This document shows, piece by piece, positions 1-64,000 of a stretch of DNA of 64,000 nucleotides. Origin of the DNA: Epithemia pelagica (lineage: Eukaryota > Protista > Bacillariophyta); assembly GCA_946965045.2 (NCBI GenBank), contig OX337230.1, positions 2,418,001-2,482,000 on the forward strand. The letters are read 5' to 3'. Numbering within the stretch: the first letter of the stretch is position 1; each line of letters begins with the position of its first letter. The notes below the pieces were generated by a model that saw only the letters and a program-made list of their open reading frames with translations, was not told the origin of the DNA and did not search any database. The translations under genes were made by a program, and so were the position numbers.

Positions 1-1
1 C

Positions 2-178
2 ATCCCTGAAGACAATCAGAAGCCTTCGTCCCGTTTATCCACCCTGAGCGCCGCCTCCATACGTAGCCTCAAGAGTGCATCTTCCCGTGGAACTGCTGTA
101 GACAGCGATCTTTCGTTCGACTTTGCCGAGACTCAACAAGATGACGGTGAGTTCCTCTTCAACACCTATGGAAAATAA
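2..178 (+). CDS. 3' end of a CDS entering from the left edge (Ser-rich, product unknown)
   Basis: Frame starting at base 2 is open for 58 codons (IPEDNQKPSSRLSTLSAASIRS...EFLFNTYGK) and ends at TAA 176-178. There is no start codon in the window. Confidence 0.4.
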   Translation: MPEDNQKPSSRLSTLSAASIRSLKSASSRGTAVDSDLSFDFAETQQDDGEFLFNTYGK

Positions 179-257
179 ATGATAGTTAAGCCTGTCAAGT
201 ATAGTAATGACGATAAATATGGAAACATAAGCTTTAGAGTTGGATCATAGCGCGGCT

Positions 258-755
258 TCGTCCATTGGTCCAAAATCCTTGTGCTCCGTGGCACGACGAA
301 TGATTGTCCATGGATGATCGCCTCGATCATGAGGACCATGGCCCCTAAGCCGGATCTAAGACTTGTGTAACCTAACTTAGTCTCTATAGTAACGGGCAAA
401 AAAGTAGGACGTCCAGAGGGACCATTGTCGAATATTGGCATGGCATCGTCCATTGGTCCAAAATCCTTGTGCTCCGTGGCACGACAAATGATTGTCCATG
501 GATGATCGCCTCGATCATGAGGACCATGGCCCCTACGCCGGATCTGAGACTTGTATAACCTAACTTAATCTCTATAGTAACGGGCAAAAAAGTAGGACGT
601 CCGGAGGGACCATTGTCGAATATTGGCATGGCATCGTCCATTGGTCCAAAATCCTTGCGCTCCGTGGCACGACAAATGATTGTGTATGGATGATCGCCTC
701 GATCATGAGGACCATGGCCCCTACGCCGGATCTGAGACTTGTATAACCTAACTTA
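258..755. repeat. 188-bp tandem repeat, about 2.7 copies (satellite subfamily 1)
   Basis: TCCATTGGTCCAAAATCC recurs at 261, 449 and 637 (period 188). Units are nearly identical. The third unit is cut by the MITE at 756 and resumes at 1573. Confidence 0.95.
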
Positions 756-1572
756 GGCTATCTCCACCCGAGCGCCGCTATGCTGACGTATTGGGGCTTT
801 CTGATTGGCCTCGCTATCCGGATAGCGGATTAGCGGAGCCAAAGGGAAATAAACTCCACGATCTCCGTTAAAAGAACGCCGCTATCTCGCGCTGCGCGTA
901 CGCATTGCGCATATGCCCTCTCTTGTTTCGGTTAAAAATTAAAAAGGGGTGCGACCGCGGAAGTTGCGGAATTCAAACAAGACAATCAACGAGAGCACAA
1001 AGCATAAACCAAAGATGGAGGACTCGTTGTTCTCCCTCTTCATTGTTGACTGTCATGGTGAATCATGTTGTTGTTCATGGCCAATGTAGATGTAGGCTGT
1101 AGGTTGTAGGTTGCAGTCCAATCTTCCTATTCCCTGTCCGATTTCCGATTGATTGTCTGATAATTGATAATCGAACTCATCAATAGTTTGAATGATGCAT
1201 TTGTTTGATTGTTGCATTCCTTCCGATCCGTGATCCTCGAATCATCTTGCTGTGCATGTGCATGGTTCTTGTCCCATTGTAGGAAGTAGGGAACACAACA
1301 ATGGAAAAAGAGATGGTAAGCAATCGTCACAATCAATACGTGCCATTGCCATGTTTTCGACATGAGAGATTCAAAGTTTCACTGTTGGCAACAGATATTA
1401 ATTTATTTATGCCGACGGTTATATTTTGCTCCGCTATCCGCTATTTTCCCCGCTATTCGGGGCCCCCAATAGCGGCAAAAATAGCGGATAGTGGAGCTGG
1501 TTAGCGGTTAGAGGAGATGGTGGAGTTCGATAGCGGTTTTGGGGCCTTTAGCGGGCCCGGGTGGAGATAGCC
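756..1572. mobile_element. Non-autonomous PIF/Harbinger-type (Tourist-like) MITE, 817 bp
   Basis: Perfect 15-bp TIRs GGCTATCTCCACCCG (756-770) and CGGGTGGAGATAGCC (1558-1572). TTA TSD at 753-755 and 1573-1575. Removing the element restores the satellite unit AACTTAGTCTCTATAG. Many subterminal CCGCTA/TAGCGG motifs; no transposase. Confidence 0.88.
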
Positions 1573-2030
1573 TTAGTCTCTATAGTAACGGGCAAAAAAG
1601 TAGGACGTCTGGAGCGGCCATATCCATGGAGCCGGGTCTCGTCATCCTTTGGTCGAAAACTTGTGTTGTGTGTGATGCGTCGATAAGAAGCGTCCATCGA
1701 TGGATGGCCTTTTCTCAATGGCCATATCACCGATGATCGATCTGATACCTCAGATCGCTAAAGTAGAGCCTAACATAAAAGACTACTAAGTAGGACGTCT
1801 GGAGCGGCCATATCCATGGAGCCGGGTCTCGTCATCCTTTGGTCGAAAACTCGTGTTGTGTGTGATGCGTCGAAAAGAAGCGTCCATCGATGGATGGCCT
1901 TTTCTCAATGGCCATATCACCGATGATCGATCTGATACCTCAGATCGCTAAAGTAGAGCCTAACATAAAAGACTACTAAGTAGGACGTCTGGAGCGGCCG
2001 TATTCATGGAGCTGACTTCGACGAATGAGT
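1573..2030. repeat. 190-bp tandem repeat, about 2.2 copies (satellite subfamily 2, diverged relative of subfamily 1)
   Basis: TAGGACGTCTGGAGCGGCC at 1601, 1791 and 1981 (period 190). Shares blocks with the 188-bp unit (AAGTAGGACGTC-GGAG, TTGGTC-AAAA, GTCCAT, GATCTGA-AC). Confidence 0.9.
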
Positions 2031-2621
2031 AGGCTAATCTCATGTGGTCCGTGCCACGTCGAAAAATCGACGCAATGGTGTGGAAGCTCGTTTGCATCCT
2101 ATGCTTGGGGATAGCCTATATGGGTCAATAGTGTTCTCATTTACACTAAGGTCGATAACATATTTTAACTTCATGGCAATTGGTCAAGTATTGGTGGAGA
2201 AACCGCATGGTGAATGTACCGGCCAACGGGCAATCTAGCGGCCAAATCGCAAAAAAAAAAATGACCCTACAATGATGAGAGAGAACTCGATGACGATGGC
2301 AGATATGGAAAAAGTGCCCGGTGGGGACCTAAAGCATTGTATGAAGATGATTTCTATCATCCCATTTCTATGGAGGTGCTATATTGAGCTAGTAATCGTT
2401 AAAGACCACCATGGTCATTTGGCCGCTAAAATGCAGGGTCTGGCCATATCACCCGTGAAGGCACTAGAATTTCGGTGCGGGGTGCGGGGGTGGCAAAGGG
2501 TCTAATTCTAATTTCAAAATTTTCTGTGAGGTGTTTTATTTCTGTGAGCCACCCCCCAAAATACTGTTAACCCTAGCCCTAACTCCTGTCCTCCCGCCGA
2601 CATATTTTTCATTTTAAAAAA

Positions 2622-4523
2622 ATGACAATGAGAGATGAGAGAGCGTCGAACGATCGAGTTTTGTCCTTGACATCATCCTCTTCTTTCTCATCGTCCTTGG
2701 TGCAGCATAGAAGACCGCACAATGATGGTGGTTCGAGAAAGAGAGTGGATTCGTCGGTACGATTCACTTCCGAACCAAAGAACAACAAGCCACTGAGGGA
2801 TGGGTTCCACACGACAAAGACGACGACCAACACCAAAAAGAATCCAAGACCAAGGGGACGTAGATGGCGAATGGGACATGTATTCTTTGTGACCCTTTTA
2901 TTTGTCGTGGGTGGTGTTTTCTTGATTGTCTCGTGGTCTCTGGATCTGAAACAACCAGAACCACCTCGTCCTCCCGAGTCGGTCAAGGATATGGTGGACC
3001 GAATGATTCGTTTGTCGTCGTCGTCCTCCACCTCGTCCTTCCCTTCGAACCATGAAGAACCACGATCCGCCAACAAAAACAACAATGCATCCTGTGCTCT
3101 CTTATTTTATGGCTTGCCTCGCGCCTTTCGACGCATTGTCTTGCCCTCCATTGTTCGAAATATTCTCCTCCCCAACGCACGCTACCAGTGTGATGTCTAT
3201 GTGTATTTCCACGCCTTGACGCACGAAGACAGTGGTCGATCGGGACAGGGTGGATGTCTGGACCTCAATGCCGTTTATAGATTGCGATCGGCCGTTTCGT
3301 ACGTCATGGCACACCACCACCAACAATCTCCACCACCCAAGGGCGATCCATGGCCTCCCTCCAACAAGGACCAGAACATCACCGCGCCTCCCTCCACGCC
3401 ACGAGTGGTGATTGCGAACTTTACCAATGCGGACTTTGCCCAACAACAAGCAGCCGTCTTGCACAAGATACGGTCTACAGTAGACCCCACCACCAATTTG
3501 AGTCGCTATGTGCCTTGGATGGCTGGATTTACCTTGGAGACGGTGGACAATGTGATTCGCATGTACCATGCCATTCAAGGAGTTTGGGAGTTGATGATAA
3601 AAAGCACCAATCCCATCACCACAACAACGCCAGTAACATCGACAGACCAAGAACCACGACAAGGACGGGCGAGGACAAGGACACAGAAGCCCTACGATCG
3701 TGTAGCCATTTTTCGTATTGATGTCTTTTATGCGACACCTATTGATATTTTTCACTATGTCAACCTGTCTTTGCCAACTCATGAAACCACATCAACAACA
3801 CAACAATACGTGCAAGAGGAGCACCTCATGACAGTGGCTCCAGACTCCAATGCGACAACACCAGCAGTGACAAGGAAACGAATGTATGATGCGGACAATC
3901 GCGTGGCCGTGGTACCGGGCTTTGCTCGATATCCGGTGAATGATCGAATGATGTATGGACCCTACGAGGCGATGGAAATATATGCCAGTCGTCGATTTGA
4001 CTTATTGGATCGATTTGTCCAGGAACATGGGCAAGGATTGCATCCCGAAACCTTTTTGGCCCAAGTCATTTTCCCCGAAATTCGTCGTCGCACGGTATCC
4101 TTAAGAGCAGACGTGTTAGTATCCAGTGGAGGGCCTCAAACCGTTTCTTCTTCTATATCTGAGAAAAACCATCACCAGAATGTCACTGACACAGCCTCTT
4201 CTCTTGGGCCACAAGAAGGAGCGAGTACTTTTATCGTTCATGAAGACGCGAGTATTTGTTTTGTTCGAGCACGTGCTGATGAGTCTGTATGGATCAACGA
4301 TTGCAAACTCGGAGAACCGTTACCGGGACTGCCTCGTCAAGTAGGCCACAACATTGTGCTAGAAACTTTGGATCACATGAAACAAACCCTGGGGGCGAGC
4401 CATTGTACCAGAAAAAAATTCAAAATACGTCTTTCGTCCAATATAACTTTCGGTGGTGTTGTTCGGGCAACCTGCCAAACCAACGATAAGACAAGTGTAG
4501 TGTCCTCCTGTTCTCCTCCTTGA
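2622..4523 (+). CDS. Uncharacterised type II membrane protein (633 aa), possibly glycosyltransferase-like
   Basis: Long single ORF with one N-terminal TM helix (HVFFVTLLFVVGGVFLIVSWSL) after a basic cytosolic tail. The putative lumenal domain has motifs CALLFYGLPRAF, CDVYVYFH, RIDVFY and PVNDRMMYG. Function is inference only. Confidence 0.75.
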   Translation: MTMRDERASNDRVLSLTSSSSFSSSLVQHRRPHNDGGSRKRVDSSVRFTSEPKNNKPLRDGFHTTKTTTNTKKNPRPRGRRWRMGHVFFVTLLFVVGGVFLIVSWSLDLKQPEPPRPPESVKDMVDRMIRLSSSSSTSSFPSNHEEPRSANKNNNASCALLFYGLPRAFRRIVLPSIVRNILLPNARYQCDVYVYFHALTHEDSGRSGQGGCLDLNAVYRLRSAVSYVMAHHHQQSPPPKGDPWPPSNKDQNITAPPSTPRVVIANFTNADFAQQQAAVLHKIRSTVDPTTNLSRYVPWMAGFTLETVDNVIRMYHAIQGVWELMIKSTNPITTTTPVTSTDQEPRQGRARTRTQKPYDRVAIFRIDVFYATPIDIFHYVNLSLPTHETTSTTQQYVQEEHLMTVAPDSNATTPAVTRKRMYDADNRVAVVPGFARYPVNDRMMYGPYEAMEIYASRRFDLLDRFVQEHGQGLHPETFLAQVIFPEIRRRTVSLRADVLVSSGGPQTVSSSISEKNHHQNVTDTASSLGPQEGASTFIVHEDASICFVRARADESVWINDCKLGEPLPGLPRQVGHNIVLETLDHMKQTLGASHCTRKKFKIRLSSNITFGGVVRATCQTNDKTSVVSSCSPP

Positions 4524-4998
4524 CGAGTACTACACTGAACGAGTAAGCGCGCTGTCTCTGCAACTCGCTGGTACACCTTGTTCAAGAATGAATGATATCT
4601 TGCCTGCTCTGCACCACCTAAGGGCGTTCTTCCAGAGTGAGTGGACAAGTTTGAAGCAAAACTTGGAATTCTATGGCGTAGATGTTACACCCCTGTGCCG
4701 GAATCATTCGGAAGGCAGCAGCGTACTGCTCCCCCTGACATAATAACAACAAGCATTCTCCATGACATTGCGTGATGTCTAATGCACAATAGTTGGTCTA
4801 GCGTGTTTATACTACTGCTTACTAATGGTCATACAACAGCTTCTTTCTGCCTCTTTATTTCGCTATGGCCACAATGAGGGTCATGGCGCAATCTAGGAAA
4901 AGGGTGGTGCCATGTCGTCGTGGTGGATAGCAACCAATGGACAAGGCTGTCTGTAAGATAAAAGAAAATATGTACAGCATCAGGATCCTCAAGAAACC

Positions 4999-6608
4999 TC
5001 ATTGAGCTCGCTCAAGGATCCAGTTCATACAGTCTTGAAATACAACGTCGGCATTCTCATCCGGTTCTCCAAACAAGGAATGCCACATGCCTGGATACAA
5101 TTCGATACTCTTATCGGTGGATATGGATTCGTCATACAAGGCTTGCGAGAGCTGCGGATCCGTGACGGTATCGTCCAGTCCGTGCACTACCAAAAATGGA
5201 GCATCAAACTTGGACAGATTTGCCGAAATATGTTGCGACACGGCAATCAACTCACGAGCCGTGGCCAATCGCGGATTGCGACCAAAACACAAAGGCACTC
5301 GACTCGCCAACAAGAGCTTGGCTTCATCCTTGTGCGTCACCATGCGACCACTGGCCGGTGCAATGGGCAAGTAGCCCAACCACGATGTATTGTCATCGCC
5401 TGATGGCCCAATCAGCCATCGCAGTACATCAATCACCGGTTGTGGGGGAAGCATGTGATCACTAATTTTGCACATGGGACACAAGAACACAACGCCACGA
5501 ACCAAGTACGGAATCTTTTGATACAAGGAGTAGGCCACGGCGCCTCCCATAGATTCACCCATAACAAAGAGTGGTTGGTCGGGGAATCGGTCGTGTACAA
5601 TTTGTGCATATTCGGCAACATCATTCACAAGTTGATTGAAATCCGAAATCAGGCCCATTGGACCATCCGATAATCCGTGTCCTTCATATTCAATCGTACA
5701 GACGGCAAAACCCTGCATTACGAATCTTTGCATTTGAATCACTTTTTCAAAGGATACATTGTCCGTGTATCCGTGACAAAAGAACACCACAGCTTTGATT
5801 GGACCAGATTTTGGTTTCATAGTTATGGTATGTAACAGCATTCCTCTATATACGACGGTTCACACATGAGCAGAAAGATGTGAGTCGATACTATCAGTGC
5901 CATGGAACTCGTTCTTGAAGTTTTTCAGTCAAAACTCAAGGGGTGTGCTTACCGTTGGTTGGTCCAGTATGAGTCTTCTAGATCGACTCTATCCTGAAGG
6001 GAGCGATAACAATGTGGCAAGTCATCTTGTCGAAGAAACTCTGCAAACAGTTTCCTCCTTGTGGTAGGACAATCGTTGGTTCGGAACGAATATGGTATTA
6101 ACTTGGAAACCACATAGGCCACCAGCAAAATCAGGGGAGGCCATACAACAGACAAGACAAACAAGAAAAATCCAGCCACGAGGACGGTATTTTGTTCTAG
6201 CACCGGATTCGGTCGGTACGGTCTTCTCCATTCGCCATTGCTTATAGATGCAGCTTGACTTATGGTCGTTGTTGTTGTTGCCGTGACGGTTGTGCAGCGT
6301 ATTATTGGCTCCCATCCTTCATCTTCCGAGGCTTCCGAAGAATCATCGAACGAAAGTAGGGAGGTTTTCGCTGTTTCATCGGACCTCTTGATTACCACTC
6401 GCGAAGGAGGAACATCCACTGCACCATCCATAGATGTTTCGTCTGTTGTGGTTGTGTCTTGTCTGGGCAACATGGTGTTTTCTTCGATGAGATTCGTGTT
6501 TTCCTTTTTTTGTGCGACGATTGATGGCTTCTGTTCGGTCTCGCTCTCGCGTGTTCGGTGCAAACTAAGAGAGTCGCGCCACGTCTCAGCGTGTAACACA
6601 AGATTCAT
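4999..6608 (-). CDS. Alpha/beta hydrolase, monoacylglycerol lipase / lysophospholipase family, with N-terminal TM extension (2 exons, about 500 aa)
   Basis: Exons 6608-5953 and 5845-4999; GTAAG...TATAG intron 5952-5846 joins in frame (NQR-GML). Motifs FFCHGY, GESMGG nucleophile elbow, HGLDD and GMWH match a Ser-Asp-His triad. Confidence 0.9.
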
Positions 6609-7060
6609 GTTACAGTTCGAGAGAAAACAAAACTGATGCTACAGATGGGAATTGCCTTTTTTGTCGCCTGGATGACGAAGACACACAAAAAACAACGCAA
6701 AAGCAGCAAACCATTCCATCCACGCACCTCAACTCGACACACCTCGTTGCAACCACTGCAGTCACCATCCCCCACGACCCAGCGGAGAATGTTTCATGTC
6801 TCTGGAGTCCTGCTTGGCGATTGTGGAATGAGCGCTGGGGATAGTTTTTCACTCGCAAGAAGGGAATCGGAAGCGAACGCCATGCGCCATATGCGAGATG
6901 CGAGGTGCGAGTGGGCGTGATTTTGCGAATTCGAGATCCAGAAGCACGAGACAAAAAATGATACAATAGCGTCCTGTCCATAGTATGGTTAGCGCAAACT
7001 ATGACCATAATCACTCCTCCTAGGACAAGAACACATGGTTGAAATGAGGGCCCCGCCTCT

Positions 7061-7429
7061 AATAGATCACTCACTCTTCGTCTTATCTCGACCAAGAACA
7101 TGGACAGAAGCGGCTTGAAGATTGAAAGTTGCATAATATATTTCACTCGCCATGGCCTACCGAACTGCCGTGACCCGTGACATATCATTGGGAGAGAGTC
7201 AAGATAGCAGCAGATCGATACAAACCCCTCAGGTTTGCCATACTACTCCAGCGATGAGGTTGTTTCAAATCATTATCGCAATAGATCACTCTTCGTCTTA
7301 TCTCGACCAGGAAAATGGACAGAAGCGGTGGGAAGATTAAAGGTTGCATAGGAGTAATATATTTCGCTCGCCATGGTCTACCGAGCTGCCGTGACCCCGT
7401 GACATATCATTGGGTGAGAGTCATGATAG
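7061..7429. repeat. Two diverged direct repeats of about 150 bp (7061-7207 and 7280-7429)
   Basis: Shared ATAGATCACTC...TTCGTCTTATCTCGACCA...GGACAGAAGCGG...CGCCATGG...GTGACATATCATTGGG, with indels between the copies. Confidence 0.85.
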
Positions 7430-9244
7430 GCGCACCGGCGATCCAACAAGGCTCCAAACTCCATCTACTCATGACGAGTGCATGCCGATATTGGCCGCGG
7501 AGTCATATTGTAGATAAGCTCTACCTAGTAGCGGTAGAAAGACACTTTCGAACAATCAGAGAATTCACAAGTCTACGGCGGGATCCATCCTCATTGATAG
7601 CTGATCGTTTCCACTCAAGAGCGAAAGTGTATGATAGAGATGATAGTCCTACGAGTATTAGGTGTGCTTACCCACCGTCAAACAAAGTGTTCCGCCCCCA
7701 CTTCTCTTCTTATTTTGCCAATTGAATCTGGGGGAATCATATGGAGGGGTGAGCAGCACGCCATGCAAGGTTCGCCGGATGGGTGCATTTTCACAAATTC
7801 GAGTTGTCAGAATTTCAGTGCAGAATTCCGTTTGTTTGGGGAAAATTGAGAAAGTACGCAATGATACATCTGATACACGGATGCGATTCGAGTCGCCTGT
7901 GAGAAAAAAATGAAAGTGCGGCACCTGCACGAGAATTCGCAGGGCAGCAGGCCACACACTGCGGCGGAAAGACACCACCACCGTGCGCGCTGCAGCGGTG
8001 GGCCCACGTACGTAGGCGTCAACATTCGTCGCGACCAAGTACACAATAGGTATATAGTGGGATTCGCTTGCAGTAATTTCAGATTTGTGTGTTCTCTTCT
8101 TCGTCGTGTTGTCACATCATTTTTCTGCGACTGAAGGTTTCCCGAATGCTCGTGGGACACATGCTCGTCCTTCGTGTTGTTCTTGTTCCCACCCATCACA
8201 AATCCATCTCTCGAAATCAAACACTCAAAACCATCGCATCCAAAACAACAATCCCTTTGTCCAAGACGAAGTGAACATTGAGAGTGATTCGATCGCAAGA
8301 GGAGATCCCCTCTGCAACAAATTAGTTTATCACTAAGTAAGTTTTGGCAGAATGCCTTGTTCCAACCTGCCTTTGCGGCATCGACGGAAAGATCCGATTC
8401 GTCCACGGTTTCAGATGTTCTTCCGAGTAAACGAAGGACGACACAATGCTTCTCGCACCCCAACCTGATGCTACCGTTCCATTAGCAACGTTGGTGACAA
8501 CTGTTTCTGGAACGGGAGCAATGGCCAAGACGAGAAGGATGGACCATGGGACATTGCCAGCTGATGCCAAACCACCCGACATGGACATGGCGGCGCGAAC
8601 CGGTTGTCTACGACGGATGGTCGGACGGACGAGATTCGATCGTTGCTCCGATTCTGTGATTGGATTCGCAACGCGACCACCACACAAATCTGGAACGCCG
8701 AATATTCCCCAGTTCGGATTTTGCAGATCTTGGCCAACCACGTTAGTTTATGCGGTGACAGCGGTACACATCACTGATTTTTCGCACGAAATTTGGGAGC
8801 GAACGCAGCGGGGAGAGAAAACACCTTCTCTCGTTTCGTTGAACCACAAGAATCGAATCGGATACACACCACAAATTGTTGTGCCTCTCAAACTTCTGAT
8901 CCCCAATTCAGCAAACACTCTAACCTTTCGGTGTCACTCCTCCCTTCTTGTACAGAGAGTTGTGGTTGAACTATTGTCGGACAACTTCGGTTCATATCCG
9001 TAGTCTTTGTCCTGTCTCTTGCATATCAGAATAATACCTGGAACTTATCACAGTGAGCAGTGACCACTGGTTAGATTGAGCCATCACGGGGAACAACATG
9101 CCTATTTCAGCTTAAGTGTTTGCCCAACGCGGCTTTCTTACTGCTGTTCTGTACATCAGGGCAGGTACTTTTTCCAAAAAGGCGGAATATTTACACAATT
9201 CTCAATAATCTACACACTCCAAAGTCTGCAAACACGAACGAAGT

Positions 9245-10483
9245 ATGGAAACACCTCGCGAAGTAAACACTGAAGGATTGGCCGTGGTGCACGTTCTTGC
9301 CACTGTTTTGGACCGATTATGTGTTGCAAATGTAGCAATGGCACAGGCTGACCCTGGGCAAGTGACAAAATTTCACGCCATGAAGGCTCCCGGAATCGGC
9401 ATTCTGCAATACCTCGAAAGGTTCGTATGACTGATTCGTTCGTTCCCCATTTCATGCCCTATGCACGTCTCTCACCGGATGTTATGAATGTGACTGCTCA
9501 GAATACACAAATATGCATCTTGTTCCAGTGAATGTTTTATTCTTGCCCTGATCTACGTTGACCGGTTGATTCAGAGAAACAATTTTCTTTTGACTGAATT
9601 GAATGTCCATCGGGTTGTGATTACTGCGATTCTTTTGGCAGCTAAATTCTTTGATGATGCTTACTACAATAATGCTTACTACGCGAAAGTGGGTGGTGTT
9701 TTGGTATCGGAAATGAATGGCCTGGAAGTGGATTTCTTGTTTCGAATAAATTTCTCCTTGCATGTGACACCGGAAGTGTTTGAGAAGTACCGAGCGGAAC
9801 TTTTATCTCAAGCGGCTTCCTGTGCTGTGGTCCCACAAATTCCGGCGCCTGTACAAACCATGCCTTGTACTCCTACTTCCATTACACCATCCCCTCCAAG
9901 TGAACCGGTTGTTTCTCCCGCTGTGGTCTACAGTCCACAAAATCTTGTGTGCAACCCACAGGCTCCCAATTTCACGGCAGCGACACTGGAGCAACAAAAG
10001 TCAATGGAGACGGACGCAATGGACATTCCGTATGGAACGTCTCAGTCTTGCTCTCAGATAAAGCCCTCTTCTGGTCCATCTCAAATGACATATGTCCCAC
10101 AACCCGCTGGAAAGGGGCCTGTTTGTGCGTCCGATGGTTCTACTTTTCCCATGCACTTTTCGGATGCTTTTACGCAAGTACAAAGCTCTCAGTCGTGTCC
10201 AACAACAGATGGTGGAATCTACTCGCACTGTGGCGTTACGACTGCTCCTACGACAACCGAGGCTCCTTCCTCCGCCCCTGTCATTATTACTCCTGGAATG
10301 GGTATGCACTATCCAATGGCGGCCAATCATCATGCAGCAGCTACCATGGCGGCTATGCTGGAACATCAATTATTTCCGATTCAAAATGCTCTGGTACACC
10401 ACAACCACCAGCAAGGTTATCCCATACAACCCAACCCCGATTCCAGAGGTGCTATGCTAGCAGCGGCTGCAGGAGCCCAATAA
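9245..10483 (+). CDS. P/U-type (PHO80-like) cyclin, 2 exons, 385 aa
   Basis: Exons 9245-9420 and 9502-10483 (GT-AG intron 9421-9501). Cyclin box [39 protein letters not shown]...[32 protein letters not shown], followed by a P/S/T/Q-rich tail. Confidence 0.93.
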
Positions 10484-11112
10484 CCCAAGTGCCAAAGCCG
10501 TGTACGCTGCATTGGCCATTTTGTATTTGGGCTCTTTGCCGTACCCTAGAAACATATAAACTGTAAATCATTCTATTGTGCTATTACTCATATATGTCAT
10601 TGGAAATTGGAACATCACCTCTAACGATTCTCCTTGTCTTGCCCATCCCGAAAGGAAGGGAGTGTATTTGCATTCATTCAACGCATTTGTTCTCCTCCCC
10701 CAGAACCTTGACGATGTAATCGTCACCACCATTCGTGTTGTGTTCAGTTGCAATTGCATCGATCGGCCACACAGAACGCAGCCACCACAAGCCACAAACT
10801 GCAGCTGACGTAGTGGGAGGAAGTTTTGTGGCAATTTGCATTTGTATTTGATCTCCGGGTCCGCTCTCCGGATTTTTCGGGGAGAGAGAAAACAGTTCGT
10901 GACTGACATTGTCCAGCATGACTCCATGGGTTCCTGGAAAAGAAGGGGGTTACCGACAATCTTCAGGGGGGGGGATGTGAATTTATTGATCAACCACCAT
11001 GAACCCACCTAGAGAGTCTTGTCTTTTTTTATTTGTCTTTTTTTATTTTTCAGATCTATAGCACGCAAGGAATCAAGTATTCTCTCTAATGTAATAGCGA
11101 GATATCCATATC

Positions 11113-12672
11113 ATGGTCGCAAGAGTAAACGCTGACAATTGCACATCAAACAAAAGCAGCGATGAACAGGAGGCGACGCAATTGAACTCCATCGACGAAA
11201 CTGGAAAATCAGGTGACGGTTCTCAACAAGCAGGACAAGACGAGGAGGTAAAAGAAGAGACTGGTTGTTCCGTCAAACCAATTTCGTCTCAAGAAAACAC
11301 GGATTGCGATTCGTCTACGTATCAAGAGAACGAGGGGACAAGCCCGGGGTTAGAGGAAGAGAGTGCCCCTCTGCTAGACTCATGCTGCAGCACTCGGACT
11401 GAAAGCTCTTGTGATCCAATCAAGGATTCCAGTGAACCGACCCCAGACACTCCAAATGACAAGAAATCCATGCAACAATCAGAATCGTTTGGGGAACAAG
11501 TCGATGTGGGCGTACAGGAACCTCCCGTTGGTGGTGTCGAACAAATTTTTTCCAACTTTGAAGTACATGAAGAAATTGTCTTTGAAGAGCCAAGGACGAT
11601 TTCGGTTTCGGAAAGGATTTTGTCGTTTTTTCGTGATGGTACGCGTCGCAAAGCAAGTTCCTCCGACATTGAGGCATGGATCAAGCTGTCCTTGACCTTG
11701 GATGGACGTGACAAACTCACCAAGGTGCTGCAATATGTGGCGAGGTTTCTCGCGTGGTCACTGCAGGGAACATTCAAGAACCAAGCCAAACGATTGGACG
11801 CCTTAAAATCGTCCTTAAGTAACGGGCGCAAAGCGTTCCGCCTGGGACGAACCTTGATGGAAGTACAGACACTTCGAACCATGGGATTACTGGAACGCTT
11901 GCGCATGCACTGGAAACAAATATCCTTGGAATCGGACATGGATTGGACTAGCAATGGCAATACAAGCTCGTGTAGGCAACAATCACCACTTCTACGAAAT
12001 CATGGCACAAGCAGAAGCTCTCTCATGCGACGATTATCCACCAATATTGGCTTGGACTACGAGAGCAACTTGGACCTCGTGAGAAAGGTCTTGCGTCAGC
12101 AATCATTTGTAATTGAACAAATTCGACGAATGCCATCTCGTATTTATGAAATGTCGTTTCTGGAACAAGACGACACGTCCCTCCCGCTGTGGCAAATGTG
12201 CTTGGCGGCGGTGAAACTGGTTTCAATGTCCTGTTACTACCTTGGAGACAATTTCTCGTTTCTATCCGCATCGGGTGTGCTGGATGACTTTTCAGCCAAA
12301 CAAGAAAAGCGGATATCAAAACGGAGAGAATTGACCAACTGGGCGAGCATTGTTGCCAACAGGGCTGATTTTGTTTCTGGTGTCGTTGGATTGATTCTTA
12401 GTTGGAGAACATATCGAGAATTTTGTCAAGAAGAACAAGACATGAACGAGGATGACGAGGCCGCACAGCAACGACGGAGAGAAAAACACTTTGGACTTGT
12501 GTTGTCTTTGATCAAGAATTCGTGCGACCTTTTAACGTTCACGAACCATGCGGGTGTAGATATCTGGAGACAAAGTGTCGGCTTTCCTCTAAATGAAGGC
12601 ATTTACTGTATAGCTGGCTTTGCCTCCGCATTGTCTGTCCTCTGCGCCAAATTTCCAATGCATGAGGGATAA
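11113..12672 (+). CDS. PEX11: Peroxisomal biogenesis factor 11 family protein with a long acidic N-terminal extension (519 aa)
   Basis: PEX11 signature LSLTLDGRDKLTKVLQYVARF...SSLSNGRKAFRLG and C-terminal LIKNSCDLL...GFASAL segment. Confidence 0.8.
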   Translation: MVARVNADNCTSNKSSDEQEATQLNSIDETGKSGDGSQQAGQDEEVKEETGCSVKPISSQENTDCDSSTYQENEGTSPGLEEESAPLLDSCCSTRTESSCDPIKDSSEPTPDTPNDKKSMQQSESFGEQVDVGVQEPPVGGVEQIFSNFEVHEEIVFEEPRTISVSERILSFFRDGTRRKASSSDIEAWIKLSLTLDGRDKLTKVLQYVARFLAWSLQGTFKNQAKRLDALKSSLSNGRKAFRLGRTLMEVQTLRTMGLLERLRMHWKQISLESDMDWTSNGNTSSCRQQSPLLRNHGTSRSSLMRRLSTNIGLDYESNLDLVRKVLRQQSFVIEQIRRMPSRIYEMSFLEQDDTSLPLWQMCLAAVKLVSMSCYYLGDNFSFLSASGVLDDFSAKQEKRISKRRELTNWASIVANRADFVSGVVGLILSWRTYREFCQEEQDMNEDDEAAQQRRREKHFGLVLSLIKNSCDLLTFTNHAGVDIWRQSVGFPLNEGIYCIAGFASALSVLCAKFPMHEG

Positions 12673-13275
12673 ATCATTTTTTCTCCTTGGCGTCGCCCAA
12701 GGAATCTGAACGCCAACATCAACTGACAGTGTATCTCCCACTTTACGTGCGAACTTGTGGTCACTAGGACTTAAACTACCATTATGTCCGACTAGGGTGA
12801 AACTGCCATTTTCATTTTTATAGCACACTATGTTGTTTGTGACACAATCCATTTTATCTGCTACATGTCGAAGTTGTAGATATCCGTTTATATCTTATCT
12901 ACTCCTGGTTATAGGACAAAGACTTGCCCACTCTTCCACACGCGAAGAACAGGCATTCCGGAATTACTGTCCGTAAGTACTGCAATGGGGGTCGTCCTCA
13001 GCCGCACTGCTCACCGTGTCGGATGCACCAATAACGAGCGTCACATCCGTGCCATCAAAGGCGGGATTGATCTCTTCCATTTCAAAATCCGGAACACCGG
13101 CTTCGGCTAGCAGGACATTCAATTGTCCGGGCGTGCGTCCTGCCACTGGATGAATTCCAAATCGGACCTTCTTTCCCGCTGCTTTCAGGTCCTTTGCAAT
13201 GTCTGCAATGGCAAACTGTGCTTGAGCTACAGCCAGTCCATAATCACCACTCTTCGCGTCGAGGAGTGCTTGCGT
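12479..13275. repeat. Segment B: inverted duplicate of 39411-40260 (PEX11 3' end + intergenic + NNT 3' end)
   Basis: The reverse complement aligns to 39411-40260, e.g. ACGCAAGCACTCCTCGACGC, GGAGTAGATA, GTGGTCACTAGGACTTAAACTACCATTATGTCCGA and GAGAAAAACACTTTGGACTTGTGTTGTC, with substitutions and deletions. Confidence 0.92.
12913..13275 (-). pseudogene. NNT: NAD(P) transhydrogenase domain III fragment (truncated, with deletions)
   Basis: [40 protein letters not shown](T)[41 protein letters not shown]. It has internal deletions relative to the intact copy, and the last CDS segment is missing. Confidence 0.93.
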
Positions 13276-15217
13276 CTTGGCCATTCCATGAGCTTGTACC
13301 AGAGCTACCAACAGAGGTCCCTGGTGTTCCGGTGTCGTCCGGGACTCTGGAGTCGCCGACAAGAGGGATGGAATATACAAAAACGCATACAGGCACGTAT
13401 TCCTATATCAGAGTCTGTGGGGTTCGTTCTGTGTGGCCCGACATTTACAATACATACTTGCAATTGGGGTTGTGGTTTTGACTGCCACACACGTACGACA
13501 AGAACAACAAACTGGAACACAGACAACCTGTTCTGGGTCAGTATCGGGGACAAGGTTTTCCTCGTACACTTGTTCCAACGAAACGTTGGGTGTTTCCGAG
13601 GCATTCGTCGCCGCCACAAACAGAGCCTCGACTTTCTTGGCAATCGATTCTTCCGACACGGATAATTCCTCCTAGTTTGACTTGAATGGGAAGAAGGAGT
13701 GTTGGTTGTGATTCCATCAACGGCGAGTCGACGCTTGACTCAAACGCTTGGGGCCCGAACGAGGGTCGACCAGGTCACTGCATCTCCGGCTGGAATGGCA
13801 TCCACCACAATCCAACTGCCCACCAGTGTCAAGGTGGCCAACAATCAAACACACTCTGGCGATGAGGAGGATGACCCGAGTGTCACTCCGAGGCAGGTCG
13901 AGGTGGACCTGCAGCCACTTGTCGGACGACGATTCGGAATCCAGCCACGAGAACGACGGTGTCCCAGGACTCGTAATGACCGACAGGACTCCTCTGTCAA
14001 AGGTGATGGAGTCGGACAGGGCATTGACTCCAAGGCTTTTGGAGGCATCCATCCAGGGAGTTCTGCTAGCACTCGGTTTGGCTTGGGTTGTCACGACGAG
14101 ACATGATCCAACCAAGGGAACAGCATGGCCAGCAACAAGTTCCAATGCCGTCTTTGCATCTTGTGAATTGACTCTGTTTACTTCTTTTTTCCTCTTGTGT
14201 GAATGTATTGTCGGACTTTACCGTTACGACATCTGCTGTCTGATCCAACAAGCAGGCTGTTGCCAATCGGTGGGGAGTGGGGATGATGACATCAAAAGTC
14301 AAGAAAGGACAAAAATGATCGTTGCGAAGATGAAGATCCAAAGGTCGCGCCGACATTTGGGCGCGTTGTGGGAAAGTTGGCACGGAGTATTGTAGTCCCG
14401 TATCCCCGAGTCCCGAATTCGCTCCATTGCATCCGTAGGAGCGGGTAGATTCCGTAGGTGCTCCTAGTCGTATCGCAAGCAACGGGCAGGATGAGATGAG
14501 AGATCTGATGATGAAAGCACCCATTCTGATGAACGGTGGTTCCGATTGACAAAGGTAGATAATATTATGCTTGCTTCTTCCGAGGGCAGCAACCTTTTCC
14601 GTTGCTCGGTTTCGTACCTCCCACTCTGGAACTCAACTTTCTCGAGTGTGAGCTAAAAGGTTACCTGCATACTACTGCATACGTCCACATCTAGGTCTAG
14701 GTAGTAGTAGCCCTCGTGTGATGTTGGTAGGAGTAGTTGGTAGGAGTAGGAGTAGTTGGTTTGGTAGGCAGGTAGTTTCATGGTGAGAAAGGAGTCAACA
14801 TGGGGGTTCAAAATTTGAGGGGTTTGTCCCATTCGTTTGCGCTATGGCCGAGGGCCGAGCACCACACGGAAACGGAAGGGCGGCAACCATCACAACACGG
14901 TTTTTGCCTCTCCTCTTTCGATCGATCCGTCTTCTCTCCTCCGAAGGCAGTCTCTCGTGTTGCAGGGTCGCTCCAAAGCCTTCTGCAAACGGCACAGCAA
15001 GAAGTAGAAGTCTTTTGAAAGTACTAGAGGTTTGAATACGTGCAGTTCCAATACAATACTTGTGTTATATATAGATAAATAGATAGTTTTTGCCACCTCT
15101 TTGGAGTCAACCATACAGCAGGCCAATCTATGATCGACTTGCATATGACTAAAGGAGGATCGTCCTAATTGTGCAAACATAAAGAAGGCATCAGCCATTC
15201 ATTGGTTCTTGAGATCA

Positions 15218-16856
15218 TCACGACTCCGTCGGCACCAGCGTCCCAAACTTCACTTCCAACTTTGATCCCTCATTTTTGCCGTATACATCTTCGTCTTGAG
15301 TCAGAGGTTCACACAAACGCAAAGTGGCAGTCACTTCCGTTGCAGCGTTCGAATCTTTAATCTTGTCGTTGTCGAGGGGAAAATACAAAATCGACAATCC
15401 CCCGGGAGTTGCCTGGGCGCAGAGAACATCGGCCAAAGTCTCCACTGAACCTTCCATGCCGTATTTGACCTGGAGATTGGACACTACGACTCTGGCAGTT
15501 CCTTCGTTCTTCAAAAGCAGCGTGAGTCCGTTCCATAGGGAAGCGTCGGGATTGGTGCACTCGTCTCGGCCTCCATCCATTTGAAAGGAAGTCTTGGGGC
15601 AGGTGGCACAAGATCGTGTACCTTGAAGGTCCGTAGTCAGTGTATCATCCGTGCGTCCATTGTAACTGAGGGTGAAGGGCATGTCCGTCTGGAAGGTGTA
15701 TTTTACTTGACTGAGCCCACCATCCTGACAGCCGCCCCCACCAAGATCTGTTGGTCCCACAAACTGTTCTTGACCCACAGAAGCATCCCGGAATTCTTTG
15801 TATCTTGTGCCTGCTGAATTGGTAAAATCTAGAGGTGTGGACAACACAAAGAATGACGGACAGTCTGGAACTTCATCGTGCTTGCGGCGGATGACATTAC
15901 TGATAGAGCTTGTACCTCCTTGGGATGATGGTGTGCTGGGTTGGTACGGAAGAGTGGATACATGTCCACCCAATACAGAATGGGTACCTGCGGTAGTTCC
16001 CATGGTAGTTCCCATGGTAGTTCCCATGACAGTAACTTCTCCTTTTCGGTTTCCACGCCGTCCACCACGTGCCCTCTTCTTCTTCAAACTCGTAGAGGCG
16101 CCGGCATCCAATTTCTTGTCTTGCTTCTTCTGTTCTAAAAGGCGGTTCTGACGTCGTGCTCGCGTCCGCTTCTTTTGATGTGCATGTCAGTTCCTCAGTT
16201 GTCCCGGTGAACCCATCTGCGGGAAAGCAAACACTGCCCCCTCCCTTGCCCTTACCCTTACCCGAGACCATTATGTCCTCTTCTGGACGTCCAATGCCCG
16301 TCGCAAAGGCCAAGACGCAGAGTTGATCAGTAAAGGGGTTGAATCCGTCTTCATCAGCAAAATATGTGTCCAAGTTCACGCTTTCGGTTTCCCCATCGAG
16401 GCAAAAGCCCTCAGGCGTGTAGTCCAACTGCTTGAAAGGATCCATGGTTGGATCTAGCACTTTTCCGCCTTCTTTTTCAAGAAAGGCCAATGCGCATTCG
16501 GCGTCGTTGCCCTTGGACGATTTGGCAAGCAAATAGAATACTGTATCCAAACAGTAGCCAGGTTGCGAAGAGACAGTAAGTTCCAGTTCGTTGGTGTCAA
16601 GGATGAGTTCACCTTTGATCATGCCAATCGTTTTCCCCGGCGAGTTTCCTTCCTCCAGGCCAACGATAGGGACGTCGACTGGTCCAGGCGAACCCGCCAG
16701 ATCTATGGCGTTCGGTGATTCGAACTTGCATTCGGTAGCAGCAGAGCAAGGATCAGGATCGACTGCCTTCACCACAAAGCCTCCGGTGGAAAAAAGAACC
16801 CACAAGGACCCACAAAGAAGGGCACATCGACGTGCAACAAATGAGAAAAACATCAT
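15218..16856 (-). CDS. Secreted protein with two Cys-containing domains and a Lys/Arg/Gly-rich linker; one apparent frameshift (about 545 aa if corrected)
   Basis: Signal peptide MMFFSFVARRCALLCGSLWVLFSTGGFVVKA. ORFs 15897-16874 and 15218-16111 fuse if one T is removed from the T4 run at 16173-16176, giving TSKKRTRARRQNRLLEQKK. Also contains SGKGKGKG and MGTT repeats. Confidence 0.65.
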
Positions 16857-17294
16857 TCTGACAAATTTAGACAATCACAAAGATCTTCTTGACAGCAAAC
16901 GAGGATGACCAGTCCCGAAGATCGTTCTCGCAATTCAGAATGGGAATGAGGAGTTCCGCGTTCTTTCCCTCTTTTGGAGAAAATATGAGAGGACAAAGAG
17001 TGAAAAGGGGCTGGCTGATGGAGACAAGCCCGACCATCAATCCCATTGCACTCGCTAAAAGGCGAAGCGATAGGGATAAGCCCAACCACTCGACCAATAG
17101 CCCCTTTTCAATGAGGTTGGGTGAATGGTGAATGTGGAGGGGCGAAATTTTGCTTTTATTCGTGCAGGTTTCTACGAGAACAAGTACCTGCAATCTACGA
17201 ACACAGATCTGAAACTGGAACCATCGATCATGATCATCCTGGATACTCGCCCTATGAATTTGGCGACAAGAGACAAGATACCTTTCTAATTTCT

Positions 17295-18078
17295 TGTTAG
17301 AATTCTCACCGTCGATGGTGGTTAGATTCTACATCTCATCGATTCCCCATGTCACATAGCCTCGTGCTATCGCATCATGCCATCTAGCTTCGAGCTATGT
17401 TCCCTAGCTTCGTGCTATATCGACCTATATTTCTTCGCAAATCATGAAAAGTGAGAAAAGATTGACGAACTCACTCTCAAGACTAAACTGGGTCGTGCGG
17501 TATTACAACGGACGTAAATTTGGCCGTTGCTCGGACATTATACTTACGCCCTAAGCGTACGCGCCCGAAATCATCGAGCGCACCCAAGCGACATCCGAGC
17601 GCTGTTGGCATCTATCCGACCCAACGGTCTAAGTATCCCAAGCACAACACACGATCACGCGAGACCATATTTCCATTCCCACAATCTCCAAATTGTCAAC
17701 AAGCTGCGCGCCATGAAAACAACTATGCCAACCCAAAGCAAGAGCTGTTGACCCTGTATATGTTATCCGTCCACATATACATGTCATATACATCACATGA
17801 ATCGACTCCAACTATTCCAAACCTGTTGCCGCCAAGACCCTATGACACATGACCCTTGGCAGGACCGAACATTTCACGTAGACCTATCGTAGTAATCAAC
17901 ACACAATCTAACAATATCACCATTTATCACATCCTCTTTTGTGTCCTGACTATCCTTTTGATAGACTACGACTTGCTTTCCTCTCTTACCCGTGGAGAGG
18001 TTTGTATCGGTTGGTGACTACCTGATTGTCTGCTCTAACGAGCATTGATGTCCCTACGATTCAGAAAGAATTGTAACA
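17295..18078 (+). repeat. 5' LTR of copia-1
   Basis: TGTTAGAATTCTCACC...AGAATTGTAACA. About 6 substitutions versus the 3' LTR, counted by eye. Confidence 0.97.
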
Positions 18079-18114
18079 GCTTAACAGTCTCAGAGCTTAT
18101 TTCCTTGTGGTTTC

Positions 18115-18905
18115 ATGGATACTAACGAGCTTATCACTCCTGTACGACAGATCTATCGAGCCAACCTGTATCCGGGCAGCCCGATACCCTGGTGCAGCAG
18201 GAACTGGTGCCGACGCCGAAGGCAGCCAACACATCGGTCAACATCTTCGTCGACAGTTCCAACAGCAACCCATTCGAGACTCCAACCCAGCCTCACGCTC
18301 CGATCCCTGCGCCGTTGCTTCGGCCCCCGAGTCCGCCTCGTCGGCTCGTCCCTTCTCGATCCCGTCGTACCACCCGGTTGATTGCTGATCATATCAAGTA
18401 CTTCCGTCAACCAACTTCTTCGACCTTTGATCCCGAGATCATCTGTGGGGAGACCCAGATCGAACGCCAGTTCCAATCGGTGACCCACATCGTCGACCAA
18501 GAAGACATTGACCGTCTGAACGACCAACTTCATCATTCTCCGAGGCATCGCCTCATCTTGGCCGCCCTCTCGGGCAACCCCATCCGTACTGTCCACCTCC
18601 GCTTCCTAACCTTCGAGCGCCCAACTGGATACTACAATACCATCTACGTCGTGAACACGACGACTTGCCCTCTGCCTCCTAACGTTGTACGCCTAGATAA
18701 CTACGTTGCCTACATCCACGAGGTCCATACCATCGAGGACCATCGTGCAACTATCTTCCCTTTGCGTGCAGAGGCCGAGAACCACTTGGCTGAAGGTGAT
18801 ACCCCTTCTTCTGTTGCTTGTGCTGCCCCATCTGAGCCTAGAAACGACTCTGATTATTCGGAAGAGAGTGGAGATTCGGAAACCGAAGCTTACTCTCATA
18901 GTTAA
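18115..18905 (+). CDS. Extra ORF (ORF0) upstream of gag in copia-1, split by one frameshift
   Basis: The ATG-18115 frame (MDTNELITPVRQIYRANLYP) and the 237-codon open frame 18192-18905 would fuse into about 263 aa if one base were added. Pro-rich segment, globular core (LIADHIKYFRQ...RFLTFERPTGYYNTIYVV) and acidic tail. Confidence 0.5.
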
Positions 18906-19211
18906 CTCCCGTCCTCTCAAAACCTTTCCAAGACTTAAACTCAACGCACATCCGGGTGCCCTTGGTCGCACAACACGCAACACATTCCCGTCAAATCGCG
19001 AAAATTCGGCAAAAATTTGTTGAAACTCGGCGAAAATTTGTCGGAATCAACGGAAATTTCCAGGAGTCGCACATCACAACACACATCCGGGTATCACATA
19101 AGTGGTACATACGTGGCACACGTGGTACATCCGGGTTCACATCACATCACACATTAAATAAACCACATCACACCGCACATTAAATAAACATCGAACCAAC
19201 CAAATAACACC

Positions 19212-22200
19212 ATGGATCCTCAATCACCCAAGACACCTACGACTCCTAAGGGAGAAGATAACCAAGACAATGTCTCGAACACAGACCTATTCGACCACAT
19301 CATATTTACTGTCTACCAATTCTTTACCAAGGAAAGGGCCGACTACTTAATGAAGTGGATGAAATACCATGGTTTTGAGAACATTACCCATGTTATCTTG
19401 TATATGCAAACTAATACCGAGGAATCCATGAACGAACTGACACAATACAAGGTCAACAAACAGACACATATCTACAAGGCCCCACAAGACAGCAGATCAA
19501 GCTCTTGGCTTATTGGGCCATATACAAGACCAATGAAATTCAAGACAAGCTATCCAATAGCGACTGGATGAACCTAACGAGGAAAGAGTTCAACACTTGG
19601 AGGATCAACACAGATTTCTCTAAGGGACCACCTAGCCAAGTTCCAGTCTCGCCAATGAAGTCACCGTCATCTGTGAAATCTGTCAGCACAGTTACTGCCG
19701 CATCCCAATCTCAACAAGACCTTACAGCATTCAGAAAGGGAACTAAGCGCGACGCAACTGCGTATGAGGTATTCAAGGATGAACGATACTACGATTCATT
19801 CTGGCGTGTATTCAAGACTACAGCTAAGGCTCAAGGCCTATCCAACGTTCTGAATTTCAAATACACACCACCCCATGATGATGAGTATGCCGAAGAACTT
19901 TTTCAAGAGCAACAAGTATTTCTTTACTCCGTTCTTGTCCGTATCATTCAGACTGACCAAGGTCGAGCCTATGTAGGTGAACATGAACATGATGAAGATG
20001 CGCGTGCCGTATTGCAGAAGTTACACTCTTTGCATACCGAATCCAACCTAGCAAAACGAGAAGTCCTCCGTTTAACCAACTACATTTCCAATCTACGTCT
20101 TGACGACACATGGCGAGGAACAACACGTCAATTTCTTCTACACTTTCAAGAGCAGCTACGTTTGCTAGACAATCTAGTGACATTGTCTGATCGCATCCCT
20201 GATCATACCAGGATGACCTTCCTCATGCAAGCTGTAGAAAAGGTACCTGATCTCTGCCGAGTCAAGATCTTGGATAATGTGGTGAACACCAAATCCGGTG
20301 CAAAATCCCTTTGCTATCAATCATACTTCTGTCTCCTTCTAGACGCAGCTTATGACCATGATCAAGCAACCCAGTCATCTGCTCATAGTCGCCGTAGACA
20401 TGTCAAACAACATGAATCACTATATGGCCAAGATACAGATGCTGACATAACCTCACAAGATGATATGGAGTATCATGTCCACAACACCAAAGTGACATCT
20501 GAATCTCCATCCTCTTCGTCCAAGGTTAGTCTACCGCGTGACCTATGGTTCAAACTTTCTGAAGAAGATCGCAAGTTGATCATTGAGTATAACAAGATGA
20601 TTCAAACACCTTCATCAACAACACCGAGGAAAGTGCAAACACATGCCCTCGACATTGATCCGGAACCTGATCCTGACCCCAACCAAGTTGCATCTGATGA
20701 CGACTCACCTGGCGCAGTCCCTGAGCATCCAGATGATTCAGATCCGGTTACACAATTTATCAACCAAGCCATGACGACTGATATCAATCACCCGGCAACT
20801 GACCTGACAAGTGTTCTTTCTAACGCCAAGTCCAAGACGAGCAAGAAGGTTACTTTCAAAGCCAACATGCATAAACAAGCAGGACATGTTCCACGCTATT
20901 TGTTTTCTAGGAAATCTACTTTACCAGGAAATCAATTGATTGACTGTGGTGCTAATGGAGGACTTGCTGGTTCTGACATGCGCATCCTTTCTAAGACTGG
21001 CCGCCATATCACTATTGTGGGTATTGATAACCATGAACTTACTGGACTTCCTGTCGTCACATGTGCCGCAAAGTTTGAGACCAATGATGGACCTATTGTC
21101 GGCATCTTCAATGAATATGCTTATTATGGAAAGGGCTTATCTATCCATGCTCCTGGTCAATTCGAGCATTTTGGACTTGCAGTTGATGAACGATCTGTTA
21201 AAGTTGATGGTAAACAACGCATCACTACACTTGATGGTCGTGCTATACCCCTTCACATCAAGGATGGGCTAGCCTACATCCACTCCTTGGGTATCCCCAG
21301 CGACGATGACATGAATACCTTACCTCAGATCATCTTCACGTCACCCGACACATGGGATCCTGGTGTTCTGGACCATTCGTATTCTCCCACACCCTCTGAC
21401 AATGATCCTGATTGGAAACACGTCAAGACTGATGGTAGTATGTCAAACCATCCATATGACAACTATGGGGAGTACACTGATCGTGTTGTTTGTAACCTCA
21501 ATCTCCTTTTGGATCTCCCATACGATCATGGACCTGACGACGCACCCTTCTTTACTTTCTATGCTGACGCAGAAGGTAATGATCCTACACTTCATGCCTC
21601 TGTCCACCGTCGTTACCAGGAAGCGTATGACTGGAAGAAGTTCCGTCCATTCTTTGGTTGGCAATCTGAAGATGTTATTGCCGATACGTTCAAGCACACT
21701 ACACGTAATGGTAGCATTACTTTTGACCACGACATCCTCAAGAAACATTTCAAGGCTCGCAATCCGGTCCTTAATATACCTCGACGTCATGAACCCTTTG
21801 CTACTGACTCGGTTTTCTAGAGTATCTCGACCAACAAAGATTTGTGCGACTTTACCGCCATGGTCAACAGCAGGGAGTCAACCAAACAGTTTGTCAATAC
21901 TCTTCAGGACAACATCCGGATTCGTGGTGCCATGGAGACTCTTATCAGTGATGGTGGTTCATCTCTCATCTCTCAAAAGGTCAAAGACATTCTTCGCACT
22001 TTGCTTATTGGGGAGTATCGATCCGAACCTTATCATCAACACCAGAATAAGGCTGAAAACCGTTACCAGACCGTCAAACGTATGACCAACGCTCTCATGA
22101 ATGCCACTGGTTGCCCTGCCAACACCTGGCTTCTTTGCCTTGAGTATGTCTGTGACTTATTGAACCATACATCATCACCCACCCATTCCGGTCGCACTCC

Positions 22201-24868
22201 TCTTGAGGCTCTCTCCGGACGCCCACCCGACATTACTCATCTCTTGTTCTTTCCTTTCTGGGATGAGGTTTACTACCGTGTCGACCCCACTGAACCCAAT
22301 TCTGGTTCATATCCATCTTCTTCTGATGAGAAACTTGGCCACTGGGTTGGTTTTGCTCACAACGTTGGTGATTCTTTTACTTGGAAGATTCTCACCCAGG
22401 ATAACCAGATAATCTACCGTTCTACCGTTCGCCGTGTTGAATCCACTACACCTAACCTACGTGTGGATCGACCTTCAGGGGAGGATTTGTCTGAGAAGGA
22501 TGACAATGATAAGCAAGCTGACACTGTCTTCATTCGCAGTGATAGTGAAGATCCATCCAAACCAATGCCCACGATCGATTTTGACGACATGATAGGACGC
22601 ACATTCCTATGCGACACAGAAGAAAATGGGGAGCGACACCGTGCACGTGTCATCAAACGAGTCATTGATCTTAATGAAGAAGCAACAAAACAGGAAGAAC
22701 GTGTCAAGTACATCTACCGAAAGACAAATTCTGATGTTGATGAGATGATATCCTATAATCAACTCATGGAGTATATCGAACGAGATAACCAAGCTCAAAC
22801 CTCTGGAGATAATCTTTTCAGGTTCAGGGACGTCATTGCCCATCAAGGCCCACTGAACACAACTGATCCAGATTACAAGGGGAGCAAATATAATTTGCTT
22901 GTTGATTGGGAAACTGGGGAGACTACCTATGAACCTTTATCACTCATCGCCAATGATGATCCGATCACTGTAGCAATTTATGGAAAGAAACATGGTTTAC
23001 TCAACAAACCTGGATGGAAGCATTTGAAACGTTATGTCAAAACAAGCAAACGTCTCATTCGAGCAGCCAAACAGTCAAGGATTAAACAAGTTCACCATTC
23101 CGTCAAGTATAAGTTTGGATTCCAAGTACCACGCAATTATGAGGAAGCTGTCGCTCTTGATAAACAACATGGCAACACAAAGTGGCAGGATGCAACAGAA
23201 TTAGAATTGTCACAGATCCAGTCCTACAAGACATTCAAGGATTTTGGGAAAGCCATCTTCATTAAAGGGAAAGTATCCAATGCACCTGAAGGATATCATA
23301 AGATACGTGTACATCTTGTCTTTGACGTAAAACATGATGGACGACATAAAGCAAGACTTGTCGCAGATGGACATCTCACAAAAGAACCTGTTGAGACAAT
23401 CTATTCAGGTGTTGTTTCCATTCGCAACCTCCGCATTGCCTTATTCCTGGGTACTTTGAATGACTTGGAAATATGGGGAGCAGATATTGGAAACGCATAT
23501 CTGGAAGCCTTGACAGGGGAGAAAATCTTCATTGTCGCAGGACCTGAATTCAAGGAATTAGAAGGTCACATCCTGATTATATACAAGGCACTTTATGGAT
23601 TGAAGTCATCAGGCGCACGCTGGCATGATGTCTTATTCAATGTTTTGACAGACATGGGATTTTCACCAAGCAAAGCAGATCCGGATATCTGGATGAGGAA
23701 AGCACCTGGAGAAGACTGTTACGAATACATTGCCGTATACGTTGATGACTTAGCCATTATTTCTACTGATCCTGGGAATATCTGCAAGATCCTGAAGGAG
23801 AAATACAACTTCAAACTCAAAGGAGATGGACCTATTGATTTCCACTTGGGATGTTGCTACACCAAGGATTCTGATGGAACATTAGTAGCAGATCCAAGAC
23901 GCTACATTGGTAAGATGATGGACACTTTCGAACGAATCTTCAAGGAGAAACCCAAGAAAGCCAAAACACCTCTTATTGGTGGAGACCATCCTGAATTGGA
24001 TGATTCTGAGCTCCTTGATGAAGAAGGCACTAGCCATTTCCAAACTCTGATTGGACAACTCCAATGGGTGATCACTATTGGTCGTTTTGACGTCTTCACC
24101 GCTACAATGACGCTATCACGCTTTCGTGCTGCTCGGAGGAAAGGACATCTTGATAGAGCCAAGCGTATCTATGGATACCTTGCACATCTCCCAGAAGGCG
24201 CAATCAGATTTAGGATTGGAGAGCCTGATTATTCAAGTCTTCCTACCCAAGAATTTGATTGGACTCGCACTGTCTATTCGAATGCAAGTGAACGTATTCC
24301 TGAAGACTGCCCAACACCTCTTGGCCGCTATGTTACCACAACTCATTATGTTGATGCCAATCTCATGCATGACATAGTCACTGGTAAATCTGTCACTGCT
24401 GTTCTACATTTGCTGAACGACACACCTATTGACTGGTACAGCAAGAGACAGAGCACGGTGGAAACTGCTACCTATGGATCCGAGTTTGTGGCTGCAAGGA
24501 CAGCAAAAGATCAGATTACAGAATTACGACATTCTCTCCGCTACCTTGGAGTACCTATCCGAGAGCGAAGTTACATGTACGGAGATAACAGATCTGTTGT
24601 GCTCAATGCAACCGTTCCTCATTCCATACTATCCAAGAGACACCATCTTCTGTCATACCACCGAGTTTGTGAAGCCATCGCAGCAAAGTATGTTGCATTC
24701 TACTGGAAAGATGGAAAGACCAACCCTGCCGATATCCTTAGCAAACATTGGGATTTCGTATCTATTTGGCCCATGCTCAAGCCATTATTGTTTTGGAAAG
24801 GAGAAGTTCAAGACCTCAACAAATCCAATGATGACAAGGCTGAAACGACGAGTTGTGGGGAGTGTTAG
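19212..24868 (+). pseudogene. gag-pol polyprotein of copia-1 (frameshift at 19480-19483; inverted integrase segment 21818-21877)
   Basis: Protease LIDCGANGG; integrase TDSVF / LISDGG / QNKAENRY; RT LVFDVKHDGRHKARLV, KALYGLK, YVDD; RNase H YVDANL, TYGSEF, YGDNRS, NPADILSK. Confidence 0.93.
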
Positions 24869-25646
24869 AATTCTCACCGTCGATGGTGGTTAGATTCTAC
24901 ATCTCATCGATTCCCCATGTCACATAGCCTCGTGCTATCGCATCATGCCATCTAGCTTCGAGCTATGTTCCCTAGCTTCGTGCTATATCGACCTATATTT
25001 CTTTGCAAATCATGAAAAGTGAGAATAGATTGACGAACTCACTCTCAAGACTAAACTGGGTCGTGCGGTATTACAACGGACGTAAATTTGGCCGTTGCTC
25101 GGACATTATACTTACGCCCTAAGCGTACGCGCCCGAAATCATCGAGCGCGCCCAAGCGACATCCGAGCGCTGTTGGCATCTATCCGACCCAACGGTCTAA
25201 GTATCCCAAGCACAACACACGATCACGCGAGACCATATTTCCATTCCCACAATCTCCAAATTGTCAACAAGCTGCGCGCCATGAAAACAACTATGCCAAT
25301 CCAAAGCAAGAGCTGTTGACCCTGTATATGTTATCCGTCCACACATACATGTCATATACATCACATGAATCGACTCCAACTATTCCAAACCTGTTGCCGC
25401 CAAGACCCTATGACACATGACCCTTGGCAGGACCGAACATTTCACGTAGACCTATCGTAGTAATCAACACACAATCTAACAATATCACCATTTATCACAT
25501 CCTCTTTTGTGTCCCGACTATCCTTTTGATAGACTACGACTTGCTTTCCTCTCTTACCCGTGGAGAGGTTTGTATCGGTTGGTGACTACCTGATTGTCTG
25601 CTCTAACGAGCATTGATGTCCCTACGATTCAGAAAGAATTGTAACA
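24863..25646 (+). repeat. 3' LTR of copia-1
   Basis: Direct repeat of 17295-18078, followed by TSD TTTCT. Confidence 0.97.
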
Positions 25647-26929
25647 TTTCTAAGGCATCCAAAGTCAGAAATCCGAACCAAATCCCAAATCCCAAGATTA
25701 GATGATGGATCAAAGAGCTAGGAACTTCTAGGAACAAGCGCATAAATCTGAAATCAGGATGACGGATGACATGTTGAATTTGGCGAAAAAGATATAGGAA
25801 TGACTCTACTCGTAGATTATTGATTATTGATCGATTACGGTGATGAGTGATGACTATGGACATGAAAAATGAAAAATGAAAATGTCTTGGGATGGTTCAA
25901 GCTATTTAGTCTACCTGCTACTTGCTACTGCTACGCCTGCTACTGTTAACTGCTATGTACAAGAATGGGAACAGATTCAAGAGTCAAGAGTCAATATGGA
26001 GGAGCTTTGTCCAGCGTTCAGCGTCGACATGGTCCAGCTCTGAACGTACATCGCTGGACCACCTCAATTAGGGAGCTCAGGTGGATTTTTAGATCACTGA
26101 TCCACTTAGCTTACTCGAACACGATCCACTCCAGCGCTGGAGAATGTCAAGCATGTCAGGCGTGATTCTGGGTAATCAAGAATCAAGCTCTCGCTTCTCG
26201 CTTGTACGAGTGTAAGTGGTAAGTGTAGAAGTCCAAGGTAAGGTCCAAAGGGTAGGAGTACGAGTACCAGTATAAACTACAAATGGGAGAAATAAGAGTA
26301 GTAATAATAACATTCTAATTAATATTCGTATTATAAAAGAACCGAAAACACAGAGAAATAATAAATAATAACATCGCAAGTATTGTCAATAAATTAATAG
26401 GTCAAAAGATGATGACAATAAGACTTATGACGATACCAAATAACTCCAAATAGCATTTTTATTGCATCTTTCCTGGTACTTCTTCGATCATCACTGCGGC
26501 TCGTGATGACTGATGACTGATGATGTATCATCCCAAAAGTTTATAGGACAGCACGTCCACCGTGTAGAACTAGTACATAAGCCACGTATGTAGGGTGTAG
26601 TACTAGGTATAAGTAGGAAAGAAAAGAAGGAATCTTAGTCTTATTCCCGTAATGTGGAGAGGGCAGAGACGAGAGGTTGTGCTGCCCTTGCCTCTTGTGA
26701 CTTGGCATGAAGAATGAAAAATGAAGACCTCGTCTCCTAGAGACAAGGGTGCTTGCCTTTGTCATCTCATTATTAGGGACGACACCAGGGCTCTGAGTGT
26801 CCAACTGTGTTTGTCGTCTGGGCGAGAGCAGTATAGTGCTGTCAACAGTGGCAGCAGGCATCATAATAGGTTATCATTGGTTTTGTTTTGTTGTCTTGTC
26901 TGGTCGTCTTTTGTAGTTGTGTTGTTGCT

Positions 26930-27240
26930 CCTCTTTGGCATCAATCAATTGCTGGATTGTTGCATTTGGACAAGGAGTTGTTGATTGTTGCATTGGTTCT
27001 CTGGAGTGTTTCTGGCTCATCCACCATGTAGTTGATTGTTGTTTTCGTCTTCATGAGGTTGTTGTTTTGGCGCTGGTGGGAAAGCTGGGGAAACAAGCCT
27101 GAAGAGCCAAGGGCACATTGCATCTCTTTTTCTCAATGCTGCTGCAGTTGATTGTTGTTTTGGACATTGTCTTGTACGTTCGGTGGAGTTGATTGTTGCG
27201 CTCGTTGTCATTGTCGCTACCATTGTCTCGTATGGGGAGT
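26930..27240 (-). repeat. Cluster of CAACAATCAAC(T) motifs in low-complexity sequence
   Basis: GTTGATTGTTG on the plus strand at about 26980, 27031, 27147 and 27188, plus degenerate copies. Confidence 0.6.
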
Positions 27241-27924
27241 TGATGTTTTTGCTTAAAGAAGAAGCTTCCATCGACCAACATCCATCATGGTAGTCCATTG
27301 GGATCCATTTGATTGTCTTGGTGGTTCCTTCTCTGCGGTTGTTGCAATTGGTGGTTGGGTCAGAACATTCCAGTTGATTGCCGCATGTCATTGTCGTGGC
27401 TCCATGAATCGTAATGCCAGCAGTAACCATCCCCTCTCTCTTCCACTTGATGGCCAGCATCTCGTCCTCATTGAACTCTCCTCTGCACTAGCATCTTGAT
27501 GTAAGCGAAGGCTTTTCCAAAAGCACCTGTGGGTCCTTGTCGTTGCGGTTTCTCGTCCTATGACAAGTACTCCCTCATGGGTACGTCCAGTGAAGCGTGA
27601 TGCGAGGGTTTGTGAAATTCCCTTTTGCTACATACAGCGCTATCGTGAACCGGACAAGTGTCCACCAAACAATTGAGTAAAAGTGGTCACTTCTTGTGCT
27701 CGTAGGCTATGGTACAGCGATCCTGTGCTGTGGCGCTAGGTTAGGTACTGATCATCAATATTTCTAGGACTTCTGTCCGGTAATTTTTTCCGATATCCTA
27801 AAGTTTGTCCTATAAATTAGGGCTAATGTGAATTTTTGTCTATTGCATATTATATATTATACGAATATGAATATGACTTTCTCTTTTCTCTTGGTTCTTC
27901 TTTCCATTTTCCATAAGTCAATTA

Positions 27925-30097
27925 TTGATAGACGGCAACTACCCGACTCGTCTAGTTGCGCCTGCCACCAACTTCACCGCCGGTTTCCCCAAAATTGGGT
28001 ACTTGGGAATCAAGAACCTCTTCAAAGAGTACGAGATCGACTACGGCCTCCGCAACAAAGTCCAAGCTTCGGATCTCAAAGAGAAACTAGAAGCCATGTC
28101 ATTCGACTCGTCCAACGCGACAATCGTCTCAGTGGACGCAGAAGCAATGTATCCTTCAATCAAGTTTCAATTGATCTACGACGCAGTCCTATACTACGCG
28201 GACGCCCTCCCCCCCCCCCCCCCCCGAAACACACCGCACAATCAACCTCTGTCTAGATCTCATTTTCTTCGGCATGACGAACACCCTCATTGCCTTCCAA
28301 GATGAGTACTATCTCTACGATGGAGACTTGAAACCGGCCGAACGCGGGCTCACCATCGGGGGATACGAATCAGCATGGCTGGCCGATCTCGTAATGTCCT
28401 ACCTCCTTGAAGCAACCTACGACTCGCTCTTCGATCCGATGCACTTTTTCGGAATGTACCGAGACGACGGCCTAGCCGTCTTCAAAGGCAAACTGTCAAC
28501 GAAAGAAATCAAGGACTGGTTAGAATCCTTCCAAACCGACGTCAACAAAATCGCAGGTAACAACTTCTTAAAGTTTACAGCTGTGATTTGGGACCCATTC
28601 TCAGAACACGACACCTCCACAATCGACAACAACAACATCTCCATCGCACAATCAAACACATTCCCTTTCCTGGACATGGAAATGTACTGGGGCGACAACA
28701 AAGTCCTCAAGTACAAGGTCCACGTCAAGAAGAATCAACAACTAAAGTATTTGAACAAAGGAAGTTCTCATACTCCAGGCTGTTGTAAAGCAATCCCCAG
28801 TGGAGTTATCAAGAGATTGACAAAACTCACCACAGTCGACAATGAGAACGCTGACAAGGTACTGGCGGAAATCTACCCAGTCCACTTTGACGCTCTAACC
28901 AAAGCAAACCTAATCAAACAAGAATCCATCCCGACCCTTGGAATGTCAAACAAGCAAATGGAAAAAGAGAAGAACGACACCGCCTCGCAAGCCCTAAAGA
29001 AACGCAGGGAACGCGATCGCAAACGAGCAGTCTATTTCAAAATAGGGTACTCAGACTTTTGGCGCAAACCAATACACAAAATCATCAAAGAGATCAAAGG
29101 GAAATTCTCATCCCTGGCTTGGCTGAGGGTATCTATGTCATACCACAGATTCAACAATGTCCGGGAACTGTTCCAAGGCGACCTAAACGCCAAACTCGCC
29201 GACGGACTAAGATCCCTCGATTTCAAAGATCTCGATTGCAACTGTCGCAACAAAGAGGCCTGCCCCTATGGAGGCCGTTGCAGACGCTCTATCGTTGTGT
29301 ACAAAGCCACCTGTCTCCAATCTGGCAAACAATATATCGGAAATACGCAACAACACGTCAAGAAGCGCCTCCAGCAGCACGTCCAAGACGTGAAAGCGCT
29401 AGTATTACACGACAAACAATCTGACTCGTTTGCCAGCCATTTCGCTTGCTTCGTCCCACGCGACATACCAAGAAAGGAGATGATGAAGAACCACGTCAAG
29501 CTCAAGGTAGAAATTCTTTGGCAGGGAAAACCTTTGTCCACCGTCAAAACTTTCGGCACCCGCTCTTGCAAACTCTGCGCAAAAGAAAGGCTCGAGATTT
29601 TAAAGTTCACCAGGAAATCTCCAAAGATGGCCATCAACAAATGCAACGAGGTCTATGGCACCTGTCGCCATAAACCTAGATTCCACCGGTTTCCTAAAAG
29701 CAACAACAATGCCAGCACTGATGAGTCGGTTGACGACGAAAGGGTCGTCATCTGCCGCCCGGTGTCAACCACATCCGTGGACTCCAAATCGTCGATTTTC
29801 ACTTGGGAATCAACCTCCCCCTCCAACGCATCCGCCGCCGACAATGTTTCAAATGATGAATCAGACACGGGCACGGACATGAGGGGAGACAGTATTCTAA
29901 ACGAGGTCCCCCAAATGTCTTATCACGAACGAAGAAGCTGTGGCCTCCAAGCCAGATTCACTTTCAGCACTCCAAAGGATACCCCTCCAGTCGTGGTATT
30001 CAAAGAAGGTGAACTAGAGGAGCTACCGCTGGTTTCAGCCCGGTCTACCACTGATGAAGCTGACTACGGCGACCAGGTGCGAGTGGAGATAGATTAG
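27925..30097 (+). mobile_element. Penelope-like retroelement (RT plus C-terminal GIY-YIG endonuclease), 5'-truncated, frameshift in a C17 run
   Basis: RT motifs SVDAEAMYPSI, GLTIGGYESAWLADLV, YRDDG, FPFLDM. Cys-rich linker CNCRNKEACPYGGRC. GIY-YIG VVYKATCLQSGKQYIGNTQQHVKKRLQQH. Removing one C from 28209-28225 fuses ORFs 27925-28305 and 28274-30097 (ALPPPPPETHRTINLCLDLIFFGMTNT). Confidence 0.92.
29711..29757 (+). ncRNA. Candidate minimal hammerhead ribozyme within the PLE ORF 3' end
   Basis: CTGATGA (29718-29724), stem II GTCG/CGAC with a 5-nt loop, then GAAA (29738-29741). Stems I (GCA/TGC) and III are short and imperfect. Confidence 0.45.
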
Positions 30098-30789
30098 GCC
30101 GGCCGACGACCAGCCAGCCCGCGCGTCAGCGAGCGAGAAGTAGAACACTTCCCAGTCTTAGACCGAAATTCCTAAAATAGTCTTCACACTCTTTGCTGTT
30201 TCTATTCTCTGAATTGATATCAATGGTGAATCTTCCATCTTCTAGATTCGCATTTAGCCTCTAGCAAAGACAAGAAGCGCGACTGCGAGTAAGCGAATTT
30301 TGAGCGAGTAGCTAACCCCATGATGGGCATTCACTGTCTTTTAGTTTTCGCCCTTTTATCCATGTCGTCTTTTGGTTTATCAGACCCATCCATGACTCTA
30401 TCAGAGCTTTACCCAAACCCATGGCCTGGGATATCTAAATCATTCGCTCTGAGAATGACTGCCCAAGGTCAGATATCTGTTCCCCCTTCCTCAAATCACA
30501 TATCTCACCTACAACGGGCTTCGAGAATGAGGGATGAGATGTGCGGTCAGCTTTTGCACGGCGCACATCGGGCAATGGTGGACGCACCACTCATCTTGCT
30601 GTTGAAAGGTGCACGCCACATGGACACTTGTTTCATTTATCAATGAAGTGCACCGTGAGAGCACCATACAAGCTCGACTCCGGTTCTACGTTTTTGCTGA
30701 CTCGCAGGTTCACAAAGTGATATGGGACGTGTGTCTTCGCGTCACGGTGTCGGTTGAATACGTCCCTCTAAACTAAAAGAAAGAACCAT

Positions 30790-32560
30790 GGTGGTCATTC
30801 CTCCTAGTCCTCTCGATATTCTTAATGCCTAGTACATGGATGTTATCCTCCAGATCAAGGACCAAGTTGCCCATGATGCATTGAATGCACAAGGCTCTCG
30901 TTTGATCAGTGACTTCGAAGTGCTTAGTGAAGACGATATTGCTGAAATATGCACTTACGCCTGAAAACCAGGTGGGATGATTCCTAATCCCAACCCTCTT
31001 GGACCACCTCTGATTGCCAACCCTGGTGTCCTCATGGGTCATCTAGCGCAGAAGAGGCTCAAGAAGTGCTACTACATCACAATGGTCACACTGTTTATCA
31101 TGAAGCTCTCCATACAAATAACCTCGGAGATGCATTCCAGTCTCACCTTTGTGTGAAAGTCAACCAGATCTTAGAAAGCCTCTACTATGATTGGGCCAAG
31201 AGGAACTTTACATACGAGTGATTAATTTGAATCGTTACAATGCTTTTATGGACCTTGAGTCTACTGGTGAAAGGAAGGTCCAAATTTTCATGACGCGCAT
31301 TGCTGATTCACGTCTTGAAAGTGCCAAGAATCAGATGTTTGCGACCCCTGCGTTGAAGGCTATGTTTGAAACTCCTTGGAACTTTCTAGCAGAAGGTTTG
31401 TTGGACAACAAAGTGTCCTTAAGTGCTTCAAATTGCAAGCAACCACACATTTCCACTGTGCAAACAATGTCAAAGGGACAAGGGAAAAAATGGGAATAAC
31501 AAAACAGTGGAGTAGAGTAAGGACATTTACACCAGGTTTTATAAGCCAAATGAGTGGGCCAAACTGTCTTGCGAGAAATGACAATGAGTACACAATACTC
31601 GTGAAAGCTCAGAACTGGCCCCCAGATGGAATACAGGTCTAACATCTGCACAATGAACATTCCAGGCAACAATGCAACTGGGAGTGCGTGAGTTCACTCC
31701 TCTTGGTGGATCTAAACGACTCAAGCATATGACATTTCAACTTCAACACTGATGGCTGAGAGCTGACGTCTCTACTGACGCCTGATTCCACGGATTTTGG
31801 ATGGGTGGCTGTACTTCATAATGATGCAAAAGAGAAGTGATGCACCATCGACATTTCCACCACTGTTTGACAAGGACCAAAGACTGTTGAACGAGTGCTG
31901 GAAATTGACAGAGAAACTGGAACTGACTATTGGAGGAAGGCATTACAACTATCAATGTCCAAGATCTTGCCATATCGTGTTTGATGTCAAAATGGACTTC
32001 ACATGTAACAATACCAGATATGTTGCCGGGGGACAGAAGACAAGCAAAGTTTGTCAAGAGAGTGTTTGGCTCGGGTTTCTTATGGTAGCACTCAAAGGCC
32101 TCGACGTCTTGATCACTGATATTGCTAGAGCATACCTCAATTCCCCATGCCTGCCATGCCTGGAGAAAGTATACACCAGTTGAGGACTGGAGTTTGGTCT
32201 TGAATACAAAGGACACGTTGACAAAATCACAAGGGCACTATATGGACTGCAAACAAGTGCATATGCATGGTGGGAACTGTTATCGACAACGCTCTTTCGA
32301 CCCCGATGTCATCTATATTCGACCACCAGCTAGTACAAAGCCTGGTGATAGCATGCGCTACTATGAAATGTTGTTTGTCTACACAGATGATATCCTTTTT
32401 GTTTCCCATAAACCAAAGGGAACTCTTGCAATGTTTGATCATCACTATCTACTCAAGCCCGATTCTATTGGGGTGCCAGAGATTTATTTGGGGGATCAGA
32501 TCAAGCAGTTTGACATTTACAATGACTCAAGTCAAAGATGCTGGGCTCTGAGTGCATGCG
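30790..32560 (+). mobile_element. Degenerate copia relic (gag N-terminus and RT fragments)
   Basis: Gag-like LNAQG..LISDFEVLSEDDIAEIC..KPGGMIPNPNP..ANPG. RT-like CHIVFDVKMDF, DIARAYLN, YTDDILFVSH, KPDSIG.PEIYLG. Many stops and frameshifts. Confidence 0.8.
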
Positions 32561-33059
32561 CAGTCGTTGGAATAGAAAAGGAACAAATGTGCGTGACTCA
32601 TGCAGTCTTATTCCCAAATTGGACTTCTTGCGGTCGTTTTTTTGAACATTTGAACGAACCTATGCAGCCGTAAAAGCAGAAATGGGAACAAAAATGGAAC
32701 AAAATATCGTCCTGCATGATGGTTTTGGCCCGCCAATGCCAGTGGCTTGCATGTAGCAGTTTGAATTCACGCCCGTCAGCCTGTCACGTTGTTGACGCAT
32801 GCGCAATGGTACAATACTAATGTATATTCAGTATTCAGATTGTACGTAAGACCAGCCTTGTCTCGTGACTCATGTGCCAAGACTCGTTTGCTCGAACTTT
32901 CTGCTAGAAAAAACTGAGCACAGATTCGAAAAATCTATGCCAAAGAAAGAGGAATAACTCAGATTTAAATTCGTTCCAGGTTTGTTCCGCGCGTTGCAGA
33001 GCCATTTTCATGGAATAGCACAGATTTGCCGAGTTGTTCCTGTTTTATTCCAATGACTG
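32561..33059. mobile_element. hAT-type MITE, 499 bp
   Basis: About 26-bp imperfect TIRs, CAGTCGTTGGAATAGAAAAGGAACAA and TTGTTCCTGTTTTATTCCAATGACTG. 8-bp TSD TGCATGCG (32553-32560) / TGCATGCC (33060-33067). Confidence 0.78.
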
Positions 33060-33079
33060 TGCATGCCCTTAGAATAGAC

Positions 33080-34600
33080 TGTGTCCATCTGTTGTGTTGT
33101 CCTGCTAATTGGCTCCATGACACGATCTTTGCATCTCGATAACAGCCACCACAGCATCCATCTTTCCACTTACCACTCCGCCTTTGTTCTCAACTGGTCC
33201 TACCACACACTACCCCTCTTCCAAGCTTTCCACCTCGCCCTCACTGCTTTTAATGTCCTAGACGACAACATGCTGAACAGTGACATTGAAAACTCTCCTG
33301 AAACCACACCCAATGACAACACTGAATGACTTGTGCTTGACTTCCCATTCAACATCCAATGCCAGCTCACCCTCAAATCATGCCTTACAATCTCCTCCCA
33401 CAATTGGCTCAGGAAACACCAAACACCATTCTCCCCTCGCTTCCTCCTTCTGCCCTATCACCCCTCGTGAGCAAAGCAGTCTACAATCCTTGTCACTTTC
33501 ATCCGCTGTTCCATCTACCACCAAACCACCTCTGCAACGTCGCTCTTAAACAAAAACTCCGACTCCCTATCTTCGACGCAAGCACTGACAACATTCCCTG
33601 CCTGTGCAACAAGCATCAGCCATTAGACCATTAATGGTGACCACCTAGTATTCACATGGCGCACAAAGGTCCCTATAACTCATGCTTCCAGCAATACAAT
33701 TCGAGATGCCTTATACAATATCCTTCAAGAATTGGCAGACCACTCATAACCCACCATCTGAACAAAAAATGTTATCCACATTGAACCACCCAATTTTGTA
33801 TTACCCACATGCCCATCCAACACTTGTTGGGCATTAAATGGATGCTCAGCACTCAGAACCCAAAACATTTCACTTACTTAGCAATCAATGTCACCATCAT
33901 CCTTGTCGAAATGTTTTCCCCGACAACTGAACTGCCCGATCTTCTGCATGCAACAAATTCATCAGGGACCCAATCACTACCCTCATTTACAACCAACGTA
34001 TTGCCCTCGGCCCCTTCACCATCGACTGCCTTGGTGGCCTTGGCACCAGCACCTCTTATTCCCCAACCCCACCACTTCCACCAACATGGTCTATGGCCCA
34101 AACCCCCATCCATAATAGGGCAATGACAACCTGACTTCTAGTCTGCCCATGCCTCCTCCAACCCACAGCATTTGAATTGTACAACAACTTCTCCCATTAC
34201 CCCAAACACCTTTCTCTCATCCCTCACAAATTTGATCTTCCCTCCAGCTCCACCCCAACCCATACACCTGTTCCCCAACACCCCATCTCTCCTTGGCCAC
34301 CCTCACCAAATTGAACTTGGCCATGTCATTATTGCTGGCCTGGTAACCAACGTTCCATGAATCACACTCATTGCAAAAATGGCAACAATAACGGTGCACC
34401 CTTAGAGCATCGTAATAATCACCACTCTCCCACCCACATTGGCAAATGGTCGCCTACTGCCCTCAAATCCCAATGGGATTTTTGCCAACATGACAAAATT
34501 TGTCCTCTGCTTAGCACCACTCTCGTCTTTGATGCCCACATGAACCCTAATGCTTCTGCTCCTGCACCCGCTCCTTCTGACCAACCATTGTGACTAGCTC
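33080..34600 (+). mobile_element. Degenerate non-LTR retrotransposon 3' region (Zn-knuckle / restriction-like endonuclease clade)
   Basis: Broken frames give LKQKLRLPIFD..CLC..LDH, SNTIRDALYNIL and AINVTI, resembling the CCHC plus REL endonuclease region of CRE/R2-group LINEs. C-rich; no RT core seen. Confidence 0.45.
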
Positions 34601-35698
34601 CTCGTCGTGGTCCCCTTTGTCAAACCACCTCTTCTGCCTCCCATCCCCATCTCTGGTACAGAGACAACTTCCTCTGAAAGTGCTTTGATGTGCAGAATGA
34701 TTGACCGTTGGGTTGGTTATCATTGTCATCATTTGTCGGTTGTCGGCATTGACTGAGGATATCTTGGCGGGAGACTTCCAAGTTGGGTAAAAAATGAAGA
34801 AACATTGCGTGAATTGGAGGGGCGCAACGACAGAAATGAGATAGTCCTCATTGAAAAGTCATAGATTTTTGTATTTATGGTTGCACGTGACCCCAGAAAA
34901 CCATTAACACCGTTAGCTGGTGTTGTTCTGTAGGTTCCAAATCAGCACGCTTGGATTAGGCGTGTTGGCTGTTGGCATCAACGCCATCTTTGTGAAGCAA
35001 AAGGTTTCAACCGTCCGGAGAAAACAATCCAAGCTCCGCCACTGTTGAGTAAGATGGGTGCTTTTCGAAATGAGCCGCCAAAAGCTCCTGGCGTTTCTTG
35101 ACGACTGAGATGGTCTTCTCCATCATGGTGGTGCTGGTGGTGAGACCCGCTTGGTGTGTTTGGTTGGCCTCTGAACCTTGTCTGTTGTAGGACAATGAGA
35201 CGCCAGCTTCGTATCTGGTGGTCCTTCCTGCCTTCCTGACTTTTTTCGAGTTTTCCCGAGACCAATACGAGCAGTAGCTGCATGTAGTGCGCGCATGGCG
35301 AAAATCTAATTTTTGATCTTGTCAAGACTTACTCTCACTCCAATAGTACATGCGACATATACGAGCCAAAAATTCTCTCAAAACGACTCACAATTTTGTG
35401 CAGGACCCCGACGACCCAAATTTCAATGGATCTGTCATCGAACCATACAGTGCAATAGATGAAGAACTGAAGTATTGCACTGAAGTTTCCGATGACAAAT
35501 TCATTGAAAATTGACTGAGTTACAGTCTGCACAAAACCGATCATTGGAATTTCCCCAATTTTGGACCTGTCGGCATCAAATTCTTATTTAACAGGAAATC
35601 TTTTCTACATCTAGGCGCGCGAGTCCATGTCGCACCTGCACCAGCATCGCTTCAGGCACGCGTTGCCAGGAAAAACCGCTCGTATTGCGGGGTGTGAT

Positions 35699-35927
35699 TT
35701 TGGACAGGCAGCCGGTCGCACGTGTGACAATCGGGTGTCGTCGTCACCCTCGCGATTGAAACGCGAATCGGTACACACCAATCTACAGTCGGTGATCCAC
35801 CATCTGGTCCTTGTCATGCGAACGAACACTACGACTTCAAAATCTGTCGACCACGAGCCAATGAAAGGAGTCGCGACGGCAAACGAGGGCCAGCCGGCCT
35901 CGAAGAAAGATACCATCAAAGATCTCG
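35699..35927. repeat. Segment D': NNT upstream region, inverted duplicate of 40263-40361 + 47230-47341
   Basis: The reverse complement matches CGAGATCTTTGAT...GAAGTCGTAG at 40263-40361 and continues after copia-2 as GTAGTGTTCGTT-GCATGACAAGGACCAG...GCTGCCTGTCCAAA. Confidence 0.92.
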
Positions 35928-36085
35928 TCTCGTCGTCGTGTCGCCATCATCAGCCTCCATTTGCAAGAACACCGTTTCTCTCTCCACGAAAACGAGAATC
36001 TTGTACGAGAGACAGAACACGCTCGGTTCTCTCATTACACAGCCTCCAACGAGAAGACAACCTAAAAAAACAAAAGATTCAAGCC

Positions 36086-39000
36086 ATGAAGGTGTCCCTC
36101 ATCCATGGCCACAGCAACCTGTGGCTATTGGGTGGAACCTTGCTCGTGTGCCTAGTGGTCGATCCCTCTACCGCCTTGGCACCACCTTCCACCCTTTCCC
36201 GAACGGCGGCGTCATGGATCGCGACGCCTCATCATCTCAATCCTCGCATCTTGTCGTCCAAACAAAACAACAAGGCTCGAGGATCTTTGTATTCCGTGGT
36301 TCCCGAACGCCAAGAGTCCCTGTCTCCAGATGACAGCAAACAAGAGGAAGAAAACGAAGAAAGTAAAGTTGCGGTCGACCCCGACAAGGTTGTCTTGGAA
36401 TCCTTGTTTGAAGACGAAACCTCTTCCACGCTCTTGTTGGGGGAAGCCATTCCCTACAAGGACTTGACCATTGGTGTTTTGAAGGAAGACTTTGCCGGAG
36501 AAAATCGAGTCAGTCAAACGCCCGATTCGGTCCAGGGTCTCGTCAAGGCTGGATTCACGGTCGTTGTTCAAGCTGGAGGTACGTTTGTTCGAGCATTCCA
36601 CCAAACGTTGTTTGTTGATTTGCGCTTGTACAGTTCACATGTCTCTCTCACACCAAATCTCTGTGTGTGCGATGAATGATTCCAATCTCCATCCATGGTT
36701 GTGGACCGACCGTCAATGTGCTTTCCTGTCGAACAATGATACATTCTAAAAAACCAACCTTTCGGATTATATATCTTGCTTGAAACAATTACGAACACTC
36801 ATCGTCAACTCTCTTTCGTCGATCTACGCAGCGGGTGAAAAGGCTGGGTTCAGCGATGCTGCCTACGTCGATGTCGGTGCGGTTGTCTTGCAGGGAGAGC
36901 ATCAAATTTTTCAAGACGCTGACATTTTTACTCAAATTCGTCCTCCCTCCATGGAGGTGGTAGCCAAATTGGCAGGCAAAACATTGGTGAGCATGATCCA
37001 GCCCGCCTTGCATCCTGAGGTGTATGAGACCTTGACCGAACAAGGTACCAATGTCTTTGCTTTGGATTGTGTGCCTCGATTGTTGAGTCGAGGACAGGCC
37101 TTTGATACCCTGTCCAGTCAAGCCAATATTGCCGGATACCGATCCGTCGTGGAAGCTGCTCAAGCCTTTCCCCGTTTCTTGGCCGGTCAAATGACGGCCG
37201 CGGGGAAAGTTCCTCCCGCCAAGGTGTTGGTCTTGGGTGCCGGAGTGGCTGGATTGGCAGCCATTCAAGCCGCCAAAAACATGGGTGCCATTGTGCGAGC
37301 CTACGACGTGCGTCCTGTCACCAAGGAACAGGTCGAATCCATGGGTGCCACGTTTTTGGAAGTCTCCTACAAGGAAGATGGAAGCGGTGCCGGTGGCTAT
37401 GCCAAGGAAATGAGTGAGGAATACAAACGTGCACAAGCCCAGCTCATGTTGGAACAAGCCAAGGATGTCGATATCATTATAACGACTGCCCTCATTCCAG
37501 GTCGCAAGGCACCCGAATTGGTCAGCAATGAAATGTTGTCCTTGATGAAACCAGGATCCGTCTGTGTGGATTTGGCAGCAGCCAATGGAGGCAATGTGGC
37601 ACAAACGCAACCCGATGAAATTGTCACCACCGACAATGGCGTCAAGATTATTGGATACACCGATTTGCCTTCGCGGTTGCCCACTACGGCAAGCAACTTG
37701 TTTGCCAACAATGTCGCCAAGTTTATTCTCAGTATTGGTCCCCAAACAACCAAGGAAAAAGGTATCTTTCAAATTGACCTTCAAGATGACGCGGTTCAAA
37801 ATATGCTGATTTCCTACAATGGACAGGCTCGATGGCCCGATGAAATTACACCCTACACTCCACCTCCTCCACCCAAGTCTGCCTCACCACAAGAAGAGGA
37901 GACTCCCTTGTCGCCCGAAGAAATGTTGGCCTTGGCCAACGAACAACAAAAGCAAGTATTTGTTCGCAACACTGGAATGGCGAGTCTGGCTGCCATTGCA
38001 TTGGTCGCCTTTGGTTTCACCGCCGCGTCCGGATCCGACGGCACCAGCCATATGGACAGTGTTCATTTGTTGTCCACCTTTGCCTTGGCCGGAATTGCTG
38101 GGTATCAAGTGATTTGGGGTGTGGCCCCTGCCTTGCACTCTCCTCTCATGGCCGTGACCAATGCCATTAGTGGAATGACGGCCGTCGGGGGAATGTTGTT
38201 GTTGGCCAGTGGTGGTGGGTCGGAAACACTTATCCCGGACTCACCGGCTCATTGGATGGGGGCTATCGCCACTGCACTGTCCTTTATCAACATTGCCGGA
38301 GGATTCCTTGTGTCAGGAAAAATGTTGGATCTTTTTCGCAGACCGGACGATCCTCAAGACTTTTTCGAATTGTATGCCGCTCCTGTGGGTATTGTCTTGG
38401 CTGGTTTGGCCGCTGCAGCCTTCACAGCGACGGCTGGTGGAGATCCAAGTCTGGAAACCATGGCTGGTGCAGCAGCGGTAGCCTCGGCGATTTGTTGTAT
38501 CGCAGGAATTGCTGGATTGGCCCACCCCGAGAGTGCTCGTACCGGCAACGTGTTGGGAATGGCGGGTGTCACCTTTGGGTTGGCCGCCACTACGGCCGAA
38601 ATGTCGGTTATGCAAGGAGGACCTGTTGCGCAAGCTAGTATGACGGCATTCGAACAAGTCGGTCTCCTGGGAGGATTGGGAAGTGCCGTTGGTGCTTCTG
38701 TCGCATCCAAGGTTGGTCCCACGGAACTCCCACAAACGGTGGCGGCCTTTCACTCTTTGGTTGGTTTGGCGGCCATGGCGGGAGCGGCCGGTGAATTTCT
38801 AGGTGCCCCTGGTGGTCATTTGGCCGTTGGTACCCTTTCTGCCATTTACCTGGCCACGTGGATTGGAGGAATCACTTTTGCCGGGTCGGTGGTTGCTTTT
38901 GGCAAGCTTGCTGGATTGCTCAAATCTGCTCCTCTCCAATTGCCATTCCGCGATCCCCTCAACCTAGGTATGGTCATTACCAGTGCCTTGGGAATGGCTG

Positions 39001-39914
39001 CCTTTTTGAACCCAGGCCTTCTTGGTGCGCTGGGCGGTGACGCCGCTTCGGCGGTCCAACTCGGTAGTCTGGGAATGGTTGCCGCCCTCTCGTCAGTTCT
39101 GGGATGGCATTTGACGGCGAGCATTGGTGGTGCTGACATGCCTGTGGTGATCACCGTGTTGAACTCCTATTCAGGCTGGGCTCTCTGTGCAGAAGGCTTT
39201 CTTCTCAATAACCCTCTTTTGTCCCAAGTTGGTGCATTGATTGGATTTTCCGGTGCCATTTTGACCTGGATTATGTGCGAAGCCATGGGCCGTGATGTCG
39301 TTTCCGTCATTTTGGGAGGCGCAGGAACATCAACAGCACCTGCTATTTCTGGTGACGAGAATGCCATGATTCCTGAAGGAGAGGTGACGACGACTACCAC
39401 CGACGTGGTCACGCAAGCACTCCTCGACGCCAAGAATGTGATCATCACTCCTGGTTATGGACTGGCTGTAGCTCAAGCACAGTTTGCCATTGCAGACATT
39501 GCAAAGGACCTGAAAGCAGTGGGAAAGAATGTCCGATTTGGAATTCATCCAGTGGCAGGACGCATGCCCGGACAATTGAATGTCCTGCTGGCCGAAGCCG
39601 GTGTACCATACGATATGGTGTTTGAAATGGAAGAGATCAATCCCGACTTTGATAGCACGGATGTGACGCTCGTTATTGGTGCATCCGACACGGTGAGCAG
39701 TGCGGCTGAGGACGACCCCCATTGCAGCATTTACGGCATGCCTGTTCTTCGCGTGTGGAAGAGTGGACAAGTCTTTGTCCTAAAGCGTTCTATCGGCAAT
39801 ACAGGTTATGCTGGAATGCAGAATCCAATTCTGTTCAAGGACAATACACATGTTTTGTTGGGAGACGCCAAGGACAGTTGCGAAGCTCTTCGCACAGCCA
39901 TTCACAGCGCTTAG
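36086..39914 (+). CDS. NNT: Proton-translocating NAD(P) transhydrogenase, fused alpha-beta (dI-dII-dIII), 2 exons, 1191 aa, with bipartite presequence
   Basis: Exons 36086-36578 and 36832-39914 (GT-AG intron; [13 protein letters not shown]). Motifs IGVLKE...[69 protein letters not shown]. Confidence 0.97.
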
Positions 39915-40129
39915 GAGTAGATACGATATTTAAATGGATATCTACATCTTCGTCATGTAGGAGGTAAAATGGATTGTGTCGCAAAGAACACAGTTGCTAT
40001 GAAAATGACATTTTCACTCTAATCGGACATAATGGTAGTAGTTTAAGTCCTAACTAGTGACCACAACTGCCCACGAAAATTGGAAGATACACAGTGTCTA
40101 TGTTGTCGTTCAGAATCCTTGGGAGATGC

Positions 40130-40260
40130 CATCATGCATTGGAAATTTGGCGCAGAAATGCCCTCATTGAGAGGAAAGCCGGCAGTTTGTCTGCCGATAT
40201 CTACACCCGAATGGTTCATAAAAACGATCAAAGACAACACAAGTCCAAAGTGTTTTTCTC
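40130..40260 (-). pseudogene. PEX11: PEX11 3'-end fragment within inverted duplicate B'
   Basis: REKHFGLVLSLI..NHSGVDI.RQ..GFPLNEGI matches the PEX11 C-terminus at 12479-12672, with deletions. Confidence 0.88.
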
Positions 40261-40643
40261 GGCGAGATCTTTGATAGTATCTTTCTTCGAGGCCGGCTGT
40301 GCCCCCGTTTGCCGTTGCGAATCCTTTCATTGGCTCGTGGTCACAGATTTTGAAGTCGTAGTAAGAAAACCCGTCCGTTGGGCATACGGAGCACCGTCAT
40401 GGGTGCACGGGTACAAAAGTCATTCCAAACAAAGAAGTGAACTAAAATATAGGTTACAGAGTCACTACTCCCTATCTTCTCGATTTTCATACGTACGACA
40501 GACATACTTTCTTAGTCCCCTCAAACAGTACTCGATTCCTTTGAGAACTGTTTGCCATCCCAGTAGTAAGTGTATTCGGGCCAACTAGCCCAGGAAACCT
40601 CAAGACCTGCACAAAACCTCATAAATAGAGATGAGGAAAGGAC

Positions 40644-43600
40644 TCACTCTGGGGATCCATGATCATCAGTAATATCCCAAAGGACCAGACCCAACAAATG
40701 ATTGCGTTTCTGTCCTCCTGGAATCACCTTGGTGGCCAAATCGGCTGGATTATGCTGTGTGGGAATATGTGTAGTCAACAATTCACCCATGGCAACAGCT
40801 TCTCTGACAGCATGATAGCAAATAGAATTGGACTTCTTCTTCAGCGATGATTCCGGTTTCGATGTATTATGAATCACGGACATGTTGTCACCATAAACAT
40901 ATGTAGGACCAGACAACGGCACTCCCATCATCCGTAATTTGTAGCGTAGTCCCCTGACGGCCTCCATGCCCGTCTTCATTGCGACAAACTCAGCTCCAAA
41001 AACGGATGTTTCGATGGTCGCTTGTCGCTTGGTATACCACATAATAGGTGCCATATTCATAAAGATGAAGAATCCAGTTCTAGATCGCCGTACCATCTTG
41101 TCACCAGCATGATCCGAGTCAACATACAGCCGCAGATCCACCTCTTTACCACGTGCCTTTGGTGCATTCGGTGGAACTGCCTCCTTTACATCGCCGTAGA
41201 ACTCCTTCCAGTCGCAATCTTCACGAAATTCTCGGAGGTCTATCTCGGGATAGGTCGGATCAAATGCCATCCTGGCATTGTGCTTGATTTTCAAATAGGA
41301 ATACATATGGAATACTGCTTCCAAATGTCCTTGTCGTGGACTTGCCACTTGGGATGCTAACAATGATGTTTCGGTCATGATATCCACCCTTCCCAGTTCA
41401 ACCATCCATCTGAGGACGCCAATCTGGGACTGGTAGAATGACACCTCGTCCACATTCAGTTGATCTGTCACGTCAAGAACTGGGTCATATTCTGATGGGA
41501 ACGGAGTCGCCGCGCGTTTTGCAAGCTTGCGGCCGTTCCAAATACGTCTCAACATTCGAAACAGCTTCTTGTACATACTTGCTCGAACTTATAGCCCAAC
41601 TGACAACGGAATTGGGCATGGTCATGGGCTTAAGCTTCCCTCCAAGGTACATGTCAGGATTTCCGATCGAGCCCGGCTTCATAGGGAAGAAATGATCTAA
41701 CTCGTGTAACATCGCAGCCGCATCATGCGATATAGCCAAGACATCGTCTACGTACAGCAATACATAGGCGTAGTACTTGTGACCGTCACTCGGACGTGTC
41801 ATAGGCTTCATCCACAAGTCTCGATCAGCACCCAAGCACGGATCGTACCCAAGAGTTCTCATACAACTCGCAAGGTGGTTGCGGAAGCTTGCACCGGCAC
41901 TCTTTAACCCATACAACGCTCGTACAATATATGCACGCTTCCCAGCGTTGGACCCGAACTCGGGGCCCAGTACAGTCCAGATTTTCTCACTGTTCGGCGC
42001 AGTTAAATAAGCATTCTTGATGTCGGACGTTTTAACCTCTAGGTCGTTGAGAGCGGCAATAGTGAGGGCAATACGAACACTTTCTCGAGATACAACACTG
42101 GCATAAGTCAATGTTGCTGGTGCCTCTGTTGTGTGTCCGCCCGCTACAAACCGTGCTTTTCTCCTGAAATCTTCCATTTTTACGTCGAAAACCATGTGGC
42201 ATCGGATCTCCTGGAAGCCAGGAGCTGGTTTCTCGTCGTCTTCCATCAACTTGAACGCCACTCGAACAGCTTCCATCTCTTTCTCGATGGCCTTTCGCCA
42301 CAAGTCGTTGCCGTTCCTTCTGTCAAGTTCGTATGCTTCGGCAACAGTCTTGGGGATTTCGATCCCAAACTTGTGCGTCCGCTTGTGGTAGCGGCTATTG
42401 ACGGCGGCGAGTATCCGATCTCGTCGTCGGAGGAATTTATTCACCCACCAATCAAACGCTGGCTCATTTTCAATCTGCTTTGCGACGGCGTACTCCGCCA
42501 CTTCAATCGGATTTGATTCCTTCAGTCCAGCCAGGCGTTCCCAGGACGTTGACCCGTCGCGCCACTGGACGCACAACTCCCACCCTTTCGTCGTCTTCTT
42601 CTTGTGCTTCCGCCCTCGGACAACGACATGGCGGTTATCGTGGTCGACAGCGGCTTTGGTCTTGCGATGATCAACGATGCTGTCCAGCAACAAGAATTGG
42701 TTTCCCTCAGCATCGCACTGCGCATACATATTTTCCGCGATGACGTTCGCGGCATACTCTGACGTCTCGCCGTCTGGAAACTCGACAACATATACTCTCG
42801 AGTCTAGAATCGGGTTGTGGGACGACGTCCCCTTGAGACGGCCATCACTGGTCTTGGACCGTCTTTTCACCTTGCCCGTCACCATTGCATCACCCTTCGG
42901 CAACAAGACGTCAGCTCCAACGTAGTTGTCGTAGGTGTCTGGTGTGATGTCATCAATGTCGGGTGCAATCGGTGGCTTGGGGTCATCGTCGTCTTCATAC
43001 GCCTCGTAGGTCGGCGTTTCCACATCAACTAGACCATCGTAGTCTTCGATTTTAGCTACACCGCCTAACTTCTCGTTGACCTTACTCGTGTAGTCTTTCC
43101 TCTTCTCTATTTCAGTCGGGTCACGGATTTCGTCGTCCGTCAGATGTCGGTAGGTCGAGCGAATCTTGATCATTCCTGACTCGGCTAGGATCTTAATTGC
43201 ATGTGCGGGTCCCATGTCCGTCGCAGGACCTAGGTACCTACCCAGTTTCTCCTTGTCTTCCGGGTAGTTGGCCGCTGAGTCGTAGTAATAAACCCAGTCG
43301 TACCACCCATATCCAGCCAAGAGTGAAATGTCGAAGGTCTCCCCGTACATTGCCGTTTCCGGGACTTGACCTGACAGCTCGAAATTACTATGACATGTAG
43401 CCGATCTGATATAGGCTTCCAACTCGAGGCAATGATCCCACAATACCTTAGGAGATTTAGTTGAGACCATTTTCCGTCCAGTACCACGCTTCAACTCCCT
43501 AATTGCACTCTCAGCCGCATTTGCCCATGGAGTATAGGGCTCCAACTGTTTCACTCGACAACCAGCCTCTCTAGACTTCTTCCTGAACTTGCCCTTGACC

Positions 43601-44700
43601 TGTTCCGCGGCACCGTCCATGATTAGTTCCGGTGGACGGCCTTCCCTCTGGAGCAACAACGACAAAGCTTCGTGTGCATCGCCTTTCGAGGCCAGAGGGT
43701 ACGCTCTAGTCCATCCATTCCTTGCCGTGAAGACTTGGGCACAAGTATTACCCAGCCTAGACTTCACCTTCGAAAACATAGTGTCCGTGAATAAGGGATG
43801 AGGCAATGGCCGGTATCGGTGAAACCGGTCGTTCGTCGTGAACCTCTTGGTCAGAGGGTTCAATGTGGTACGTAGACCACGTTGCGTCGTCACTCGAAGG
43901 GTATCCGCTGCACGTTCCAATCCACATCCCCATCGACGTGCCAAAGTCTTGGCATCGATAGCTTTTCCAGAAGGGGTAGTTTGTGTTACGGAAAGAGTCG
44001 CCACGCGTGCTTGCAGGGCAGTCGCGAAGCATGCGGTTTCCGACGATCGCGAATCAGAAAGCAAAGTCGTGAAAGGGTCATTGGGTCCCCTTGAGCGAAC
44101 GGTGGAAATCGATCGTTGGAGGGCCGCTCGGGCCGACATTTCATCCCGAGCGAAAGAGTCATTCTGGGGGTCCCACGGCGGGTCAGGACTAGTCAAATCA
44201 AAGCGACGTTATGAAGCATATTCATCGGAAGTGGGGGTCCTTGTAGGGAAATAGGAAGTGACACCACATAAATCAAGGGGTATCACAAAATCCTCATCGT
44301 CCTGATCTTTCAGGACCAGTGCGTGTGTCTTATTGTCGGGATTATCGGTCAAGAATTTCGGTTGGTCCGAAACTTGCACGTCATTCATCCACAACTGCAT
44401 AGGGCACAGGAGGTTGTGAGTAAGCGATGGTATATAAATGGCCTGGTTCACGAGTAGGATCAATACTTCACCGGTATCGGGGCAATCATAAGCTAGAGCC
44501 GCACTTATAGTCTTGCAACTCTTGTGAACCACGCCCTGAGAAGAATCATATCCCTTGACATCCACAGGGCGGCCATAGTCCTGTACAACCATCGCAGACC
44601 TTCCAACAACACACGTGTCCGCATGACTATCAAGCTCGGTACGAGACTCGCCCTCGTCGGACGTGTCAACCGCACCGACACGCACTGAGCGGACCACCGC
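40644..44700 (-). pseudogene. Pol of copia-2, in frame with gag after a UGA; internal TAA at 44209-44211 and a frameshift near 41540
   Basis: Protease TELDSHADTCVVG; integrase TDTMFS / LIMDG / ANAAESAIRE; RT CHMVFDVKM, RALYGLK, YVDD; RNase H YVDSDH, VFGAEF, YGDNMSV, NPADLATK. Confidence 0.92.
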
Positions 44701-46209
44701 TCATTTTCGTGATTTCTTCTGGCGGGTTAGCGCCGGATTGTCGCGATTCGACTCGGGCTTGCGCTTTCCCGCAGGCTTGGCATCATCATCAGAACTATCG
44801 GACGATGAGTCATTGCCGCTGGCTCGAGATGGATCGCGCAATGGTGGCAAGCTCATTGAATTCTTCGCGAGAGCGGACAGGGCAGCGATGTTCCTCTGAA
44901 ACTTCTTGGAAAAGAGCTTCATCTCTTTGGGCTTGCTGGAATCGCCCTTGCCCGTGCGATTCTCCCGCATTTCCTTCAACTTCTTGCGCTGGGCGTGAGA
45001 AAGCTTCTGGTATTCGTCTTTCTTATAATATCGGTCTTCTACACCGACACTAGCTTTCCCCCCAGACTTAGTCTTACCAGAATTAGAATCAGTCTTGGTA
45101 CTGATACTCGATACTTGAGACTGACTAGCCGATGGGCGCTGTGCTAAGAAATCCTTAAACAAGGAGACGGCACGGGTGAAATCGGCTTGTAGGGAATCAT
45201 CCGACATGATTCGCGTCTTCACCGCTTGAAATTGGTCGGTCTTGATTCCGTCCATCAGATGCCGAACCTTAGAACGGTCATCGATGCCAGGATGTACGCC
45301 CTGCTGGCGTAACCCTTCTAAGATCGCGTGCTGATTCACGTGAATCTTACAGTATTTCTCGAAGTTGAACCGCTTATGTTCACCGTTGTAACTCGTGTTC
45401 ATAAGTTTCCGTTCAGCTTCGTTGGCCAAATTGTTCGCGTTGTTCGGCCCTAAGTAATGGTCAAACAAGGCTTGATAAGCCGCTCGCCCGTCGCGATTTC
45501 GGCTCGCCTTGCGGATGTAGGTAGAACAATCCATCCGTTCACACATAGCGGACAAGCGGATCCAAACCTTGGCCCGATCCTGCAAGTACTGACGGGTAAA
45601 GCCGTCGTTCGGTCCGTTTCCAACACGGTGACGAGCGCGTGCGATCATCTCAGCCTCGTCGGACTCAAATCCACCTTGCGGGTCAGCTCCGGGGAATTCG
45701 TCCGTCCGTATCACATACGCCAAAGGTATACCGGACGTGCCTCGGCACTCGGCGAAATACTCCTTAATCAACTCGATGTTCCGCGGCCAATCACGATTGT
45801 CGAGCTCGGGTGCTTCCGGATCATCGTGCATGGTCTCATATTCTTTGAGGTCTCGCATAGGGCGAATGTTCGCCATCGTCAAATCGTTCGGCGTGGTGGC
45901 CCGATCGATGCGGATACGGTGGCGGACAAAATAACATGCCAACTTGAGATTCGTCTCGGCTAGGATAGAAACTTCAAAGCCTGGATTAGGGACAGGCGGC
46001 GGAGCTGCCACTCCTGCCGCGGCGGCAGGAGGAGCTTGGACACCACCGGGGCGACGGACGGCCTTGCAGAGATTGATGACGCCGTCGTCGTCCAAGTCGC
46101 GAAGATCTTCGATCGAGGAGAGTCCTTGGCGGTCCACAAGGTACTGGGATGCCGGGTTGGAGAACTGGAGGCGGATGAACGCCTGACGCATTGCAGCTGG
46201 AGCGGCCAT
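44701..46209 (-). CDS. Gag of copia-2 (502 aa)
   Basis: Intact ORF from MAAPAAMRQ containing RRPGG, RDWPRNIE..EYF...GTSGIPLAYVIR, RDGRAAY.ALFDHYLG, FEKY and EDRYY..EY..LS, ending KKSRK-TGA. Confidence 0.85.
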   Translation of the reverse strand: MAAPAAMRQAFIRLQFSNPASQYLVDRQGLSSIEDLRDLDDDGVINLCKAVRRPGGVQAPPAAAAGVAAPPPVPNPGFEVSILAETNLKLACYFVRHRIRIDRATTPNDLTMANIRPMRDLKEYETMHDDPEAPELDNRDWPRNIELIKEYFAECRGTSGIPLAYVIRTDEFPGADPQGGFESDEAEMIARARHRVGNGPNDGFTRQYLQDRAKVWIRLSAMCERMDCSTYIRKASRNRDGRAAYQALFDHYLGPNNANNLANEAERKLMNTSYNGEHKRFNFEKYCKIHVNQHAILEGLRQQGVHPGIDDRSKVRHLMDGIKTDQFQAVKTRIMSDDSLQADFTRAVSLFKDFLAQRPSASQSQVSSISTKTDSNSGKTKSGGKASVGVEDRYYKKDEYQKLSHAQRKKLKEMRENRTGKGDSSKPKEMKLFSKKFQRNIAALSALAKNSMSLPPLRDPSRASGNDSSSDSSDDDAKPAGKRKPESNRDNPALTRQKKSRK

Positions 46210-47468
46210 GGTAATCAAAAACAACAATCAACTCTTAACTTCTTGAAACACTTCCTCAAAAGTGAGGTTTCCAAGACGAGTTTTGCCATGATTTTAATCC
46301 ATTACCTACGTAGAACCACTACTGGCTTGCACACAATCCTTGATTGTTGCTCAAAGTCGGTCGTGCCAGACCTAACCCACATGATCTTTGGCCCTAATTG
46401 GCTAGATCCACATAGGAGCCCGGAAAAGTCTTTTCGTCGGTTCCACAAGACACCCGAACCACGTCTAGGTATATTTTGTCCTGCAGTGAAAGGCCTCACA
46501 TGGAGCTAAGCTCATGTGCTCTCGGCCAGAGGGATAACAAACCGCAAAATGTGAGACAAGTCCCAAACGGTTGCGATGCGACACTGTACTTATTCCAAAA
46601 TTCAGCACTGTGCAACAATGAGTACCCCCCCTCCGTTGAGAAGGCTGTTTCGGACACATGCCCCCATTTCATCCACATGAAGACTGGTCCCAGGAATATT
46701 CTCCGGACCATTTCCCAGAGTAAAATGCGAATCACACATATAACTGGTTTTGGGATGCGTTCTGATCTCGAATTCCGCAACCATGGCGGATCTGGTTCAC
46801 TGGGATGGATCCAGTAGGGAAGACCGTCGCCTTTCCCCCAATCTGCGCACCTTTTCGCAGACAACGGTAGCGCCAAACAATAGTAACGTACCATTATCAT
46901 TGTGCCTGCACGAGCCCATTCACAGGTGCAATAGGTCAACCAATGATCCCCGACAGTTGGGTTATTTCTGTCGGTTTGCCTTATAGGCTTGGGGCATTAC
47001 GCCAACGGTCGCAGCCATCTGTCCAGGCATTGGACCGTCTACTTCCATGTTATTGACCAGTTTGGGTCTGATAAACTAAGAAAACCCGTCCGTTGGGCAT
47101 ACGGAGCACCGTCATGGGTGCACGGGTACAAAAGTCATTCCAAACAAAGAAGTGAACTAAAATATAGGTTACAGAGTCACTACTCCCTATCTTCTCGATT
47201 TTCATACGTACGACAGACATACTTTCTTAGTAGTGTTCGTTTGCATGACAAGGACCAGCTGGTGGATCACCGACTGTGGATTGGTGTGTAGTGATTCGCG
47301 CCTCAATCGCGAACCCATGTGCGACCGGCTGCCTGTCCAAACCCATCCACATCACCGTTTCCGAAAAACTTGAAAAAACACTGGAAGGATACCCTGATGG
47401 GTCTCATTGTTCGTCCTTCCGAAGGTACAACAGACAAGGTTCTGTGGTTGGGGATTGTCCGTTTACAA

Positions 47469-50400
47469 ATGAGTTTCCAAGGGTCTTTTCGTGACAGGAG
47501 GTCCACTGGAGGAGATCGAGGACACTGGAGTGGAGGAGGCGGACGAAGACAACCACCACCGTATCGTTCCCAACAACAACAAGGTTCTTGGAATGGAAAC
47601 CAAGCAAGGTTTGATCGAAATTATGGCGATCATGGAAGGTCCCACAATAACAATGGACAAAGAGCATCATATGAAGGTCGTGATTCATGGGACCGCCGCA
47701 GTTTTCACAATGACCAAGGCTACCAGAAGAAGAAGCCACGGCATGACTTTGAACAGGGTGGACGACGACAACAAGACCAGCCGTTTCATGCCAGAAATGA
47801 GGGTCGTGCTCGAACACAAGAACAACAACAACAACAACAGTCGAATCATTGTCAAGAAGATGCGGCACCTGATCGGTCCAATGTGACCACACCTCCGTGG
47901 CCGAATAGGGAATGTGACAGAAACAAATTTCCTCTCCCTGATCAAGTCTGGCAAGCATTGGATCGAAAAGGAAAGATGCTGGCAAAACTTCCCAATGAAT
48001 CGACTCTCATTGATTCACTTGTCCTTCATCAATTTCCAGAAGACTTTTCAGATCGGTGCACACGAGCCGTGCAAGAAACAGTCCGGCGACTGTCGGAACT
48101 TTGCCCGGAAGAAAACCAACACTCATCAAAGTCCCATCACTATGACAGTGATGGAGATGACTCGGATGACAGTTCCTGTGATATTGATGGGATGCGAAGA
48201 CCCAATATGGATCCCGGTCGTAATAGAACCAATCCATCAGCCAGCCAGGATCCTCACCAAAAGTATCGAAAATTTGTTGAGGCCCTCCCAGAATGCGTGG
48301 CTCTGGACTATGGGTTCCATGTATTCTCAATGGGCTACAACCATAGTGCCACTTGTTACTGTCCATGCAGGAAGAAAATGAAGAATTCCTGGCAAAAGCA
48401 ATTTGGGCTGGACGCATTTGTACCTTTGTGTACCACCGCAAAGGAAACAGACAAGGGATTTACGGATCATGCACTAATTCAACATTGCGCACAGAAAGCG
48501 GAAAGTTGTGTCTTCCATAAGCTCACTCTTGAGTATCTGAAAACACTCTTTCACCATTATCATACCAGTTCTCTCAACCACAAGGCTCTCTACAAACCAA
48601 GTGACAGGGATTATAGACGTGCAGAGGATCGCCAAAATCGGGCATATTGGGAGAAACTCAGAGAAACGCAAAGAGAACTTGAAGAGGCTCGAAGAGAAAA
48701 GGATGCAATGAAAAAGCATTTAGAAGAGCTACAAAAGGTACGTGAAGAGAGAGGAGGAGTTGGCTTGTTGTTTGTGGATGCTTGAACAGTGCGTCTCATT
48801 CACCTGTGATTTGACAGGTGAATCCCACCAAAGCAGAAGTTGTGGAGGTGAAACACACCGCCCTCGAGAAATTCGAGGCTCAGTTGGAACTTGAACCGAA
48901 ACGAAAAGAACGGGTTTTGTCCCCATCTGAACTTGCTCGGATTCAAGATCGATTTGATCTCTGCTTTGATCGATCTCGCAGACTCTACAAAAAGTGTCGT
49001 TGCAAGGTACTAAAGAACCCAGGACCAAAGTACGTCAAATGTACACCCGAGAAATGTAAGCTTGATCCCACGGTTGCATTTGAAAAGGTATGTCCTCTGG
49101 GAGAACAGAAGGGTTGCCGTTCAAATGGGAACTCATTCCGTTTTAGTTGTCGCAAAGGTTCACTCTGCAAGAGGAATGGGCCAAATGTAATACGAGTGCT
49201 CTTTATCCGTTGTTTCTAGACACTGAAACCGTCAATGAAAAGTATTTTGAGAAGAGTGATTGCCCTGACAATCAATCCGATCCGTTGTGGCTGTTTGACT
49301 GGGATGTTCAGTTTCAAGATGTCCTACCTATAGTCTCAGGTGCGTATCCATCAATATTACTTCTTGTTGCTCTACCACCTTCGGCTTATGGGGTCGTCCT
49401 CATGCAGGTAACAAAGAAGACCTTGCCAAAGACAAAGGTGGGCCATCCCGAGTGTTTTTGTCCGATGTCTGGGGACAATTGGGGCATACAAACCTTGTGG
49501 AACAAAGTATTGAGGATCAACAAGAACAAGTCGAAGTGAAGGAAAAGGTGGAAATTAAAGAAGGCGGGAATAAATCCACAGGAAATGGAAAGACCGAAAA
49601 ACCTTCACTTTACATGTTTGAGGTCACGGGAGGAAAGTTGTGGCCACAAATCAACGACAAGCTGGAAATGAAAGAAGTGGACAAGTCGAAACTAAATCTT
49701 CTTGGGCGTGCCATTGGTCGCATGATTCTTCACTCATTATCCAACCGTTTTATTAATGACGAGGGAGTGTCGCGATTGACCATCGCAGGACATGTCTTGC
49801 CTCCCCCGTTGAGGCGATACCTTCTGCAGGGTATTACACCCATGGATGAGAGGTATGACATTCGAGATCTGTTCTCTGATTTCCTTGATTTCTCCGTTAC
49901 TGAAAAGAGTATGGACGAATGGAAAAAGAAACACGTGGGTGGGGATAGTGACGCGAAGTTGTCATCAATCATGAAGCATTTTGAATCTTTCTGCGGTGTG
50001 TACGAAGCAGGTGAGGGATCGATGACAGAAAAGTTACGCAAAGCCACTCACAATGCATGGATTGAGAGCCGTTCCCAAGTTTTGGACAGCTTGAAAGCAG
50101 GACTGGGTAGTTCCATTGGAAACCATCGATCATTGGAGGCTGCTGGAATGGATTTGGTTGATCTGAGGACTATGGACTTACTCTTCTTTTCCAAGCTCCG
50201 CGTTACAGCGGAAGATGTCATCAAAGCTCTTAAACCAGATGTGGGAAGCTATGATGAAGATGGCCAATTACTCCATAAACAGAAAGCAATAATTGCGATA
50301 AAGGATGAGTCTACAGGTGATGTTGAAGGTAACTTGGTTGAACTCCTTCGCAAGAAGGAAAAAGAAGAAACAGGAGGCACCAACTTCGCAGGAGATTTTG

Positions 50401-50633
50401 TTGAGTTTACAACGGGTTCTCGTCAACTTCCACAGAATGGATCAAAAATCACTATTGAATTCTGCAAAGGAGAAGTTGGATACCGAGGCGATCCAGAGAG
50501 TCTCCCGGTTGCGCACACATGCAATACAACCTTGAAGTTACCAGCTGAAGCATACGGAGGAGACTTGGCAACCCTTGAAAAGAAAATGGATCTGGCCCTT
50601 GCTGGTGGACTGCGAAATTTCTCAATGAAATGA
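47469..50633 (+). CDS. HECT-type E3 ubiquitin ligase with RG/Q-rich N-terminus and Cys/His cluster (4 exons, 985 aa)
   Basis: Exons 47469-48737, 48818-49087, 49147-49339 and 49408-50633, all joined in frame by GT-AG introns. HECT start GNKEDLAKDKGGPSRVFLSDVW; C-lobe FVEFTTGSRQLP...LPVAHTCNTTLKLP..Y...LEKKMDLAL with the catalytic Cys. Confidence 0.82.
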
Positions 50634-51915
50634 GTAGTTTTTCCTGCAGTGTAACTCTATACAATAGAAACATGCACTGATTCATTCTGTATTTGATCAT
50701 CGTCCCTCTGCGGATCTTTGTTTCATGATTCCACCATATGAACTGAAGCGGTCACTGCTTTTGTGGTCTCTAGCAGCCCATGGTCCGTAGGCACCATCAG
50801 ATGACAAAGATTCAGAACGTTACGCAGGAATGAACGCCACAGCGTGGCGAGTCGTTTCCGAATGTTAGTCACCGTTATGGTGAGGATTCCAAATGTCAAG
50901 GTTTTTTGTCCTCCTATGTCCAACAGTGAAATCGGAGACGCGTAGATCACTCGGTTGGTTGTTGCTTGAACAAAGATCCGCCATCCATGAGTTTAACCCA
51001 AGGCCCTCGAGCACGGAGAGTTGGCCATTGCTTTCGAAAACTTTGTGATTTTGTTCTCCTTGTGGTATCGATACATGTATGTGACTTGGCAATTCTCCTC
51101 CACAAGAGGTGCATCTGCAATCTGGATACGCTCTTTCGTAATGGACCAAGCTCTCGGAAGCATCGCGCCGGCATGTTCTTTGACATTATATTACTCACGA
51201 GACAATACTTTCCCGCGTGTATCGAGATCGTTACAATATTGTGATACGCCGTCCGATCTCCGTTGTCTTTCCAATTCGTCCAATCGCCACATTTTTATTC
51301 CGACAAACTGCCGAGCTGTAATGGCTACAACTCTATATCCGCGGGAGCGACCTATGCAATCGATTGGAAGCGACAGCCGTTGCAAATCCAAATTCTTCCA
51401 TCTCTTGGATAAGATTGATAGCAAAAGCCGATCCAAATGACTCTTAATGCCAAATTCTAATTAGCAACCGAAACAGATATCCAATCCATCCCATCTCCAA
51501 ATCCAATCAACCACCCAGGATACCACCCAGGGTACTGGAGAGAATGGATCTTCGATTGGAATGTAATGATGCCTTCTTTTGCAAATAGCAAGCTTTTTTC
51601 CAATTTCAAACGGCGGCATCCCGCGGCAAATGGAATGCTACTTCTGATGAGGAGGCATGTCCCTCCTATGATGACTATTGTTCCGAATGGGAAGAATACA
51701 CATGTATGCGGTTTCTTTGGAGCCGACGTGATTGAACAAGAACAGGAATCGCATACATCGTAGGCCAATCCATTGTCCACAGCAAGAAATCAACGATTTC
51801 AGGAATCATTCACATGTGCTCACAATTTCAAGCTTGATCCAAAGATCAAGGCATAAGCTCAACACAGCACTTCTCGTTCTTCTTGAAAGTTCATTGATCA
51901 ACACCACCATCCACC

Positions 51916-53402
51916 ATGAAGCTTTTCTCGTCTCTTCTTGTACTTCAGGCTGTTGGTACGGCAATGAGTGCCATGGACACTGCTGATTACACGGAACGCC
52001 GTCTTAGCAAGGGCAAGGGCTCGGACGAGGAGGAACCTAGCAAGGGCAAGGGTATGAGTATGGACAGTGCCAAGGGCAAGGGAATGGACATGGACAGTGC
52101 CAAGGGCAAAGGAATGGGAATGGACAGTGCCAAGGGCAAGGGAATGGGAATGGACAGTACGAAGGGCAAGGGAATGGATAGTTACAAAGGAAAGGGTATG
52201 GAAATGGACAGTGCCAAGGGCAAGGGAATGGATAGCTACAAAGGAAAGGGTATGGATATGGACAGTGCCAAGGGCAAGGGTATGGAAATGGACAGTTACA
52301 AAGGAAAGGGTATGGACAGTAAGGGTAAGGGTGAGGGATACGAGGACGACCACAGCAAGGGGAAAGGCAAAGGCAAGGGATACGAGGACGGCTACAACAA
52401 GGGAAAAGGCAAAGGATACGAACCGGCTCCAGTCTACGTAAAGCCAACTCCCATGCCAACTCCTCATCCTACCGAGAGGCCTTACCCGAAACCAACTCCC
52501 AAGCCGACACCCCATCCTACGGTTAAGCCTACGCCAAAGCCGACTCCCAAGCCTACCCCGAAACCCACTCCCAAACCTACTCCCAAACCCACTCCCAAAC
52601 CTACTCCCAAACCCACTCCCAAACCACTCCCAAACCCACTCCCAAACCTACTCCCAAACCCACTCCCAAGCCAACCGAAAAGCCTACGGAAAAGCCAACA
52701 CCGAAACCTACCGAAGCCAAGGGTAAGGGTAAAGGAAAGGGAAAAGGAAAGGGATACGAAGAACCGACCAAGGGTAAAGGCAAAGGAAAAGGCAAGGGTA
52801 AAGGGAAGGGTGACGACTATGTTTCTACCATCAAGCTTGAATTTACGAATGCCATGCAACGTCAAGTGTTGTCTCCGACCTTTTTCATGACCCATGCCTG
52901 TGGATACGAACTGTGGACGGTTGGCAAGGCCGCTTCCCATGAATTGGAACTCTTGGCTGAAAATGGGGATACCTCTGCCTTGGTGGCCAAGTATGCGACG
53001 GTCGAAGGAGTATGTCAGTGTGGAACTGTCGAGGGTAGCGTCCCTGCCGGAGACAGCACCTACTTGGAAGTGAACCTGGACAAGGACTGTGGTTGCATTA
53101 CTACAGCTACCATGTTGGTCGGTACCAACGATTCCTACACCGGTTTCCTCAATACACCTTTGACTGCCTTTGCAGGATACCAACCCGTCACAGCCTTTGC
53201 CTACGATGCCGGTACCGAAGCCAACACAGAATTATGTAAGGACATTCCAGGACCTCCCTGTAACCACCCTGACAGTACGAATAACAACAGCGACAAAAAT
53301 GCCGAAGGCTTTGTTCATGTCAGTCCGGGTATTGCCGGAAATGCGGATGTTGGCTTTGCCTATGACTGGCGTGCCGCCGTCTTGTTTGGAAAGGAAGCCT
53401 AA
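51916..53402 (+). CDS. Secreted spondin-N domain protein with RRL motif, KGKGM repeats and a PTPK stalk; one-base deletion in the stalk (495 aa if corrected)
   Basis: Signal peptide, ERRL-SKGKG, about 10 DS(A/Y/T)KGKGMxM units and 12-bp AAACC(C/T)ACTCCC repeats, one of them 11 bp at 52621. Spondin_N motifs [58 protein letters not shown]. Confidence 0.85.
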
Positions 53403-54298
53403 AATGCTTGCTTTTTTGTCTGGAATACACGTAACGCCAAAGTGATTACGTTGTGGTCTTTCAGCTTTCTACGACTTGCGGTGTTTGGTTGCACGAATCT
53501 TTTCGGATTCTGTGGTGCAATGGCTCCTTGGTCGTAATGTCGTATGTGTTAAGGAAACAGTTGAGTGTTAATTCTCTGATCTATAAAGACCATATATGTT
53601 CTCGACCATTGAGTGTCTTTCTCTATAGTTAGGTCGGATGATTCTCTTGTGTAACGGCCACATCGAACAAGACGACGACTAAGTGCAACTACGAATCAAG
53701 AAGCAGAACAACTACAGCAATCCCCGAATCATCGATTGGATTCCGCTGTGATATGACTTCAGGGTATCGTTTCGCATGCGAGAGGGAAACAATTGAGTTG
53801 CACACTCTCAGCTTTTGGAACATTTTATATCTTGACAACTGTGTTCCATTTAGAGGCACATACGAGTTACGATTGCATGGAATCCTGTGAGGTATGTTGA
53901 TCAAAGCACTGCCTTAAAGGTATCCTCTAGTCCGGTGCTATTGCGGCACTAAGCTCCCTACTAGTAGAGGTAGATGGCAAGAACGAACCATCACCACCAC
54001 CACGTCACCAACACCAACATCTTCGTGTATCGTGTATCAATGGCCTACTCCCCAGAGAAGAGAGTCGTGAGGATTAGTGATTCGATTCTGGTGTGCAAAA
54101 TCCACCTCAAATTCACGACCCATATGCGACCTACAATCATTACAGCTTGGAGGTAATCATTGTCCACAGTCGATCCCATATCTGCAGAATGTTTTACTAT
54201 CGAATTCACGCGCCGAACATGGAAGTCAACAAATCGGCGCATTCTAAAAGTCAAGAACAATTTGACACTGGTGTCGCTGACAAGCACAGAGACTGCTC

Positions 54299-56109
54299 AT
54301 GTCCTATATCAATAACAGCAAGAAGAGAAAAGAATCCGTATTGTTGACGTACAAAGCATCCCAGCACGAGTCGTATGGAACTGATCGAATGATTGACTTT
54401 GAACCTCTTCCCGCTCGTACGAGCGTGTATCGCCGTCAATCCTTTATCAATGAATTCGTACAATCCAAGGGACCTCCTCAAATTGTCGTTCTGATAATGT
54501 TGTTTGCCTTTGGATTCGGATCCATCTTGGGTGTCGTACCAGCTGTATGTTATTCATGAGGTGTCAATTCGCATTCTGTCTCATGGTGCTGATCAATGCT
54601 GCTTCTTGTTGATTTTGTTTCCGCTGTTTGCAGATCATGTCAGATCGGTTTGCCAGAATAAATCACGGATACTCTCTGGAAAAGCCATGCGACGACTATC
54701 ATCCGAGTGACAAACCACAGGCATGTTTGAATGGATCAGCCGATGCCCAAAATGCTGTTGCTGTGGAACAGTTCATATCTAATGGATTGACATTCTTTAC
54801 AAGTTCACTTGTTGGATCCTTAAGTGACCAACATGGGAGAAAGGGGGTTCTCATGGTTGGTGTATTGCTTGCCACACTTTCACCACTGTTTTTACTTCTG
54901 ATACAGCTGGATGAAAGCCTGAATCCGTTTTGGTATTACATGGCGGGGGCGATTCAAGGCACGGTGAATTGGATCGCAGTAGCCTTGTCGGCTTTGTCCG
55001 ATGTCATGCCGAAGCAATGGAGAGCTCCAAGCTTTGGTTTGTTGCTTGCCGGTCTTTCGGTGGGCTTTGCCTGTGCTCCCATACTGGCCCTGGTATTAGG
55101 TCACTTTTATGTGACATGTCTTTCTTTGGTGGCTGTCCTTCTGGCCTTCCTTGTCGTGGTATTGTTCATGCCTGAAACCTTGTTACCCGAGGCAGCCGAA
55201 AAGGCCCAAATTGCCAGATTGGCCGAAGTAGAAGAGTTGGAAGGTAGTGCCAAGTATTTGTGGTTCTTGTATCGACCAGTGTGGGAGCTTTCCATTTTGA
55301 ACCGAAACACTTTGTTTCGGCTTCTGTCAGCATTGGCCTTTTTCAGTGGGATTAGTAGTTCCGGTGACCGATCTCTCTTTCTGTATTACATCGAAGAAAG
55401 AATCGGCTTTACGGACAAGGACATTGCCGGTAAGCACTGTAGACATATGGGAAACAGACAGCTTATGTGAAGGTAGTCTTCTCACGTCTTTTGTTTTGGT
55501 CATGTATTTTTCTTCAGTATTTTTCTTGGTGGTTGGATTTGTAGGAATTTTCGTCCAGGGTGTCCTTCTCAAGGTCATGAATGACGCATTGGGAGAAAAG
55601 ATGGTGTTAATTTTCAGCTTTCTCGTTGGTGCCGGACACGATATTGTGTACAGCTTGGCCAAAACAAAGACAGCAATCTACGTGAGTGCTGTGTTGGCAT
55701 CCTTGTTGATGATGGCATTTCCCACCATATCGGCAGTCAAGTCAAACAACGTCAATGAGAGCGAGCAGGGGCGTATTCAAGGTGCCTTGTACTCTGTCCA
55801 AGCATTGTCCTCCGCATTGGGACCAACCATGTTTCGAGCGGTGCACCACTTCACGAGTGAGAATTCCATTTTCGGACCAGGTTCCATGTTTCTCTTTTCG
55901 GCGTGTATGTATGTGATTGCGTCCTATGTGGCATGTCTCCTTCCGGTGAGTACCATTATCTTCCTTGGACAGTTACACGATACGAGACATCCTAACCATT
56001 CTTGTTCCGTTTGTGACAGCCGGAAGTAAACTCCAAACGTGACGAAGAACCAGACGTGGATCCCTTGGAGACCGAAGATCCATCTACACCGCTCAACCAG
56101 TCCGAATGA
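54299..56109 (+). CDS. Major facilitator superfamily transporter (TetA / MFSD14-like), 4 exons, about 519 aa
   Basis: Exons 54299-54544, 54634-55429, 55518-55945 and 56020-56109 joined in frame. MFS motif A GSLSDQHGRK, ALSALSDV and EQGRIQGAL; multiple TM helices. Start codon uncertain. Confidence 0.9.
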
Positions 56110-56461
56110 TTCTCGTCTAGTAAGAGGTCAGCACACTTGTGGAAAGTAACCACAATTTGTCCGCCCACAGATTCTCTTGCACAAAGATAATGTGGATACT
56201 TAGAATGAATACTTGAACAGTTGCATACAGCCTAAGGACATTCTAGTCCATGATGATATCGCTTGGAAGTAGCAGATCATGGGACGGCTTATGTATGATA
56301 ATGGTATATTATCTATGGTGAGATAGTTGCAAGTAGCAGCATCATGTGCAAGTAGCTTCCATTGCCGTCCCCTGTACGATATTCTTTGTGAGACCCCTTC
56401 AAAAACGTATGAGCTTTGTGATGTGAATGTGTGTGTGAGAGAGAGAGTGCTCCCGTCGGCC

Positions 56462-59044
56462 CTAATGATACGATTGTCGGGACGAGGCCAATTCTCTGGC
56501 AAATAAGCGGCTCGGTAAGCTGATCGGTTCCACTCCAGTCCGGATCATTTCGGCCCGTTCTTCCGATGAGAGGTCCCGTAGCGCCTTTTGAATATCCAAG
56601 ACTCGTTTCTTGTGATAACGACGGCGATGAATGTTGTCTTCTCGAAGACACTGCAAGGCCATCATTTCCAAACCGAGTCGATTGTACGATTCCAACAAGC
56701 ATTCATTCAGCACCTTCTTGGCACCATTGGGCAAGGTGAACACGCGAGTCTTAGATGAGCGATCGTCGTCCGAGTCCTTCTCCTCCTTCGATTTTTCTGA
56801 TGTTGGGCCGGGGGTTTTCGATTGTCCGGCACGACAACAAGCCAAATAAACCCCGTTAACAACACCCTTGTACCGGAGGTCAACGGCTTCTTGACTCAAG
56901 GCTAGTTTCTCAACTTCTGAGTTGGCGTCTTGTCGAAAAGCAAAGTGTTCCGCCCTGGAATACCAGCATTCGGCCGTGGCATCTTTATTGACGGCCGAAC
57001 CGATTGTGATCACTTGACTATCGTCGTAACTAACCTTCTTTTGAGGTTTGGAAGGCGACTGAGTATCTTTCACTGTGGCGTCTTCCTCTACTAATCTTCG
57101 TGTCCGACTGGATCTTCGTCTTGGTCGAACGGGTTGCGACGAGACGACTTCAATATTGTCTTCTCCTCGCGCCACGGTATCTTTGGTGGCCGGGACTTGA
57201 GGTGCAGCCGATTTGGCCACCACTTTTCCAATGGCATGGGCAAACAATCGAGCCGGTCGTGTCACGCGTTCCACCCCTCGGAAAATAGCTTCCGCCTTTC
57301 GATCCGCCGACATGAATCCCACCTTGCGATTTTGGACACCTCCAATGATGCGTAGCAATTGTTTCCGCCGGGTACTAGCATCGTTCTGAATGGCCGGTGC
57401 AGCAATGATTTCCATTCCCAAATGCCATTGATTTGCATCAACGTCTCCGACAACCTTGTTGACCAATTGGTCGTCCTCCTCCTGTTGTTGGGTCGGATCA
57501 TCGCTGCCGCTTGATGTACTGCGGGTACCCCGCTCGGAACCGGTACCCGGACCCCGGCAACAGGAGAGGTAAAGACGGACCACCACTTGAGGGTAACTTG
57601 AACCATCCGTCTTGTTGTTGGAGGCCAGAACTTGAGCGACTTGCTGAATTGTTTCCCCTCTGAATTTCAGGTATTCGTTTGCGGAATGCCAGCAATCATC
57701 CAAGCATCCCGAGTTGGCGGCACAACCGGCAAAGACGGTACTGAGATTGGAATCAAAACGAACTTTTTTCTTCTTGGTCTTGTTCACGTTCATGTTGCTG
57801 ACAGATGTGGACCGAAGCAAGTTTCGCGCCTTGTTGGCCATGACGGCTGAGTTTTCCTTGGCTTGGCTGGGTCGGCCAGTACTACTATCCGAACTTCGCG
57901 TGGAGTGCGCCGATCCCCGTTCGAGGGACTTTGGTATGGTCATGTCCGATCCCGCATGTTCTTTGGCCTTTTTAGCGGCAAGATTGACCGAATCAGCTCG
58001 TTGCAGCAGAGCATGCATGGATCGAGCTCCCTTTTTCAGTTTCCGTCGAGCCTGTCGGTGTGTGGAGGACGAATCGAGTGGCTCGGAACAAGTGTTGTGA
58101 CTAGTCGATGTTCGGCTGCTGCTACTACGAATCGAAGAATTGTTCGCATTGTCCTGTTGAGACGTTGTCATGCGTTCCCGTCGTTTGGACCGACTTTTTG
58201 GTCGATGTACACCAGACGAGGATGATGCCGATTGTATCGATTCATCTCCACTACTGTCGGTCATGACACGAGCCAAATCCATCGAATCAGATCGTTGGAG
58301 TAAATTGCGCATGGATTTGGTCCTGTTGGGGGTCTTTCGAAATGATGGCGCTCGTGGTTGTTCTAGTTGGTCCTTGACGAGAGCCGACTTGCTCTTGTCG
58401 TGAAAAGAGGTGGGTAAGGAAGAGAGTGAAACTTGACGTTTCATGGAGAATCTCCGCGCTTCTACAGGCTCATTTTGCATTGTTGAAGCCGTAGCAATTC
58501 CCGAAGGCGCCACCGAGGGAGTCCCTTGTTGTTTGCTGGACCTTCGTTTGGAACGTTTCAAGAGTACAGAATCGTCTCGCTGCAACAAGGAACGCATGGA
58601 CCCACCCAATCTTCGTGAAGACTGAACTTTTCTCGACTGTGCAAATTGTTGTTGTCGTTGTTTCTTGAGGGAATGATGGGAGGATGAACCCAAAGATTCC
58701 TGAAAGCCCTTTGCAGCGCTTTGTTTATACAGAAAACTAGAGGAATTCTCTAAGAGGGTTTCATCCTCCTCCTTGGAGATGGACTGAGGAGACATGTTGA
58801 AGCCCACCAGAGAATTGGAATTGAGACCGGATGATGAATTGTTTGGGTTTCCCTTGGCGGTCCGACTACTTCGAGCCGAAACAGAGGACTCTGATTCATC
58901 CATGGTAGAGAGAGTGGCACAAGAGTCCTGCGTGGATAAGGAGCTACACGAAGTAAAGGGTGTAGCGTCCGATGAGGATGATGCTAGGGATTGCGACGAC
59001 GGTGTTCGTTTCGAAGAGTATTGAGCGAGACCTGGTCGACCCAT
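56462..59044 (-). CDS. 860-aa Ser/Arg-rich protein with two copies of a C-terminal conserved module
   Basis: Single long ORF with a low-complexity N-terminal half. Repeat modules KKKVRFD...CWHSANEYLKFR...LYLSCC...LGMEI...RRKQ...RPARLFAHAI and KKVSYD...CWYSRAEHFAFR...VYLACC...LGLEM...RRRYH...LPSRLFAREL. Confidence 0.8.
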   Translation of the reverse strand: MGRPGLAQYSSKRTPSSQSLASSSSDATPFTSCSSLSTQDSCATLSTMDESESSVSARSSRTAKGNPNNSSSGLNSNSLVGFNMSPQSISKEEDETLLENSSSFLYKQSAAKGFQESLGSSSHHSLKKQRQQQFAQSRKVQSSRRLGGSMRSLLQRDDSVLLKRSKRRSSKQQGTPSVAPSGIATASTMQNEPVEARRFSMKRQVSLSSLPTSFHDKSKSALVKDQLEQPRAPSFRKTPNRTKSMRNLLQRSDSMDLARVMTDSSGDESIQSASSSSGVHRPKSRSKRRERMTTSQQDNANNSSIRSSSSRTSTSHNTCSEPLDSSSTHRQARRKLKKGARSMHALLQRADSVNLAAKKAKEHAGSDMTIPKSLERGSAHSTRSSDSSTGRPSQAKENSAVMANKARNLLRSTSVSNMNVNKTKKKKVRFDSNLSTVFAGCAANSGCLDDCWHSANEYLKFRGETIQQVAQVLASNNKTDGSSYPQVVVRLYLSCCRGPGTGSERGTRSTSSGSDDPTQQQEEDDQLVNKVVGDVDANQWHLGMEIIAAPAIQNDASTRRKQLLRIIGGVQNRKVGFMSADRKAEAIFRGVERVTRPARLFAHAIGKVVAKSAAPQVPATKDTVARGEDNIEVVSSQPVRPRRRSSRTRRLVEEDATVKDTQSPSKPQKKVSYDDSQVITIGSAVNKDATAECWYSRAEHFAFRQDANSEVEKLALSQEAVDLRYKGVVNGVYLACCRAGQSKTPGPTSEKSKEEKDSDDDRSSKTRVFTLPNGAKKVLNECLLESYNRLGLEMMALQCLREDNIHRRRYHKKRVLDIQKALRDLSSEERAEMIRTGVEPISLPSRLFARELASSRQSYH

Positions 59045-62000
59045 GGTGGACTTGGGAAAGCAACGATGCTTTCGTTCACTTTTGAGGGTTTGTCCCTATC
59101 TCTTTCGAGTTTGGTAGATTGATCGTGATTTGCGGGAGTCGCGTTGGGTTGATATCTATGGCGTCGAGGAAAGGAGACTGAATCAACCAAAGGCAAATAT
59201 ACAATATACTCTTCTCTCACTACTCGCTCTGTCGTTGTAAGGATTGGGCCATGAAGCAAGGAGAAGCTTGACTGCAAACTTGTTCGCGTCGTTGGTGCAG
59301 ACTTTCACCTCTGTAACAACATTTCTCTTGTTTGTTATCCATGCACAAAGCACATGTGCATGTGCAGGAAACGTCGATCTCGGTTACGAGAAACCTCATG
59401 AACTAACGCCCAACGAGAAACAAAATACAGTACTATTGGGATCTTTCATCGCTTTATAAGACATACAGAGAAACTATGAGTCCGTGATTGGTTGGTATTA
59501 AGGAATCAACTATGCCACATAGATCACTTTAAAAGACCTTCTTTCCTTCAACGACATTTCAAATGAGATCAATTTCTACTTTTATAGACCTGCTCAATCT
59601 ATTACTTATTGTAGTTTTTGAGTTGCTAGTTGGTATCCTCAATGGTTAAAACGAGCGACTATACACTTTGTAATCGTTGTCTGTACAGTAATTACGAGAT
59701 GACTGCGTATTGGGGCTACTCGTATTGATGATTCAGGATTCAGGACATTTTCCGCGTGGGGATGCACGTTTTTGGCAGGTTGGCGTCTGGCTGCATGTCC
59801 GACGATAAAAGATGAGAAGTGATTACGCCCAATACATTTCCGTTACGATCGGGATCATGACTCGGGATGGGGGATTGCAACCCTCAGATTAGGTGTCCGC
59901 TTCTTAGCCAATTTGATGCGACCGACCCTGCGGTCTGTCTGTGACCACGATGATTGCTCCACAGTCCGTCCTTCTCCCCGTTAAAACTCACAAAAGCAAA
60001 AACGTCATCTAGAATGGCCGGCGTGAAAGTGACCGTTGATGGTTGGCGGGCGTCCTCTGATCAACACGATTGAAATTTCGGACGCTGGCGACAACCTCTC
60101 ATAAAATCGTGAGGACAAAATCTGTAGTAGGGCCGACCAAAACACAAAACACTGATCACGGACCAATATGACCATGGTGCAGTCGTTGTCGATTGAGTGC
60201 GTCTTTCCTATAGTTGCTGTGTGATCTTTTGTTCCTTCTGTAGGATTGATAGTATCTTTGCCCATTTTCTCATTATTAGGCTTGTCACCCCCGTGCTTTG
60301 AGTTCTCTAGTAGGTAGGTGACGCTTTGGTTTCGTCGTAGCGATAATATGTGGCTGATTGTCACTACTTTATAGGCTACGATCTGCTCCTGAAGTCTGGT
60401 CAAATGCTCATGGAGGAAAATGCTTAGTGTTATTTGTTTCTTCTTAAAGGTGAAGACGAGAAAGGAGTGGGATGAAAGCAATGAACAATGAACACGAGAG
60501 TCCAGACTCCACCATGACACCGTTAACATTGATATTTACCCCTATGACTACGATATACGGTATGATAAAGACTAGGAATTCTACGTAGACTAGTATCAAA
60601 GTAAAAGGGCTACAAACTACAAATGAATCAATCATCAAGACTAATCAGCAATGTCAGAGTGGTGAGACATGAGATGTCGCAGTCGCAAGGATTCCAGAAA
60701 ATGGCAAACACAAGCAGGCAGCAGGGAGGGACACTTCTAGTAGTAACAGCTTTGTCTTTTCTGACTTACCTTACTTGCATGGAAGCTGACAAACCATGGA
60801 CATGGGTGCCGTGATTGAGATTCGTTGTTCGTTTGCCTTTTTGGAGGAATGAGACTGAATTTGAACCGTCATGCACGCTGGGCCGTTCGAACTGTTTTGA
60901 ATTGTGACAAAGTAATGCCGGCGTGTCCTTTCTGATTTTTGATGGAAAATGGGATGAGAATGGAGAAAAAAAACCTGTTTGGCTGTCTGTGAGATTGGAT
61001 ATCTGCTTTCCGGGCAGCCTTGCTAAGAAGCGGACATCTAATCTGAGCTCTTATTAACTCTCAATTAAAAACAAGGAAATCCCAAGCGAGTATATCTGCT
61101 TTGACTAGTTTTGTTTTAATATTCGTGACGGATCGGTAGGAAAGGAAGTATTGACTATTGACATTTTTTTACTTCTGCTCATTTGGTCGTACTGGCAATA
61201 CTACGAGTACTACTAGAGGACTGTAGCATCTCGATCTAGGGTAGCCCCAATCCCCAATGGTGAATGATCAAGTGCCCTACTCCTTTTCTATTCCTATATT
61301 TCTACTAGAGGACTAGTTCTACTAGAGGAGTTCGAATTTGCATGCATAGCAATAGCCCTTCTACCTTCTAGCTTCAGAAATAAAATGCCCAGTCCCCGTC
61401 CCCAGCCCCAACAGGTCCCAATCCCAAGTCCCAATGGAGAATGCAGATAAATAATAAAGAGTCTGGTGCTGGTGGAAACATAGTACGAGCTCCATCAATC
61501 GATATGGGTAACCGTAGTGGCCCGTGCTTTTCATACCCCCACTGTTTTTTCTACAGTGATTCTAACTTCGTAGGGACACCACTACGGTCATTTTGCACTG
61601 CGTAACACCACCATGACACACTCAAGCCGGTGTGCACCTCCAACGAAAGGTGCCAGCTCTCTTGCGACCATCAAGGATGCCTAAGAATCAAGTGTACCGT
61701 GAGGGAATGGGCGGGCAGGGATGAGTTGGCTTTTTTTATGGACCGACGGCAAGGTTTTGAAGTCTTCCTTATTTGGCATCCGAAACAGAGGAAGTGACCT
61801 TGAGAAGAAGACGACGACAACCGATAGAATGCATCCAGCAAGTCACCGATCATACGTCCGCATGCAGCAATCAACTCCTCGTCACTTAATAGACCGAGCA
61901 CAACATTGGAAAGCCTCGACCGTTGGTGGCTCAAACGCAACAAAAGCTGATTTGTCCAGACAAAACAAACGTGAACCGTGGGTGGAAGGACTGCTTCTAC

Positions 62001-62099
62001 TGCGACAGACGATGGTGGTGCCGGTGGTGCGGCTGATTCCCACAGCACAATTTGAGTGGAAGAAGGAGGGGATGCCGTGAAGCTGATGGGCGGTGGTCG

Positions 62100-62890
62100 A
62101 AGAGCCTTGCGAGTCGACAACACTCGGCAACAACAACAACAACCCAAAACCCAAACACAACAATCAACTACTCACTCCTCGCTGCCACCGAACGAACAAC
62201 AACAACACTCGGCAACAACACTCGACAACGACACTCGGCGGCAAGACTCGGCGACAAGATGGTGTGGTCGTCCTCCTTCTTCTACCGTGCGACGAAACAA
62301 TCAACTCCTCGTCTTTTCGTTGCCCTCACCCAACAAATCGAAGCCTCGTCCACTGGTGGTAACAAGCGACGACAACGACAACCACAAGCGGCTCAACTAC
62401 AAATGGCGAAACAATCGGCGACGATGTCACAGCTGATCGATCGAATGAACGAACGAACGAAAGAACGAATGAACGACAACAACAACACTCGGCGACAACA
62501 AAAATCCAAACACAACAATCAACTACTCACCGCCACTGATCGAACGAACGAACGAATGAACAAACAACAACAAAAACAACACTCGGCAACAACAACAACA
62601 ACAACAACAACAACAACCCCCACGCAACAATCAACTATTCGCTGTCAGCGAACCCTCTGCCCGAGACTGTGCCCTTCAACAACAGCAAGCGGTGACAACG
62701 ACAAGCGACGACAACGGCATGCGACAAGACAGCAAGCGGCAACAACGACAAGCGGCGACAACGACAAGCGACGACAGCGACATCCGACGACAATGACATA
62801 CTCAACAATCAACTGCTCGTTTCGGCCAAACGGCAAAACATTCGGCGACCACGGCACGGCAACAGCACCATACTCAACACCGAAACGATT
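62100..62890 (+). repeat. Low-complexity CAA/CGACAA-rich repeat block with CAACAATCAACT motifs
   Basis: Repeated ACACTCGGC(A/G)ACAAC, (CAA)n, CGAA runs, and CAACAATCAACT at about 62158, 62512, 62625 and 62803. The overlapping ORFs are compositionally biased. Confidence 0.8.
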
Positions 62891-64000
62891 GCCTATTGTA
62901 CGACCTACGACACAGAGAAGCATGTACTAAGCTAGATAGATGTTCTGTACTAGTAGCTGTTTATATGCATACTCGTAGAGGAGGCGGGTTGATTATTGTG
63001 CTAGCGCCGCCTCACCATGGTGATGGTGTGGGTGCAGTTGGTGAGAAGAATCTCGCAACAACATGAGGGCAATTCATTTTACTTTAGGAAAATGTATGGT
63101 GTAGTGAATCTCGTAGGGCCGGAAGTTCAACCGAGTATCGGAAACGTGAAGCACGGGCCACTACGGTTACCCATATCGATTGATGGAGCTCGTACTGTAA
63201 TATTAGGTGATCATTTAACTTTTGTCTTAGGGACGTCCCAGCCAAAAGTCAAACGTCAAAGGTCAAAGTCAGACCTACAACTCACAACTCACACCGTAGT
63301 CGGCAAGGACGGTGACTGGCGCATATCGCCCATTGCTCTTACCACCCAGCTGGTGTGAGTACAGGTCGCTCATGAGTCGAATGCGCGATGCGCATTCTTA
63401 TACTCAATGCATCGAAGATGCTGACCAGCCTGCGACCTGGAATCACCCTCTCTGGGGAATACCATTGCTCACAGGCTTTGGTTTTTCTTTCTGTCCCGTC
63501 TCCCGTCACGCACGACTCCTCCATCATCATCATCATCATATCCATAATCCATAGAGGAAAATGATGTAGAAATTAGAAATTATCGTGGGGTAAAGGTAAA
63601 GAGTAAAGAGCCCTCGATTTGTCCAGTCAGAATCCCGATCACGTCGCACGTCTGTCGTTGTGTCTTCTTTGTTTCTCCACATCGATCGACCCGAGATACG
63701 ACAAAAGCGAAATTGTCCGAACGACAGATCCTACAGATGGTAGTTTTTACGCGGGTGTCTTTGGATTGCTACAGCGACGCACCGTCTCGCTACAAAGTGT
63801 CTTCTAGAGCAAGCCACAAAAGTACCAGCTAGCTTTGCTCTTTTGCCCCTAGGAGTCGGTCTAGGCGTACTCCTAGTTGGTAGTTGACCCCGTTGTTGAA
63901 CATGTTTACAGCTGACAACCTTCATTCATTCCGCTTTTCCGCTCCATACTCGGCTACAAGTATATGGTTGTGGTTTGTGGTTGGTTACTTGTCGCGTCCC

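Follow-up and report, generated by a model that had tools for sequence, protein, structure and literature searches.

A probable micro-inversion of the NNT gene with duplicated breakpoint regions in the diatom Epithemia pelagica

In a 64-kb stretch of Epithemia pelagica DNA (the window), the gene for NNT, a transhydrogenase, is bordered by two pairs of inverted duplications made of pieces of PEX11, of NNT itself and of the spacer in front of a HECT-domain gene. We consider it probable, at roughly three chances in four, that a micro-inversion of NNT by staggered breaks duplicated both breakpoint regions and that the left junction was filled secondarily.

Results

Two inverted pairs were found within the window by both an ungapped repeat search and a gapped blastn comparison of the window with itself. 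In the gapped comparison, 12479-12906 matches 40260-39913 (E 5e-61) and 12912-13275 matches 39782-39411 (E 2e-136), forming the pair B and B', while 35750-35832 matches 47312-47230 (E 9e-27) and 35828-35927 matches 40362-40263 (E 5e-36, 94% match), forming the pair D' and D; the alignment carries D' left to 35697 across a 22-base indel. These are the pairs that had been proposed from the sequence-only reading, whose ends for D' and D prove right to within 2 bases. Along the window the copies run outer-left B, inner-left D', inner-right B' and outer-right D, the order that a staggered-break inversion predicts, and the inverted segment measures 4.6 kb and holds a single gene. B is 797 bases long and D' 231 bases. 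A search of the whole 60.5-Mb assembly returned just these two copies of each, so B and D are not dispersed repeats; they are ancestrally unique genic sequences rather than transposons. The genes, duplications and right junction are laid out as follows.

11113-12672, + strand: PEX11 (A and the start of B), Pfam PF05648, intact to its stop codon
12479-13275: B, left copy, covering the live PEX11 end (last 64 codons), the former intergenic spacer and the dead 3' piece of NNT
12907-13275, - strand: dead NNT 3' fragment, 79% amino-acid identity to the NNT of L012 (a related diatom contig)
35697-35927: D', copied from the former 5' spacer of NNT and HECT; matches 47341-47230 and 40362-40263 in inverted orientation
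36089-39914, + strand: NNT (C' and part of B'), likely start 36089, intact to its stop codon
39411-40260: B', right copy, covering the live NNT end (last 168 codons), the spacer and the dead 3' piece of PEX11
40090-40260, - strand: dead PEX11 3' fragment, region matched by the L012 PEX11 protein in tblastn
40261-40262: junction J2 between B' and D, two filler bases, read from the sequence and the alignments
40263-40362: D, first part, inverted match to 35828-35927
40363-47229, - strand: Copia-2, LTR retrotransposon with an RVT_2 domain (Pfam), inserted in D
47230-47341: D, second part, opening with the second copy of the Copia-2 target duplication
47397-50633, + strand: HECT-domain gene (E), several exons, apparently intact, start codon read from the sequence

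Pfam searches confirmed the identities first given to PEX11, NNT and HECT. The PEX11 residues encoded by 11620-12666 share 55% identity with the L012 PEX11, reaching one residue short of its end. NNT has one intron, at ~36600-36800, and an N-terminus read from the sequence; its exons lie within 35627-36679 and 36780-39914 on the + strand, carry the Pfam domains AlaDh_PNT_N/C, PNTB_4TM and PNTB, and encode a protein 86% identical to the L012 NNT over 1036 residues. From the likely start of NNT, D' now lies 162-392 bases upstream. The HECT C-lobe falls in 49452-50633 (+, Pfam), and the Epithemia clementina protein P0180 matches the window gene exon by exon over residues 60-1059. The same genome holds a 61%-identical HECT paralogue on contig C4; the HECT match P0179 was at first taken for the gene of the L012 relative on another contig, and reciprocal search identified it as this own-genome paralogue. 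Exon 2 of NNT and the final exon of the HECT gene were each searched singly.

The reciprocal fragments are decayed, in agreement with the initial proposal that each gene kept one functional copy. The dead NNT fragment follows PEX11 and is collinear with the NNT 3' end in L012; it bears 12- and 9-base deletions and a 13-base insertion, and its last 125 bases, with the stop codon, are gone. Polarised with L012 as outgroup, 23 changes in the NNT piece fall on the dead branch and 1 on the live one, besides four indels. The dead PEX11 fragment has lost 21 and 37 bases and its stop codon, and every frame is interrupted; just beyond the old PEX11 stop, the spacer of the B' copy has a further 22-base deletion. 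In the PEX11 piece, the same polarisation places 13 changes on the dead branch and 3 on the live branch, in addition to the deletions.

The divergence of the copies, which had been put forward as a means of dating the event, is consistent with a single origin. Kimura two-parameter (K2P) distances come to 0.062 for the piece of NNT and 0.100 for the end of PEX11, in each of which one copy is constrained by selection; for the spacer, where both copies are free, the distance is 0.159, and for D it is 0.072. All blocks fit one event at ~0.06-0.08 substitutions per site per lineage. A RIP-like mutation bias was ruled out, transitions and transversions between the copies being about equal in number. 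These distances also bear on whether haplotypes or collapsed repeats were misjoined in the assembly. Such misjoins can create inverted duplications, but allelic copies would be nearly identical, whereas these differ by 6-16% substitutions and, within B, by 12 gap events; the polarity of the changes is that expected of pseudogene decay, and the assembly has no second haplotype of the locus. An assembly artefact is thus the least probable of the explanations considered, and we give it almost no weight.

At the right junction, which is clean, the last base of B' is 40260 and the first of D is 40263; no repeat, transposon end or target duplication was found where they meet. The interruption of D is a separate matter: the two 152-base LTRs of Copia-2 (40363-40514 and 47078-47229) are identical, the element is flanked by the 5-base target duplication GTAGT (40358-40362 and 47230-47234), and D' keeps the uninterrupted, empty target site. 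The insertion of Copia-2, ~170 bases ahead of the probable start of HECT, is very recent.

Copia, MITE-like and GIY-YIG elements abound in the region, which might suggest that the segment was flipped by ectopic recombination between inverted repeats already in place, or by alternative transposition driven by a transposon. However, the repeats are pieces of unique flanking genes with two copies genome-wide, and each copy runs into a different live gene, an outcome not expected of recombination between old repeats. Transposition is further opposed by a B'/D junction that has neither a transposon end nor a target duplication, and by the LTR distances (0.008 for Copia-1, described below, and 0 for Copia-2), which make both LTR-dated Copia elements far younger than the duplications. 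We regard this explanation as very improbable.

The left junction is more complicated, being filled by 22.4 kb of DNA (X, 13276-35696) with the following components.

13276-17294: U, single-copy unclassified DNA directly abutting B
17295-25646, + strand: Copia-1, LTR retrotransposon nested in X, RVT_2 domain (Pfam)
25652-26519: unclassified single-copy stretch
26520-27828: 1.3-kb repeat (own-genome DNA searches)
27930-30212: 2.3-kb multi-copy element, with an ORF giving a weak Pfam GIY-YIG match
~30271 through 32547: old degraded Copia relic (translated match to Copia reverse transcriptase), probably continuing past the nested MITE-like repeat
32548-33071: MITE-like repeat (own-genome DNA searches)
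35260-35678: MITE-like repeat (own-genome DNA searches)
Last 18 bases of X, before D': unassigned

X is mostly transposon-derived and at least partly younger than the duplications; Copia-1 has TG..CA ends, a TTTCT target duplication and 784-base LTRs that are 99.2% identical. The earlier description of the insert as TE-rich holds for the greater part of it, with the exception of ~4.9 kb of single-copy unclassified DNA in U and in 25652-26519. On its minus strand U carries a pair of long ORFs that overlap each other (15218-16874), and the first of them opens with a signal-peptide-like sequence. DNA and protein searches revealed no second copy of U in the genome, and it gave no Pfam match, no homologue in the word search and no Atlas match. 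U was accordingly rejected as a transposon (own-genome DNA and protein and translated searches negative) and as a conserved gene (Pfam, Atlas and word searches negative), and comparison with the DNA upstream of NNT in L012 was negative as well. Since single-copy DNA lies against B, a TE-rich insert does not fully explain the left junction, and insertion exactly between two joined ends needs capture during repair or later deletion. Self-BLAST of the window showed no NNT remnant in X, and no remnant of X was found beside HECT.

Comparison with close relatives rests on one locus, L012, in which the order is abhydrolase(-), cyclin(+), PEX11(+), NNT(-), collinear with window positions 5005-13275. 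PEX11 and NNT are tail to tail there, and the live NNT of the window matches L012 on the opposite strand, so that NNT is inverted relative to this relative; L012 itself has no inverted repeats that we could find. No HECT homologue is present within 5.7 kb upstream of the L012 NNT. E. clementina has its HECT-like gene (ACA910_002580) on one contig and PEX11 (ACA910_019557) on another, and its NNT is absent among the 120 matches listed. A metagenome scan with the NNT N-terminal domain produced 26 loci, none of which links NNT to HECT and only one of which links NNT to PEX11. This one, the more distant diatom contig L016, has the order PEX11(+), SET gene(-), NNT(+), and the orientation of NNT beside PEX11 has therefore changed more than once. 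The ancestral order PEX11(+), NNT(-), HECT(+) assumed by the sequence-only reading is thus upheld for PEX11 and NNT, whose arrangement L012 keeps, and finds no support from these relatives for HECT. As a result, an adjacency of NNT and HECT before the event rests on the model and the D/D' copies, and, given the paralogue on C4, the position of HECT in the window may be derived.

Discussion

We propose the following sequence of events for the NNT locus. The ancestral chromosome would have carried PEX11(+), NNT(-), a short shared 5' spacer and HECT(+). One pair of offset breaks may have enclosed the ~800 bases in which the 3' ends of PEX11 and NNT converge, and a second pair a stretch of ~230 bases within the spacer in front of NNT. 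If the overhangs were filled in, or if sister chromatids with breaks at different positions were united, end joining that put the middle piece back in reverse would yield the order B, D', NNT(+), B', D, in which each enclosed stretch is now present twice and inverted. Thanks to the copies, PEX11 would have retained its last 64 codons and 3' flank and NNT its last 168 codons and 3' flank, while NNT and HECT would have kept ~390 and ~290 bases, respectively, of their own upstream DNA. The half-copies that had become redundant would then have decayed, 22.4 kb of DNA, mostly from transposons, would have come to occupy the left junction, either later or possibly during repair, and the Copia element would have landed in D very recently. 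The rebuilt spacer between NNT and HECT amounts to 162 + 231 + 56 = 449 bases, which is an ordinary head-to-head distance and makes the ancestor plausible. The layout of the copies, the clean right junction, the change of orientation against the outgroup, the reciprocal decay and the agreement of the ages are observed directly; the adjacency to HECT is the part of the initial proposal that the relatives do not bear out. We infer the break-and-fill-in mechanism, that adjacency and the secondary nature of X from these observations.

The strongest competitor, which we nevertheless judge to be unlikely, is a complex or multi-step rearrangement in place of one simple inversion. Its appeal lies in the single-copy U, located exactly where a simple inversion should have brought two ends together, in the separation of HECT from NNT in both relatives examined (L012 and E. 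clementina), and in a neighbourhood that is different again in L016. Three variants can be envisaged, each requiring more steps or coincident breakpoints than an inversion with secondary filling, and X holds no trace of NNT that would speak for them. In the first, a long right-hand offset would have duplicated D together with the backbone of X, the second copy being later deleted down to D; this would have stripped the HECT promoter to within 56 bases of the start codon. In the second, template switching of the FoSTeS/MMBIR type would have copied B, jumped to U, run backwards through D, NNT and B and resumed at D, a course of events that calls for a second, source copy of U in the genome; none was found. 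In the third, an inverted NNT cassette would have been inserted near HECT and the original copy then deleted, which leaves unexplained both the inverted D flanking the cassette and the clean abutment of B' and D.

The staggered-break inversion that we favour has close precedents. Ranz et al. 2007 described inverted breakpoint duplications at Drosophila inversions, in a study of 29 chromosomal inversions distinguishing fly species, and explained them by a staggered-break model (PMC1885836). Those duplications have a median of 321 bases, a maximum of ~1.9 kb and ~88% identity (PMC1885836), a range into which the NNT-locus duplications fall in size (797 and 231 bases) and identity. Shared features include inverted duplications that lie at both breakpoints in outer/inner, inner/outer order and consist of mostly genic, formerly unique sequence, degeneration of one copy of each duplicated gene piece, and an end-joining-type junction without repeats, which here is the right junction. 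The locus differs from the fly cases in its diatom host, in the 4.6-kb segment with a single gene, in the placement of both left-hand breaks in coding sequence and of the right-hand pair in a shared 5' spacer, and in having one junction buried under 22 kb. The mechanism is thus already known from Drosophila, and the NNT locus adds nothing new in that respect. The alternative-transposition inversions at maize p1/p2, which carry transposon termini and target-site duplications at their junctions (PMC8225341), resemble the NNT case as small inversions in a transposon-rich setting. They are unlike it in that the intact junction here has neither termini nor target duplications and the duplications consist of 231 and 797 bases of host genes.

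What the locus records, in a good state of preservation, is how an inversion that cut two coding genes and the upstream spacer of a third could be fixed with none of them destroyed: the breakpoint copies preserved the ends of the coding sequences, their 3' flanks and part of the shared promoter. A published comparison of the nuclear genomes of E. pelagica and E. clementina detected no significant syntenic blocks (PMC12377750), and against this background such events offer a concrete and countable mechanism for rapid change in gene order, to which the locus contributes one datum toward a genome-wide count in diatoms. It is a speculative extension, and one we hold only tentatively, that micro-inversions of a few kilobases, duplicating their own breakpoints, may routinely reshuffle diatom chromosomes. 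If so, the rescue of cut genes by the copies would allow these events to be fixed even in gene-dense DNA, and would help to explain how synteny is lost quickly in diatoms without loss of genes. The PEX11-NNT neighbourhood itself appears to have flipped on more than one occasion among diatoms.

Inverted duplications at the breakpoints

The window (G000:C3:2418001-2482000, in its own 60.5-Mb, 23-contig assembly) carries a genuine micro-inversion, well preserved and with its breakpoints duplicated, of a kind already known. Two inverted pairs, B/B' across the convergent 3' ends of PEX11 and NNT and D/D' in the proposed 5' spacer between NNT and HECT, were recovered both by an ungapped repeat search and by gapped self-blastn of the window.

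Genes, inverted pairs (gapped self-blastn) and inserted element
11113-12672, +, PEX11 (Pfam)
12479-12906 with 40260-39913, inverted, part of B/B' (E 5e-61)
12912-13275 with 39782-39411, inverted, part of B/B' (E 2e-136)
35750-35832 with 47312-47230, inverted, part of D'/D
35828-35927 with 40362-40263, inverted, part of D'/D
from 36089 (probable start), +, NNT, two exons (Pfam; signal-peptide-like sequence begins here)
40363-47229 (40358-47234 with target duplication), Copia-2, interrupting D (identical 152-base LTRs, GTAGT target duplication)
49452-50633, +, HECT C-lobe (Pfam)

Exons served one by one as separate search queries. Alignment carries the left edge of D' to 35697, across a 22-base indel, and the duplication boundaries of the sequence-only reading are therefore right to within two bases by repeat search, self-blastn and alignment. 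In a whole-assembly search B and D were each present solely as their one inverted pair. On the left the breaks cut into coding regions, with 64 codons of PEX11 and 168 of NNT still to come before the stop. The right-hand pair brackets 231 bases in a head-to-head spacer rebuilt at 449 bases; upstream distances from this stretch are 162 bases to the NNT start and 56 to the HECT start (likely at 47397). At the right junction B' ends at 40260 and D starts at 40263, two bases lying in between, and no repeat was found at 40260-40263.

D' (35697-35927) retains a single, uninterrupted GTAGT site, and D was therefore once continuous; D' also provides the empty-site control for Copia-2. This very recent insertion, roughly 170 bases upstream of the probable HECT start codon, may alter HECT expression.

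The layout, duplication sizes and decay at this locus all fit the staggered-break model proposed for Drosophila, where such duplications are present in 17 of 29 inversions (median 321 bases, maximum about 1.9 kb, about 88% identity; PMC1885836). Diatoms were unmentioned among the matches listed in a full-text literature search. No part of the window resembled human sequence. Elsewhere in the window is a perfect 48-base inverted repeat (61482-61529 and 63149-63196), its arms 1.6 kb apart, and elsewhere in the genome a second NNT gene (G000:C13:1846446-1852090; L003, L005) of about 69% DNA identity.

Decay and age of the copies

That the reciprocal fragments decayed is borne out when differences are polarised with the related diatom's PEX11-NNT locus, L012, as outgroup. 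In the NNT piece, 23 of 26 differences fall on the left, dead copy and one on the live copy (two ambiguous); deletions of 12 and 9 bases, an insertion of 13 and the loss of its last 125 bases further mark the dead copy. The right copy of the PEX11 piece, the dead one, accounts for 13 changes against three in the live one (seven ambiguous), besides deletions of 21 and 37 bases and the loss of its stop codon.

K2P distances between copies (substitutions only)
NNT piece, 0.062, one copy constrained
PEX11 end, 0.100, one copy constrained
Spacer, 0.159, both copies free
D, 0.072, constraint not known

One event would be expected to give this pattern, with about 0.06-0.08 substitutions per site in each lineage; the 70% that BLAST gives for B's left part stems from indels, not substitutions. 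RIP-like mutation was ruled out, since transitions and transversions between copies are about equal. Both Copia insertions long postdate the inversion, given LTR distances of 0.008 (Copia-1) and 0 (Copia-2).

Polarity of the inversion

Beyond this genome, PEX11 has its nearest relative, at 55% identity, on an ENA contig of 827.5 kb. L012 has the order abhydrolase(-), cyclin(+), PEX11(+), NNT(-), the PEX11-NNT order that had been proposed as ancestral. By translated comparison it is collinear with window 5005-13275, including the dead NNT fragment at 12967-13275 (-), the counterpart of the 3' end of its NNT; the live NNT (36347-39911) aligns in the opposite orientation, and the dead PEX11 fragment 40157-40363 (-) matches the end of its PEX11. 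Because of this collinearity, the opposite strand of the live NNT and the lack of inverted repeats in L012, convergent PEX11/NNT is the ancestral state, with the flip in the window's lineage.

The left junction

The weak point of the inversion reading is X, the 22.4-kb stretch that sits exactly between the two ends a simple inversion would join.

Contents of X (13276-35696)
17295-25646, Copia-1 (TTTCT target duplication)
27930-30212, 2.3-kb multi-copy element (607-residue ORF, weak GIY-YIG match)
32548-33071 and 35260-35678, two MITE-like repeats (short terminal inverted repeats)
1.3-kb repeat, recognisable transposon
Old Copia relic, seen at protein level only

The description of X as TE-rich holds for these elements but not for 13276-17294 and 25652-26519, which are single-copy, have no relatives in Pfam, Atlas or database searches and are absent from L012. 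X may have been taken in during repair, may have come in later with subsequent deletion of a flanking remnant, or may reflect an event more complex than a simple inversion. The GIY-YIG element, with at least four other copies at 96-97% identity and many at about 70-73%, looks like a recently active family, and the MITE-like repeat at 35260-35678 moved recently, sharing 99% identity with its copy at C13:2033928-2034319. Two overlapping long ORFs in single-copy DNA (15218-16874, -; 325 and 297 residues), the first opening with a signal-peptide-like stretch, found a homologue in none of the searches and suggest a gene that is either an orphan or recently broken.

The NNT-HECT neighbourhood

The sequence-only reading also placed HECT beside NNT before the inversion, an adjacency that we infer from the model and the D/D' copies alone and that the relatives do not support: NNT adjoins HECT in none of those examined. 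The 5.7 kb upstream of NNT in L012 hold piggyBac-like fragments, lack HECT and have no match anywhere in the window's genome. In E. clementina, for which no significant syntenic blocks with E. pelagica are reported (PMC12377750), a HECT-like gene and PEX11 lie on different contigs. The window's HECT has a paralogue on C4 (G000:C4:1273934-1277007; 61% protein identity over the last exon); the protein match P0179, considered as a relative's HECT on another contig, is this paralogue and thus uninformative on HECT position in a relative.

The piggyBac-type transposase (DDE_Tnp_1_7) fragments at L012:20251-21147, about 4.4 kb upstream of NNT, indicate that the NNT upstream region gathers insertions in the relative's lineage too. 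PEX11 and NNT are linked as well on a more distant diatom metagenome contig (L016:1-9897), in the different arrangement PEX11(+), SET-domain gene(-), NNT(+), Tic22(-), EDR2_C(-). The neighbourhood has thus seen repeated rearrangement, and recurrent local flips are suggested.

Follow-up and report, generated by a model that had tools for sequence, protein, structure and literature searches.

The window analysed here, a stretch of 64,000 nucleotides of Epithemia pelagica DNA, carries on its forward strand a two-exon gene whose predicted product is an NAD(P) transhydrogenase (NNT) preceded by an N-terminal presequence. The features of the gene are the following, a slash marking a cleavage position here and below.

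36038 to 36085, + strand: minimal 5′ UTR, from the start of an RNA-type contig of run X6
36086 to 36578, + strand: coding exon 1, opening at ATG 36086 and ending in phase 1 with GT at 36579
36086 to 36175, + strand: predicted signal peptide, residues 1-30, with an 11-residue n-region, a 14-residue h-region and the c-region DPSTA
36167 to 36184, + strand: ASAFAP-type motif STA/LAP, with the predicted cut between 36175 and 36176, exposing Leu31
36176 to 36304, + strand: transit-peptide-like domain, residues 31-73, with no Asp or Glu, ending at SLYSVVPE
36305 to 36448, + strand: acidic linker of residues 74-121, joining the presequence to domain I
36449 to 36578, + strand: start of the NAD(H)-binding domain I, exon 1 part (AlaDh_PNT_N positions 1-35)
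36579 to 36831, + strand: intron of 253 nt, GT..AG, with the AG at 36830-36831, spliced out in RNA-type contigs
36832 to 39914, + strand: exon 2 including the stop codon, with the rest of domain I, domain II and PNTB including domain III
37143 to 37835, + strand: AlaDh_PNT_C (Pfam, exon 2)
38070 to 38342, + strand: PNTB_4TM, membrane domain II (Pfam, exon 2)
38469 to 39893, + strand: PNTB including the NADP(H)-binding domain III (Pfam, exon 2)

Joining position 36578 to 36832 resulted in a spliced coding sequence of 3576 nt, which is in frame, has a lone terminal stop and encodes 1191 amino acids. The intron is reflected by a second long reading frame just 3′ of the GT at 36579 and by the division of the Pfam domain AlaDh_PNT_N, exon 1 containing profile positions 1-35 and exon 2 positions 37-136; the exon junction 36578/36832 rebuilds the domain I motif. 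When contigs of public runs were aligned to positions 35400-37400, the splice was seen in two runs, X6, which is from the same organism as the DNA and has contigs of RNA type, its run kind being unrecorded, and X1, a metatranscriptome, in which a contig carries the same joint as in X6. In X6, the joined form has a depth of 235, as compared to 9.5 for the intron-containing contig. The initial annotation had called for RNA evidence on ATG 36086 as the start, and the X6 contigs are in keeping with it. One of them spans 36038-36578 at a depth of 191, no X6 cover was found upstream of 36038 among the contigs on 35400-37400, and ATG is absent from all frames between 36000 and 36085. Contigs are unable to fix a transcript start, and the X6 cover matches the expectation for some 50 nt of 5′ UTR before ATG 36086. 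The gene is confirmed as intact, expressed and composed of two exons, with ATG 36086 as its probable start.

The identity of the enzyme is clear from its domains. AlaDh_PNT_N was matched with E-values of 1e-08 for the exon 1 part and 2.3e-19 for the exon 2 part, AlaDh_PNT_C with 2.4e-69, PNTB_4TM with 2.9e-27 and PNTB with 2.3e-159, the latter over profile positions 3-454 of 456. The protein gave a single collinear alignment with the mouse mitochondrial NNT (6QTI) over residues 96-1080 (875 bits), taking in the alpha-beta linker and the 11-residue proton-channel segment, whereas the E. coli matches reached 422 bits for PntB and 345 bits for PntA. Membrane helices were judged from this mouse alignment instead of from a Kyte-Doolittle 19-residue scan, the count of which is unreliable for Gly/Ala-rich helices. 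The Pfam matches and the mouse alignment both place domains dI, dII and dIII in that order on one chain. Because of these matches and of the collinearity with mouse NNT, the transhydrogenase appears intact, and from its sequence the product is a complete single-chain alpha-beta proton-translocating NAD(P) transhydrogenase (EC 7.1.1.1).

Translation from 36086 returned exactly the N-terminus that had been quoted for this gene, namely a signal peptide, LAP and a 29-residue acid-free stretch. Residues 12-25 form an uncharged hydrophobic core, and the whole of residues 1-30 contains one Lys, which belongs to the n-region, and one Asp. A rule-based reading of the signal peptide gave a mean Kyte-Doolittle hydropathy of 2.82 over 9 residues of the h-region, and the residues at -3 and -1 of the cleavage site are Ser and Ala. 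The +1 residue is Leu31, followed by Ala-Pro. After Ala30 there are 43 residues without an acidic residue, the first one being Glu74 at +44, and the first 20 residues of the transit region contain 0 Asp/Glu, 6 Ser/Thr, 1 Arg and 2 His. The predicted transit peptide ends in SLYSVVPE, which resembles the boundary [LI][YF][SA][ST]V..[DE] common to many orthologues, and there, too, an acidic stretch follows. Residue 74 was found to be polymorphic between Glu and Gln (G>C at 36305).

These features can be compared with those described for diatom plastid precursors, whose presequences consist of a signal peptide, an 'ASAFAP' motif over the cleavage site and a transit peptide that is hydroxylated and net-positive and contains few negative charges (PMC4329603). 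The first 15 positions of plastid transit peptides are nearly free of negative charges, unlike those of proteins of the periplastidial compartment (PPC; PMC12136025; PMC4329603), which are without the characteristic +1 residue and carry early negative charges (PMC12136025). For its high-confidence class, ASAFind has a built-in check that the +1 residue is F, Y, W or L (PMC12136025), and Leu31 is one of these four. Over its first 15-20 positions the transit region is Ser/Thr-rich, net-positive and near acid-free, as in a plastid transit peptide. A mitochondrial matrix presequence would be amphipathic and positive without a long hydrophobic core, and this is not what the N-terminus looks like. 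The proposed ASAFAP-type plastid pattern with Leu at +1 thus agrees with Leu31 itself, with the acid-free transit region and with the F/Y/W/L rule, and sequence-level criteria support the assignment of the N-terminus as a diatom bipartite plastid presequence. The signal peptide and its cleavage site were called by rules and by a matrix derived from the N-termini of orthologues, which is described below.

A word search with exon 2 was used to collect related proteins, of which the best 120, at 60-100% identity, were examined. All of these are diatom plastid-type orthologues except for one protein from the bolidophyte Triparma, and the window protein shares 68-86% identity with more than 100 proteins of diatoms. 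Restriction to full-length sequences (Met start and at least 1090 amino acids) left 76 orthologues, and 70 of them showed a hydrophobic N-terminus with a small residue at -1, the next residue being F in 54, W in 13, Y in 1 and L in 2. In the orthologues with this layout the signal peptide has a median length of 21, and the next 20 positions contain a mean of 0.24 acidic residues. Examples of the cleavage-site motifs are SQA/FSPP in P. tricornutum, TQA/W in Fistulifera, SSG/FAP in Cylindrotheca, CGG/F in Cyclotella and MEA/F in Nitzschia Nitz4. Cleavage sites in the orthologues were placed by a heuristic that searches, past a hydrophobic stretch, for a small residue followed by an aromatic one or by Leu, so that the F/W tally is partly built in; the pattern is plain from the N-termini without the heuristic. 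As to the remaining six of the 76, two (P0014 and P0016) are without a signal peptide and look like truncated 5′ models, and the other four have one that falls below the heuristic threshold.

From 68 distinct orthologue segments, with the window excluded, we derived a log-odds matrix for positions -5 to +20. The best site in the window protein was 30/31 (STA/LAP) with 14.8 bits, as compared to a leave-one-out median of 14.7 bits for the family. Shuffles of the N-terminus scored -1.6 ± 4.7 bits and reached 14.8 in 0.2% of cases, and the best matrix window in the mature protein scored 3.0 bits. An alternative cleavage at AAS/W (43/44) scored 11.4 bits; it lies 18 residues past the hydrophobic core, is an unlikely site for signal peptidase and was rejected. 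In a related species, whose mature part is 86% identical, exon 1 has no detectable DNA similarity to exon 1 of the window but still encodes a signal peptide with SCNA/FGLT (19.9 bits). Such divergence with a kept layout is expected of a targeting peptide that would be selected for its features and not for its sequence. Another assembly of the window's own species, at 99.67% identity, has an unchanged presequence, and the only change, E74Q, lies just beyond it. Judged by its predicted features, the plastid-type presequence is near-universal in the diatom orthologues surveyed, and the gene of the window is, on the same grounds, an ordinary member of the diatom plastid-type NNT orthologue group. 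The suggestion that the presequence is of plastid type and not mitochondrial is therefore supported by the layout in about 70 orthologues and by the matrix score, the localisation itself following by inference. Taken together, we consider it likely that this gene of a raphid pennate diatom specifies an alpha-beta transhydrogenase made as a precursor, its N-terminus being a bipartite plastid presequence.

The plastid reading has to be weighed against other fates of the same protein. The first accepts a real signal peptide and supposes that Leu at +1 strands the protein in the ER or secretory system, or in the PPC. PPC and plastid proteins differ chiefly at +1 (PMC12136025), and Leu is the rarest accepted residue there, found in 2 of the 70 orthologues and costing 1.6 bits in the matrix. 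However, Leu is among the four residues of the high-confidence ASAFind rule, and the early negative charges typical of PPC presequences are missing for 43 residues. Moreover, Leu and Trp alternate in one alignment column among close orthologues: P0010 and P0012 have Leu (SGA/LAP) where their close relatives have Trp (QA/WAP), and Leu therefore appears to be a naturally tolerated +1 variant in the diatom NNT family. Finally, neither the ER nor the PPC would seem to offer an obvious energised membrane or substrate pool for a transhydrogenase. We regard retention in one of these compartments as improbable.

A second possibility is translation from an in-frame ATG further upstream (35627, 35816 or 35861), which would place an Arg/Ser-rich extension of 75-153 residues in front of the hydrophobic segment, so burying it, and could direct the protein to the mitochondrion or to both organelles. 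The frame is indeed open for 157 codons before ATG 36086, up to a stop at 35612, a length matched by 0.02% of shuffles of the region. Against this, the RNA-type contigs of X6 leave everything upstream of 36038 uncovered, and positions 35400-35680 and 35802-35935 draw contigs that are short, of high depth, mismatched and loose-ended. Positions 35750-35927 are a repeat copy, which is also present, inverted, downstream of the gene. In addition, the frame is closed in the related species by a stop about 9 codons before its first ATG, and an extension of this kind is missing from all 76 full-length orthologues. The 157-codon stretch was rejected as coding sequence on the grounds of missing RNA-type cover, lack of conservation in the related species and overlap with the repeat, and an upstream start is accordingly very improbable. 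A conventional mitochondrial NNT with a fortuitously plastid-like N-terminus is the least probable reading of all: the architecture and the best solved relative are those of the mammalian mitochondrial enzyme and databases automatically give the name 'NAD(P) transhydrogenase, mitochondrial' to the orthologue of P. tricornutum (XP_002186457 / B5Y5F4), but the 14-residue uncharged core with its -3/-1 site is of the signal peptide type and not an amphipathic presequence, the pattern recurs in about 70 independent orthologues though their presequences themselves are unalignable, and a separate paralogue of the mitochondrion, NITZ4_001957, has been reported from Nitzschia Nitz4 (PMC9292941).

For the plastid-targeted enzyme, four known systems provide points of comparison. 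Mouse NNT (PDB 6QTI, 6S59) has the same single-chain dI-dII-dIII architecture, and the linker, the proton-channel histidine segment and dIII are conserved. It differs in having a matrix presequence, whereas the diatom protein has a predicted ER signal and plastid transit peptide and, ahead of dI, some 48 additional residues that form an acidic stretch. The cyanobacterial PntAB of Synechocystis (Kamarainen et al. 2017, cited in PMC7133116), reportedly located in the thylakoid, would be a functional analogue, being a transhydrogenase in an oxygenic photosynthetic compartment. PntAB consists of two separate subunits, whereas the diatom protein is a eukaryotic-type fusion. Because the diatom NNT is fused and its match to the mammalian enzyme (875 bits) exceeds those to E. 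coli PntB (422) and PntA (345), it does not look, from these comparisons, like a direct cyanobacterial inheritance.

The third system is NTH of Plasmodium berghei (PBANKA_1317200), found in the apicoplast and the crystalloid, which is likewise membrane-bound, carries a signal and a transit peptide, belongs to a complex plastid of the red lineage and was proposed as an NADPH source of the organelle (PMC7054674). Its localisation was shown by experiment, Saeed et al. (2020) having demonstrated this NTH with its bipartite signal in the Plasmodium apicoplast (PMC7054674), and it is encoded by a single gene. Unlike the diatom protein, which is alpha-beta as in mammals, it is a beta-alpha fusion (dIIa-dIII-dI-dIIb), and because of this difference in order the recruitments to the apicoplast and to the diatom plastid look independent.

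The fourth system is the orthologue NITZ4_000738 of Nitzschia Nitz4 (P0035), with 72% identity over 100% of exon 2 and the same four Pfam domains. Onyshchenko et al. (2021) predicted it to be a plastid-targeted transhydrogenase, probably of the thylakoid membrane, and proposed that it reduces NADP+ using a proton gradient driven by ATP hydrolysis (PMC9292941). The two proteins share the predicted presequence layout of a signal peptide followed by a cleavage motif, and a plastid NADPH supply driven by the proton gradient was suggested for the Nitz4 enzyme. They differ in the +1 residue (Phe in Nitz4, Leu in the window) and in length (1115 as compared to 1191 amino acids), the acidic linker of the window protein being longer. 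Moreover, Nitz4 is non-photosynthetic, whereas the host of the window is among the photosynthetic raphid pennates; the localisations of both are predicted. The literature searched, including the accessions of the P. tricornutum orthologue and the papers on ASAFind, on Nitz4 and on the organelle proteome of T. pseudonana, yielded no localisation of a diatom NNT by experiment; the Nitz4 prediction was all that it contained on this point. The idea of a plastid NNT is not new, having been published for this 72%-identical orthologue (PMC9292941).

In the plastid reading, residues 1-30 would bring the nascent chain via Sec61 into the lumen of the ER, with which the outermost membrane of the plastid is continuous, and signal peptidase would cleave after Ala30 to expose Leu31. 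The acid-free, Ser/Thr-rich and positive stretch 31-73 would then serve for the crossing of the three inner plastid membranes, after which the transit peptide would probably be cut off near SLYSVV/PE. The enzyme would insert in a plastid membrane with domains I and III facing the stroma and couple the passage of H+ from the lumen to the stroma to the reaction of NADH and NADP+ to NAD+ and NADPH; under NADPH excess it could run backwards. As to the membrane, the thylakoid would be the most plausible site when compared to the inner envelope, because no other membrane of the plastid has a proton gradient that is both large and correctly oriented, and we put this assignment at about an even chance.

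To our knowledge, diatom plastids are without an oxidative pentose-phosphate pathway. The supply of NADPH in the dark and the ATP/NADPH balance in the light are live questions for these plastids. A proton-coupled transhydrogenase of the plastid would be one candidate answer, which has already been proposed for the non-photosynthetic Nitzschia (PMC9292941). To this, the window adds one orthologue, for which the gene model has been checked and which carries Leu as a natural variant at +1; together with the survey of presequences, these open no new question. A wider view, which we offer as speculative and rather unlikely, is that the alpha-beta NNT is a universal enzyme of diatom plastids, recruited independently of the beta-alpha apicoplast NTH of Apicomplexa, and acts as a reversible valve in the thylakoid. 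If this were true, NADPH would be made at the expense of the proton gradient in the dark or in low light, protons would be pumped into the lumen at the expense of NADPH in excess light, and the enzyme would be an unrecognised component of ATP/NADPH balancing in diatoms.

The features discussed here, in and around the NNT gene and in window positions, are as follows.

12479-13275, minus strand: partial duplicate, 3'-terminal part of the NNT gene (NNT residues 1025-1148)
35615-36085, plus strand: open stretch in the NNT frame, 5' of the start codon
35750-35927 versus 40263-40362 plus 47230-47312: repeat of ~180 nt, copies inverted relative to each other
36284-36448: boundary motif and acidic stretch of NNT (residues 67-121)
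40363-47229: full-length copia-type LTR retrotransposon (LTRs 40362-40516 and 47077-47231)

The copia-type element starts 449 nt beyond the stop codon of NNT. The LTRs at its two ends, of 155 nt each, are 100% identical to each other, and the element is absent from L003, a second assembly of the same species. An overlap of 5 nt at the insertion junction resembles a target-site duplication. The copia element near the NNT gene is a young insertion, polymorphic within the species. It splits the downstream copy of the ~180-nt repeat, whose inverted copies flank the NNT gene on both sides and are 92-94% identical. High-depth short contigs of a DNA run map onto this repeat, which is therefore probably a dispersed family.

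The NNT frame remains open for 157 codons without a stop ahead of the start codon, a length matched by 0.02% of shuffles. An opposite-strand ORF (35611-35919) overlapping this stretch is open as well. No cover by RNA-type contigs was found 5' of 36038 in the public run X6, and the related species shows no conservation of the stretch. The upstream open frame may reflect the composition of repeat-derived DNA. In the related species the NNT gene is present on two contigs with near-identical flanks, L001 and L002 (ENA ERZ25042306), probably haplotypes, and is followed downstream by genes with PEX11 and cyclin domains.

The partial duplicate shares ~84-87% identity with the NNT gene, carries a frame break near 12960-12967 and lacks the last 43 codons; beyond it lies a diverged 3' flank whose match to the NNT flank reaches 40260. 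The duplicate appears to be a pseudogene fragment.

At the presequence boundary, the N-termini of many diatom NNT orthologues (P0003-P0098) have the motif [LI][YF][SA][ST]V..[DE] in common, in forms such as SLYSVVPE in the window NNT and SIYATVEDE or RLFSTLDK in other orthologues. Between this motif and domain I, the NAD(H)-binding domain, these proteins carry an acidic stretch 30-50 residues long, which is absent from mammalian NNT. The motif may mark a stromal processing site.
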